A stretch of DNA of 64,000 bases, taken from the NCBI RefSeq assembly GCF_032191835.1, contig NC_083227.1, positions 18,290,001 through 18,354,000 on the forward strand. The letters are read 5' to 3'. This DNA comes from Heteronotia binoei. Taxonomy: Eukaryota. Under the pieces are notes generated by a model, which worked only from the letters and a program-made list of their open reading frames with translations, was not told where the DNA came from and made no database searches. How positions within the stretch are numbered: position 1 is the stretch's first letter; each line of letters starts with the position of its first letter. Position numbers and translations under genes: made by a program. Positions 1 to 64,000 of the stretch are shown here, in pieces.

Positions 1-3000
1 TGCAAATTAAGATCACCGGCTGCAATAGACCCCGAAACAACTGGGCCACCTTAAACATGAACTTAAGACCGATCTTCCTATAGAACATCCAGCTGAAATA
101 ACTAGAAAATATAAAGATCATTATAGCACATGAAACGGTCTTATGCTTTTATGTTTTTTGTACCTTTTGTATTTTAAGTGTAGTTTTATGTTCCATGTAT
201 GTACATGGATGTGTAAACCGCCATACGCCTGCTTTCGCGGGGAGGGCAGGATATAAATTGAGTAAAATAAATAAAATAAAGGGCAGCTGCTGTAAGAGCT
301 CTCAGCCCCACCTGCCTCACAGGGTGTTTGTTGTTGCGGGGGGGGGTGGGGTGTAGAGAAGGTGGAGGAGATTGTGACCGCTCTGAGATTCAGAGTATAG
401 GGCGGGATATAAATCCAATATCATCTTCTACATGCCATACAACTGACAGACTAAAAACTTTATGCTGAAATAAATGTTTGTTAGTCCATACTGATCCATT
501 GGATTCTGGCTGAGTTAGTTTTTGAGAGAGCTGGACATCATCAGGTAAGAGGCATCGTTTCCCATGTGTGCACAGGAGACTACAGCTCTCCTTTTTGTCT
601 TGATTCTATCGGTTGCTGGCTAGAATGGAAAAGCAAGGCTGTGTACCTTGTTAATGTATGGAATGTTGTTAGCCGCCCTGAGCCGCCTAGGCGGGGAGGG
701 CGGGATACAAATAAAATCTACTACTACTACTACTACTTCAGGGCTGGCACGATTGCCAATTAAGATCCAGTCACACTTCACAATACCAGTGCTTGCATTT
801 CAAGCTCTGAATGGCCAAGTTCCGGTGAAAGCCAGCTGCCCGGCTTTCTGTGAGATCGGGCTCACTGATCACGTAGCGTGTTTTGAAGGCAGCAACGCCG
901 GTTTTTGGCAAGCTTTGGGTGCGTTTCCAATTGCTGCTGCTTCCCTCGAAAGGCCTTCACAATGCAATGTCTGCTTATCTGAACAGCCATTAAACCTGCT
1001 ATGAGTCCTTGTGCGAGTTATGCTCACTCTAGGAGAACAAAACTGAAGTGCTGAGTGAAATACAAGCATGGCATATGAGGGCTGAATCTGACATAAATTA
1101 GACCTTGTTGGGCTGGGCGGGCCATGTCAGGCCAGGCTTTGTATGTACCTATTTAAGGTCAGGTAGCAGAGATATAAACTTTATAAAGAACACAGACAAA
1201 CATAATTAATGTTTTTTTAAAAAAAAATTAAAACATGCTTAAAACTTTAGCACTTGTTGGTCTTAAAAGTGCTTCCTTTGTATTTCCCCCACGGGTTCCA
1301 GGGAACTGGGCAAAGGAAGCTCTGGCTCTTTCCTTCCTTCTCCAGGGGACCGGGAGGGAGAGGAGGCTCAGCCAATAGAAGGAAGATAGGCTTGGCTCAA
1401 TAGCTCTGCATTTGAGAGAGTCTTGCAAAGCAAGCGGTAATGCAGAAGGAAGCAAGAGAGAGGGAGAAGGAAGCAGATGACAGCCAGTTGCTCAGGGGCC
1501 TGATAGGAGCCTGATTCAGCCCCCGGGCTGCATGTTTGACACCCCTGGTGTAGTGGTTAAGAGTCCCTCTAATCTGGAGTGCCAGATTTGTTTTTCTACT
1601 CTTCCTCCACACAAAGCCTGCTGGGTGACCTTAGGCCAGTCCCAGTTCTCTGAACTCTCTCAGTCCCACCCACCTCACAGGGTGCCTGTTGTGGGGAAAG
1701 AAAAGGCAACTAATGATAGGGTTGGCAAGTCTTTCCCACCAAAATGCTAGAGCAAGGCTGGCCAAATTTGCTTATCGTAAAATTTTCTATTTGGGGAATT
1801 ATAACTATGCCTCTCTCTACTCAGCTCCTCCCATTTTCCCGCTGGCCTCCTGTAATTCCCGTAATAAGGTAAATGAGTTTCTTTCATTGTATCTGAAGAA
1901 GTCAATTTTGTCTCATAAATGTTACTACTGAAATAAATGTTATTAGTCTTTAAAGGTGCCACTGAAATTCTGCTTGGTTTTGTTACGACAGACCAACACG
2001 GCTCTCTCTGGCATTGCTCCAGGAAAGCCTACTGAAGGTGTCTTTGCTGGCAGTGGCTAAAGTGGCAGCCTTCTCACACTGAGCCTTTCTATGACTCTCA
2101 CACCTCTGCCACGAGACGCCAGCCAAGGTCTGCAAGATTTCGTCCCATCAGGCCTTCAAGCAGGGTGATGACACGCTTTCTTTTTCAGCAGGACTTCTCT
2201 TAAGAGTGCATTTTTCTGTACAGTTTTTCCCTGTCCCTTTACTGTACAGTTTCTTTTCCTCTCCCTCTAAACACAGCTCAGTATTACATCTGCAGCAGCA
2301 TTTCTGCTAAAGTTGATTCATACGAACTGCAGTTTGCAAATCTTCTTACCCTGGTTCAAAACTAATCAAGGTACCCCAAAAGACCAATGCAGACGGTTAA
2401 CAAGAACTCTCATTCCACTTTAAGAATAAACACTGCCTAGGACATGGCACCGTTAAATTTAATGAGGTTGAGAAATCATTTTAAACATGAAACCTACAGT
2501 TGAAGGCATGTCCCAAAACTTGCACTTATACAGTCTTGGCCAATACAAATCTCTTCAGCTCTGGGCAGGGAACAGTCGTTGAAAGCAAAACAGGTATATA
2601 CAAATGCCGGACTCTAAAAATCAATGAAATGATTCTCAGTGGTTGCATACACTCAGCAAGAGAGGTGGAAAAATACAAGTTCCTAAACAAAACTTATTTT
2701 AAACCAGCAACCAATCAAGACACCACTGCACGAGAGCCAAAACCCATTTTTTCAATTGCCAGTGTCAAATTTTGGGATGCCCAGCTCTTGGGAATAGGCA
2801 GTGAACCAGATCCACATGTGATGGTGGCACTGGATTTTCTGAGGACTAGGATACTGAGAACTATGAAAGGAGTTATCACCCAGGTTTCCCAAGACTCTAT
2901 TTACAGTGTGAACTGGCTGCTAAGCGTAACTGTACCTTTTTGGCACAATGGAAAGATTTTCCTTTGGTGTGGTTTTCTGATGTCCACTCAATACACTGTC

Positions 3001-3047
3001 CCACCATCTAAGCATTTTCGGAAGTTTATAGTCTCTGACCAAGGTCC

Positions 3048-4282
3048 TTACAGTTTCTCCCTAGCATGGATTTTCTGATGTCTAGAAAGATTAGAGGAAC
3101 TAGTGAATGTTTTCTCACACTGTGAGCATTTATATGGCTTCTCTCCTGTGTGAGTCCTCATGTGTTTCTTAAGCCCTTGACTCCACCGGAAGCTTTGCCC
3201 ACACTCTGAACAGATATATGGTTTCTCGCCTGTATGGGATCTTTCGTGTTTAGCAAGCTGTGATCTCTGGATGAAGCTGTTTCCACAGTACGAACACTGA
3301 TACGGCTTTTCTCCTGTATGCGTCCTTCTGTGCGCGGTGAAGTGAGAGCTGGAAATGAAGCACTTGCCACAGTCTGGACACTGGTATGGTTTCTCTCCTG
3401 TATGTGTCCTTTTGTGGGTTGTCAGGTGAGAGCTGTAAGTGAAACATTTGCCACAATCCGAACACTGGTATGGTTTCTCACCCGTGTGGATCCTCTCATG
3501 CTTTCGAAGCTGGCAGCTTGAAATGAAGCTTTTCCCACACTCTGAGCACACGTATGGTTTCTCCCCTGTGTGGGTTCTTGTGTGGGTAATGAGGTCCGAT
3601 TTCTGATTGAAGCTTTTGCCACAGATGGAACATTTATGTGGTCTCTCTCCAGTGTGAGTCCATTTGTGTATAACGAGGTGCCGACTTTGATTGAAGCTCT
3701 CTCCGCAGTCTGGGCATTTATACGGTTTCTCGCCCTTGTGGGTCCCTTCATGTATCACTAGTTGCGGTCTATATCTGAAGCTTTGCCCACAATCTGAGCA
3801 TCTATATGGTTTCTCTCCCGTGTGGACCCTTCTATGCCTTAGAAGGTTACAGCGAGTTCCAAAGCTTTTCCCACACTCAGTGCACTTATATGGTTTTTCT
3901 CCCGTGTGGGTTCTTTCATGTATGAGGCGGCCAATTTTATCACTGAAGGTTTTGCCGCACACTGAGCATTTATAGGGCTTCTCTCCCGTGTGAAACCTCT
4001 CATGGATAATAAGAGACTCTTTACGAGTGAAACTCTTGCCACAGACAGAGCATTTATGTGGCTTCTCCCCCGTGTGGGTTCTCTCATGGATAATCAGGTG
4101 TGCCCTGCAATCAGAGATTTTCCCACAGTATGAGCATTTATATGGTTTCTCTTTCTTGGAGAGATGGTCAGAGGCTGGATGGAGGGTTTTCCCACTGTCA
4201 TAAGTAGTCTTTTTTCTCACAGTATTGCAAGCTTCCTCTTGCAATTCACCTGCTTCGCCAAAATAATATTGTTGCTGGTCTC
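3048..4282 (-). CDS. ZSCAN-A terminal coding exon: linker + 13 tandem C2H2 zinc fingers
   Basis: ORF 3048..4295 has 13 CxxC-x12-HxxxH units, mostly joined by TGEKP. Acceptor ttgcag|GA (AG at 4284-4283) is phase 1, matching the upstream donor. TAA at 3050-3048. Confidence 0.93.
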
Positions 4283-4483
4283 CTGCAACAAGCAAAAATC
4301 ACCATGTAAATTATATCCCACATTAGATGGAAAGGATTCCTGTAGGCATAAATGACATGGCAATCCTTATTTACTTAAGAACTAATATGCACAAGAATGA
4401 GCTCTAAGCCTGCCTCAAGCTAAACTCTGCATAAATCTGGCCCCCTTCCATTTTCTCCATCTTTAGGACTTTCTTTAGGCCTC

Positions 4484-4746
4484 TAAGAACATAAGAGAAG
4501 CCATGCTGGATCAGGCTAATGGCCCATCCAGTACAACACTCTGTGTCACACAGTGGCCAAAAAACTAGGTGCCATCAGGAGGTCCACCAGTGGGGCCAGG
4601 ACACTAGAAGCCCTCCCACTGTTGCCCCCCTCCCACTCCTCAAGCACCAAGAATACAGAACGTCACTGCTCCAGACAGAGTTCCATTAATACCCTGTGGC
4701 TAACAGCCACTGATGAACCTCTGTGTGTTTATCCAGTCACCTCTTT
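4484..4746 (-). mobile_element. CR1 LINE 3' end
   Basis: Reverse complement of the tail ..cctgatccagcatggcttctcttatgttctta; same family as 23104-23578. Confidence 0.75.
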
Positions 4747-5203
4747 TAATTACCCATTGGGTGAAGGAGTGACATCACAGCAATTCAGTCAATAACTTGG
4801 GAAGCACTCACAATCCAAAAAAGCAGCTATAGGTACTAATCCAAACTGTAATGAAATCCAGTGGGGTTGGGGGAAGAGCCACTAGCAATGACTTCTGAGC
4901 TAGCTCAGGCCGGAGGGTAGGCTGAGTGGTCTAGCAGCAGAGGAAAAACGGGAATAAATCATATTGTATTTGACTGATAATAAGGGCAAAGGCCTAACAG
5001 CTCAGAAAGCACATGTGTGGAAGCTGCTAATGAAACCACACTCAATATGTCAGGGTCCCCCATTCTCACAAATATTCCTTCTCACACAGCATTCCCCTTT
5101 CTCCAGCCTCCTTTCCACTTCAGGCAAACCAAGAAGAACTGGTTTGTGTTTTCTTTAGATAAAACTCCAAAGAACTCAAAACAAAAAATGTAACACAATA
5201 TAA

Positions 5204-5454
5204 CAGGGTTGGCCAAACTGTGGCTCAAGAGCCACATGTGGCTGTTCCACCCACATTGTGTGGCTCTTGAAGCTCCCACTGCCCCCTCAGCTGACTTGAA
5301 GAATGCATTTCCAAGTTACTTTCTTTCCACCTCTCCTTCCCTCCTCCCTTCCCTCTTCTATTTCCCTTCCTTCTTTCTGACGTTCATGTCTTCTGGCTCT
5401 CAAATGTCTGATGTTCTATGTGGCTCTTAAGTTAAGCAGGTTTGGCCACCCCTG
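5204..5454. mobile_element. hAT MITE, perfect 8-bp TSD caatataa
   Basis: Ends cagggttggccaaac / tttggccacccctg; TSD at 5196-5203 and 5455-5462. Confidence 0.85.
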
Positions 5455-5870
5455 CAATATAACAATAGACAATATGACAATATTGTCATGTGCCTGCTAA
5501 TGTCATTTGGCATCTGAAATCTCTCCACTTTCCAATATATAGGACAGAGGGACTCACATTCTAGCTGCATCCAAAGAAGTGAGCAGCGACTCACAAAAGC
5601 TCCATCCCCTGTTACGAATTCTGTTCATTGTTAAAGTGCTACTGGACTCTGGCTCTTTTCTGCTGCTTAATACTGAGTCAGACCATTGGTCTGTCAAGGT
5701 CAGTCTTGCTTGCTCTGATTGGCTGCAGTCTCAAGTACAGAGAGGTCTTTCACGTCACCTCCTACCTGAGTGTTTGCAACCGAGATGGAACCAGGGACCT
5801 TCTCCACGCAAATCAATTCCTCTGCCACTGAGCCATGGCCTCTCCCTCAACTAATGTATGTACTTGAATC

Positions 5871-6042
5871 CAGGGGTGGAATTCTAGCAGGAGCTCCTTT
5901 GCATATCAGGCCACCCACCTCTGATGTAGCCAATCCTCCAAGAGCTTACAAAAAAAGGGCCTTGTAAGCTCTTGGAGGATTGGCTACATCAAGGGTGTGT
6001 GGCCTGATATGCAAAGGAGCTCCTGCTAGAATTCCATCCCTG
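5871..6042. mobile_element. Palindromic hAT MITE, perfect 8-bp TSD cttgaatc
   Basis: caggggtggaattctagcaggagctcc.. / ..ggagctcctgctagaattccatccctg. Confidence 0.85.
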
Positions 6043-6829
6043 CTTGAATCTGTTTTAAGCTGACTCTCGGGCCATTGGCATGGCGAGATCAGTACTGACT
6101 AGTCTGACCGGCAGCTGCTATCCAGAGTCTCCAATTGAGGTTTTCCACATCACCTCCCACCTGATTCTTTTAAACTGCCAGGGATTGAACCTGCGACCTT
6201 CTGCATGCCAAACAGACGCTCTACTACTGAGCCACCAAGCTTTTCCCAAGCTCACTTCTTGGTGTTTCCCATTAAAAGCCTGGCAAGGCAGAAGCAGGGT
6301 AGGTCAAAGGCTTGACTTCATGTAAAGCAGCTTCATACTTGAGCGTTCAAAGGTCAGTGTTGCCGCATAAATCACCACCGTAATTCTATTTGCATGCAGA
6401 AAACTGCAGGTTCGGTCCCTGGCCATTCCAGTTTAAAGGATCTCATGGGTGGTGCTGGGGGAAAGTTTTGGGAAAGACTTTCAGTGGATACTCTAAGCAG
6501 CTGCCGCCAGTCCAAGCAGAGCTGGCTGGACCACTAATCAGACTGGATTTAAAGCAGCTTTTGGCTCTGTTTTAAACTCCAGAAAAGGATCTCCGTTGCA
6601 ACCATCCCAGAAAGTTCCAGCGACTAAGGAAGTCCAGACACGGCTGGCCCTAGACTGTCTGGCACCCTAGGCAAGGCTAACCTCTGGCACGCACACCCCG
6701 CCCACACTGACATCACCGTTACATGGGGGGTGCCCAACTTGGCGCCCCTAGAAGGCCAGCGCCCTAGGTGGTCGCCTAGTTCGCCTAGCGGCAGGACCAG
6801 CCATGAGTCCAGGGCAGCCTAACTCTCAC

Positions 6830-6932
6830 CTTCTTGCAAGTTCTCCATTGAGAGCTCAATCTTCACAATGTCCGATGGGTCCAGCTCCGATTTGGGAGAG
6901 TCGGCCATCAAGCCATCCGTGTCCTCCGAGAT
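6830..6932 (-). CDS. ZSCAN-A internal linker exon (ISEDTDGLMADSPKSELDPSDIVKIELSMENLQE-G)
   Basis: Acceptor ccctatttccgtttcag| and donor GAAG|gtgaga. The 103 nt are open, phase 0 in and phase 1 out, joining the SCAN exon to the finger exon in frame (total CDS 2064 nt, 687 aa). Not in the ORF track. Confidence 0.85.
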
Positions 6933-7294
6933 CTGAAACGGAAATAGGGATTTTGTTCATCTCTTCTGGTCTGATCTTTTTTGAAACTTGGAGGGTATTT
7001 TGGGGAGAGGCACTGGATGCTATACTGAAACTTTGGTTCCTCTATCTCAAAAAAGCATGCCCCCTCCCCCCCGCCACAGATACCTGCTGATCAATTCTCC
7101 ATTATACCCTAAGGGAATCGGTCTCCATTTGGAATAATGGAGTGCCCAGCAGATTTCCCTCCCGCCCACCGCTTTCTGGTGACCCTGAAGTGGGGGAAGG
7201 GCCTCCAAACTGGGGGATCCCCTGCCCTCACCTGGGGATTGGCAACCCAATGCTTTGGTGTCTGGTAGGTATGACTGGAGTGAGCTCTTCTCAC

Positions 7295-8020
7295 CTTCTG
7301 CTCTGTTCCATCGGCCTCCGGCGCCTGCCACTGAAAATCCTCCGCAAAGGTCACTGCCTGGGCGCAAGTCTCAGGGCCCCGTTCCCTGACCCAGCACTGC
7401 ATGTCCAGAGGGAGGATCATCAGGAATTGCTCCAGAATCACCAGCTCCAAGATCTGCTCTTTTGTATGCTTCTCTGGCTTCAACCACTGGTGGCAAAGTT
7501 CCCAGAGTTGGCAGAATATCTTTCGGGGGCCCTCCGATTCCTGGTAGCTGAACTGCCTGAAGCGCTGACACCGTAGCTCCAAGTTTGCCATGTCCACTCT
7601 GTCCAGAATCTCTTCTTTCACTTCCATGGGAGAGTCCAGGCTCTTGTAAGCCTCACGGTTTTCTTGCCGACTCAGGCTCTGCTTGGGTTGAGTTGGACCT
7701 TCTCCTCTTGGCCATTGGCCGGCATCACCTCCTTCCTTGGAAGAGCCCCCGAATTCTGTTGTCCTGTTCTCTGACAGGAACTGAGGGCGGGGAGTGCCTG
7801 ACCATCCCGAATATGGAGTCTGTCTTGTTGTCTTCAGGAACTCCTGCCGCTGGACTCCCCAGCTTTGCTGTAGCCCCTCATCAGGTTCTTGTTTAATTTG
7901 AGGTGCGGTCACCCCACTCAGGAACCCCCCAATCATCCCAACTTGGACAATGTGAAGATCTCTGTCTTCCGCTGCCAATCTCTCCCCAGCTTTGGCTTCT
8001 GCCGTGTTCTGCTCCTCCAT
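7295..8020 (-). CDS. ZSCAN-A first coding exon with SCAN domain
   Basis: MEEQ... ORF contains [75 protein letters not shown]. Donor AAG|gtgaga at 7294; acceptor tttctcattcaag| at 8041; 726 nt. Confidence 0.93.
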
Positions 8021-9529
8021 TTTGACTGCTGGCTACAGCCCTTGAATGAGAAAGGAGGGGGGGAAACCAATAAGCTAATCAGGTTTGTTCAATGAACAGA
8101 CGGACGTAGTGCCTCGCAACTGAAGCTCTGTGCCATGGCTTTCACATAAAAATCATCAGTTCATTTAAGTAAGCAGTGAAAAGAGCTACAAGATCTAGCA
8201 AGTACAAATCTATTTCTAAAACAAGTAACAGCTCACTCAGAAACCACACAGAAATCTTGCTCTTCCCACATCCCAGCCCTTAAGGGGGGGAGGGGGAATG
8301 CTGTTTCAAGGAGGGTGTCTCTACTTCCTTCTTAGTATATGCAATGCTGCCACCAGGAATTTAATTCCAACATTTTTATTTAACGTTCCCGACTGAATTG
8401 TGCCGAAGCTCTAAGGCTTCTTCATTGTACCATGTGGCCCTGAGGATGAGACTCTTATAATTTAAAATCACAGGACACAAAGTTAATATAGAACAAAATA
8501 AAACTTTATTTGAACAAGTGTATTGGTTTCAAGATTTTTATAGCTTAATTCATCAATGAATAATAACTTCTAATTGAGGTGACACTCTAGGGTAATTTTG
8601 TAGAAAAAAGAGGTGCCAGTGCTCATTAGCACAACTCATTTGCATATGCCACACACTTCTGATATCACCGGAAGGTGTACTAAATTATATCTCCTCAGCA
8701 TCTACCTTCAAATGCTTTTTGAATTATAACTTTACTCCCATTATACTTTTAACATTACTTTCTCCTGTGTGGCCACAGTGGCATGATGATGATTTCCATC
8801 TGCTTTATATGTTTTGGTTATTTCCCCATTTTTTGTGGGGTGGAAATATTAGAAAGTCTGTCAAATCTTAAAGTTCATCAAAATTCTCACTGAGGATTTG
8901 AACAATGGAGTCCAGAAGCAAGTATGGGGGGGGGGGGGGGAGTAAAAAAAAAGAGAGAGAGAGCAATAAAATTTAGAGGTTCCAGAGCTCCACTTCTGTG
9001 AGCTCCTGCCCAAAATGAGGCCTGCTCTTCATTTTCAAATCCTCCTTTCTCTTCCTAACTCAACTTTCTGACAGTTTCTGTCTCCCACACTTCTATAATA
9101 TCTGCCAGTGTTAGCTTTTGGCTCTCTATCTAGCCCTAATATGTCCTCTAAAGTATTCTGCTTTTCTTCCCTAGAATCTGAATGCCTTCCACAGCACCAT
9201 ATGGGTTTCTAATCAGACGACTGCTGCTTCTCAGACTCTGCAGACTGCTGACTGACCATAACTGACTGTTAACTGCTGTTGCTCTGCTAAGAGTTCCCTG
9301 CTGACTGACTTTTCTTTCTCTCTCCACACACACATCTTAGCTCCACCCACACCTGTTGGTCACCAACCAATCACCTCACAAAGCCATTCCCCATCTTTTA
9401 CCCCCCTTTCTCTACTGCAACTTACCAACAATTAAAGGAACGTACATATCAAAATTCAAATCATTATAGAGAGGTAAACCAGATGAACAGGGAAGAGAGA
9501 AAAAGAGAAAAGCAGACAGAAGCTCCCAT

Positions 9530-10540
9530 TTCCTTCTTGTTGTTTTTGCCAAAAGTCCCCTTGAGCTTATTCTGTAAATTCTCCAGTAATGAAGCTGGGT
9601 CCAGTATGACCCCCAAGGCTCTTCACTGAGTCAGCATGGATTGGATGAACGCCATCAAAAGTGGGAAGTAGAACGTTCTTCAAGATCTCACTTGCCACAA
9701 TTCCGCAGGGCCTGTAAGACAGTACTCTTTAAACAGGCCTTTAACACCTAATGGAGGCGGTCCAGCACTTCACCAACCCATGGTATCGATATTTATCCCG
9801 ACCTTAGACAGAAACATAAGGCGCTTAACAACATCTAAAGATATTACAGCAAGCAGCGCTAATTAAGAATCAATAACAGTGCCATCTAGGGACAAAAATT
9901 GTATATGTATATGTTAAGATGTTTTAATGATTGTTATGATTTTATTGTATCATATTTTGTGTATTTTAATGGTTGTTAGTTGCCCTGAGCACCAACAGGG
10001 GAGGGCGGGATATAAATATAATAAAATAAATCTCTGTCTTCCTAACCCGCATCCCTTCAGTCTTGTCTGGATTCATTTTCAGTTTATCTACTTTCGGCCA
10101 TTTGACCACAGCAATCAGGCAGCGACTTAGGACCACTACTGCATCACCTGACCCAGAAACTGCAACTGATCCAGAATGCAGCTGCACGGGTGCTCACAGA
10201 AACACCCTTTAGACTACATATTCAACCAGTGCTCCACCAATCGCACTGGCTCCAGATGGAAGACCAGATCAGATTCAAGGTTTTGGCGTTAACCTTCAGA
10301 TCCCTAAATGGTCTGGTACCAGCATGCCTTCAGGACCGCCTCTCCCGGTATACCCCTCAGAGAGTGTTGCACTCTAGTGATCAAAACTTGCTGGTGACCC
10401 CTAAGAGCATCCAGCAGTCCTCAGATGGAAGAATGTTCCAACGGCCTGGTGGAACACAATTCCAGCTAAGATCCGGGCCCTGTGGGATCTAATGCAGTTC
10501 CACAGGGCCTGTAAAACAGAGCTGTTCCACTGGGCATTAT
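9530..10540. mobile_element. Cluster of L2 RT/3'-end fragments in both orientations
   Basis: Minus strand: LKMNPDKTE (10031-10170) and SVKSLGVILD (9540-9660). Plus strand: QNAAARVL..HWL..FKVL..FHRACKTELF (10171-10540) and an L2 3' end at about 9690-10028. Confidence 0.7.
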
Positions 10541-11330
10541 GGTTGAGAACAGTGACAGTTTCCATCTTTGATTGGCCTCCCCTTTCTCCTCTTTCCCCCC
10601 TCCCCTTTATAGGCCAGACAGAGTATACACCACTCCTAAGTTTTTACATCATTTTTATTACCATTTCAGTATATTTATTGTATCATATATTGTTAAATAT
10701 TTTATCTATCTATTCCTCCCCTGAGTGGGGAGGGTTACAACATAAAAATGATAACAATAATCACATTAAAAACTTTTTAAAAAATCCATTCCAGTCACAA
10801 AACAATAAAGATGGCAGTCTAATAAACCTCCTATCCCTGGTTCTGTGTAAGAGTTGTTGATATTCAGAAATAAGCAGATCCAAGGGTTCCTGGGTGAACT
10901 AGCTCCCTGTCGATAACCATTGGACAAAACAATTTGGCAGGAAGTCTGAGCAGAAGGGGCCGAATAGTATTGGACGTCCGCTGTCGCAATGAAACACATC
11001 CAGGTCTGATGAAGTATGCATGCATGCAAAATCTTGCATTCTGAATAAAATTTGGTTGGTCTTAAAGGTGCCACTGGACTCCAACTTTGCAGTGAAATGC
11101 AAGTATTGGTTTTATGTATTGAATGCTTTTTATCATGTTACCCACTCAGAGCCTGGACACAGGTAGAGCAGAATACAGATCCAATAAAACTTAAACAGAG
11201 AGCGATAAAGATGGGTGTCATCCACATATTGATGACATCCAGTTCCAAAGCTATGCATGATTCCTCCTAAAGGCTTCATGTAGAAATGGAGTGACATCAG
11301 CCACTAGATTGCACTTTGTGGAACCCTGAT

Positions 11331-12290
11331 CTTGGGTAACACAATCGATTTACAAGGCTGATGGAAGCACGTTTAAAATTTTGTTTCTGTCTTCCAGATG
11401 AGCGTGTGGCAACAGCAGAAAGGAGCTTGAACGCTTTTAAATGGCAGGTGTCAGTCTAGGCCAAACTTCTCGTAACTGAGGCAGTGTTTCCTGGGTATAA
11501 ATGGGTGGCCTGCTCTTTCTAAAAATATTCACTTTACTAAATAAGAAGTGACAGGAACAAAAAAAATATAGCAAAAATAGGAACAAAATGTAATCTTGTG
11601 CAGCCCTCTCACCACAATTTGAGAAGAAATCATCTGTATAATTAAACCCACTCTTAGATATGCTTCCCTGCCTTCCCTCGCTCAAATGGCAAAGAAGAAA
11701 GGATGGACCGGTTTCTCTCTGTTTTTCCAGTGCTGTGAGTACAGAATTTGGGGCAATTGGGCCATTCCAGCAGCTGCAAGTGGAGGAGTGGGGAATCAAA
11801 CCCGGTTCTCCATGCACTTAACCACTATACCAAACTGACTCCCTTGGGTAACACAATCAATTTACAAGGCTGATGGAAGCACATTTAAAATTTTGTTCCT
11901 GTCTTCCAGGTGAGCGTGTCAATAGCAGAAAGCAGCTTGAACGCTTTTAAATGTCAGGTGTCAGTCTAGGCCAACCTTCTCATACCTGAGGCAGAGAGTC
12001 TTTTTTCTAGGTATAACTGATGGCTTTTTCTAAAAATGTTTACTTGCCAAAATAAGAAACAACAGGAATAGAAATTGGCAGAAATAACAGCAACAAAAGT
12101 TAGGAAAAAATAGTCACAAAACACAATCTCATGCAGCTCTCCTACCACAATTTGAGAAGAAATCATCAGTATAATTAAACCTCTCTTAGATACCCTTCCC
12201 TGCCTTCCAGCACTCAAATGGCTGGGGAGAAAGAATGGCGTGGTTTCTCTCTTTTCCCCCCAGTGCTGTGAGTACAGAGTTTAGGGCAAC
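11331..12290. repeat. Local tandem duplication (period about 512 bp) with a SINE fragment between the copies
   Basis: cttgggtaacacaatc..tttacaaggctgatggaagcac starts at 11331 and 11843; similarity continues about 420 bp to cagtgctgtgagtacaga. Confidence 0.85.
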
Positions 12291-13026
12291 CAGGTCTATG
12301 CTCTGGCCTTTGCTGCCTTGAAGAGTGTTATGGGTTTTTTTTCCCAAAGACCATGTACACACGCTGCAATTTAAAGGGGCAACCGCAGCAGCGCATTAAA
12401 AATTGCCCAGCTTAATGGGTTTTGCCCGCATTTGCCAAAATTGCCTACACTTAATGAGCGCCCCATTCTCCTCAGCAGAAATAAAACTGTCAGATCCGAC
12501 AATAGGCGGGTGTCAGGTCTTCGATGCACCCAGGTGTACAGCACATGGTGCAACAAACAGGCAGAGTGCTCAACACTTGGGACCCTTTTTTTTTTACCGA
12601 TCTTACTATTGCTGCCTTCACTGCCTCATCTTCCCCTCTCCTTCATATTTCACAGCTTTCCCTTGGTGGTGCTGAAGGCAAAATAAACAAAAGGCAAAAG
12701 GACAGCCACAGAGAAGATTGCTGGGCTGGGACACGAAGACTGAAGATGCTACTTCCGACTTAAAAGGATGCATCTATTTTTATCAGGAAGTGAAATGTTC
12801 CTGTGAGAGCCCTGCGCTTTGGAATTCAAGCTCCAGAACTCTTGTTTGCTGTTGTCGCTTCCTGTCATGTCCTAGCTGATCTAGGGCAACCCTATAGGGT
12901 TGATTTATAGTTGATTTAGGGCAATCCTATAGGGTTTTAAAGGCAAGAGACAAATGCAGGTGGTTTGCTATTTCCTGCCTCAGCATGCTGACCTTAACTT
13001 CCTTGGTGGACTCCCATCCAAATACT

Positions 13027-13266
13027 CAGGGCTTTTTTTGAGCAGAATGCACAGGAACGCAGTTCTGCCTGGCTTGGCATCAGGAGGTGTGGCCTAATAT
13101 GCAAATGAGTTACTACTACTCCCACAAAAAAGCCCTGTGTGAAACAATGGCGATGTCAGGGGGTGTAGCCTAATATGAGTTCCTACATGAGAACTGTGAT
13201 GTCAGGGGGTGTGGCCTATTTTTTGCAAATGAGCTCCTGCTGGGCTTTTTCTACAAAAAAGGTCTG
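13027..13266. mobile_element. hAT MITE (cagggcttttt family), TSD caaatact/caaatatt
   Basis: 7/8 TSD match. Relatives at 38070-38190, 47474-47560 and 48157-48337. Confidence 0.7.
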
Positions 13267-13999
13267 CAAATATTAACCTTGGTTAGCTTCCAAGATTTGA
13301 TGAGATCGGGCTAGCCTGGGCTATATCCAGGTCAGGGCAGAAGCCTTGTAGTGGCCCGAAATGACAGCTCTGACACTCAAAACAATACAGTTTCAATACT
13401 AATGCAGAAAAGTAAATTTTTGGAACAGAACGGCCACAAACCATAGTAATGCCTTTTATAAAATGAAGGGAGGGGCATGGATTTCCCAACCCTGCTTCTT
13501 CTGTGTCATCACAGCCAAGCGATGCTTTCTGTCCAGCCATATTTTTGACAATCAAAAGCCCCCACCCACCAGCTTCACTAATTCTCTGTCCTATAAAGGG
13601 CTTGCTTCTCAGATTCCTGTGCCATCTTGTAACACAGCAGCTCATGCAACCCGCCCCCCCTTTTGCAAATGATGTTGCAACAGCGCGGTGTGTACAAATC
13701 CCCCTTTCAGAATTATGCTGCAGTGCACACACTGAGAACTTCACTGTTCCATACCTGCATGCATCAGTTCACGCTTGCGAAGTATACTGCAGCGTGCATT
13801 AAAAAAAACACAGACACAACCTTTTGTGATGAAGCACATATCCTGCTGAGTTTCAAATAAAACATCACATTAAAAAAAAAAAAAGATAAAGAGAACAGCC
13901 CCTCCAAAATGCCAACAGCTCCTTAAGGGTCAACAGCAGCAAAATCAATTTTTAAAAATTGAGATTTCGTTTCCCTCTGTCTCGGGCACACACGCACAA

Positions 14000-14157
14000 A
14001 CACACGTCTCTCAGGCCACTGGGTGCATGACAATGTTTGCAACCCACCCCGCGGGCGCTGATGAAGCACCACGTTTTTCTCCACACATCTTCTCCGCCCC
14101 GATCCAAGTCTCTGCAACTCCTTTTCCCCTCCCGTGCCCTTTTGCTTGTTACTCACC
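14000..14157 (-). other. Candidate non-coding 5' exon of ZSCAN-A (donor only)
   Basis: Strong donor TAG|gtgagt at 14156 in a mildly CpG-enriched stretch upstream of the SCAN exon. The exon start is not definable. Confidence 0.3.
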
Positions 14158-15097
14158 TAAACCCCTTAGATTCTGGGCAATTGCTCCTGCAGGATGCTGG
14201 GGTTGGGGGGGGGGGGGGGATCCAAAAGGAAGTTTTACCCCTGGAAGAGGAGAGGGTGGGGCAGGAAGGTGACCTCACTTTCCCCCACCTCCTTTTTTTT
14301 GGCATATTCTCCTCCTCTTCCCAGCCATTTCTGGCTCTCCTCTCTAGCCGTTAGAACTCCGTGAACTTAACCCATTGTGCCGCTCACAAAAAACAAACAA
14401 ACAACGGGAGGCAACAGAAGAGCAGCCTAGGGTTGCCAGGTCTGGGGTGGAAAATACCTAGAGGTTTTGAGGGGTGGATCCGGATTTTGGGGAGGGGAGG
14501 GGCCTCAGCAAGGTGCAATGCCGTAGAGTGTCCACCCACCAAAGCAGCCATTTTCTTTAGAGGAGCTGATCTCTGCAAGCTGGAGATCAGCTGTAAAAAC
14601 GGGAGGCCTCCAGGTCCCACCGGGAGGCTGGCAACCGTAGTAGCAGCTGCTGTCGGGGGTGGGGGGCTCCTCTAGAGAGGCCCAGAAGAAGAAATGACCT
14701 GTATCCCGTATAGAAATCTGAAAGACATGGATTACAGGGCGAGAAAAGAAAACCCCAGCTGGCTCCTTCCTCTGCTTGCTTGGGGTGGGGTGGGGGGAGC
14801 GGGGCGAGATGGATCCAGATGAGAGTAAAGAGGTTTGGTTTTTACAGACCGCATGGAAAGAACCACCTTCATACTGTAGCGGCTGCCCCAGGGCTGCCCA
14901 ATCCCCAGTTGGGGGCAAGGGATCCCCCAGTTTGGAGGCCCTCCCCGCTTCAGGGTCATCAGAAAGCAGAGGGGGGGGGGAGAGGGAAATGTCTGCTGGG
15001 CACTCCATTATTCCCTATTGAGACCTATTCCCATAGGGTATAATGGTGAATTGATCCATGGGTATCTGGGGCTCTGGAGGGCCTGTTTTTTGAGGTA

Positions 15098-15389
15098 AAA
15101 AAAAAAGGGTAAAGGTAGTTCCCTGTGCAAGCACCAGTCATTTCCGACTCTAGGGTGACGTTGCTTTCACAACGTTTTCACAGCAGACTTTTGCCATTGC
15201 CTTCCCCAGTCATCTACACTTTCCCCCCAGCAAGCTGGGTACTTATTTTATTGACCTCGGAAGGATGGAAGGCTGAGCCAACCTTGAGCCAGCTATCTGA
15301 ACCCAGCTTCCGCCAGAATCCAACTCAGGTCGTGAGCAGAGCTTAGGACTGCAATACTGCAGCTTTATCACTCTGCGCCACAGGGCTCT
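15098..15389 (-). mobile_element. Sauria SINE (Squam1-type) with 14-bp TSD
   Basis: aaaggtaaaggtagt-type tail and caagctgggtact..ggaaggatggaaggctgag core; TSD tgttttttgaggta at 15084 and 15390. Confidence 0.8.
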
Positions 15390-17454
15390 TGTTTTTTGAG
15401 GTAGCGGCACCAAATTTGCAGCATAGTATTCAATGCCTCACTTCAAAACACCTTCCAAGTTTCAAAAAGATTGGACCAGGGGGTCCAATTCTATGAGCCC
15501 CCCCAAAAACGGTGCTCCTATCCTTCATTATTTGCAATGGAGCAAAGGCATTTAAAAGGTGTGCGGTCCCTTTAAATGTGATGGCCAGAACTCCCAGTGG
15601 AGTTCAGTTGTGCTTGCCACAACCTGTCTCCTGGCTCTACCCCAAAAGTTCCCAGATATTTCTTGAATTGGACTTGGCAGTTGGGCTGCCTTTGTCAGGC
15701 TGTGCTATTAGTTAAGAAACCATCATCAGAGATTCAGTGCTGTGGCAGTGAGAGTGTGCATAATTTCACTGTTTATTTAGGTGGTTTCCCAAAAGGAAAT
15801 AGCAAAGGACAGATTGCACATGGCACTATTAAAAAAACCAAAGTGACAAATTCTGGGCTTCATGGTAGTGCTGTACCATAACACTGTAACATGGATTTAG
15901 AACAAGGTATCCTCGGGATTTCTACCTAAAGCCCCCTGAAACGCAAGGTCAGATCACAGGCAGGGTTTTAAGATGAAGTTTGCTATGGTTTTTAAGGTAT
16001 TCTGTTGTCTGTTTTAGTCCTGACCTGGACAACTAGCCAGATCTCATCAGATTTGCTGAAGCCAAGCAGAGATGGGAGACCAAGGAAGTCCAGGGGGAGG
16101 CAAGGGCAAAGTACCTCTGTTCGCCTCTTGCCTCGAAAATGCTGTGAGGTCACGATAAGTCAGCTTCAATTTGACGGTACTTCCCACCACCACTGTGTCT
16201 GTTTTAATTCATTTTAACCCAGTTGTTTGTTGTTTGTTCAACAATCCTGAGGTCTCCCTATAAGCTAAACTGAGACCATCCTACTTTAATCCAGTTTCCT
16301 TTGCCCATCCATCCCTGCTCTAAGGTGCTACAAAAATGACTCTCCCAAGGCTAGCAGCCATCATAGGGAGGGTTGTCAACCTCAGGATGGTAAATTCCTG
16401 GAGATTTAGCGGGGCAGTACCTGTGGAGGAGAGAATTTGGAGAGAAAGTTCACCTAGAACCTATGGAATACCATACAATTTGCCCTCTGCAGCCATCATT
16501 TCTTACACGGGGCCTGAACTGGATGTAATTTGCTTCCTTCTCCCTCTCTCTTGCTTCCTTCTGCATCACAGCTTGCTTTGCAGGCTTGCTCAACCACACA
16601 GGAGCTACAGAGCAAAACCTCTATTTTCTCCATTGGCTGAGGCTCCTTCCTTTGGGGGGGGAGTGGGGGAGGCAGAGCTTGCTTTGCCAGGCTCTCTCAA
16701 TTGCACAGCAGAGCTACTGAGCCAATACTCTCTTCCTGCTATTGGCTGAGGCTCCTCCCCCTTGGTCTTCTGGGGAAGGAAGGAAAGAGCCAGAGCTTCC
16801 TTTGCCTAGTTCCCTGGATCCCACGGGAGAAATACAAAAAAAGCTTTAAGACCAACAAGTGCTGTTTTAAACATTTTTTTAAAATCTTTGTGTTTGTCTG
16901 TGTCCTTTATAAAGTTTATATTTCTAGTACCTAATCTTAAATAGGTACATGCATGGCCCGGCCCGACAAGGTCTCATTTAAGTCAGATCTGGCCCTCATA
17001 ACAAGTTTGACACCCCTGATCTCAGCGCTACACCACGCAGGATCTTAATCTATGCTTGTGTGTGCCCCAATGAATAATTTTGTTGGGTGCTACTTTGGTT
17101 TGGGGGAGGGGGCTAGTGACAGCACTCAATAACTGGTACCAGGCTGGCCTGGTCCACTCAGCTAGAGAAACAGGAATAGCCTAATGGGGGTCAGGAGAGG
17201 GAATTGGTGGAGATTGGCACAACTTTGCATAAGAGTAGCAGCACCTTTTTTTTTTTTTAAAGCACTGGTGTTACTAAAGGGTGTGTTTTGGGGAAGGTAT
17301 TTTGAGACTGCTTACAGTGTCTTTTCCAACAGTAAGTAATGTCATTGGAATATTGCTTTTTCATCATATAGTGTTGCCTATGCAATCTTTTTTGCACAGA
17401 TAAATTGTCATAAGGTTTCTACGCTACTTCCCCCCCACACTCAGTCCCATCTGC

Positions 17455-17598
17455 AGTTTGAAGCTTCCTTCATTGGCAGTCTTCAGAATGCGGCTGGATG
17501 ATTATTTATCCGAGATGCTTTAGGCTGATCCTGCATGGAGCAGGGGGTTGGACTAGATGGCCTGTATGGCCCCTTCCAACTCTATGATTCTATGATTC
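17455..17598 (+). mobile_element. CR1 LINE 3' end (ATTCTATG-tail subfamily), just downstream of the ZSCAN-B stop codon (probable 3' UTR)
   Basis: gggttggactagatggcc..cccttccaactctatgattctatgattc, the canonical CR1 tail. Confidence 0.75.
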
Positions 17599-17726
17599 AT
17601 CAAATGTGATACATGGTTTCAGTTTCACCCCAAAAGACCACCTGCAGTCTAAACATCCTTTCTGTTTTACTTCAGAATGGGTCATTTGATGTTCACAAAG
17701 CCAAGAAGAACCAGACAACCTTTCCT

Positions 17727-18884
17727 TCACGCTTTCTCTGGCTCCTCTTGTGCACATGTGAATTTTATTACGCCTGGTAAGCACCAAGCCACGCTCCCTG
17801 CATTCCCCACACCTTCCACATTTCTCTCTCTCATATGGATTGATTCATGCCTCAGGAAATGTATTCGCTGAGTGAAGCTTTTCTGACAGTCAGAGCATTC
17901 GTACGGTTTCTCTCCTGTGTGAGTCCTCGTGTGGATAATAAGGTTTCCTTTACGGCTGAATTTTTTCCCACACTCTGAGCATTCGTATGGCTTCTCACCT
18001 GTGTGGGTCCTTTTGTGCGTAATGAGATTGGCTTTCCGACTGAAACATTTCCCGCACTCTGAGCAGTCATAAGGTTTCTCTCCTGTGTGGGTTCTTTTGT
18101 GCCTAAAAAGGTCGATTTTAGAAATAAAGCCTTTCCCACATTCTGAGCACTCGTATGGTTTCTCCCTCATGTGGGTTCTCTTGTGAGTAATAAGGGTTGG
18201 TTTACGACTGAAGCATTTGCCACACTCAGCACACTGATGTGGTTTCTCTCCTGTGTGGGTTCTCTTATGCGTAATGAGGTTCGGTTTGCGGCTAAAGCAT
18301 TTCCCACATTCCGAGCATTCATAGGGCTTCTCTCCTGTGTGGATCCTCTTGTGCCTGAAAAGGTCTGTTTTGAAGATAAAGCCTTTCCCGCACTCAGAGC
18401 ACTGGTGCGCTTTCTCTCCTGAGTGGCTTCGCTTGTGCCTAAAAAGGTGCGACTTCCAGATGAAGCTCTTCCCACACTCTGAGCATTCATATGACACATG
18501 ACCTTTCTCAGGGATGCTTAGCAGGGGTGGTCTCCTACTGGAGATTTTGCCATGGTATGTGCACTGATAGTTTCTCTGCCAACCGTGTTTCCTGATTCTC
18601 AGTGAGGTAATTTTCAGAGATAGATAATTTTTCTCCCTCAAGCCTGCAGATTCCATCTTGGAAAGCGCTTCCATGGAAGCTCAGGTTGGGTTCCTCACAA
18701 ATATCTGTTGCTTCCCCTGGATAGTTTTCCTGTTGACTTTCTGGTCCCTCATGACTTGTAGGCAACTCTTTTTCCTCATGATCCTGGGAAAATATCCCTT
18801 CTGCTCTTCCCTGTGATACTGCATTGATATCTACTTGCTCAGGCCTTGTGGTTGTTTCCTCATTCTGCTGGATTTGCTCTTCAC
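17727..18884 (-). pseudogene. ZSCAN-B terminal exon: linker + 8 C2H2 fingers, with frameshift near 18567
   Basis: Acceptor ttttcccatccccaatag|GT (phase 1) opens the GEEQIQQ.. frame, which ends at TAG 18537-18535. The fingers (ORF 17727..18674) are in another frame. The switch fits AEKL[Y]QCTYHGK, i.e. CTA T(AT) CAG. Real lesion versus assembly error is unresolved. Confidence 0.7.
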
Positions 18885-19354
18885 CTATTGGGGATGGGAA
18901 AAGAATCACCATATGAATTTTACCCTACAGCAGGGGTAGAGAACCGTTTTTCTGCCAAGGGCCATTTAGATATTTATAACATCATTCGTGGGCTATGCAA
19001 AATTATCAACTTAAAAAACAGTGCTCTGTCAAGGGAGAACAATTCAGGCCGGTAATCCCTGAGGGCCAGACCAAGTGATCTCGAGGCTTGGCCCAGAGAT
19101 TCCCCACCTCTGCCCTACAGGATAGCATGGTAAAGGATCTATTTATTTTACTGATTTATTTTATCAGATTTTTATCCTGCCCCTCCCCCAGAGTGGGGCT
19201 TGGGGCAGCTAACAACTTAACAGTACTACAACAAAAACATGGTGGTAGCAACAGAAGATTCCATCAAGTCACAGCTGACTTATGGTGACCCCGAGTAGGA
19301 TCTTCAAAGTAAGATACAGAGAGGGGTTGCCGTTGACTGCGTCCATGTCATGAC

Positions 19355-19526
19355 CAGTATTCCCTCTAAGCTGAGTTAGTGTGAGCTAGCTCACAGTTTT
19401 TAAGCTTCTGGCTCACATATTTTTGTCTTAGCTCAGGAAGAATGGCCCCAGAGCAAACTGGTTTATGCAGTAGCTCACAAATTAGGATTTTTGCTCACAA
19501 GACTCCACAGCTTAGAGGGAATATTG
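19355..19526. mobile_element. hAT MITE (cagtgttccctctaag family), TSD gtcatgac/gtcatgat
   Basis: TIR cagtattccctctaag / cttagagggaatattg. A second copy at 52186-52357 has a ggtggggat duplication. Confidence 0.78.
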
Positions 19527-19894
19527 GTCATGATGACCCTGGTTTTCCTTGGAGGTCTTCTATCCAAATACTGGCCAGGGCTGACCCTGTTTAGCTTCTG
19601 AGATCTGAGAAGATTGGGCTAGCCTGGGCTATCCAAGTCAGGGCAATAAAATTCCATTAAAACTCAGCATACAACTTTTGGCATAAAAAGTCAATAGCGC
19701 TGTCGGTAGAGTCCACCAAAATTATATTAGTGGAATGCCTGGGGGGGATAACTCTTTCTTACATGCCTCACAGGATGAAGACAGGACCCACAGGGCACAA
19801 ATCTCAGATGGAGCATTCCTCTGGATCGGAGCCATGATGGAAAAGGCCCTCACCATTGGTGCGCTCAAATGGGTGAATCAAGGGGTCAGGCACC

Positions 19895-22424
19895 AAGCAT
19901 CAGGCTGGGAACACACTAGAGCTGATCTTTGCGGCGGGAGTAGTAGTGGGTCAGATATCTGCCGAGGCAGTGCCATGGTCTGACCACCAGGCCCTGAAGG
20001 CCCGTGTGGACATGCCACCCCTGTCCCATTTAGGCGGTGAGCAGATTTTGGCTCGCCCGCATAGTCAGATGGACCCGTTGCGGCTTCAAATGGCTATACG
20101 GGATCCTTGGCCCACTGGTGACTCGTTGGATGAGCTAGTGGAGACCTGGAATAACCGGCTCTCCGAGGCCATCGACGAAATCGCTCCCCGACGTCCTCTT
20201 CATCCTCGATCACGATCCGCTCCGTGGTATACCCCGGAGCTGCGATCAATGAAGCGACGATTAAGATGACTAGAGAGACAATGGCACCACGTTCGTGACG
20301 AAGCTACGAGAACATCATATAGGTCATTTATGAGGACCTATGAGATGGCTATTCGGATTGCAAAGAAGGATCACTTTGTGTCCAGAATCGCATCTGCGAC
20401 CTCGCGCCCAGCACAATTGTTTAGTATAATTCGGTCATTAACACAATTGCCACAGGGCAAACAAAATAATAGAGAATTGGAAATAGGCTGTGAGGCTTTT
20501 GCGAGCTTTTTCGCAGATAAGGTCTCGTCGCTCCGACACGACTTACCCGCCATAATTAATACAGTAGATGAACTTGGGGCACCGAGCACGTCTTCTGGTC
20601 CAGTTCTGGACTCCTTCGGTCCACTCAGTCTGGAGGAAGTCGACAGGATCCTTGCAGCTGTACGCCCTACGACCTGTAGGTTAGATCCGTGCCCGTCTTG
20701 GCTTATGAAGGCTAGCCAAATGTGGCTGCGTGAACCACTACAGGACATTATCAACAGGTCCCTGATCAAAGGGATCTTTCCCACACCTCTTAAAGAGGCA
20801 GTGGTCTGTCCCCTCTTAAAAAAACCATCAGCAGACCCGGCCATATTGGCGAACCTTCGGCCGGTGTCAAACCTTCCCTTTTTGGGTAAGGGCATAGAGC
20901 GGGCGGTGGTGATTCAGCTGCAGGGATTCCTGGAGGACACTTCCGCACTGGATCCATTCCAGTCCGGCTTCCGGCCAGGTCACGGGACGGAGACAGTTCT
21001 GGTCGCTCTCATAGATGACCTTATGCGACATCTGGATCAGGGCGGCTCTGCAGTGCTGTTGTTATTAGATCTGTCGGCCACTTTTGACACGGTTGACCAT
21101 CAGCTACTGACTAGCCGCCTTGCCGATGTGGGGATTCAGGGATCTGCCTTACAGTGGCTGACCTCCTTTCTCCAAGATCGGGGACAAAGGGTTGTGATAG
21201 GGGAGGAAGCATCCCAGAGGCACTCTCTTAGTTGTGGGGTGCCACAGGGAGCGGTCCTATCCCCGATGCTATTTAATATCTATATGCGCCCCCTTGCCCA
21301 GATTGTCAGGAGGTATGGACTGGGTTGCCATCAATATGCAGATGACACCCAGCTCTATCTATTGATGGGTGGCCAGTCTGACTGTACCCTGGAAAATCTA
21401 GACCTGGCGTTACAAGCTGTGGCTTTTTGGCTCAGACTGAGTCAGCTGAAATTGAATCCGACGAAGACGGAGGTTCTCTACCTGGGTCGAGGCGGTCCCG
21501 GGAGAGAGATCCAGCTGCCAGCCCTTGACAGGGTACCACTGATACCAGTCCCTAAGGTCAAGAGCTTAGGCGTGCTTCTTGAGTCCTCCCTTACAATGGA
21601 GGCCCAGGTAGCAGCCACTGTTAGATCTGCCTTTTTTCATCTTCGGCAAGCGCGGCAGCTGGCCCCTTACCTGGAGCACAACGACTTAGCGACGGTAATC
21701 CATGCTACGGTCACCTCAAGAATAGATCACTGTAATGCTCTCTACATGGGGCTACCCTTGATGCTAACCCGGAGACTACAACTAGTGCAGAACACTGCAG
21801 CACGGCTGTTAATGGGGCTGCCGCGTTGGGAGCACATTCAGCCAGTGCTGAGAGAGCTGCACTGGTTGCCTGTTGTGTTCCGAGTTTGCTTCAAGGTGTT
21901 GGTATTAACCTTTAAAGCCCTCTATGGTCAGGGACCTGCCTATCTACGGGACCGCCTTTCCCCATATATCCCCCAGAGAGCACTGCGATCAGGGACAAAA
22001 AATCTGTTGTCTGCCCCTAGCCCAAAAGAAGCCAGGCTGTGTATGACGAGATCCAGGGCTTTTTCGGTGGCAGCACCAGAACTTTGGAACACCCTCCCAG
22101 AAGCTATAAGGGCCCTGCGGGATTCGTCTGCGTTCCGCAGGGCCTGTAAGACCGAATTGTTTAAACAGGCTTTTGCGGTTTGATTGAAAAAGGGCTGCCA
22201 CCGGACATCCTACAAAATGCTGGCGATCATAGTCGAGAAGTCAATACCGCCTATACTGGACTGAAGTAGCGCTATAGAATGGTTTTAAAGTTGATATATG
22301 TAAATTATGGTTTTATATGTTTTATTGGATTGATTGTTTTTTATGATGTTGTAAGCCGCCCTGAGTCCGCTTGCGGAGAGGGCGGGATATAAATGGAAAG
22401 TAATAAATAAATAAATAAATAAAA
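19895..22424 (+). mobile_element. 5'-truncated L2-clade LINE (end of endonuclease + complete RT), young
   Basis: Endonuclease tail HQAGNTLELIF..WSDH. RT motifs RPVSNLPFLGK, DPFQSGFRPGHGTET, LLDLSATFDTVDH, GVPQGAVLSP, YADD, LHWLPV. One in-frame TGA at 20267. The 3' UTR ends in gccgccctgagtcc..gggcgggatataaat and (taaa)n. Confidence 0.92.
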
Positions 22425-22663
22425 TAGAAGCCCACGTACGGCTCAACAAAGCCACCTTGGGGGGTCATAATGGTAAAATCAAATTCAAAGTAGATTTATT
22501 GTCTCACAGGTTCAGTTTCTTACACAGTGAAGGATTCTGCTGTGAGACAATATTTCATACCCAAGAATGCAGAAAGATGAGTGATTGGCAGCCATTTTGA
22601 CTGCAAGGAGAGGTTTAATCTGTGGAAATGGGAAGCTGAAGCTTTTTGTGGCATCGAGGTAAA

Positions 22664-22669
<6 letters not shown>

Positions 22670-22702
<33 letters not shown>

Positions 22703-22971
22703 TAATACTGGATTTATATCCCGCCCTCCACTCCGAATCAGAGTCTTAGTCGCTCACAATCTTCTTTATCTTCCTCCCCCACAATAGACACCATGTGAAG
22801 TTGGTAGGGCTGAGAGAGCTCTCCTAGAAGCTGCTCTTTCAAGGACAACTCTTGCAAGTGTTATGGCTGACCCAAGGCCATTCCAGCAGCTGCAAATGGA
22901 GGAGTAGGGAATCAAATCCAGTTCTCCCAGATAAGAGTCTGCACACTTAACCACTACATCAAACTGGCTCT
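22670..22971 (-). mobile_element. tRNA-headed SINE with L2-like tail (Squam3-like)
   Basis: Head gagccagtttg(a)tgtagtggttaag..gggagaactgg(a)tttgattccc; tail gggcgggatataaatcc. The family name is from memory. Confidence 0.75.
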
Positions 22972-23103
22972 AAGCATCCCTCTAAGCCTCTATTAAAGGG
23001 ATCAAGGGTTATGATGATGATGATATTGGATTTATATCCCACCCTATACTCTGAATCTCAGAGTCTCAGAGTGGTCACAATCTCTTTTACCTTCCTCCCC
23101 CAC

Positions 23104-23578
23104 AACATAAGAACATAAAAGAAGCCATGTTGGATCAGACCAATGGTCCATCCAGTCCAACACTCTGTGTCACACAGTGGCCAATATATGTGTGTGTGTG
23201 TGTATACACACACACACATATATATATATGTGTGTGTGTGTGTATACATCCATACTGTGGCTAATAGCCACTGATGGACCTCTGCTCCATATTTTTATCC
23301 AATCCCCTCTTAAAGCTGGCTATGCTTGTAGCCACCACCACCTCCTGTGGCAGTGAATTCCACACGTTAATCACCCTTTGGGTGAAGAAGTACTTCCTTT
23401 TATCCATTTTAACCCGACTGCTCAGCAATTTCATTGAATGCCCACGAGTTCTTGTATTGTGAGAAAGGGAGAAAAGTACTTCTTTCTCTACTTTCTCCAT
23501 CCCTTGCATAATCTTATAAACCTCTATCATGTCACCCCGCAGTTGATGTTTCTCCAAGCTAAAGAGCCCCAAGCATTT
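23104..23578 (-). mobile_element. CR1 LINE 3' fragment (ORF2 C-terminus + 3' UTR with CA/TA microsatellite)
   Basis: LGLFSLEK..LRGDMIEVYKIM..RTRGHSMKL..RKYFFTQRVINVWNSLPQEVV. Related shorter copies at 29322-29647, 45467-45655 and 54549-54630. Confidence 0.88.
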
Positions 23579-23877
23579 TAACCATTCCAGCAGGTGCAAG
23601 TGGAGGAGTGGGGAATCAAACCCGGTTCTCCCAGATAAGAGTCTGTGCACTTAACCACTACACCAAATTGGCTCTTTTCTCGCCAGTTGAATCTGGACTT
23701 CCTGTGTGCAAAGCAGATGTTCCATCATAGGAAACTTCCTTATGCCATGTCAGATCTTTCACCTGTGTAGCTCAGAGTGGTCTTCTATGACTGGGCAGCA
23801 GCTTTCCAGGGGTTCAGGCAAAGAGAGAGAAATGGAGAGAACAAGAGAGCAAGAGCAATTTCCCAAGACCTGCTTTT

Positions 23878-24290
23878 AGGGTTGCCAAGTCCAATTCAAG
23901 AAATATCTGGGGACTTTGGGGGTGGAGCCAGGAGACTTTGGGGGTGGAGCCAGGAGACACTGGGGGTGGAGCCAGGAACAAGGGTGTGACAAGCATAATT
24001 GAACTCCAAGAGAGTTCTGGCCATCACATTTAAAGGGACAGCACACCTTTTTAAATGTCTTCCTTGCATAGGAAATAATGAAGGATAGGGGCACCTTCTT
24101 TTGGGGCTCATAGAATTGGACCCCCTGGTCCAATCGTTTTGAAACTTGGGGGGTACTTTGGGAAGAGGCACTAGATACTATATTGAAAATTTGGTGCCTC
24201 TACCTCAAAAAACAGCTCCCCCAGAGCCCCCGAAACCTCCAGAACAATTCCCCATTATACCCTATGAGAATCGATCACATAGGAAATAAT
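23878..24290. repeat. Abundant gggttgcca-terminated interspersed repeat (MITE-like, unclassified)
   Basis: Recurs at about 7095-7245, 14428-15690, 30340-30812, 32968-33405 and 34190-34625. This copy carries 3 tandem ~22-bp gggggtggagccagga units. Confidence 0.65.
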
Positions 24291-25150
24291 GAAGACGTTT
24301 CCCTTTCTCCCCCCCCCCCCCCTCTTTCTGGCCAGTCTGAAGCAGCGGATCAGCCTCTCAACTCACCATTTGCTGCCAGCTTCTTCACAGAAACACACAC
24401 AGACACACCATCCTAAATGGAAGCCTTTCAAGTCAAGCCTCTGGAGGTGCAAAGGCACATGGTCCTTTGCAGGCGGGGCTCCCTCTCTCCCCCCCTCTCC
24501 CGCCAGCCAGCTGATTGGGACCGGAAGCAGCCTGGGAAAACTGAAGAAAGGCTGCTGCGATCGGGGCTGGGTGGGAAGGGCAGGGCAAGGAAAAGTTGCT
24601 GAGATCGGGGCTGGGTGGGAAGGGCCGCCATTCCCCCCCCCGCTTTCCAGAGTTTTGGCTAGCGGGAGAAGAAGGCTTCAAATCGGGGGTCACCAGGCAA
24701 AGCGGGGGATTTGGGAAGCCTACCTGCTTTTGAAGATCCTTTAGCTGGAGAGGCCAGGCATCTGAACATTTAGTGTCCACCTGCATGTAAAACACACACC
24801 CTGGTTTTGCGCCACACTAGGAACATGACCAGAATTTAAACCCCAACACTAAAAGTCTTCCTGACCAGAAATTAAATGTAGCGTACATGTCGGGGAGGGG
24901 CTGTTGATCAGCTGTTGACCCTCTGCTTGGCAGGTTCCATCTTCAGTCCCTAGCTTCTCCAGTTAAAAAGATCAGGTAGGAGCTGAGGGAAAAGACCCTG
25001 GAGAGCCCCTCTCATTCTGAGTAGGCAATACTGGCCTCATTGGCCCAACGGTTTGCCTCAACAGAAGGCTGTTTCATGTTTCTGTGTAATATACGCTTCT
25101 TCAAGGGAGACAAGAGGTCAGTAGAGGTCACTTGAGGCCCTGATGCTTAC

Positions 25151-25265
25151 CCAGCAAGCGGGCCTCATGTTTGGCCTCCACAGAGAACCGCATTTTTATG
25201 GAGTCGAGTGGACCATCCTCAGACTTGGGGGAATTAACAGCCATATATTCTGAGGGCCCTTGTCT
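25151..25265 (-). CDS. ZSCAN-B internal linker exon (RQGPSEYMAVNSPKSEDGPLDSIKMRFSVEAKHEARLL-G)
   Basis: Acceptor tgttttctgtttcag| and donor CTGG|gtaagc. 115 nt, phase 0 to 1. Shares SPKSE..P.D..K with the ZSCAN-A exon 6830-6932. Confidence 0.82.
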
Positions 25266-25282
25266 CTGAAACAGAAAACAAC

Positions 25283-25565
25283 AACAAGAAGAATAAATTG
25301 GATTTATATCCTACCCTCCACTCCAAATCTCAGAGTCTCAGAGTGGCTCACAATCTCCTTTATCTTCCTCCCCCACAACAGACAGCCTGTGAGGTAGGTG
25401 GGACTGAGAGAGCTCTCATAGAAGCTGCCCTTTGAAGGACAACTCTTGCAAGAGCTATGGCTGACCCAAGGCCATTCCAGCAGGTGCAAGTGGAGGAGCG
25501 AGGAATCTAACCTGGTCTTCCCAGATAACAGATAAGAGTCCACACACTTCACCACCACACCAAAC
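25283..25565 (-). mobile_element. Squam3-like SINE
   Basis: Same consensus as 22670-22971; abuts the acceptor of ZSCAN-B exon 2. Confidence 0.75.
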
Positions 25566-26217
25566 AATGACAATGTTTAGCAATCAGAGATTTGGGAAGG
25601 GGGACATTAAAAGGACGATCCACAATCCACTTTTGCCCACATCCACCTGACCTAAAATAGGTTGAGCAGTCCTATACATTTGTATCCAAATTAAATTACC
25701 AGCTCCAGTCAGCACATGGAATTGGAAGAAAGTGTCAAGGTCCCTTTCTACACTATCACACTGGAAAACTTTATTTATTTATGTTGTGCCACCCATGCGT
25801 ACAGGAGTCAGTGTGAGGGAGTGGTTAGAGTGGGATCCGGGAGACCCTGGTTCAAATCCCCACTCTGCCACTGGGTGACTTTGGCCCCGTCACTTGCTTT
25901 CAGCCACATCTACTTCACAGGGTTGTTGTGAGGATAAAATGAAGGATGGGAAAGCCACATATGCAGCCATCAGCTCCTTGGAGGAATGACTGGATAAAAA
26001 TGGAATAAGTGTAAAATATTAAATAAGCGCTTTCGATACATGCACTGTATTTCTCAGCCCGAACCCACCTCACAGGGACGTTGTTAAGAGAGAACCATGT
26101 GCGGTGCCATGAGCTTCTCAGGGCTGCAGGAATGGAAAAGAACACAGGAAAAAACACCACACGTATTCTAGGCACAGACCGCATGTCACACGCCAAAGGG
26201 GGGAAGGAGGCGGGAGG

Positions 26218-26479
26218 AAGAAGAAGAAGAAGAGGAGATTGGATTTATACTCTGCCCTTCACTCAGAGCATCTTACAATCTTCTTCCACAACAGACACCC
26301 TGTGAGGTAGGCGGGGCTGAGAGAGAGCTCTTTCAAGAACTGCTCTTGAGAGAACAGCTCTGAGAGACCTGTGACTGGCCCAAGGTCACACCAGCCGTTG
26401 CATGTAGAGGAGTGGGGAATCAAACCCAGTTCTCCCAGATTACAGTCCACACTCCTAACCACTATGCTAAACTGGCTCT
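26218..26479 (-). mobile_element. Squam3-like SINE variant
   Basis: Head gagccagtttagcatagtggttagg and gaagaa tail; about 40 nt from the SCAN donor. Confidence 0.72.
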
Positions 26480-26518
26480 TATCAATTTAAATTGATAAAC
26501 AGGATGGAGTTCTCTCAC

Positions 26519-27244
26519 CTTTTGCGTAGCACCTTCAGCCTCTCCTCTCCTGAGGAGGAAATCTTCCGCCAAGGCCACTGCCTGGCTGCTGGTCTCAGGA
26601 CTATATTCCCTGACCCAGCTCTGCATTTCCTGAGGCAGGATGAACAAGAACTGCTCCAGGATCACCAGCTCCAGGACCTGCTCCTTGGTGTGTCTCTCTG
26701 GCTCCAGCCATTGATGGCAGAGATCCTGGAGTTGGCTGAAAGCCTCTCGGGGTCCCTCGGCCTCCTGGTAGCAGAACTGCCTGAAACGCTGCTGGCACGT
26801 CTCCAAGCCGACCAGGAACTCCTCCAGTATCTCTTCCTTCACTTTGACAGAAGAAGCTGTAGGGTCAGAGGCCTCTCGGGTCTCCTCACTAAGTTCTGGT
26901 GGAATTTGGGCCACACACTCCCTTTGAGGCCATGGGGTGATGCCAGCTGCTGCCGTGAAGGAGGCTGGGAACTTCTGGGAACTGTCCTCTTCTGACAGGG
27001 TCCGAGGCCGCTGTGGATTGTACCATCCCATATGTGGGAACTGGGTCATCTTTGGGAATTCCTGATGCTGGACTTTCCCGTGTGGTTGCAACCCTTCAGC
27101 TGGTTCTTCCTTGATGGGTTGCAGAGCTGCCCCTGCCAGAAACTCCCTTACAGTTTCAACTTGGAGAATCTGAGGGATTCTTCCTCCCAAATCCAGGCAT
27201 TCACTTGTTGGAGATCCTGCCAAACTCAGCCCCTCCATTTTCAT
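26519..27244 (-). CDS. ZSCAN-B first coding exon with SCAN domain
   Basis: [78 protein letters not shown]. Donor AAG|gtgaga at 26518; upstream acceptor near 27259; 726 nt. Confidence 0.92.
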
Positions 27245-27490
27245 TCCTGGCTATAGTTCTAGTACAAAAAAAAAATCATTTTAATAAGGACAAGGCAATC
27301 TCTCTCCTATCTAGCAGTTACCCTGTCCTTCTTCCAAGTAGCTCAGGGTAGTGTATGTTGTTCTCCCTCCCCCATTTTAACCACACAACAACCCTGTAAG
27401 ATAGGTTAGGCAGAGAGTGACTGGTCCAAGGTCTCCCAGCTGTCAGGGGCCCTTGCCATTTTATTGTTTCTGTATGTGGAATGTCTCCAG

Positions 27491-27780
27491 AAAAGAAGAA
27501 GAAAAATAAGACTGCAGATTTATACCCTGCCCTTCCCTCTGAATCAGAGACTCAGAGTGGCTCACAATCTCCTTTACCTTCCTCCCCCACAACAGACATC
27601 CTGTGAGGTAGGTGGGGCTGAGAGAGCTCTCACAGAAGCTGCCCTTTCAAGGACAACTCTCGCAAGATCTATGGCTGACCCAAGGCCATTCCAGCAGCTG
27701 CAAATGGAGGAGTGGGGCATCAAACCCGGTTCTCCCAGATAAGAGCCCACACACTTAACCACTACACCAAACTGGCTATC
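27491..27780 (-). mobile_element. Squam3-like SINE
   Basis: Full head-to-tail match to the family consensus seen elsewhere in the window; another copy at 28610-28885. Confidence 0.75.
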
Positions 27781-29770
27781 TTAGACAAGTATAGCTTCTG
27801 AAGCTATGGCTATCAGCAAGCCTAAAGAAAAGTGTCCTGCCCCTTTAACAGAGGCTTACTGTGTGGAAATGTAGAAACGAGCAAGAGTCCAGGAACACCA
27901 TAAAGACTAGCACATTTTGTGGCAAGGCGGGAGCTTTTTTGTGAGTCGCTGCTGGTAGACAAAACGGAGAGAAAAAAGACAGGTCGGCTGTCTAACAGGA
28001 TATTAAGGCAGCAAGAGCTTGCCCTTGAAAGGAGGTGCCAGGAGAAAGGAACGGGTAGAGCATCAGCTTTGAGTCCTTAGAGCAACTCCAAAGCATCTCC
28101 AGTTAAAAGGATCTTTCCCTGCCAGAGACCCTGGAGAGCGGTTGCCAGTCAGAAGAGACAAGGTTAAATTAGTTGGTGTAGTCACTCGATGCAAAGCGGA
28201 CTCACTTTCTGATCTACCGAGTTTTTCCAAAACTCACCTCTCTCAGTTACTGACTTGGGCTGCAGCCCCTGGAAATATGCAAGAGACGCCCACCTTCAAA
28301 ACGACCCCAAAGGCAGTTTCTTTCCACCGAGCCTTGGGGGAGAGACAAGAAAAGGATGTCCATACAACGCAGACTCTCTAGCAAGTGGAGCTCTCTCAGT
28401 TTAACCCCTTGTGTGGAAAAGCTGCCTTACCTGGCAGGGAAGATGGTATTTAACCTCCAGAACCAGATTCAGTCTTTCTTGGAGGCCCTGTCCTTTGGCC
28501 TTCAAGCCCTCTCTGAGCCATAAGCATTGTTGATAATGTGGGAGGGCACTCTGCATCTGCCCAGAGGCACTCTCAGAAGTTACTGAAAACCTTTTATCTT
28601 CTCACAAAGAAGAAGATATTGGGTTTATATCCCGCCCTATACTCTAACTCTCAGAGTCTCAGAGCGGTCACAATCTCCTTTACCTCCTCACCCCCCACCC
28701 CCACAACAGACAGCCTGTGAGGTAGGTGGGGCTGAGAGAGCTTTTTACAGCAGCTGCCCTTTCAAGGACAACTCCTGTGAAGGCTAGGGCTGACCCAAGG
28801 CCATTCCAGCAGCTGCAAATGGAATCAAAGGAGTGGGGAATCAAACTCAATTCCCCCAGATAAGAGTCCACATACTTAACCACATACATTGTGGTAACCT
28901 TGTGTTTTGAGATTTTTTTCAAAAACCATCCACCTCACATCAAGTTTTTCCATCTGTCAGAGTCAAAAGATTTTTTCCACATACATTAATGGCATTTTAA
29001 AACAGATTTTTTTCTTTCACATTCTCTAGTTCCTTTTGTGTCTTGTTTCTAGGTGAAAAGCCTTTATCAGGGATTTGCGGTTTTATCAATAAATGATTAG
29101 CAATTCTATTAATTTACCTCCTGCATATCCCCATTTTCTCCCACTGGGGATCCAACAGCTTCCATCGCTCTCCTTACCTCCATTTTATCTTCACAAAAGC
29201 AAGAGTTTAGGAGGAGCCTCAGCAGGGTCCAATGTCATAGACTCCACCCTCCAAAGCAGCCATTTTCTCCACGGTGATTGATCTCTGTATTCTGGAGACT
29301 GGTTGTAATTCCAGGAGATCTCATAAGAGAAGCCATGTTGGATCAGGCCAATGGCCCATCCAGTCCAACACACTATGTCACACAGTGGCCAAAAAAACCC
29401 TCAAGTGCTATCAGGATGCCCACCAGTGGAGCTAGGACACTAGAAGCCCTCCCACTGTGCCCCCCAGCACCAAGAATACAGAGCATCACTGCCCCAACAG
29501 AGAGTTCAATCTATACCTTGTGGCTAATAGCACTGATGGACCTCTGCGCCATATGTTTATCTAATATCCTCTTGAAGCTGGCTGTGCTTGTAGCTGCCAC
29601 CACCTCCTGTGGCAGTGAATTCCATACGTTAATCACCCTTTGGGTGATAGAGCAGTTCCTCAGTGGAACAGGCTTCCTTGTGAGGTGGTGGTGGGCTCTC
29701 CTTCCTTGAAGGTTTTCAAACTGAGGCAAGAGGGAGATATATTGGTGAAGTTCCTGCATTGTGGAGGTTT

Positions 29771-29980
29771 GGGAGGGACGGTGGCTCAGTGGTAGAGCAT
29801 CTGCTTGGGAAGCAGAAGGTCCCAGGTTCAATCCCTGGCATCTCCAAAAAAGGGTCCAGGCAAATATGTGTGAAAAACCTCAGCTTGAGACCCTGGAGAG
29901 CTGCTGCCAGTCTGAGAAGACAATACTGACTTTGATGGACCAAGGGTCTGATTCAGTATAAGGCAGCTTCATATGTTCAT
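29771..29980 (+). mobile_element. tRNA-headed SINE, third family (ends ttcagtataaggcagcttcat)
   Basis: A-box tggctcagtggtagag and B-box ggttcaatccc. Related copies at 30866-31066, 50695-50890 and 60776-60972. Confidence 0.7.
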
Positions 29981-32900
29981 ACGTTGCACTAGATGACCCT
30001 GGAGGTCCCTTCCAATTCTATGTGATGTCAACAATGTTCACCCCAACTTGAACTTCACCCTGGACCAATCCATATAAGTACATTTTCTGTATAGCTTTGG
30101 CATAGAAGTAGACAGGGCTATACAGTGAGATCAGGTCCTTGGATGCCTTAGTTTAATGTAGATGCTGTGGCAGATGACTCTGTGTTGCTGACGGCCAATG
30201 GCTTTGCTGTCCTTTCAAGAGAGAGCCCTTGTCAGTTTTGAATGGGAAGGAAATGCTCAGTAGGATGGTGGGGTGGGGTGGGGTGGGGTGGGGGGGAAGA
30301 GGAATATGGAAGAACAGGAGGGAAGTCATCCAGGGTGACAAACTAGGGCTGCCAACCCCTAGGTGAGGGCAGGGGATCCCCCAGTTTGGAAGCCCTCCCC
30401 CCACTTCAGGGTCATCAGAAAGTGGGGTGGGGGAGGGAAATGTCTGCTGGGCACTCCATCATTCCCTATGGAGGCTGAGTCCCATAGAGTATAATGGAGA
30501 ATTGATCCATGGGTATCTGGGGCTCTGGGGGAGTTATTTTTTGAGGCAAAGGCACTGAATTTGCAGCATAGCATCCAATGCCTCTCCTCAAAACATCCTC
30601 CAAGTTTCCTTGATTATTTCCAATGTAGGGAAGGCATTAAAAAAGGTGTGCGGTCCCTTTAAATGTGATGGCCAGAACTCCCTTTGAAGTTCGATCGTGC
30701 TTGTCTCAACCTTGCTCCTGGCTCCACCCTGATGTCTCCTGACTCCACCCCCAAAGTCTCCTGGCTCCATCCCCAAAGTCCCCAGATATTTCTTGAATTG
30801 GACTTGGCAATCCTATGACAAACCCTTCTGCTTCAATCCTATCTCAAGCTATCCCTTGAGAGCTCGGGGAGGGGCCACGGCTCAGTGGTAGCAGGTCCCA
30901 GGTTCAATCCCTGGCAGCATCTCCAGTTCAAAGGATCAGGTGATAGGTGATGTGAAAGACCTTCACCCGAGACCCTGGAGAGCTGCTGCCACTCAGTCTG
31001 CGTAGATAATACAGATTTTGATAAACCAATGGTCTGGTTCAGTATAAGGCAGCTTCATGTGTTCATGGACCCCACTATGGAACTTTGCAATGAATACATA
31101 GCCACCACCTTACACTGAAAACCATTGACTGTCGATCATGCCTGAATGCTTGTAGCTGCCATTCAGAATGGGGATGCTAAGGGGTGGCTGACCATCCCTG
31201 GGAACTTTTGGGGTGGGGCAAGGGGTACAGGGCCAGCTCTGCCACTGGGCAAACTAGGTGACTGCCTAGGGCACTGGGCTTCTGGGGGCGTCCATGTGAC
31301 TCAGTGATATTATCAGTGTGGGGGGAGGGGCACCAGAAGTTGGCCTTGCCTGGGGCGCCAGACAGTCAAGGGCCATCCCTGGAGGGGTGGAAACAATGTC
31401 AAGTTATATGCTGACGTCACATATAGGCAAAAATTGGGATGGGATGTGATGACAGAAGTTCTAGCTGATGTCTAATGTCATGTTAGACCTCAAGAGGGCA
31501 TAATGCCACAGAGTCTACTCTCCAAAGCGGTCACTGATCTGGCTGCCTGGATTGATGCTGCAATAACAACATGGCTCATATCAGCAGGGGCAAGTGCCAA
31601 CCTTACAAATGGGCAGAATCAACAACTGCCCTCCATTGTGGCTCCTGCCCTGTTGAATGGCCTGCCCAAGGTCAGGAAAGCTCCCATCCCCCGGTTTCCT
31701 GCAAACAGCACAAAACTGAATTATTCAAGAGGGCTTTTCTGTGCAGGTAACAGGGTTGCATTGCACAAAATGGCTCACAAAACTTACTTGGGTAAACGTT
31801 TGAGACTGTATGTGGTCTATACTGCTGTGGAAAGCTTACTTGTAAGAAGGGTCCCATTATGTAATTTCTGTACTACTTGGCACGTTAAATATTTATGCTA
31901 TGCTTCAGTTCTTTCTCATTGCCTTCAGACTTCTACAAGTCTAATGCATTGCTTATTGAGTATCCCAGTTTGTTGATTGTCTTACTATGCGTACTCCACC
32001 TTGAGTCCCTATGAGAAAAGACAACTATAAATCACATTAATAAAGAAATGCAATTTATCAATGGGAAATGACCTCTACAGTCTGGAGAGCCATTATAATT
32101 CTCGGCAGGCCTCATTTTGGGCAGGAGCTCACAGGAGCGGAGCTCTGGAACCTCTAAATTTTACTGTGCACTTTCTCCCCCCCCCTCCCCGCCCTTATAA
32201 TTGCTTCTGGGCTCCATTGTTCAAACCCCCTGTGAAAATTTTTGCTGAACTCTTAAGATTTGACAAACTTTCTAATATTTCCCCCCACAAAAAAAGGGAA
32301 AATAACCAAAACATACAAAGCAGGCAGATGGAAATCTTCATCATGGCACTGTGGCCACAGAGGAGAAAGTAATTTAAAAAGTCTGAATGGAGTAGGGTTT
32401 TATTATGACAATTATAATTCAAGAAGCACTTTAAGATAGATGCTGAGCTGCTACAATTTAGTACACCTTCCGGTAATGCCAGGGGTGTGTGGCATATGCA
32501 AATGAGTTGTGCTAATGAGCTCCAGCACCTCTTTTTCTATGAAATGACCCCTGATTTCCCTGAGATCTCCAGGCCTTACCTGAAGGTGGGCAACCTATGC
32601 TAGTTTAGGAAAAAGCGAAGTTCTCTCCAGGAATTTTCCTTTCCTATTTGGACTGTGGCTCAATAAGACAGCATCTGCTTTGCATTCAGTGCAAATTTGT
32701 AGCTCACAAAGGGTTGCCAGATCTAGGTTGGGAATCTCCAGATTTGGGAATGGAGCCTGGAGAGGACAAGGACTTCAGTGGGGTACGATGCCATGGAGCC
32801 CACCCTCAAAGGATTCCATTTTATCCAGAGGGGCTGATCATCTGGAGATGAACTGTACTTCCAGGGGATCCACAGATCCCACCTGGAGGCTGTCATCCCT

Positions 32901-33499
32901 AATTTATTTTTCCAGTGCCAGAATTATATCACTTCTGGGGGGGGGGGGGGAGAGAACCGTCAAAATTAGGGTTGCCAAGTCCAATTCAAGAAATATCTGG
33001 GGACTTTGGGGGTGGAGCCAGGAGACATGGGGGTGGAGCAAGGTTGTGACAAGCATAATTGAACTCCAAAGGGAGTTCCGGCCATCACATTTAAAGGGAC
33101 AGCACACCTTTTAAATGCCTTCCCTCCACTGGAATAATAGGGGCACCTTCTTTGGGGGCTCATAGAATTGGACCCCCTGGTCCAATCTTCTTGAAACTTG
33201 GAGGGTGTTTTGAGGAGAGGCACCAGATACTATGTTGGAGATTTGGTGCCTCCATCTCAAAACACACACACACACCCCGATCAATTCTCCTTCATACTCT
33301 ATGAGAATCGGTCTCCATAGGGAATAATAGGGTGCCCAGCAGATATTTCCCTCCCTCCCCTCCGGCTTTCTGATGACCCTGCCCCCACCTGGGGATTGGC
33401 AACCCTATTCAAAATAGCTGAATAAGACTTCCCTAGGAACAAGACTAATCACTGGAAAATGTCCCCCTGAACCGACTTCAATCTCCCAGCGAATAGCAA

Positions 33500-33830
33500 A
33501 AAAAACCATTTCCGCCTCCGTGGCCGTTGACTGACTAGCCGGAAGTATCTGGAGCCTTTCTAGGAATCCCGCAGCTGTGGCGTCTCTTTGGTAGAAAATG
33601 ACTCAGGAAGCGAAAGGGCCAGGAAAAAGCAGGAGATTCCTAGAGCGGCCCGGAGCGCCTCTCTCTTCCCCCTTTTCTTTCCCCCTCTTCCTGGCACTTG
33701 GAGCGTCGAGGAGGGTCGGTGATTTCCTGCGCCAAAAGTGGAGCTGGAGCCTTGCTGAAAAGTGGGGGAAGAGCCAGCTGGGCCGAGAAATACTGCAAGA
33801 GAGGCGAAGCGAGGAGGGGCGAAGGAAAAG
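33500..33830 (+). promoter_or_regulatory. CpG-rich promoter / non-coding exon 1 of transposase-derived gene A
   Basis: Local CpG enrichment, CCGGAAGT (ETS-type) motif near 33539, and donor AAAG|gtaaga at 33831. Shares motifs with 52690-53018. Confidence 0.65.
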
Positions 33831-36178
33831 GTAAGAGTCGTGCCAGGGCAGGTTCAAATAGTGTTCCCCTAAAGTTAGTTGGGTGGGAACTCTTCCTCCC
33901 GTATTCGAGCCTGGAGGGTATTTTTAGGCATGCCGCCCTGAGCTTTTGGGAGGGGAGAATTGCGTTAAGAAGTGATTTAGGGGTAGATTTTAGACCCTAT
34001 TCGGTGCTGGACCCTCTTGTAGATTGGGGCCTTGAGCCAAACCCCACTACTGGCACCATCGAGCAAGCAGCGGCCCTAGGGGTGGGTAAGAAATTGTACC
34101 TGAAGGAAAAACAAAAGAAGGTTGCATTTGTTGAATTAAACTATACCTTAGAGGTTAAGGCTTCCAGGGACAGAAACGGGATGTGTTTAGGCATGCCAAT
34201 CCTCAGGAGGGGGTACGGGATCCCCCAGTTTGGAGGCCCTCCCCCCTTCAGGGTTATCAGAAAGCGAGGGGAAGAATGTCTGCTGGGCACTCTCATTTTT
34301 CCCTATGGAGTGCGATTCCCATAGGGTATAATGGAGAATTGATCCATGAGTATCTGTAGCATAGCATCTGATGCCTCTCCTCAAAACACCCTCCACGTTT
34401 CAAAAGGATTGGACAAGGGAGTTCAATTCTATGAGCCCCCCCCAAAAAAGGTGCCCCATCCTTCATTATTTCCAGTGGACGGAAGGCAGTTAAAAGGTGT
34501 GCAGTCCCTTTCAATGTGATGGCCAGAACTCCCTTTGGAGTTCAACTATGTTTGTCACAACCTTGTTCCTGGCTCCACCCCCCAAAGTCCCCAGATATTT
34601 CTTGAAATGGGCTTGGCAACTCCAGGTGTGTTGGTTCCCTCCCCCCCATAGCCGATCTCTGATCCCCTCTGCCAGTTACTTTGGGGGGAGGGTGTATTCA
34701 GGAGCACAATGGTGAGGCATTTTGGAATGGGGGAGCAGGTGGCTTCTTGGATGGAAGTCTTCCCAGCCAAGAAAACGTTAGGTGGGAGCTGTGGAGCAAA
34801 GTGCATTTGAAGCAGATTTGTGATATATCCATTCAGAGGAATGTATTCACCTGAGACCTGCTTCCCAGAATCTTGTGAGGGGATGGTTTCAGAATGGTAG
34901 CTGACAATAGTACGCCAGATTCTGTTAAGAATATGCAGTGCTGCTCCTGGATGTGCCAGAGATATCCCAGGATGACGACAAAGTTAGGGACTTGGCCTAT
35001 GAAAGAGGCTATGCATGGAAAGTATGGAAGAGGCATGTTTTGTGTAAGACTTTCCCAATTGCAACTGAAAGTAATTACTTGGATGATACTTTTCAGTGCA
35101 GGCTGTGATTTGTACCTTGTATGGTAAGAGGACAAAGATTTATGAAACTTTTACAAATGTGCCATCATACTTTTAGAATTATAAAGCCACTTTGCTCTGG
35201 GATAAATATGAGAGGTGTTCCTCCCCCTGAATTTATTATAATAGTTGGTAATTGTAACGTGCTGGTGAAAGCTCATTCAGCATTACAGAAGCAGATATTA
35301 ATAAACCTGAAGATTTCTTTGGAATTGGTGGTGGGTACAATGGCTGTCGTGAGACACAGAGCCAGCCACAAAATGTTGGAGTGAGGTTGTGTGTAACTCC
35401 AGTGAAACTGAGACTTTTAAAAAAAAATAGATTTGCTTACAGAGATACTCTGGGTGGGAATAGTGGGGCCAAAAGGAAGCTTAACTGTGAGAGTTTGTTA
35501 TTGCCCACCAGATCAAAGGTTAGAAAATTATTTAAAAACAGCAAAAGAATAAAAGAAAGCAGCTAGATGAATAACTTTGTCATAATAGGTTCTTTACTCA
35601 CACATTGATTGGGTCAATAGGCATGTGTTCAAGTCAGGAGGAAGGGGTTGGGTTTCTAGATACACTCAACAACTGTGCCATGGAGCAGATGGCCACAGAA
35701 CGTACTTGGGGGAAGGCAGTCCTGAACTTGATCCTAAGTAATGTTCACTACCTGGTGAGAGATGCAAACATGATAGTGACAATTGGGAATAGTGACCATA
35801 ATACTGTTAAGAACAAGTTTGAATCCAGTAGCACCTTTAAGACGAACACATTTAATTCGTGCAAACAGAAGCTTATACCCAGAAGTAAACTTGGTTGGTC
35901 TTAAAAATGTCACTGGACTCAAACTTTGTTTTGTTGCTTCAGACCAACATGGCTACCCAACTGAATCCACAAGGCTGTTAAGTTTAGCAGTTATGTACAT
36001 AGAAGGTTTCCCCAGAAGACCAACACAGCCACATTTAATTTAAGAAAGGGCAACTTCTCTCAAATGAAGGGCCTTGTGAAGAAGAAACTGAAAGTAAAGT
36101 TAAGGAGGATCAATTCGCTTCTGAAAGCTTGCAAACTTTTTAAAACTACAGTACTGGAAGCGCTGATAAAATGTATAT

Positions 36179-36315
36179 CAGGGGTGGCCAACAGTAGCTC
36201 TCCAGACGTTTTTTGCCTACAACTCCCATCAACCCCAGCCACTGGCCATGCTGGCTGGAGCTGATGGGAGTTGTAGGCAAAAAAACATCTGGAGAGCTAC
36301 CGTTAGCCACCCCTG
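36179..36315. mobile_element. hAT MITE, perfect 8-bp TSD atgtatat
   Basis: caggggtggccaacagtagctctccag / ctggagagctaccgttagccacccctg. Sister copy at 49060-49194 with TSD ctatattg. Confidence 0.85.
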
Positions 36316-36429
36316 ATGTATATCACAGGTTAGGAAAGGTACAAATAGGTCTTTTTTAAAAGCCAGCATGGTTAACAAACAAAGTCATGGAAGCAGTAAA
36401 AAGAAATAGATTCCTTTAAGCGGTGGAAG

Positions 36430-36707
36430 GCTAGTCAGTTTGGTGTAGTGCTTAAGTGCGCAGACTCTTATCTGTGAGAACCGAGTTTGATTCCCCACTC
36501 CTCAGAGCTGCTGGAATGGCCTTGGGTTAGCCATAGCTATTGCAGGAGTTGTCCTTGAAAGGGCAGCTGCTGTGAGAGCCCTCTCAGCCCCACCCACCTC
36601 ACAGGGTGTCTGCTGTGGGGAGAGAAGATACAGGAGATTGTAAGCTGCTCTGAGTCTCTGATTTGGAGAGAAAGGCAGGGTATAAATCTGCAGTCGTCGT
36701 CGTCTTC
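36430..36707 (+). mobile_element. Squam3-like SINE nested in old CR1
   Basis: cagtttggtgtagtgcttaagtgcgcagactcttatctg..ggcagggtataaatctgcagtcgtc. Confidence 0.75.
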
Positions 36708-38686
36708 TAGTCTGAGTGAGATAAATAAAAGGGAGCACAAGCTTTGGCAAGTAAAATGCAAGGAGGTGATCAGACAGGCAAATAGGGACCATGAGGCTCA
36801 TATTGCAAAAAACATATAATACCACCAATAAAAATATCTTAAAATAAATTAGAAGCAGAAAACCAACCAGGGAGGGAGCTGGGCTCTTGGATGACTAAGA
36901 AGTGAAAGGTTTACTAAAGGATGATAGAAAAATGGCAGAGAAGCTGACTTCAGTTTTTGCCTGTATCATATCAGCCTGTATAAATCGATGGCGTGGCTTC
37001 ATTTGAAATACTTAGTACGGATCTGGTCAAAATAGCTCAAAAAGATATTATAGCATTGGAAAAGATGCAGAAAAGGAAAACAAAAATTATTAAAGGGATG
37101 GAACACCTTCCCTATGAAGAAAGCCATAAAGAGATTAGGGCTTTTTATCCTGAAGAAACAAAGACTGGGGGGGAGAGGTTTCTAAAAAGATGCATGGGAT
37201 AGAGAAAGGAGATAAAGTACTTTTCTCACAGTACAAGAGCTCATGGGCACTCAATAACATGACTGAGTATGTTAGAACAGATAAAAGGAAGTTCTTAGAC
37301 CCCACTTTTCTCCCTATTGGAGACTCAAAGCAGCTTAGAACAGATAAAAGGAAGTTCTTCACCCAAAGCGTAATTAACACATGGAATCCACAACCACAGG
37401 AATTGGTGGCAGCTACAATTATAGACAGCTTCAAGAGGGGATTGGATAAACATACGGAACAGAGGTCCATAAGTGGCTGTTAACCAGAAGGTATAGATGG
37501 GAACATTATGTCTGGGGCAGTGGCACTCTGTATTCTTGGTGCTTGGGAGGGGGGGGCAACAGTGGGAAGGCTTCTGAAGTTCTGGCCCTGCTGGTGGACC
37601 TCCTGCTGCACCATTCTAAGCCCATTGGCTTTGATGGACTGAGAAAGGTACTGTTAAGATTGATTCCATATGTTCTGGGAAGTTCACAGACTCACCTTTT
37701 GGTGGTAACCTGCAGTCCTTAGGCACACTTAGGTGAAGCCCTATTAATCAGTGGTGTAGGATTCGAGTTGTATGTTGTTTTGTGTGCAGAAGTAGTTGTG
37801 GCTTTTTAAAGCTACATGGGCAGAGTGACCACTTAGAGTGTTGGACTGGGGTCTGGCAGATCCAGGCTTGAATCCCCACTCTGCCATGGAAACTTGCTGG
37901 GTGATTTGGGGACTGTCATACTCGCTCAGCCTAACCTAAGAGGATGCTGTCAGCTATGCGTGAGTGGAGACGAATGGTGCCTAACTGCAGAGTCTCAATT
38001 ACTCTTAACCAGGGCTTTTTTGGTAGCAGGAACTCCTTTGCATATTAGGCTCCACCTCCCTGATGTAGCCAATCCTCCAAGAGCTTACAGGGCTCTTAGT
38101 GCAGGGCCTGCTGTAAGCTCCAGGAGGATTGGCTACATCAGGGGTGTGTGACCTAATATGCAAAGGAGTTCCTGCTACAAAAAAAGTCCTGCTCTTAACT
38201 ATTAACAAAGATATTTTTACATGTCAGTCTCCTACTTTGACATATTTACTGCTCCACTGTTCCCCCCCTCTAATTATATCCAAAATATTGTTGCTATTTA
38301 GTCTTTACATATGTCAAAGCATCTTCATTAAGTTGTATGCTAATTTGCTGCTCACCTATGTAGAGGCATCTGGCTGCATATATGAAACACGAGCTTTCAT
38401 TTTCATGTATCTGAAGAAGTGTGTCTGCTTATGAAAGCTCATACTTTGAATAAGCTTTTATTGGTCTTAAAGGTGCCACTGGTCTCAAAATCTGTTCTGC
38501 TGCTTCAGACCAACAAGGCTGTTCACCTGGATCTCCCTACCTCATATGGTGGTGGTTGTGAGGATAAAATGGAGGACAGGAGGAAGTTGTAAGCTGCTTT
38601 GGGTCTCCATTAGGGAGAAAAGTGGAGTCTAAGTATCTAAATTAACTTGTACCAACTAGTTTTTAGAAAGTCTCACAGCATCTCAG

Positions 38687-38951
38687 AAGAGAAGAAGAGA
38701 TTGGATTTATACCCTGCCCTTCACTAGCCAAAGGAGTCTCAGAGCGCCTTACAAATCTCCTTCCCCTCCCCACAACAGACACCTTGTGAGGTAGGTGGGG
38801 CTGAGAGAGCTCTCCCAGAACTGCTCTTGAGCAGAACAGCCTTGAGAGAACTTATGGCTGACCCACAGTCACATCAGCAGGCGTATGTGGGGGATCAAAC
38901 CCGGTTCTCCCAGATAAGAGTCTGCACACTTAACCACTACACCAAACTGGC
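38687..38951 (-). mobile_element. Squam3-like SINE in intron of transposase gene A
   Basis: Flanked by tctcag on both sides (38681 and 38952). The paralogous intron of gene B has the empty site at about 55921-55945. Confidence 0.8.
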
Positions 38952-39266
38952 TCTCAGGCCACACAGAACATCTTAATGAGACTTTGGCACTCAGAATTAT
39001 TCTGCCCATGCTGCAAAGACTTGTTTTCTACAAGGAGGAGTACAGTTATCCTTCAGCTATTGGTTTCCACAATACACACAACACAACGTATTGTCTGATC
39101 GAATAGGTGCCTACTGGGTGAGTGTGTGTGTGTGTTTGCGGGGGGGGGGGCGGGGTGTGGAGTTCCAACCTGTATGGAATTAAAAGCAATTTGTTTTGTT
39201 GATCTTTGTTTACAGGAGGCAGGCTTGGCTCAGAAAATATCGACAGGACATCAGGATCAGGGAAAC

Positions 39267-41189
39267 ATGGATGCTGGTGAGGGGAATTCCACCACTGGCT
39301 CAGTGAAGAAGAGAAAGTACTATTGCTGTTTTAAGGACGATTGGTGCAAAGAAGATGCATTCAAAAACTGGCTCCGGAAGATCGACGGGATGACAGCAGA
39401 ATGCATTCTGTGCCATCAAGGCTTCTCCATAAAATACGAGGGAAGAAGAGCGGTGACCAGCCATGCGGACAGCTCCAAGCACAGGGAATCGGAGAAACAG
39501 CATAAAGACATGCCGCAAATCCCGGTGCTTTTAACCGAAACTGACGTCTACCAGGAAGACATGGTGACCGTTGCAGAACTGGGGCAGGTTTATCACAACA
39601 TCGTGCACCAGCTAAGTTACGCGAGCGAAGATTGCGCATACAAAATGCTCTCGGGGATTTTACCTGATTCCGTTGTGGCAAGAAAAATGTCATGCGGAGC
39701 GGCAAAAGCCACCAGCATCGCAGTGACTGTTTTGGCCCCCAAATCTCAAGAGCTTTTGTTGAAGGAGTTGGAGGAAGTGCCGTTTTTTTCAGTTGGCTCT
39801 GACGCCTACAACAAGGGAAGTAGGCAATATTTCCCCGTGACCATACGTTACTTTTCGGCGACAGAAGGAATTAAGCACGGCTTGCTTGATTTTTATAGCG
39901 AATTGTCGAGCGATTCAGTTGCGTCACGGATTGCCACTATTCTACAGGAAAACGGTCTGAGTGTGACCCGGATGGCCTCGTACATGATTGATAATGCCTC
40001 TGTGGATTTTGGGAAACACTGGTCTGTGTTCCAGGACCTCAAACAGCTTAATGGTGGACTGATACAGGTGGGGTGTATGGGCCACGTGATCCACAATTGC
40101 CTCAAGAAGGCAATGAGGGCACTCAGTTTTGACGTCGAAACCTTCGTCCTCAAGGTGTACAGCGAGTTTTCATCCTCTACCAAAAGGATAGACTCTCTTA
40201 TGTCTTTTTACGAGTTTGTGGAAACAGAGTACAAAGATGTGCTTCAGCACGTCACGACAAGGTGGCTGTCCCTCCTGCCTGCTGTTGACCGTATCCTTGA
40301 AAGCTGGTCCGTGTTGAGGGCGTACTTCTTGTCACTGGGGGAGGACGAGTGCCTCAAGATTGTGTGGGAGGCATTCAGTGCAGACGAACACGCATCCCTC
40401 CCGCTGTGTTATGTTCACTTCATTCACAACCTGATGAGGATTTTTTCCGAGTCCGTGAAGAAACTGGAATGCGACCACGTCACCTGCACGGAATTGCACA
40501 GCGTCCTGGAAAACCTCCATGCCAAGCTCAAGAGAAGGAAGGAGGACAAATTCTACGGGAAATCGTCCCAGGTCATTTTAAGCAACATCTCTGCGTTCGA
40601 GAACCGAAAATTCACCGAGGAAGCGGAGAAGACGCTGTCCCGGTGCATCGCATACCTGGAGCAGTGGTATTATTTTGAGACGTCGATTTTCGAGCAGATG
40701 GCGGTGCTCTCGTTGAACAGCGAGGTGAAGTGGTTCGATTTGGTGACCCTGGTGACGGCCCTCTGTATCGATATTGACATCGACCAGCTGTACAACGAGT
40801 ACTGCGTATTGCAGAAACTCCGAGAAGAGATTGTCTCCAAGGAGCAGAAAGTTGATCAGCGGTGGGTGAAAGTTTTCAGGCAAATCCCAGAACGTGCGGA
40901 GAGCCAGCTGCTGAAGTTAGTCTCTTTCGTGCTTTCCATTCCTGTGTCCAACGCTTTCTGTGAGAAAGTTTACAATCTCATGGCCCAGCTGTGGAGCAAG
41001 GACAAAAACAGACTGAGCGACTGTGTGGTGAAAGCCGAGCTGCAGGTCCAACTGAACTTCAACATTTCCTGCGCAGACTTCCACGAGTTCCTGTACAAGA
41101 ACCCGGAGTTGCTTAGAGCAGCAAGGGGCGAGCCAGAATACAAGTGTAAAAAGGAGGAACCAGAAGATGACATTCCACAGGCATCATAA
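39267..41189 (+). CDS. hAT-superfamily transposase-derived protein A (640 aa), likely domesticated
   Basis: Uninterrupted ORF with KKRK NLS-like motif, BED-like CILC..HADSSKH, catalytic-type D (GSDAYN), D (IDNAS), CxxH (CMGH), TRWLSL and E (SNAFCEK), plus hAT dimerisation-like C-terminus. Acceptor ctttgtttacag| at 39215 lies upstream of the ATG. Confidence 0.88.
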   Translation: MDAGEGNSTTGSVKKRKYYCCFKDDWCKEDAFKNWLRKIDGMTAECILCHQGFSIKYEGRRAVTSHADSSKHRESEKQHKDMPQIPVLLTETDVYQEDMVTVAELGQVYHNIVHQLSYASEDCAYKMLSGILPDSVVARKMSCGAAKATSIAVTVLAPKSQELLLKELEEVPFFSVGSDAYNKGSRQYFPVTIRYFSATEGIKHGLLDFYSELSSDSVASRIATILQENGLSVTRMASYMIDNASVDFGKHWSVFQDLKQLNGGLIQVGCMGHVIHNCLKKAMRALSFDVETFVLKVYSEFSSSTKRIDSLMSFYEFVETEYKDVLQHVTTRWLSLLPAVDRILESWSVLRAYFLSLGEDECLKIVWEAFSADEHASLPLCYVHFIHNLMRIFSESVKKLECDHVTCTELHSVLENLHAKLKRRKEDKFYGKSSQVILSNISAFENRKFTEEAEKTLSRCIAYLEQWYYFETSIFEQMAVLSLNSEVKWFDLVTLVTALCIDIDIDQLYNEYCVLQKLREEIVSKEQKVDQRWVKVFRQIPERAESQLLKLVSFVLSIPVSNAFCEKVYNLMAQLWSKDKNRLSDCVVKAELQVQLNFNISCADFHEFLYKNPELLRAARGEPEYKCKKEEPEDDIPQAS

Positions 41190-41970
41190 CTTTAATGTAA
41201 GAACAGAATGTTATTTACATAGGTTTTAAGTCAATGTAGTTGTACTTGTACAGCGCACAAAGGCCCGGCCCTCTCTGAACCTCTGCCCTTTCAAGATCTT
41301 CCCCAGCCTCTGACCCTTAAAGTCACTGTCCCCAAATCTCCAGAATGGCCAGAGCCTCCAGCTTCACCCATCAGCTGCAAATCCAAGACTGTCAGACTGT
41401 GTTTTCTTGTTTGCCCTCAGGCTAGAACAAACTTGCTTAATGTAAGAGCCACGTAGAATAAATGTCAGATATTTGAGAGCCGCAAGACATGAACATCAGG
41501 TGTTTGAGAGCAAGAAGGAAGGCAAATAGATGGGGGAAAAGAAGGAGAGGTGGAAAGAAAGCAACCTTAACTTTAAATACATTATCCAAACCACTGGCTG
41601 GCTTGGCTTGGAGAAGTGATTTAAAGGGAGAAATGCCTTCTCCAAGCCAGACGACGGGGCGGTAGGGACTTTGAGAGCCGCACAATATGTGTGAAAGAGC
41701 CATATGTGGCTCCCGAACCCCAGTTTGGCCATCAGTAGCCAGTAGGGGGTAGGTTGGCCAAACAATAGCCACCTCCTCTGGTAAAGAGAGAAACAGCGGT
41801 GGATTAGATACCCTATGGATAGTGTCTGGCAGCATCCACAGTGGTTCTCTGCTGTGAGTGCTGAGGGATTTGACACTGAAACAGCATCTTCACTGGGGTT
41901 ACATTCCATTCAGCTCTCAATGCTGCCAGAGGGCTTTTTTCTTGCTATCAGTAGCTGCTATAGCAATATA

Positions 41971-42262
41971 AAAAGGTAAAGGTAGTCCCCTGTGCAAGCA
42001 CCATTTCCAACTCTGGGGTGACGTTGCTTTCACAACGTTTTCATGGCAGACTTTTTACGGGATGGTTTGCCATTGCCTTCCCCAGTCATCTACGCTCCCC
42101 CCCCCCCCCAGCAAGCTGGGCACTCATTTTACCAACCTTGGAAGGCTGAGTCAACCTCGAGCCTGCTGCCTGAACCCAGCTTCCACCGGGATCGAACTCA
42201 GGTCGTGAGCTGAGCTTAGGGCTGCAGTACTGCAGCTTCACCATTCTATGCCACGGGGCTCT
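41971..42262 (-). mobile_element. Sauria SINE with 12-bp TSD
   Basis: Same consensus as 15098-15389; TSD tatagcaatata at 41959 and 42263. Partial copy at 59045-59250. Confidence 0.8.
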
Positions 42263-42565
42263 TATAGCAATATAGTAACTGCCTTTTTTAAAAAAAAAAA
42301 GCTGGCAAAGAGCTCTGTAGTGCAGGGGAAATGGCGGTTACAAAGGGACGATGGTAGTAAAATGGCTCCAGCCATGGGTGGGAATCTCCATCCAGACTAT
42401 GTTCTCACCCGCCAGGACTGTGATCTTCCTGGAAGGATCATAGCAAAACAGGTCTGGGAAAGTGTGAAGTAGAGCAAAGCATGTGAAAATCTGGGAAGGA
42501 TGGTGTCATATGGATGCTCTGGGGTCGGGGCAGGGAATCACTCTGGTTTGGAGGTCAGCGTAGGT

Positions 42566-42942
42566 CAGGGATGTCGAACTCATTTGTTATGAGGGCCGGA
42601 TCTGACATAAACGAGACTTTGTTGGGCCAGGCCATGTGTGTCATAAAATGTGAGGCCAGGTAGCAGACAGAGACAAACACAAAGATTTTCTTAAAAGCTT
42701 AAAACATCAGCACTCTTGCAATATTTTGTTTATTTCTCTGATAACTGACACCTCTCGTTCTGAATTACCACATCAAAAACTGGAGACAAATGTCTGTGCT
42801 GTAGCAATCTTGAGTATGCTGTTCAGGTGTTGTTCAAGTGTGTACCTGTAAGCTGCAAGCCTACTTTTGATTTGCTTGCAGGCCTGATGGGACCCTTCTG
42901 GGGACCTGATCCAGTTCCCAGGCCGCATGTTTGACACCCCTG
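42566..42942. mobile_element. hAT MITE (caggggtgtcaaac family), perfect 8-bp TSD gcgtaggt
   Basis: cagggatgtcgaac / gtttgacacccctg. Confidence 0.85.
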
Positions 42943-44826
42943 GCGTAGGTCAAAACAGCCATGTGGGTGCAGACTTATCTTTTCCCCTGTGCAATTCAAT
43001 TTTTGTCACTCCTATCCCCTCCACTCTCTGTTTCCTCCTCTTGACTTCTATCTACCTTTCAGTTGCAAACTCATGGGGGCCAGGGCTTCTTTTTGAAAAT
43101 GTATTTCTATCTCTGTGTAGAGCGCTGTGTACCTCAAAGGTGCAATCACGGGGATGCCTAAAACAGATTTCACAAAATAAAGGACAGAAAAAAAATGTTT
43201 ATTTTCTTATTTTTTTTAGGTGTTCATCCTGCCTTTTACAGAAGAAATTCAGCGTATGTATGAACCAGCACATCATGGCTGCAAATAATAACCCTCAATA
43301 AATGTTGCTGGAGGACCAAAAACTCTGAGGGGGGGAGAACCCATCTCGGATCCCTTGTGAACTGGATACCTTCTTCTAAATCAGCTAAGTCGGTGGCCAA
43401 TGGGATATGATATAGTTACAACATCAAGAATAATGGGCTGCGTTCTCCTCTCCTTCACCAGTGGCTGCGGTGCTGTGATCTTATAGACTGCTCAAAGTAG
43501 TTTGATGGAACAGATGAAATTGGATGTGATTACTGTACTGTTACAAGCTTAATTTGTTTCCTCCAGAAGCGAGTCACAGTCTGAAACCAAATTAGACAGG
43601 AATAGTTGTTAATGCCCTAACTATACTCTTTGCTGTGAACTACAATGTACTTTGCAGTATCCCATAATCTAGTCTAATCATTTCTAGGGGTGGCCGCTTG
43701 TCAGCTGACCCATTAAAACATTGGCAGTTCTAATAGAAGTTTAGGCAATGTTTAGATGGGTCACCTGACCAGCGTGCTAATCCTAAGAGGCAACCACGAA
43801 TCAAATACCATCATGGGTTAGGCTAGGGTTGCCAGGTTGTTCCTTTAGCGCCAGTGGTGGGATTTGGGGGGCATTTCCGGAGCGGATGGGGACGTTGCGC
43901 GATGTGCTGGTGTCGCTTCCGGAAGTGATGTTTGTGTGTTGGTGACGTCAGGGGAGAGACACTCTGCTTTGGGGGCAAAATATGATTTGAGGGCGATTTT
44001 ACCATAGAGCATTGCCCCCCGTGTCACCGGCTGGCATCACTTCTGGAAGAGATGAAAGCATATTGCACGTGACTTCGCTGTTGGGGGCGGGATTTCCTCT
44101 CGCCAGCCAGCTGGTCCACTGCAGGAAGGAGCACAGAAAAGTGGGGAAACCCCCACCTGGATCTGGGGAATGGTAAGCTTAGGTTGTCAGCTGACCTTTT
44201 AAAATTTCATTCTCCTGTCCTTTGATAGCAGAGGAAGGAGGAGGGCTGCTTGCCATGAGTTCTGCAGCAGAGCAAGAGCGCCTCCTGTTGGCCACCTGCT
44301 ATATAACTGCAGGGATCTCTGGGAAAAATCGGCCTTTAAGAATTTGTTTTTGTTTTGTCTATTTTGGAAGTTGCTGTTACTTAGCTTTATTTCTGTTTTA
44401 ATTTTTTTTTCTGAATTGAAACTGCAGGCTGACCCTGGTTTTCCCCTATAAAAGCCAAAGGGATGGAGAGTTCACATCTATAGAACCTCACCTAATATTG
44501 TTTAAACGTTAAGAGTAATGCATTATAGGGTTTTTAAAAGTGTTTCACAGGAACAACTGACCAGTTTGTTTTGTTAATTAGCAACAGTATCAAACCTGTT
44601 GATGAAATTATCTTTTGTTGCTATTCTAATAAAGCTTATGTTTAGAAAAAAAATCACTTGACCAATCGCTGAATAAATCTTTTTTTCCCCGCTGCCCAGA
44701 CGAATGGACAGTCCGAGCAGAGGTCAATAGTTTTGTCATCCTGAACAGTAAGAATTTGAGTTTCAACTGCAGCTTCATGTGGCTTCCATTTAATGAAAAC
44801 ACATTGCATGCGACTTCACTTTTGGG

Positions 44827-45103
44827 GGGAGCCAGTTTGGTGTAGTGGTTAAGTGTGCGGACTCTTATCTGGGAGAACCGGGTTTGATTCCCCACTCCTC
44901 CACTTGCACCTGCTGGAATGGCCTTGGGTCAGCCATAGCTATCGCAGGAGTTGTCCTTTAAAGGGCTGCTGCTGTGAGAGCCCTCTCCAGCCCCACCCAC
45001 CTCACAGGGTGTCTGTTGTGGGGGAGGAAGATAAAAGAGATCATGGGCCGCTCTGAGACTGATTCAAAGAGAAGGGCAGGGTATAAATCTGCAGTCTTCT
45101 TCT
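44827..45103 (+). mobile_element. Squam3-like SINE
   Basis: gggagccagtttggtgtagtggttaagtgtgcggactcttatctgggagaaccgggtttgattcccc. Further copies at 45850-46060, 46578-46848, 49240-49450, 56026-56188, 59488-59752 and 59870-60050. Confidence 0.8.
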
Positions 45104-48100
45104 TTTTAATATGGTTTCCCTCTTCACTATAAGAAGCTTTGGCCATCAGCTGAACATTCCTATCACAATGTTATCAGCTGGAGGGTCAGTGCCCTCTTCA
45201 TGGAATGCATTTAAAAAGAAATTCTAATGTAGTTCTGGCTGCAGCCTCTAGGGGTGCAGGGAAGGCAGAGCACAGCAGAGAGCTCAGGCCTTTCTGCAAA
45301 GTTTACCAGGAGGTGGAGAGAAACTGCTGATCTGCTCTTGCTCAACCCATCAGCTAAGCCTGCACTGGAGCAAGGAAAGACCGGCCTTCACAGGATGCAG
45401 CCTTCTAAAGGTCTATGGCAGACGTTGCCAAACATGCTTAATGTGAGAACCACATAGAATAAGCATTAAGAACATAAGAGAAGCCATGTTTGATCAGGCC
45501 AATGGCCCATCCAGTCCAACACTGTGTCACACATTGGCCAAAAAAAATTGTGTGTGTGTGTATACACACACATATATACACACTGTGGCTAATAGCCACT
45601 GATGGACCTCTGCTCCATATTTTTATCTAACCCCCATATTTTTATCTAACCCCTTGAAGCTGTCTAGTTGTTTGAGAGCTGCAAGACAGGAAGGAAGGCA
45701 AATAGATGAGGCGAAGGAGAGACAGAAAGAAAGCAACTTTTACATTAAAATGCAGTCTCCAAGCTTCTGGCTGGCTTGGCTTGGAGAAGTGATTTAAAGG
45801 GAGAAATGCTTTCTCCAAGCTGGCTGACAGGAAAAGATGAATACTAATAGCCAGCCTCCACTTGCAGCTGCTGGAATTGCCTTGAGTTAGCCATAGCTCT
45901 TGCAGGAGTTGTCCTTGAAAGGGCAGCTGCTGTGAGAGTCCTCTCAGCCTCACCCACCTCACAGGGTCTCTGTTGTGGGGGGAGAAGATACAGGAGATTG
46001 TAAGCCGCTCAGAGTCTGATCCAGAGAGACGGGCAGGGTATAAATCTGCAGTCTTCTTCTTAAGATTATATTTAGTTTGAATCAGGGGCATAAGGGGGTG
46101 GTCAGACGAAAAATTTGTCCAGGGGCCCATGGTAGCTCTCGGTAGCCCTGCCAATAAAAGGCTTCCATCTGCTAAAGTTTATACTTCAATATGTACCTTT
46201 TAAGCAGCCCTGACCTGAATGGCCCAGGCTCTCATCAGATCTCAAAAGCTAAGCAGGGTTGGCATTTGAATGGGAGACTGCCATGGAAGTCCAGGGTTGC
46301 TATCCAGAGGCAGGCAGGGGCAAACCAGCTCTGCTCATCTCCGGCCTTGAAAGCCCTGGGGGGTCACTATAAGTCAACTGCAAATTGATGGCACTTTCTA
46401 CCACCACTGGGGCAAAAGCCAGGTTTAGCTCTTTCTAAAATATGTCCAAGGGTGTCGCCTGTCTGTTTTATGTCACAGAATTGTTTTATGTTTATGTTTA
46501 ATTTGATTTATACCTCGCCCTCCCCGCCAAGGCAGGCGCAGTAGGAGCCAGGGAATCAAGCCTAGCATTTGTTTGGTGCCAGTTTGGTGTAGTGGTTAAG
46601 TGTGTGGACTAGGAGAACTGGGTTTGATTCCCCACTCCTCCACTTGCACGTACTGGAATGGCCTTGGGTTAGCCATAGCTATCGCAAGAGTTATCCTTGA
46701 AAGGGCAGCTGCTGTGAGAGCTCTCTCAGCCCCGCCCCCCTCACAGGGTGTCTGTTGGGGGGGGAGAAGATATAGGAGATTGTAAGATGCTCAGTCTCTG
46801 ATTCAGAGAGAAGGACGGGGTATAGATCTGCAGTCGTCGTCTTCTTCCTTGCAGATCTCAATGCAATAAGCAGATATTCTCAATTTTTCTTCCATCCCCA
46901 CATCTCTATACTCTGCTCCATTATTGTTAAATCTGTAATGAACTCTGATGCCCAAAACACATAATAGATACAGCGATCTCTTAATGGATTTACTTCTGTG
47001 AATCAGAATTACTGTAACCTAAAAGCATAGATTTATTCAGATGCCACAAACAAACCACAGTCCATTTCTACATGTTAAAGCTTCTATTAAAGGGACAGGG
47101 ACATTTTCCTTCACACCAGTTGTCAACCCTAAATTCAGCAGGTCAGGCCTAATTCTACAAGGTAAGAACACCAGTTAGCTGTGAAGATGAGGGCCATTCT
47201 TGCAGTTGGCCCAAGGTTCTGCAATGCCTTTCTGAATAAGGCACTGAATTGCTGCTTCCTCATCTTCTCTCTCCTTGAAGGGGAATAGCCAAACCTCCAG
47301 CAACTGAACAAAACCAACCACTTTTCCCCAAGAGTCACCCAGTGTTTGTTGGCAACAGAATCTTCACAACTGGCTACTGACAGAAATGGCTTTAAAAAAA
47401 AAAAAGGCAAGGAGATGTGGAAAGCAATCTGGGGTTTTACATAAGAGTGAAAAGCAGAACCTTTGCATTCAGCAGGGCTTTTTTGTAGGAAAAGCCCATC
47501 AGGAGCTCATTTGCATATTAGGCCACACCCCCTGATGGCACCATTGGTTCATACAGGGCTTTTTTGGTTATTATTTATTTTAAATTTCTATCCCACCCTC
47601 TTTGCAAGCGGACTCAGGGCGGCTAACAACATTCATATTTACAAGTTAAAACTAATAAAACATAATTACAATTTAAAACCATTTTGTGGTGCTGTACCAC
47701 TACAATATAAGCGAGTTCTTTTTTTCTTCTGATGGTGATCACATAGTATTTATTTATTTATTCGATTTATATCCCGCCTTCCCCACCGAGGCGGGCTCAG
47801 GGCGGTTTACTCTATAGTAACTCTATAATGATGTGGGGTGGCAGTTCTCTCCCGGTTAGATATCAAAGGCCTGTTGGAACAGTTCGGTCTTACAGGCCCT
47901 GCAGAAAGTAGAAAGATTTTGTAGAACAAGCCCAGTAGGAACTCATTTGCATTTTAGGCCACACCCCTTGCTGCCAATCCAGCTGGAGCTGTGTGCCTGC
48001 TCAAAAAAAAAAAAAAAGCCCTGGCATTTAGGAACAGTTTATCTGCAGTGACCTCAAGCCAGAGCACAGAATCGGCTGATGGGTGAATAAAAAATGTACT

Positions 48101-50061
48101 CTCAAACCAGATCTTCACATTCCCACACAAGTATACACAGGGTATGCATGTATGCAGGGCTTTTTTGGTAGAAAAAGTCCAGCAGGAACTCATTTACATA
48201 TTAGGCCACACACCCTGACATCACCAGTTACATGGCTTTTTGCAGAAAAAGCCCAACGGACTCATTTGCCTATTAGGCCACACCCCGTCACCAAGCCAGC
48301 CGGAACTGCGTTCTTGTGCGTTCCTGCTCAAAAGCCCTGCATGTATGTATCTCCATATAGATACCATTTTATCTATTAACTTTTTATCCCACCCTGAGGT
48401 GCTTAGAATAAATGTATGGCAGTACATGATTGCCTTGACCTGGATAGCCCAGGCTAGCCAGATCTCATCCAATCAGAAGCTAAATAAGATCAACCCTGGT
48501 CAATAGTATTTGGATAGGAGATCACCAAGGAATACCAGGGGTGGGGTGCAGAGGCAGGCAATGGCAAACCACCTTTGAATGTCTTTTGCCTTGAAAACCC
48601 TACAAGGTTGCCACAAGTCGGCTATGACTGGAGGACAATTTCCACCACCAGTACATGATTCTTCCCTCCCCATTTTGTCCTCATAACAGTCCCAACAGCT
48701 TCCAGTGACGCTCATGACTGCAGTTCCAGCAGTTTCCAGTGACGCTCATGACTGAGCAGATTTTTGAACCCTGGTCTCTCCATACCTGAATAGCTACGCC
48801 ACATTGGCTCTCCTAGGGTCACAACAACTGGGTGAGATAAGTTACAGGGCAGGAGAAGAACTGGTTCAAGGCTACTCACTCTGGTTCATGGCAAACTGAT
48901 GCTTTGAACCTGAGTCTTCCCACCGACACCGTACCAGCGTTGCCTTCAAGGCTTCCAAAAAAAGGAGAAAACAATTTTCCTGGGGCAACATACAGGTAGG
49001 TGTATTACTGTGATTTTGTTTGAAGTGACTAAAAGGAACCTTTGGCCAAAACTATATTGCAGAGGTGGCCAACGGTAGCTCTCCAGATGGTTTTTGCCTA
49101 CAACTCCCATCAGCCCCAGCCATTGGCCATGCTGGCTGGGGCTGATGGGGGTTGTAGGCAAAAACATCTGGAGAGCTACCGTTGGCCACCCCTGCTATAT
49201 TGGCTTGGATCCTTGGGGAAATTTCAACATACAGAAGATGATATTGGATTTATACCCCACCCTTCAATACCCAAAGGAGTCTCAGAGTGTCTTTTAATCT
49301 CTTTCCCTTCCTCTCCCCACAAAAGACACCCTGTGAGGTAGGTGGAGCTGAGTGTTCTGACAGAAACTGCTCTTAAGAGAACTGTTCTGCTGAGAACTTG
49401 TGACTGACCCAAGATCACTCCGGGAGGCGAACGTGGAGAAGTGGAGAATTAAGTCTGTGGACTTAATGACTATACCAACGAGGGGGAGGATTTTTTGTGG
49501 ATTCCCCTCTCTTCCTGCACCCCTTCAACTTGCCATGCTGCTCCAGGTTGGTGGGTCTCTGTCTCCCAGAAGCAGCATTTCAGGAATAATTGGGGGTGGT
49601 GGGGTGGAGCTGAGGAAGGTCTGGTCTATTGAGGAAAATCCCTTCTGTCCCAGGCACTGAGGGCTATCATTTCAATGGACCCATGCAGAGGTGGGGGCGG
49701 GGAAAAGGACTCTGACTTCCCACTTGTACCTGAAAATAAAGCAGCTGTTTCCCCTTGCTGTGTTTCACCTCCCATTGAAGGGGGGGGGGGGGGGGGAGAA
49801 TAACATTACCCATACATTTTTTCCCAATAGGCGAAAAGGTTGCTGAGCTGCGGCAATGCTTTGGGGCAGGGAAAGAGTAAAATGCTCCCTGTGGCTGGTC
49901 CCTGTAATAATAGCCGCGGTGGTTGACTTGTTAATATTGTCATGAATCCTAGAACAAAACAGAAAAGGCAGTTCCATCAAAAATATTCCTTTGGCTGCAG
50001 TGCTATTCAGTGGCTCTTCTGAACCTGCTCCAAGTCTCAGGAAAGTGGACAAGATTCTTGC

Positions 50062-50591
50062 CTAGTGGGACTTGGTGCTTGTGGGGGGGCACAGTGGGAG
50101 GGCTTCTAGTGTCCTGGCCCCACTGGTGGACCTCCTGACGGCACCTGATTCTTTTGGCCACTGTGTGACACAGAGTGTTGGACTGGAGGGACCACTGGCC
50201 TGATCCAACATGGCTTCTCTTATGTTCTTATGGGGCAGTGATGCTCTGTATTCTTGGTGCTGGGGAGGGCCAACAGTGGGAGGGCTTCTAGCATCCTGCC
50301 CCCACTGGTGGACCTTCTGACGGCACCTGATTTTTTGGCCACTGTGTGACACAGAGTGTTGGACTGGAGGGACCACTGGCCTGATCCAACATGGCTTCTC
50401 TTATGTTCTTATGGGGCAGTGATGCTCTGTATTCTTGGTGCTGGGGAGGGCCAACAGTGGGAGGGCTTCTAGCATCCTGCCCCCACTGGTGGACCTTCTG
50501 ACGGCACCTGATTTTTTGGCCACTGTGTGACTCAGAGTGTTGGACTGGATGGACCACTGGCCTGATCCAACATGGCTTCTCTTATGTTCTT
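50062..50591 (+). repeat. Three tandem CR1 3'-end units (two are 181 bp and nearly identical)
   Basis: Units start near 50062, 50231 and 50412; each ends ggcttctcttatgttctta. Confidence 0.88.
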
Positions 50592-52689
50592 ACGACTTGT
50601 AGCTGACAGGTGGTTCCCATCTTGTAGCCGTTGCCAATGAAGGAACTGGAAAGCTGTCAGCCTTTCTGAGTTACACATTTCATAGAAGGGACTGGAGTAA
50701 ACATGGCTCAGTGGAAGAGCATCTGTTTGCCACACAGAAGGTCCCAGGTTCAATCCCCAGCAGCTTCAGTTTAAAAGGAAAAAAGATGATGATGAGAAAG
50801 ATTTCTGCCAGAGACTCGAGAGCTGCCGTCTGAGTAGGCAGTGCTACCTTGATGGACCCAGGGTCTGATTCAATATAAGGCAGCTTCATGAGCGCATACA
50901 TGTGTGGCTCTTTCGGTTGAGGGCAACTGCCAATGCAGCTCTCCACAAGCCACAGAATGAGTCCCAGTCTTGTTGGGTGTTCCTTGCATTGGAACTTCAG
51001 TTGCGAGAGGTGGGATGTAAAGCAATTGTTCAGCAGATTGTAAAGCAGAGCAAGCTGAAAATGACGCAGCCCTTAGGGTGCAAGACAGAATCACAGAAAG
51101 TTAGGGTTTGAAGTGATGCAAGAGGTCTTCTAGTCTCAACTTTGGCTCAGTGCAGGTCTCCCAGGAGCACCTGTGCACCTCCAGGAATAACAGCAGGTTG
51201 CCACCCCTCCCTGTAGAGATCTGGTGTGGGGTAATAAATTGGTTGCTCTTTTCCTTCACCTGTGCTCTTAGGTATTTTTAAATAAAACAAATGCTATAAA
51301 AACATCCAGCAGTCCCTAGTCTCGTGCTTTCTCACCCAAAGAAACAGACACCCTCCAGCACTGCACCAGGAAGCTGCCTCCCTGGCACTGATGCCAAAAC
51401 TCCTGGGGGTGGCTGAATGCTTTTTTTTTTTTTGAGGGGGTGTCAGCTTCCTGGTAAAGGGAAACAAAATGCATTTAAAACAAGGGAAATATCTAGTGCA
51501 GCGGTGGCCAAACTTGCATAAGAGCCACACAGAATAAACATCAGGTGTTTGAGAGCTGCAAGACATGAACGCCAGGAAGAGAAAGAAAGAAAATGGATTT
51601 GGGGGGTTAGACGGTTGGAAAGAATGCAACTTTAACTTTAAATGCATTTTCCAACCCCACCCCCCAATGTCAGCTGGCTTGGAGACCCGATTTTAAGAGA
51701 CAAATGCCTTCTGCAAGCTGGGCAACAGGGTGGTGTGGGCTTTGAAAGCCACATAATATGCGCAAAAGAGCCACATGTAGCTCCCCAAGCCAGTTTGGCC
51801 ACTCCTGACAAGCATATTTTTCTCTTGTCCTTCCCCCTAGGAGTTCAGAGTAGCATGCATTCTTCTCCCTGCCCTGTTTCAGCCTCACAATGACACAGTG
51901 ATGTAGGTTAGGCTGAGGGTCACAGCCCTGAATAGGCCAGGAGAAAAAAAACGTCTCAGTGTGGCAATTGACATAAGAAAGCTGTTCATATCATTCCGTC
52001 AAGCTTGTATTAAAGGGGTGGGTTATTTTTCTTCAGTCCTGTTGGCAAGTCTTAACTTAGACGGCTTTTGTTTCTGAGAGCCGCAGCTTGTGAGGAGGTA
52101 AAAGGGGTGTGACTCAGAAGGCGAGCTGAGGTTGCTAACTCTGGGTTGTGAAATTCCTGGTGATTTGGAGACATAAGGTGGGGATCAGTGTTCCCTCTAA
52201 GCTGAGTTAGCATGAGCTAGCTCACAGATTTTGGTCTTAGTTCAGGAAGGATGTCCCCAGAGCACGATAATTTATGCAGTAGCTCACAACTTTAATGCCA
52301 GAAGCTCACAAAGTAGAATTTTTGCTCCCAAGACTCTGCAGCTTAGAGGGAACATTGGGTGGGGATCTGGAGAGAGGAGGGATCTAAGTACGGTATAACA
52401 TACAACAGAGCCCTCCCCTCCCAAAGCAGCCATTTTCTCCACGGAGCTGAACTCTGTCGTCTGAAGATCGGCAGCCATTCCGGGAGATCTCCAGCCCCAC
52501 CTGGAGGCTGGCAACTTAAAGTCGGGCCGGTTCATGTGTTTGAAGGAAGGAGCGCGGCTCAGGTAGAGCGACTGCTCTGCATTTGCAACGCAAACTTTTT
52601 TTTCCTCTCCTGGAGCCACGATTAGACCCTCCACCCTGCCGGGAACAGGCTCCGCATGGCACCATGCAAATCCCCAGGGATAGCTTGCA

Positions 52690-53018
52690 ACTCACCCACC
52701 CCATTTCCGGAAGCACTCGGGCTGCGCATCCGCTGGCGAGCCGACCGGATGTAGGTCGCACCCCTCTAGGAATCCCTGCGATGGTGTCGTCTCTTTGGTA
52801 GAAGAGCGTAGAGGAATGCTTAGGGCCCTGGGGAAGTCGGGTGGTTCCTAGAGCGGCGGGGGGGGGGGAGGGAGAGAGAGCTTCTTTTCTCCCCTCTCGC
52901 TAGCATCGGAGAGGGCCGACCTTTCCCCCCCCACGCCGAAAGCAGAGTCCGAGAGCCTTGCAAGCAAAGAAGCGTTTGCATCAGAGCGAAGGAGAGAGCG
53001 GGGACCGAGGAGGAGAAG
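52690..53018 (+). promoter_or_regulatory. CpG-rich promoter / non-coding exon 1 of transposase-derived gene B
   Basis: CpG-dense. Shares tctaggaatccc, cgtctctttggtagaa and ttcctagagcggc with 33500-33830. Donor GAAG|gtaaca at 53019. Confidence 0.65.
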
Positions 53019-53749
53019 GTAACAAGGGTTTGGAGCTGGTGTCGGGTGCTCGTGGGTGGTTTTCTCAGGCCAGCCGACCTCGGAAGAGCAGACAACTAGG
53101 CATGCTGCTGCGAGCTTTTGGAGACGGCGCGGATAAGATTTTTTTTAAAAAATGAATAGATGAGAAAGAAATATGCATTGAAGCCCACTGGGACCCAAAG
53201 GAAACCCCTGCATATTGTGGCCCTGATCCCACCCACCCCCCCGCCGCCCTTGTCCCCCGTAGCAAGCAATGGGTCCAGGCGGGGTGAGAAATTGTACGTG
53301 ACTTTAAAAAAAATAATTGTAGACAGTCGTACTCTCAGGCTAAAAACGACAAGGGAAGGGGGCGAGCCGGTTTTGCATTGATTTTGCAGATTTTTGCATT
53401 GAGAACTTCCTTCTCAATGAGCATTTAATCTCTCTTCTCTCCCCACCCCCCGTATTCTTTAGGATTCCCCAACAACACCATTGTGTGAGCTGCAGCTGGA
53501 TATGGGGGGCTGGGGGGGGAGAGGCATGCTTCTGGATAGAGAGGTGCCCCTCCGTAGAAGTTTTGAGGTCAGAGCCAAGCCAGAAAGTGCATTTTGAGCA
53601 GGTATGATATTCCAATTGAGGAGGAAATTTTCACTGTCACCTAACAGCTAGCGCCCCAGAATTCTGTCCGGGCTCATGCCAAACTATAACACACAGCAGC
53701 ATGTCAGACTCATTCAGATGGCTCGGAGTAGGTCCCAAATGCACTAGAT

Positions 53750-54087
53750 CAGGGGTGGCCAAACTTGCTTAACATAAGAACCACATAGAACAAATGTCAG
53801 ATGTTTGAGAGCCACAAGACATGAACGTCAAATGTTTGAGAGCTGCAAGACAGGAAAAAAGGAGGGCAGGCAGGCAAATAGATTGGGGGAGGGGGAGGTG
53901 AAAAGAAAGCAACTTTAACTTTAAATGCCTTCTCCAAGCTGCTGGCTGGCTTGACTTAGAGAAGTGATTTAAAGAGAGAAATGCCTTCTCCAAGCTGGCC
54001 AACAGGGTGGGGGGGCGGGGCTTCAAGACCCACACAATATGTATGAAAGCCACGTGTGGCTCCTGAGCCACTGTTTGGCCACCCCTG
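53750..54087. mobile_element. hAT MITE, perfect 8-bp TSD cactagat (intron of gene B)
   Basis: caggggtggccaaac / gtttggccacccctg. Relatives at 41418-41760, 51499-51807 and 58384-58686 (TSD gaatagtt/gaatagtc). Confidence 0.85.
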
Positions 54088-54945
54088 CACTAGATACATA
54101 CTGATGTAAATGGCAAAATTATGGACTTGGCCTGGGAAAGAGGTAAGCTCAGAAAGTGAGGAAGAGACATGTTCCCTGTGAGGCTACCATCCCAACTGCA
54201 ACAAGGAGGAGTGCTTAATTAATTGAATTATACTTGTCAGTGCAGGCTGTGGTTTGTGCCTTGCGGTAAGAGTGCAAAGATTTGTTAACCTTCTGCAAGT
54301 GATTTATGAAGCTTCTACAATACTCTTACCAATTATACACTGCTCTGCTCCAGAATAGACATGACTGATATTTTCATATTTGGCAATAGTTACATTGCTT
54401 GTGAAAACGAATACCTACATTTTTAGATGGAGCCTAGAGCCTAAGAAAAAATGTGTCAAGGCCTAGCCAATCCTTGTTCAGCCAGTGCATTTAAGCAAGA
54501 AAGTAAAAGAACTGTTAAATGGCAGCATTAATTCTGTAGAAGTGGTCGAACATAAGAGAAGCCATGTTGGATCAGGCCAATGGGCCATCCAGTCCAACAC
54601 TCTGCATCACACAGTGGCCTATACACACACACAGATTTTCTGGTTGTCTCTGTTTGCAACCAGGGAAAGTGAGAAATGAAGAGAGCAAGACACCAATGAA
54701 AACATATTTGCATCTTGAGGACTACAGTGATGTGATAGTGAGTCCAATAGAACTTCTCAGTGAGCATGTGCTGGGTTGTGAGCCAAGGGGCAAGGCATCC
54801 CACAGGGTGGGCTTGGAAAAGCAAGACACCTGAAAATCCACACTGATGGATCTAGAGAAACTTCCAGTGCAATCCCGAGCAAAGTTGCACCATTCTACAC
54901 CCATTGGCCTCCAAGGACTTAAAAGGGTGTAACTCTGTTTAGGGA

Positions 54946-55175
54946 TAGAACAAAGTTGGAGTCAAGTTGCACCTTTAAAGACCAACAAAGTTTTATTCAG
55001 AACGGAAGCTTTCATGTGCTGTAAGCACATTTCATCAGACGAGTATTTAGGAATCATCATCGTCTGATGAAGTGCGCTTAGAGAGCACACAAAAGCTTCC
55101 CTTCTGAATAAAACTTTGTTGGTCTTAAAGGTGCAACTGGACTCCTGCTTTGTTCTACTGCTTCAGACCAACACG
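54946..55175. mobile_element. Penelope-like inverted repeat (about 97-bp arms, 17-nt spacer)
   Basis: gttgcacctttaaagaccaacaaagttttattcagaa..catcagacga / tcgtctgatg..ttctgaataaaactttgttggtcttaaaggtgcaac. Single arms at about 1935-2003, 11035-11085, 35810-35965 and 38440-38530. The class assignment is from memory. Confidence 0.6.
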
Positions 55176-56390
55176 GCTGCCCGCTTGGAGCTGTCTGTTT
55201 AGGAATGCGCTTATTTCAGATTGAATCTGAAATACTCCTAGAAGTTTACAGATCGTTGCCTTTGTTTGCAAGTGGTTCATGACTGCGATCCTAGACCTGC
55301 TTAAGAGTCGCCTCAGTGTATTGATTTTGCAGATTTTTGCATTGAGAACTTCTTTCTCAATGAGCATTTAATCTCTCTTCTCCCCCCACTCCCCGTATTC
55401 CTTAGGATCCCCCAGCAACACCATGTGTGAGCTGGAGATGGAGGGGGGTGGGGGGAGAGAAGCATGTGTTGTACATTTATTTTTCTTAGTAATTGTGGAT
55501 AAAGAGCAGTGGGGAGGGGCATGTTCTGTGGGGGACTGTGGGCTGGATCCAGATTATTCTTTCAGCAAAACAAAAGTCTCCCCCCCCCCACACGCACACG
55601 CAGTGCTCCTTGAGATGGGGAACTCAGAGGAATCACACGAAAAGGGGGTCTACGGTGGGAATGGAGGATCAGTGGGAATTGCAGTTTAGTCTAGATCTGA
55701 CCCTGTAGTTAGAGAGTTAGACTAGGATCTGGGATAACTCAGATTTGGATCCCTACTCTGCTGAGGAAGCTCAGTGGGTTTCCTCGGGCCAGTCACTCAC
55801 AGCCTAACCTACAGAATGGAGGAGAAGAGAAGGGCGTTGTAAGCTGCTTTGGGTCTCCGTTGGGGAGAAAAGTGGCGTATTAAATATTTAACTAAATTTG
55901 TATCAGTTCTTCAGAGGTTTCACAGCATTTCAGGCTACACAGAACTTCTAAATGAGACTGTGGAGCTCAAAAGGATGGATTCTGCTCATACTCCTCAGTC
56001 TCATTTTCTCTGAAAGGGAAGAAGATATTGGATTTATATCCCGCCCTATAATCTGAATCTCAGAGTCTCAGAGCAGTCACAGTCTCCTTTACCTTCCCCC
56101 CCCCCACAACAGACACCCTGTGAGGTGGGTGGGGCTGAGAGAGCTCTCACAGCAGCTGCAGTCCACGCACTTAACCACTACACCAAACTCCCAAACTGGG
56201 AGTGCTGTGGAACATGAAACCATGCAACATCCTTCAGCTGTCATGTTGTGTGATGGGGGAAACTGCCTACCTGGTGTGTTTGTGGGCTGTGACCTATATA
56301 GAATGAAAGGCAATTTGTGTTGTTGTTGTTTTGTTTACAGGAAGCAGACTTTGCTCAAAAATACGGACAGAACATTAGGATCAGGGCAAC

Positions 56391-58322
56391 ATGGATGCCA
56401 GTGAGGGGAATACAACCACTAGCTCAGTGAAGAAGAGAAAGTATTATTGCTACTTTAAGGATGAATGGTGCAAAGAAGAGGCGTTCAGAGGCTGGCTTCA
56501 CAAAGTGGACATGGTGACGGCCGAATGCATTCTGTGCCATCAGGGATTCTCCATAAAATATGAGGGAAGAGGAGCAGTGACCAGCCACGCAGACAGCTCC
56601 AAGCACAAAGAACTGGAGAAACAACGCAAAGAAATGCCAGAAATCGTGACTTTTTTTAACAAAGCAAACTTCTCCCAAGAAGACATGGTGACAGCGGCGG
56701 AGGTAGGACAGGTATATCACAGCATTGTGCACCATCTGAGTTATGCGAGCCAAGCTTGTGCGTATAAAACGCTCTCGCGGATCTTACCTGATTCGGTCGT
56801 GGCGAGAAAAATGTCTTGCGGGCGGACGAAAGCCACCAGCATTGCGGAAAGCGTCTTGGCCCCCAAGTCGCGGGAACTTTTGCTGAAGGACTTGGAGGCT
56901 GCGCCTTATTTTTCCATTGGATCGGATGCCTCCAACAAGAGGAATAAGAAATTCTTCCCGGTCACTGTGCGTTACTTTTCGGTGACCGAGGGAATTAAGC
57001 ACGGCCTGCTTGATTTCTACAACGAATTGACAAGCGATTCGATTGCAACACGGATCGCCATTATTCTGCAAGAGAATGGCCTCAATGTGAGCAGAGTGTC
57101 ATCTTACATGATTGATAATGCCTCTGTGGATTTTGCAAAGCACTGGGCAGTGTTCCAGGACCTCAAGCAACTTAATGATGGACTGATACAAGTGGGGTGT
57201 ATGGGCCGTGTCATCCACAACTGCCTCAAAAAGGGGATGAGGGCGCTGAGTTTTGACGTAGAAACCCTGATTTTCAAGATATACAGCGAGTTTTCGTCCT
57301 CACCCAAGAAGACCGAGTCCCTTACGTCGTTTTTTGAGTTTGTGGAAACAGACTACAAAGATGTGCTTCAGCAGGTATCGACGGGGTGGCTTGCTCTCCT
57401 GCCCGCCATTGACCGCGTCCTCGAAAACTGGTCAGTGTTGAGGGCGTACTTCTTGTCAGAAGGGGACGAAGAGTGCGTGAAGATCGTGTGGGAAGCGTTC
57501 AATGCGGAAGAGCACGAGTCTCTCCCTCTTTGTTACGTTCACTTTGTGCACAACCTGATGAGAATATTTTCCGACGCTGTGAAGAAACTGGAATGCGACC
57601 ATGTCGGCAGCACAGAATTGCACGGTGTCTTGGAAGGCCTCCACTGCAAGCTCAAGAGAAGAAGAGAGGACAAATTCTATGGAAGATCCGCCCAAGTCAT
57701 TTTGGGCAACATCTCTGTCTTTGACAACCAAAAATTCACCGAGGAAGCGGAGAACATGTTGACACAGTGCATTGCATACTTGGAGGAGTGTTACAATTTC
57801 AAAGCTGCCGTTTTTGAGCCGATGGCCGTGCTGTCGCTTAACAACGAAGTCAAGTGGCCGGATTTGGTGGCTCTGGTGGCAGCCCTCCGCATTGAGATAG
57901 ACATCGACCAGCTCTACAATGAGTATTGCGTTCTGCAGAAGTTCCGAGAAGAGATTGTCTCCAAGGAGCAGAGAATAGATCAGCGGTGGGTGAAAGTTTT
58001 CAGGCAAATCCCGGAGCGTGCGGAGAGCCAGCTGCTGAAGTTGGTCTCTTTCGTGCTTTCCATTCCCGTGTCCAACACCTTCTGTGAGAAAATCTACAGT
58101 CTCATGGCCCAGCTGTGGAGCAAGGACAGAAACAGACTGAGCGACAGTGTGGTGAAAGCCGAGCTGCAGGTCCAGCTGAACTTCAATATTTCCTGTGCGG
58201 ACTTCCATGAATTCCTGTACAGGAACCCAGAGCTACTGAGAGCTGCAAGGGGTCAGCAGAAATACAGGTTTAAAAAGGAAGAACCGGAGGGTGCTGCCTT
58301 TCCCTTGGCGATCCAGTTTTAA
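56391..58322 (+). CDS. hAT-superfamily transposase-derived protein B (643 aa), paralog of A
   Basis: Colinear with A without evident gaps, roughly three-quarters identical by eye. Has GSDASN, IDNAS and SNTFCEK. Acceptor ttttgtttacag| at 56340; ATG in aacATGg context. Confidence 0.88.
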   Translation: MDASEGNTTTSSVKKRKYYCYFKDEWCKEEAFRGWLHKVDMVTAECILCHQGFSIKYEGRGAVTSHADSSKHKELEKQRKEMPEIVTFFNKANFSQEDMVTAAEVGQVYHSIVHHLSYASQACAYKTLSRILPDSVVARKMSCGRTKATSIAESVLAPKSRELLLKDLEAAPYFSIGSDASNKRNKKFFPVTVRYFSVTEGIKHGLLDFYNELTSDSIATRIAIILQENGLNVSRVSSYMIDNASVDFAKHWAVFQDLKQLNDGLIQVGCMGRVIHNCLKKGMRALSFDVETLIFKIYSEFSSSPKKTESLTSFFEFVETDYKDVLQQVSTGWLALLPAIDRVLENWSVLRAYFLSEGDEECVKIVWEAFNAEEHESLPLCYVHFVHNLMRIFSDAVKKLECDHVGSTELHGVLEGLHCKLKRRREDKFYGRSAQVILGNISVFDNQKFTEEAENMLTQCIAYLEECYNFKAAVFEPMAVLSLNNEVKWPDLVALVAALRIEIDIDQLYNEYCVLQKFREEIVSKEQRIDQRWVKVFRQIPERAESQLLKLVSFVLSIPVSNTFCEKIYSLMAQLWSKDRNRLSDSVVKAELQVQLNFNISCADFHEFLYRNPELLRAARGQQKYRFKKEEPEGAAFPLAIQF

Positions 58323-58852
58323 GGTAAAAACCTAATTATATTGAATTATTTAAGTAGCTTAATGGGTCAGTGTGGGAATAGTTCAGGGGTGGCCAAACTG
58401 TGGCTCAGGAGCCACATGTGGTTCTTTCACATATATTGTGTGGCTCTTGAAGCCCCCGCCACCCTTTGACTTGGAAAAGGCATTTCTCTCTTTAAATCAC
58501 TTAACCAAGCCAGGTGGTGATTTGGAGAATGCATTTAAAGTTGCTTTCTTTCCACCTCTCTCTCCCTCCTCCATCTTTTCCCCTTCCTTCCTCTCTCAAA
58601 TATCTGACATTCAATGTCTCGAGGCTCTCAAACATCTGATGTTTATTCTATGTGGCTCTTACGTTAAGCAAGTTTGGCTACCCCTGGAATAGTCTGTAGT
58701 ACACACAGGCTGTGTCTCCCGAGCCCTTCCCCAGGAACTAATCCAAACATACAGTGGGAGAACTGGGGCACACGTGAAGCAACGATCAAAAAATCCCCGG
58801 TTTCAATAACAGTTTCCTAAGACACAATCCTATCTTGTGCAGTAGACATAAA

Positions 58853-58935
58853 GCAGTATCTATATTGGTGTCAATATCAAAATGTTACAATACTGTATTG
58901 TGATATTTTGATATTGACACCAATATAAATACTGC
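58853..58935. repeat. 83-nt near-perfect AT-rich palindrome
   Basis: 41-nt arms with 3 DNA mismatches, two of which are G-U pairs on the + strand RNA. Confidence 0.85.
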
Positions 58936-60051
58936 ATTATGAATACTGGATAAGATATAAGTTGTATAATGTCTTAAAGGTAAAAGTACCAAGTCATTAA
59001 CGACCCATGAAGTGACGTCACATCATGATGTTTTCTTTTGTTATGGGGTGGTTTGCTATCGCCTTCCCCAGTCATCTACACCTTCCCCCCAGCAAGCTGG
59101 GTACTCATTTTACCCACTTCGGAAGGATGGAAGGCTGAGTCAACCTTGAGCCAGCTACCTGAACCCAGCTTCCGCCGGGATCGAATTCAGGTCCTGAGTA
59201 GAGAGCTTGGACTGCAGTAGTGCAGCTTTACCACTCTGTGCCACGAGGCTTAAGAAACTGTTATTGAAATTGGAGCTTTCTTGATTGTTGCTTCCCCAGG
59301 GGCTGCCTGCCTTCAGATCTGCAGCACTGCCAATCCCTCTCTCTCTGTTCACTTCGTGGTACTAAGTGCAATGCTAACAAACTGGTTCTTCCCTTGATGC
59401 TCAGGGTAGAAGTATGCTGTTTTCTATGAAATATTTTTGATCAGCAAAATTGATAGGGATGCTAATTTGTTTCATTGTTTGAAAATAACAAGAAGACGGC
59501 AGATTTATACTGAATCAGAGACTCAGAGCAGCTTACAATCTCCTGTATCTTCTCCCCCCACAACAGACACTCTGTGAGATGGGTGGGGATGAGAGGACTC
59601 TCACAGCAGCTGCCCTTTCAAGGACAACGCCTACGATAGCTATGGCTAACCCAAGGCCATTCCAGCAGCTGCAAGTGAAGGAGTGGGGAATCAAACCCGG
59701 TTCTCCCAGATAAGATTCCGCGCACTTAACCGCTACACCAAACTGGCTCTCCAAAAGCAGTGTGAATTTCATTTCTGAGATGCAGCACACTTCCTTCCTC
59801 CTCAGGGCTTTGTCTGCTGTTAAGATGCTGGTTCTTGCGAGTGCCCCCTGGTTCCCTCGCTTTCCCACCCAGTATGGTGTAGTGGTTAGGAGTGCAGACT
59901 CAAATCTGGGAGAACCGGGTTCGATTCCCCACACCTTCGCAGGCAGCGCCCAGTGTGACCACAGGGTCAGTCACGAGTTCTCTCAGAGCGGTTCTCAAAA
60001 GAGCTCTCTCAGCCCTGCCTATCTCACAGGGTGTCTGTTGTGGGGAGAGGA

Positions 60052-60366
60052 GATGGTGGCAGCTACAAGCCATAGGAGGTGGCAGCGGCTACAAGCATAG
60101 CCAGCTTCAAGAGGGGATTGAATGAATATATGGAGCAGAGGTCCATCAGTGGCTATTAGCCACAGCATATTTTTGGAACTCTGTCTGGGGCAAGTGATGC
60201 TCTGTATTCTTGGTGCTTGGGAGGGGCAATAGGGTGAGGGCTTCTGGTGTCCTGGCCCCACTGATGGACCTTCTGATGGTCCCTGGGTTTTGGCCGCTGT
60301 GTGGCACAGAGTGTTGGACTGGATGGGCCATTGGCCTGATCCAACATGGCTTCTCTTATGTTCTTA
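60052..60366 (+). mobile_element. CR1 LINE 3' end
   Basis: agcttcaagaggggattg..cctgatccaacatggcttctcttatgttctta. Confidence 0.8.
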
Positions 60367-61193
60367 AGGGAAAAGAGATAGCAAGCTACTCTGAGACCTC
60401 CTCCTCCTCCTTCCCAGCTCCTCTTATGTAAAATCCAAACTCAAAAGTTATGTAAATAGTTATTATTACAACCAACTGAAGTGACACAAAATAATGTGTG
60501 AACATTCAAATTCTCTGGAATTATTCATCAGGCTAGGGTTTTTTAAGAACCAAAGAAGAGCCCTGCTGGGTCAGACCAGTTGTCCATCTAGTCCAGCATC
60601 CTGTCTCACACAGTGGCCTCTGGAGGTCCAGCAACAGGGCATAGAGTTCAAGGCCTTCCTCTGATGTTGCCTTATGACTCTGGGATTCAGAGGCTGACTG
60701 CCTCTGAATGTGGAGGGATATGTCAAGCCTCCTGGATGCATCCCTCATAGAATGCCGGGTAGGTTCAAAGAGACTGAGGAGGAGCCGTGGCTTAGTGGTA
60801 GAGCACCTGCTTAGCAAGGAGAAGGTTGCAGGTTCAGTCCCTGGCCTCTCCAGTTCAAAGAGTCAGGTAGTAGCTGATGGGAAAGGCCTCAGCTTGAGAC
60901 CCTGGAGAGCTCCTGCCAGTCTGAGTAGCCTATGCTAACCTTGATGGACTCACGGTCTGATTCAGTATAAGACACGTCTGTGATGTGTGCTAGATTGAGC
61001 TGGTGTAAGATTGCACCCTTGGCATTCTGGGAAGAAGGTGAGGAGGTGGAAAGGGGACAGTGGCCATCAATTAATCAAATGTCTTCAGTATAGTCTCTGG
61101 CTGCACCACATGCAGATCGTTCTCTGTTGTGACTTGATTACTGCTTTGAATGCAGAGGCATTTGAAGCAACTTCAGACGTGGGTTACATATGC

Positions 61194-61799
61194 CAGAGGT
61201 GTCAAACATGCAGCCCCGGGGCCAAATCAGGCCTCCGGAGGGCTTTTATCAGGCCCCTGAGCAACTGGCTGTCATCTGCTTCCTTCTCCCTTTCTCTTTT
61301 GTTTCCTTCTGCATCACAGCTTGCTTTGCCCAATTGCACAGGAGCTACAGAGCAAAACCTCTATTTTCTCCATTGGCTGAGGCTCCTCTATTGGGGAGGA
61401 GGGGGGGAGGGATAGCTTGCTTTGCCAGGCTGTCTCAGCCGCACAACAGACTACTGAGCCAAGCTTCTCTACCTTGTATTGGCTGAGACTCCTCCCCCTT
61501 CTGGTCCCCTGGGGAAGGAAGGAAAGAGCCAGAGCTTCCTTTGCCCACTTCCCTGGATCCCATGGGAGAAATAAAAAACCCCCACCTTTAAGACCAATGA
61601 GTGCTAATGTTTTAAGTATGTTTTTAAGGTTTTTTTAAAAAAGGTCTTTAATTGCATTTGTCTGTCTCCTTTATAAAGTTTTATCTGCTACCTAATTTTA
61701 AATAGGAACACACTCGGCCCAGCCCGACATGGCCTGGCCCAACAAGGTCTCTTTTATGTCAGATTTGGCCCTCATAACAATATGAGTTTGACACCCCTG
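61194..61799. mobile_element. hAT MITE (about 600 bp), perfect 8-bp TSD acatatgc
   Basis: cagaggtgtcaaac / gtttgacacccctg. Partial copies at about 1070-1547 and about 16520-17018. Confidence 0.85.
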
Positions 61800-63883
61800 A
61801 CATATGCACTTCCCTCCATCCCCCCCTTGCGCTTGCTTCCCCGCCATCCACCATGCCACTGCAGGGCTTTTTGAAAAAATATATCTGTAGGAACTTGTTT
61901 GCCACAGAAATGGGAAATGGTTGTTTTATTTTAAATCTGGCAAAAAGCCCTCCGGAGGCATGGAGGGGAAAACGGCAGCGGTGAGGGGACGGTGGCAGTA
62001 GATGGTGCCAGTGTGGGGTGAGTCCTGACAATGAGCAACTAAGCCTCTAGCTGGTGTGCTGACTCTGACTGTGGTCTTTCCAGGGAGATTGCGGCCAACC
62101 AGGGGGACACCAAGGAAAGGGAACAATTGGAAGCCGGCGTCGTGCGGATGCGCCAGAAAACTCTGAACTGGTTTGGGAGGCGTTGTTGGAGCTCAGCCGC
62201 TGTACGGATTCATCCTCTCTTGTCCTCTCCTCTTCAGTCTACTGTGCAGCGGGCGAATTGGAAGCGTGGAGGTCGTCTTTGTGTTTGGAGTCCCGGTGTT
62301 AGCGCCACAGTGCAAGCCAGCCTAAACGGCCTTCCTCGCAGTCGACTGTCAGAAGACCCGCTGCCCGTAGCACAGGGAGGAGCCGTCGGCTGTCTCCCTC
62401 AGCCTCCCCTTGCTGCTGGCACCCGGACCATCGGCTGCCAGCGCAAAAGAAGGGAACCAAGGACAGACAGACTGTCTTCACTTGCTATCCTTTGTGTGGG
62501 TCTGTTTTCAGGCTGTTGATTTCCACGAGTAGAGAGAAGTTCCGAGATTTTATTTTATTACTTTTTTTTTTAATTGTTCGGTGCCATTTAAAACCATCAT
62601 TGTGAGTATTCTCTCTGATTCTGGAAGGTGTATCTGTACGGTTTTCTTTAAAATGACTCGGGGTAGTGGGGAGGCTTTTCACAAAACGAGGAACCTTTAG
62701 GCAAAATTAGAACCTCTGGAAAGTTTCCACTAACAGAAGGGTGGGAGGACAGTTTTTGCCACTTCCCGCCACATGGTGCAGACTTCCAGATCCCTCCTTT
62801 ACCTATTCTTGGGGACGTCTACCTCCAGAGCAGCACTTCTGAGGGATTGTTTTGGGCTGCAGTGAGAAGGGGTGAGGCAAGGCAATCCTGCTCCGGTGTT
62901 GGGACTCCCTTCTGCCTCCTGAGATTTACCAGGGGATCCAAGCCATTGTGACTTTTTTTTCTTCGATACTTGTTTTTTTTGGGGGGGGAGTAGCCTTGTG
63001 ATTTAAAAATACCCAAGCGGGGAGAAGGGATAAATAAAAGTACCTATGGGGTTTTGTGAGTGGGCAAAAAAACCCCATCTAGACTGAGGTGGCGATTGGA
63101 GGCAGGGAAAGAGTACAAATGTAGGGTTTTTAAAAAATGCTCTGTGAGTTTTTCCCCCAAGGCAAACACTGCTCTGGGGAATCTTTTTTTAAAATTTCTT
63201 TGAAGAGATACAGGCCCTGCCGATGACTTGGAGCATGTTTGCCTTACCACAGGAAGAGAAGTTCTTGGGGTAAAATATACTCCATGATACAATATGTGTG
63301 AGGTTGTGTCCCCCCCCCCCCTTTTCCACGCATGTTAGCAGGGTTTTAATGTCTGTGAAATGTTAGTTTTCATTGCTTTGTTCATTGTGTATGGCATACT
63401 GCTGTACTTTTTCTCTAATTTTATAATCCAGTTTTGTTTCATTTGTATGTATTACACATAGTATGCCTTTTTAATTTTTAAAACTTTTATTTCAACAGGT
63501 TAATCACAGGTTACATTGACAAATACGCCAAATTTGTCACAAGAAGTTAGTGGACATAATTTTTAGCAACACAATGATGTAAATACAACAAAATCTATGT
63601 ATAGATGCATCTTGGTTATCATAATAGAAACCCATGAGAATCATTATGGCACAACTGTTCGTAATAAAGTTTACCTACATAGCTAGAGAACTCTGACGCT
63701 GCTTGCATTATTTTATAAATCGTATGTTTAAGGTACAGTTTTACAGTTTGGCTTTGTTTTTGTTTAGACCTACATTTGAAAAAAAGTGTAGCAAAAAAAA
63801 ATACTGGTTGCCTTTTAGCAACTAATAGCAGCAGATTTATAAACTGTTCTGAATTGGAGGTATTTGTGTTCAGTATACTCAAG

Positions 63884-63931
63884 TAGTATCACTTTAGTAG
63901 TATCACTCAGTATCAAGTAGTATCACTCAGA
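63884..63931. repeat. Short imperfect tandem repeat of tagtatcact units
   Basis: agtagtatcactttagtagtatcactcagtatcaagtagtatcactcag. Confidence 0.6.
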
Positions 63932-64000
63932 TGGGAATGATGTACCTGTACTTTAGCTCATAAGGGAATGGTATAGCCTGCTATTTTTTGTATATGCTGT

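What the first reader, a model, noticed from the sequence alone, without database searches (positions are those of the whole stretch)
39267..58322. Tandem pair of intact, TIR-less hAT transposase-derived genes: candidate undescribed domesticated transposase family in a ZNF cluster
Seen: two ORFs of 640 and 643 aa, 17 kb apart on the same strand, colinear with no stops or frameshifts, about 75% identical by eye. In the 46 codons I aligned (40989-41126 vs 58113-58250) there are 10 synonymous and 3 non-synonymous codon differences. Both ORFs are fed by a splice acceptor, and I see no TIR/TSD around either. The old CR1/L2 remnants around them are decayed, while these two ORFs stay fully open. Established: hAT transposases have a BED finger, DDE triad, CxxH, RW motif and C-terminal dimerisation domain; mammals have domesticated hAT genes (ZBED family, ZNF862), one of which (SCAND3/ZBED9) lies in a ZSCAN cluster. 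Inference: these are host genes under purifying selection, possibly a lineage-specific squamate domestication, and they could homo- or heterodimerise as DNA-binding regulators.
Basis: partly seen in the sequence, partly recalled or inferred. Interest (0 to 1): 0.85.

Follow-up and report, generated by a model that had tools for sequence, protein, structure and literature searches.

The report
Ancient gecko pair of domesticated hAT genes
Two neighbouring genes in a gecko genome are former "jumping gene" (hAT transposase) enzymes that stopped moving over roughly 100 million years ago, have been kept intact and expressed by geckos ever since, and have diverged so that one keeps every catalytic hallmark while the other has rebuilt its active-site surroundings.

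Summary
ORF A (39267-41189) and ORF B (56391-58322) are intact, gapless and 78% identical, with paralog dN/dS 0.14. The window is Heteronotia binoei CM063329.1.

The domestication reading is strongly supported:
- The A-then-B tandem pair sits at the same SCAN-ZNF locus in Gekko, Paroedura, Eublepharis and Sphaerodactylus, with colinear non-coding flanks.
- A and B orthologs form separate clades that each mirror the species tree.
- Ortholog dN/dS is 0.04-0.08.
- No TIRs were found.
- B is spliced, with a 53018>56341 GT..AG joint in four RNA runs.
- Promoter, exon 1, acceptor and a post-stop donor are paralogous and conserved in both genes.

The fold and profile are a full-length hAT transposase (Hermes). 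Identity to ZNF862, ZBED5 and SCAND3 is only 12-16%, so this is not a named gene.

New here:
- All A orthologs keep DDE, CxxH and RW.
- All B orthologs keep DDE but fixed H273R, R332G, G184R, W467C and R61G.
- The same genome has two further paralogs, one fused to KRAB.
- Turtles and some mammals have separate relatives at other loci.

Function and dimerisation remain untested. This is a new, undescribed member of a known kind.

The parts
33480..33830 (+). Gene A promoter and non-coding exon 1 (predicted); donor AAAAG|GTAAGA at 33830/33831
   Evidence: Paralogous to B exon 1 and its promoter. Invariant CCGGAAGTA, GTCTCTTTGGTAG, TTCCTAGAGCGG, CGCCAAAAG and the AAG|GTAA donor occur in all five aligned sequences (window A, window B, G. 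japonicus B, Eublepharis A and B). This is the most CpG-rich stretch upstream of A. It is not verified by reads.
39020..39215 (+). Conserved 3' end of A intron 1 (about 200 nt) ending in polypyrimidine tract + CAG acceptor
   Evidence: Conserved between A and B orthologs. About 110 nt is also shared with the paralogs P0032 and P0091 at other loci. Its function is unexplained.
39216..41196 (+). Gene A exon 2, carrying the whole ORF (39267-41189, 640 aa), followed by donor AAT|GTAAGA at 41196/41197
   Evidence: RNA contigs in runs X1-X3 hold 48-71% of its sampled words. A keeps D179, D242, C270xxH273, R332-W333 and E566.
42950..44795 (+). Conserved non-coding blocks downstream of A (candidate 3' exon or exons, or a regulatory region)
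   Evidence: Colinear matches at 68-76% identity in Paroedura, Eublepharis and Sphaerodactylus. Not verified by reads.
52501..53018 (+). Gene B CpG island, promoter and non-coding exon 1 (observed in RNA from at least 52885 to 53018); donor GAGAAG|GTAACA
   Evidence: CpG island. Conserved with exon 1 of the G. japonicus gene model. An RNA contig joins 52885-53016(+2) to 56339(+2)-57134.
53019..56340 (+). Gene B intron 1 (3322 nt, GT..AG)
   Evidence: The joint is seen in raw reads of X14 and X15 and in contigs of X1 and X3, from two studies.
56341..58324 (+). Gene B exon 2, carrying the whole ORF (56391-58322, 643 aa); an in-frame TAG lies 5 codons upstream of the ATG; donor TAAG|GTAAAA at 58324/58325
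   Evidence: RNA contigs tile 56339-58324 and then leave the genome sequence at the donor. B keeps the DDE triad but carries H273R, R332G, G184R, W467C and R61G.
61800..63900 (+). Conserved non-coding blocks downstream of B (candidate 3' exon or exons)
   Evidence: Colinear matches in G. japonicus (75-82%), Eublepharis (65-72%) and Sphaerodactylus (71%). Not verified by reads.
26462..27244 (-). SCAN-domain exon of the neighbouring ZNF gene (context)
   Evidence: Pfam SCAN, E=2e-40. A SCAN gene also lies upstream of A on the minus strand in Paroedura.

Best explanation
A and B are two host genes descended from one hAT transposase that became immobile in an ancestor of geckos and was then duplicated in tandem. 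The duplicated unit was the whole transcription unit: ETS-motif/CpG promoter, non-coding exon 1, intron, and an internal exon holding the complete ORF, followed by a splice donor.

**Shown.**
- The duplication predates the split of Eublepharidae, Sphaerodactylidae and Gekkonidae.
- Both copies have stayed at the same SCAN-ZNF locus.
- Both are under very strong purifying selection.
- Both are present in RNA libraries, and B is shown to be spliced.
- The protein is a full-length hAT transposase fold: a BED-like CCHH finger, an RNase-H-like core with the DDE triad, an alpha-helical insertion and the hAT C-terminal region.
- Divergence is asymmetric. A has only conservative lineage-specific changes and keeps DDE, CxxH and RW.
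- B fixed radical changes at otherwise invariant sites next to the active site (G184R, H273R, R332G), and also W467C and R61G in the finger. It then froze.

**Inferred.**
- Both are nuclear (KKRK motif), sequence-specific DNA-binding proteins that act as dimers or oligomers, as hAT transposases do.
- A may retain DNA cleavage or strand-transfer ability.
- B is a non-catalytic or altered-specificity partner or regulator.
- The shared exon architecture, and a KRAB-fused sister paralog in the same genome, suggest the ancestor arose by transposase capture into a spliced host transcript in a ZNF cluster.
For: **Integrity and similarity.**

**Orthology and synteny.**
- The window is colinear with G. 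japonicus around B, and with Eublepharis around A and on towards B.
- The A-then-B tandem occurs in Paroedura, Eublepharis (genes 10.6 kb apart) and Sphaerodactylus.
- Conserved colinear non-coding blocks are present in all of them.
- Cluster look-ups show one A and one B ortholog per species.

**Trees.** The A clade has SH-aLRT 99 and the B clade 100, and each follows the species tree. Codon positions 1+2 and codons 0-530 give the same result.

**Selection.** Ortholog dN/dS is 0.04-0.08 in both clades.

**Immobility.** No TIRs were found.

**Expression.**
- Both genes are assembled in RNA libraries of about 100 Mb.
- The GT..AG joint 53018>56341 appears in four runs of two studies, and contigs tile the B ORF up to the donor at 58324.

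**Gene structure.** Exon 1 and its promoter are paralogous. The donor TTTAAG|GTAAAA after the stop is conserved in all 8 orthologs.

**hAT identity.**
- The family profile matches Hermes at E about 4e-6, aligning PTRW and the SER/CER motif.
- 32 of 38 family members hit Pfam Dimer_Tnp_hAT.
- The AF2 model has pLDDT 82. It matches Hermes at E=1.5e-9 and ZNF862, ZBED5 and others.

**Motifs and polarised changes.**

**KRAB-fused sister paralog with the same junctions.**
Against: - No functional data exist. Retention of DDE under dN/dS of about 0.05 is not independent evidence of catalysis, because nearly every residue is conserved.
- A's transcription rests on RNA-library contigs only. Its exon 1 and 3' donor are inferred by paralogy and conservation, not read-verified. 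In this species the A donor has T at position -1.
- Pfam Dimer_Tnp_hAT is below the gathering threshold for A and B themselves (15.4 and 18 bits against 21.4).
- The C-terminal 110 codons do not resolve A from B, so local gene conversion cannot be excluded.
- Absence from other squamates rests on annotated proteomes, not on genome searches.
- The dimerisation test gave no verdict (see Tried and rejected).
Confidence: 0.85

Rival explanations
1. The two ORFs are autonomous hAT transposon copies, either still mobile or only recently immobilised. On this reading their low dN/dS reflects selection among transposon lineages, not host function.
For: The DDE triad is intact in both copies. The parent lineage is large and widespread: 302 clusters at E<=1e-30, spanning fish, sharks and insects. 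Two further paralogs sit at other loci in the same genome.
Against: - Each copy sits at the same position, with colinear non-coding flanks, in five species of three families.
- The gene trees follow the species tree.
- No TIRs were found.
- There is one A and one B per annotated genome.
- Each gene has a host-type promoter and exon 1, with splicing.
Confidence: 0.02
2. A and B are gecko orthologs of an already named vertebrate hAT-derived gene, such as ZNF862, ZBED5/8/9 (SCAND3), FAM200, EPM2AIP1 or KIAA1586. On this reading there is nothing new.
For: NCBI named the G. japonicus A ortholog 'zinc finger protein 862-like'. ZNF862 is the best structural match among reviewed proteins, at E=2.8e-18. 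SCAND3 also lies in a ZSCAN cluster (established knowledge).
Against: - Identity to all of these proteins is only 12-16%.
- No mammalian or avian ortholog appears at high identity.
- The nearest non-gecko relatives are a turtle gene at another locus (63%) and shark and fish sequences (about 45%).
- The mammalian relatives (33%) lie at the RSRP1 locus and fall in a separate clade.
- A and B carry no SCAN, KRAB or MYM domain.
Confidence: 0.03
3. Both proteins are purely non-catalytic DNA-binding regulators, such as ZBED-like transcription factors or repressors of related hAT transposons. On this reading the 'catalytic' residues in A are kept only for folding, and B's changes alter DNA or partner specificity rather than switching off an activity.
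For: - Most domesticated hAT genes act as DNA-binding regulators (established knowledge on the ZBED family).
- The BED-like CCHH finger is nearly invariant.
- The sister paralog P0091 has lost the triad and is fused to a KRAB repressor domain.
- The genes lie in a transcription-factor cluster.
- A conserved 200-nt block upstream of the ORF exon in all paralogs could be a self-binding site.
Against: - A has kept every hAT catalytic hallmark (D, D, E, CxxH, RW) in all five species. Meanwhile the paralogs B and P0091, and the lemur relatives, lost some of these hallmarks, which shows the sites can change when unconstrained.
- A-derived changes are all conservative.
Confidence: 0.35
4. The gecko pair, the turtle gene and the Heteronotia paralogs all descend from a single much older reptile-wide domestication. 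On this reading the gene later moved or duplicated to new loci and was lost in other squamates, birds and crocodilians.
For: - Turtles are the sister group of the gecko clade in the tree (SH-aLRT 89-92).
- The turtle protein is at least 90% conserved across eight turtle species, including Pelodiscus.
- The Heteronotia paralogs share intronic flanks with A and B.
Against: - The turtle gene lies between SUPV3L1 and VPS26, which is a different locus.
- It lacks the gecko acceptor and donor context, and its RNA or DNA contig is colinear with the genome.
- Shark sequences nest inside the turtle clade, and an unnamed sequence and P0032 branch nearby. This is what a transposon phylogeny with independent captures would look like.
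Confidence: 0.12

Closest known systems
Hermes transposase (Musca domestica hAT; PDB 2BW3, 4D1Q, 6DWW, 8EDG)
   Same: - The overall fold is shared over about 500 aligned columns (Foldseek E=1.5e-9).
- The family profile matches the Hermes sequence at E about 4e-6. The PTRW motif aligns to Hermes R318-W319, and the C-terminal CER/SER motif aligns to the glutamate of Hermes SERTFS.
- A keeps the D, D, E, CxxH and RW motifs.
   Different: - Identity is 13-16%.
- There are no TIRs or TSDs, and the position has been fixed for on the order of 100 My.
- The gene is a spliced host gene with its own promoter exon.
- B carries H273R and R332G in the CxxH and RW motifs.
Human hAT-derived host genes: ZNF862, ZBED5, ZBED9/SCAND3, ZMYM1/6, KIAA1586, FAM200A/B/C, EPM2AIP1, C17orf113
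   Same: - They are the same kind of entity: an immobile, single-exon-ORF, full-length hAT transposase-derived protein.
- They are structural matches at E from 1e-18 to 1e-11.
- SCAND3 likewise lies in a ZSCAN cluster (established knowledge).
   Different: - Identity is only 12-16%, so A and B are not orthologs of any of them.
- A and B have no fused SCAN, KRAB or MYM domain.
- They are restricted to geckos.
- They exist as an anciently duplicated pair with asymmetric active-site divergence.
Host-transposase fusion genes formed by transposase capture (Cosby et al., bioRxiv 10.1101/2020.05.07.082677; e.g. KRABINER)
   Same: - The transposase ORF lies in an internal exon bounded by an acceptor and a donor.
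- The sister paralog P0091 in the same genome is spliced in frame to KRAB exons.
- The setting is a ZNF cluster.
   Different: - In A and B the ORF starts and stops inside the exon. B has an in-frame stop upstream of its ATG, and in both the stop precedes the donor. No host domain is therefore fused.
- The gene was not found in that paper's main text or held supplements.
Turtle relative (e.g. Mauremys mutica KAH1167559, Pelodiscus XP_014428299)
   Same: - It is the closest non-gecko relative (62-64% identity).
- It is single copy, about 651 aa, and at least 90% conserved across eight turtle species.
- All hAT motifs are canonical.
   Different: - It sits at a different locus, between SUPV3L1 and VPS26.
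- It lacks the gecko splice-site context.
- Its GC3 is 0.34, against 0.63-0.79 in gekkonids.

Membership tests
hAT transposase superfamily (protein homology) | RNase-H-like catalytic core with a D, D, E triad | tested here: met
   D179, D242 and E566 are present in all A and B orthologs. E566 aligns with the glutamate of Hermes SERTFS. The fold matches Hermes.
hAT transposase superfamily (protein homology) | Large all-alpha insertion domain between the second D and the E | tested here: met
   The AF2 model has helices spanning about residues 271-560, with pLDDT mostly above 85. It aligns over about 500 columns with Hermes.
hAT transposase superfamily (protein homology) | C-terminal hAT dimerisation region (Pfam PF05699) | tested here: inconclusive
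   A scores 15.4 bits and B 18 bits, both below the 21.4-bit cut-off. However, 32 of 38 aligned family members match (best 2e-10), and the family profile matches this region of Hermes.
hAT transposase superfamily (protein homology) | CxxH and RW signature motifs | tested here: met
   The feature is met for A (CMGH, TRW) in all five species. It is not met for B (CMGR, TGW) in all five species.
hAT transposase superfamily (protein homology) | N-terminal BED-type zinc finger (CCHH) | tested here: inconclusive
   C46, C49, H66 and H72 are invariant or nearly so. The model shows three strands plus a helix at residues 36-67. Pfam zf-BED matched only 1 of 38 members, weakly.
Mobile hAT transposon (element) | Terminal inverted repeats and 8-bp target-site duplication; variable genomic position | tested here: not met
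   No TIR candidates were found. The position is fixed, with colinear flanks, in five species.
Domesticated transposase host gene | Orthologs at a syntenic position across species, with a gene tree that follows the species tree | tested here: met
Domesticated transposase host gene | Purifying selection on the coding sequence between orthologs | tested here: met
   Nei-Gojobori dN/dS is 0.04-0.08 for ten ortholog pairs.
Domesticated transposase host gene | Transcribed and processed as a host mRNA | tested here: met
   For B, a GT..AG splice joint from a CpG-island exon appears in four RNA runs, and contigs tile the ORF. For A, the gene is present in RNA-library contigs only; its splice sites are inferred.
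Domesticated transposase host gene | Demonstrated cellular function | not testable with these tools
   This requires knock-out, ChIP or biochemical experiments.
ZBED / ZNF862 / SCAND3 gene families (orthology) | Sequence orthology to a named member, and its accessory domains (SCAN, KRAB, MYM) | tested here: not met
   Identity is 12-16%. Pfam finds no accessory domain. The phylogenetically nearest sequences are reptile, shark and fish hAT sequences.

The most novel reading that the evidence does not exclude
Gene A may be a still-active domesticated hAT recombinase or nuclease, working with its active-site-remodelled paralog B as a heteromeric complex. The pair has been kept for on the order of 100 My and could carry out a programmed DNA transaction in geckos: site-specific cleavage, hairpin formation or rearrangement. 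One candidate site is the conserved 200-nt block that all paralogs carry upstream of the ORF exon. This would be a vertebrate analogue of RAG1/2, PGBD5 or yeast Kat1.
Probability: 0.1. Interest if true: 0.85.

Novelty: new member of a known kind. Interest (0 to 1): 0.55.

Why it matters
Domesticated transposases are a recurrent source of new vertebrate regulators and, rarely, of new DNA-cutting enzymes such as RAG.

This pair is an unusually clean natural experiment, for four reasons:
- There was a single domestication.
- There was an ancient whole-gene tandem duplication.
- Both copies have been frozen by strong selection.
- One copy keeps every catalytic hallmark, while the other changed five otherwise invariant residues around the active site and the finger.

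Two further points add value:
- A KRAB-fused sister paralog in the same genome links 'stand-alone' domesticated transposases to the transposase-capture route in ZNF clusters.
- Separate relatives fixed in turtles and at the mammalian RSRP1 locus suggest that this hAT lineage has been co-opted repeatedly in amniotes.

Paroedura picta and Eublepharis macularius are laboratory geckos, so the genes can be tested experimentally.

Tried and rejected
1. **A-B complex.** A structure-prediction test of the A-B pair (residues 92-584 of each) gave no verdict and is not used as evidence either way.
2. **Gene conversion between A and B.**
   - Third-position distances and a four-point check seemed to group paralogs within a species.
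   - However, GC3 differs strongly by species: 0.47-0.49 in Eublepharis, 0.63-0.65 here and 0.79 in Paroedura A. The third-position tree still recovers the A and B clades except in Eublepharis.
   - The signal is therefore mostly compositional convergence.
   - Only the C-terminal 110 codons remain unresolved.
3. **TIR hunt.** A general inverted-repeat scan, a search for the reverse complement of the conserved upstream block and an upstream-versus-downstream short-match search in six copies found nothing beyond poly-G/C runs and SINE copies.
4. **Direct Pfam scan of A and B.** This gave only sub-threshold hAT hits. The family profile and the fold were needed.
5. **Literature.**
   - Searches for gecko, hAT and domestication terms found no description of these genes.
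   - Neither the host-transposase-fusion catalogue nor its held supplements mention them.
   - A search for RSRP1 plus transposase found nothing relevant.
   - One query was swamped by 'hatchling'.
6. **Scan notes.** The look-up by place near the window and the look-up by sequence were both blank.
7. **'Heteronotia lacks A/B'.** I first thought so. This was wrong, because the window itself is Heteronotia binoei.

Full report
**1. Observation**

- The window holds two long + strand ORFs: 39126/39267-41189 and 56391-58322.
- From their ATGs they encode 640 and 643 aa. The proteins align without gaps at 493/633 identical residues, 78%.
- Over the full length, Nei-Gojobori gives dN 0.11, dS 0.80, dN/dS 0.14. 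Differences fall at 33% of third codon positions but only 10-13% of first and second positions.
- DNA similarity between the copies is limited to 39168-41164 versus 56292-58288. Everything else shared within the window is dispersed repeats.
- Upstream of each ATG the shared block ends in a polypyrimidine tract and TTTACAG|G. In B an in-frame TAG lies five codons before the ATG, so that ATG is the start.
- The neighbours are SCAN exons (7109-8020 and 26462-27244, minus strand), C2H2 arrays (3048-4295 and 17727-18674, minus strand) and a LINE reverse-transcriptase ORF.

**2. What the protein is**

- A direct Pfam scan gives only sub-threshold hits to the hAT C-terminal region.
- A 38-sequence family alignment gives a profile that matches Hermes transposase at E about 4e-6. 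It aligns PTRW to Hermes R318-W319 and CERvFS to Hermes SERTFS.
- 32 of 38 family members hit Dimer_Tnp_hAT.
- An AlphaFold2 model of A (pLDDT 82, pTM 0.74) matches Hermes structures at E=1.5e-9.
- Among reviewed proteins it matches ZNF862, ZBED5, C17orf113, ZMYM1, KIAA1586, SCAND3, EPM2AIP1 and FAM200C, all at only 12-16% identity.
- A and B are therefore full-length hAT-transposase-fold proteins and are not orthologs of any named gene.
- The parent lineage is large: 5018 representative clusters at E<=1e-3 and 302 at E<=1e-30. It includes shark, fish, coelacanth and insect sequences.

**3. Immobility and age**

- Exact look-ups show the window's own proteins are already in public databases (P0056 = A, P0051 = B). 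The window is Heteronotia binoei CM063329.1, at about 18.29-18.354 Mb.
- Each of Gekko japonicus, Paroedura picta, Eublepharis macularius and Sphaerodactylus townsendi has exactly one A-type and one B-type predicted protein.
- The genes lie in the same order and orientation in these species:

| Species | Arrangement |
|---|---|
| Paroedura | A at L003:10001-11950, B from 20732, SCAN gene upstream on the minus strand |
| Eublepharis | A and B 10.6 kb apart on one chromosome |
| Sphaerodactylus | A at L010:1702-3627, B exon at 14853-16784 |

- Non-coding flanks are colinear with the window at 65-82% identity, upstream of A, between the genes and downstream of B.
- A maximum-likelihood tree gives an A clade (SH-aLRT 99) and a B clade (100). 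Each is ordered Eublepharis, then Sphaerodactylus, then gekkonids. Codon positions 1+2 and codons 0-530 give the same topology.
- The duplication therefore predates the split of these three families. From memory of published gecko timetrees that is on the order of 100 My; this was not tested here.
- Ortholog dN/dS is 0.04-0.08 in both clades.
- No terminal inverted repeats exist.
- No other squamate appeared in three protein searches.

**4. Gene structure and expression**

- A CpG island lies at 52.5-53.1 kb.
- The exon-1 donor of the G. japonicus gene model is conserved there. This predicted a splice from about 53.02 kb to 56.34 kb.
- Laid reads confirmed it. The joint 53016>56339 (equivalently 53018>56341), with GT..AG ends, appears in raw reads of two RNA-seq runs and in contigs of two other RNA runs. 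One 952-nt contig covers 52885-53016 plus 56339-57134.
- Contigs tile the B ORF to 58324 and then continue elsewhere. At 58324/58325 there is a donor, TAAG|GTAAAA, two bases after the stop.
- The motif TTTAAG|GTAAAA follows the ORF in all eight A and B orthologs. In B its TAA is the stop codon.
- The region 33480-33830 upstream of A is paralogous to B's promoter and exon 1. Invariant CCGGAAGTA (an ETS-type core), TTCCTAGAGCGG, CGCCAAAAG and the AAG|GTAA donor occur in five sequences.
- The duplicated unit was thus a complete spliced gene.
- Both genes are assembled in RNA libraries of only about 100 Mb (48-71% of sampled words). That is far too little data for genomic contamination of a gecko-sized genome to assemble (inference).

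**5. Asymmetric divergence**

- All five A orthologs keep D179, D242, C270xxH273, R332-W333 and E566.
- All five B orthologs keep the triad but have CMGR and TGW.
- Fixed A/B differences were polarised with nine outgroups:

| Copy | Derived changes | Character |
|---|---|---|
| B | R61G (finger), Q84E, Q161R, G184R (five residues after D179), G249A, H273R, R332G, W467C | Several at positions invariant in the family |
| A | V39I, A171V, V236M, F315Y, R432K, A434S | All conservative |

- After these changes B evolved even more slowly than A.
- This is the signature of one copy conserving the ancestral activity while the other was remodelled once and then constrained.

**6. Relatives**

- **P0032.** H. 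binoei has this 55%-identical paralog on another chromosome, next to Ashwin.
- **P0091.** This 52%-identical paralog lies 2.5 Mb from the window.
  - Its hAT exon is internal and spliced in frame to downstream KRAB exons.
  - Its motifs have decayed: D1>N, C270>D, R332>Q, E566>D.
  - It is sister to A+B (SH-aLRT 96, on a long branch).
  - It shares the roughly 200-nt upstream intron block, the acceptor and an AAG|GTAAA donor.
  - P0032 shares about 110 nt of that block.
  - These flanks are either transposon-borne splice signals (transposase capture) or were carried along by DNA-level duplication. I could not decide which.
- **Turtles.** They carry a single relative, at least 90% conserved across eight species, between SUPV3L1 and VPS26. 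Its motifs are canonical and it lacks the gecko splice context.
- **Mammals.** Lemurs and a rhinoceros have a 33%-identical relative, spliced to RSRP1 exons, next to TMEM50. It falls in a different clade.

**7. Mechanism**

- *Shown:* these are immobile, selected, expressed host genes with a complete hAT fold.
- *Inferred:* they are nuclear DNA-binding proteins acting as oligomers. A is possibly still catalytic. B is a non-catalytic or re-specified partner.
- The main internal rival is that both are purely regulatory. That is about as likely as retained catalysis and needs biochemistry to resolve.

**8. Novelty**

- I found no paper on these genes. They exist only as automatic 'uncharacterized' predictions.
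- Domesticated hAT genes are a well-known kind, so this is a new member. Three features are of interest: an ancient duplicated pair, asymmetric active-site evolution, and a KRAB-fused sister.

**9. Scan note**

A first-reader note (s1-335889) reports another intact hAT gene in a SCAN-ZNF cluster 8.6 Mb beyond this window. I could not check it.

Noticed in passing
L011:10001-37621 (H. binoei CM063329.1, about 15.73-15.78 Mb, 2.5 Mb from the window): P0091 is an 811-aa paralog whose internal hAT exon (L011:21449-23368) is spliced in frame to an upstream coding exon and to downstream KRAB exons. Its catalytic motifs are degenerate (D1>N, C270>D, R332>Q, E566>D). It is sister to A+B in the tree and shares their acceptor, upstream block and donor. 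It looks like a KRAB-transposase fusion gene.
   Followed up: partly
L005:10001-11932 (H. binoei, other chromosome): P0032 is an intact 643-aa paralog (55% identical) next to the Ashwin gene. It is a singleton in the databases. It shares about 110 nt of the intron block upstream of the acceptor with A and B, even though dS is saturated.
   Followed up: partly
L006:10001-11956 (Mauremys mutica) and cluster P0005/P0058-P0064: Turtles carry a single-copy 651-aa relative between SUPV3L1 and VPS26. It is at least 90% identical across eight species, including Pelodiscus, and all hAT motifs are canonical. It looks like a separate, undescribed domesticated hAT gene.
   Followed up: partly
L008:10001-19343 (Lemur catta); P0040, P0041, P0068: Lemurs and black rhinoceros have predicted proteins of about 730 aa in which RSRP1 (Arg/Ser-rich protein 1) exons are joined to a hAT transposase-like ORF of the same broad family (33% identity). 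The gene lies next to TMEM50. In lemurs the first catalytic D is N. No literature was found.
   Followed up: partly
window 39267-41189 and 56391-58322, with orthologs: GC3 of these genes varies widely by species: turtle 0.34, Eublepharis 0.47-0.49, H. binoei 0.63-0.65, Paroedura A 0.79. GC at codon positions 1+2 stays at about 0.42. This makes paralogs look alike at silent sites and mimics gene conversion.
   Followed up: yes
window 20330-22183 (+): A 617-aa open reading frame with a reverse-transcriptase domain (RVT_1, E=8e-34) lies between the two SCAN-ZNF genes. It is preceded by a CpG-rich stretch at 19.9-20.3 kb. This LINE copy is not decayed.
   Followed up: no
window 54548-54620, 55949-56190, 53585-54175 and many other sites (e.g. 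22709-22969, 25287-25565, 27499-27777, 36433-36688, 44830-45107, 59510-59751): Dispersed SINE-like repeat families are present. They are extremely abundant in the RNA libraries, with depths up to 1e5 in contig words. They account for the inverted pair that flanks gene B.
   Followed up: no
window 50071-50592: Three tandem units of about 181 bp occur here (50071-50411 vs 50253-50592, 96% identical), derived from a repeat that is also present at 4484-4745, 29322-29613, 37382-37612 and 60069-60370.
   Followed up: no
L010:14853-16784 (Sphaerodactylus townsendi B ortholog): The usual start codon is replaced (the protein begins ...NAEAGEGH in place of MDA.EG). The NCBI model therefore uses an upstream exon, giving a 712-aa protein. 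This suggests the start context of B is not fixed across geckos.
   Followed up: no
same chromosome, 8.6 Mb beyond the window end (scan note s1-335889): A first-reader note reports another 'intact but catalytically dead hAT transposase gene inside a SCAN-ZNF cluster'. It may be a fifth family member. I did not inspect it.
   Followed up: no
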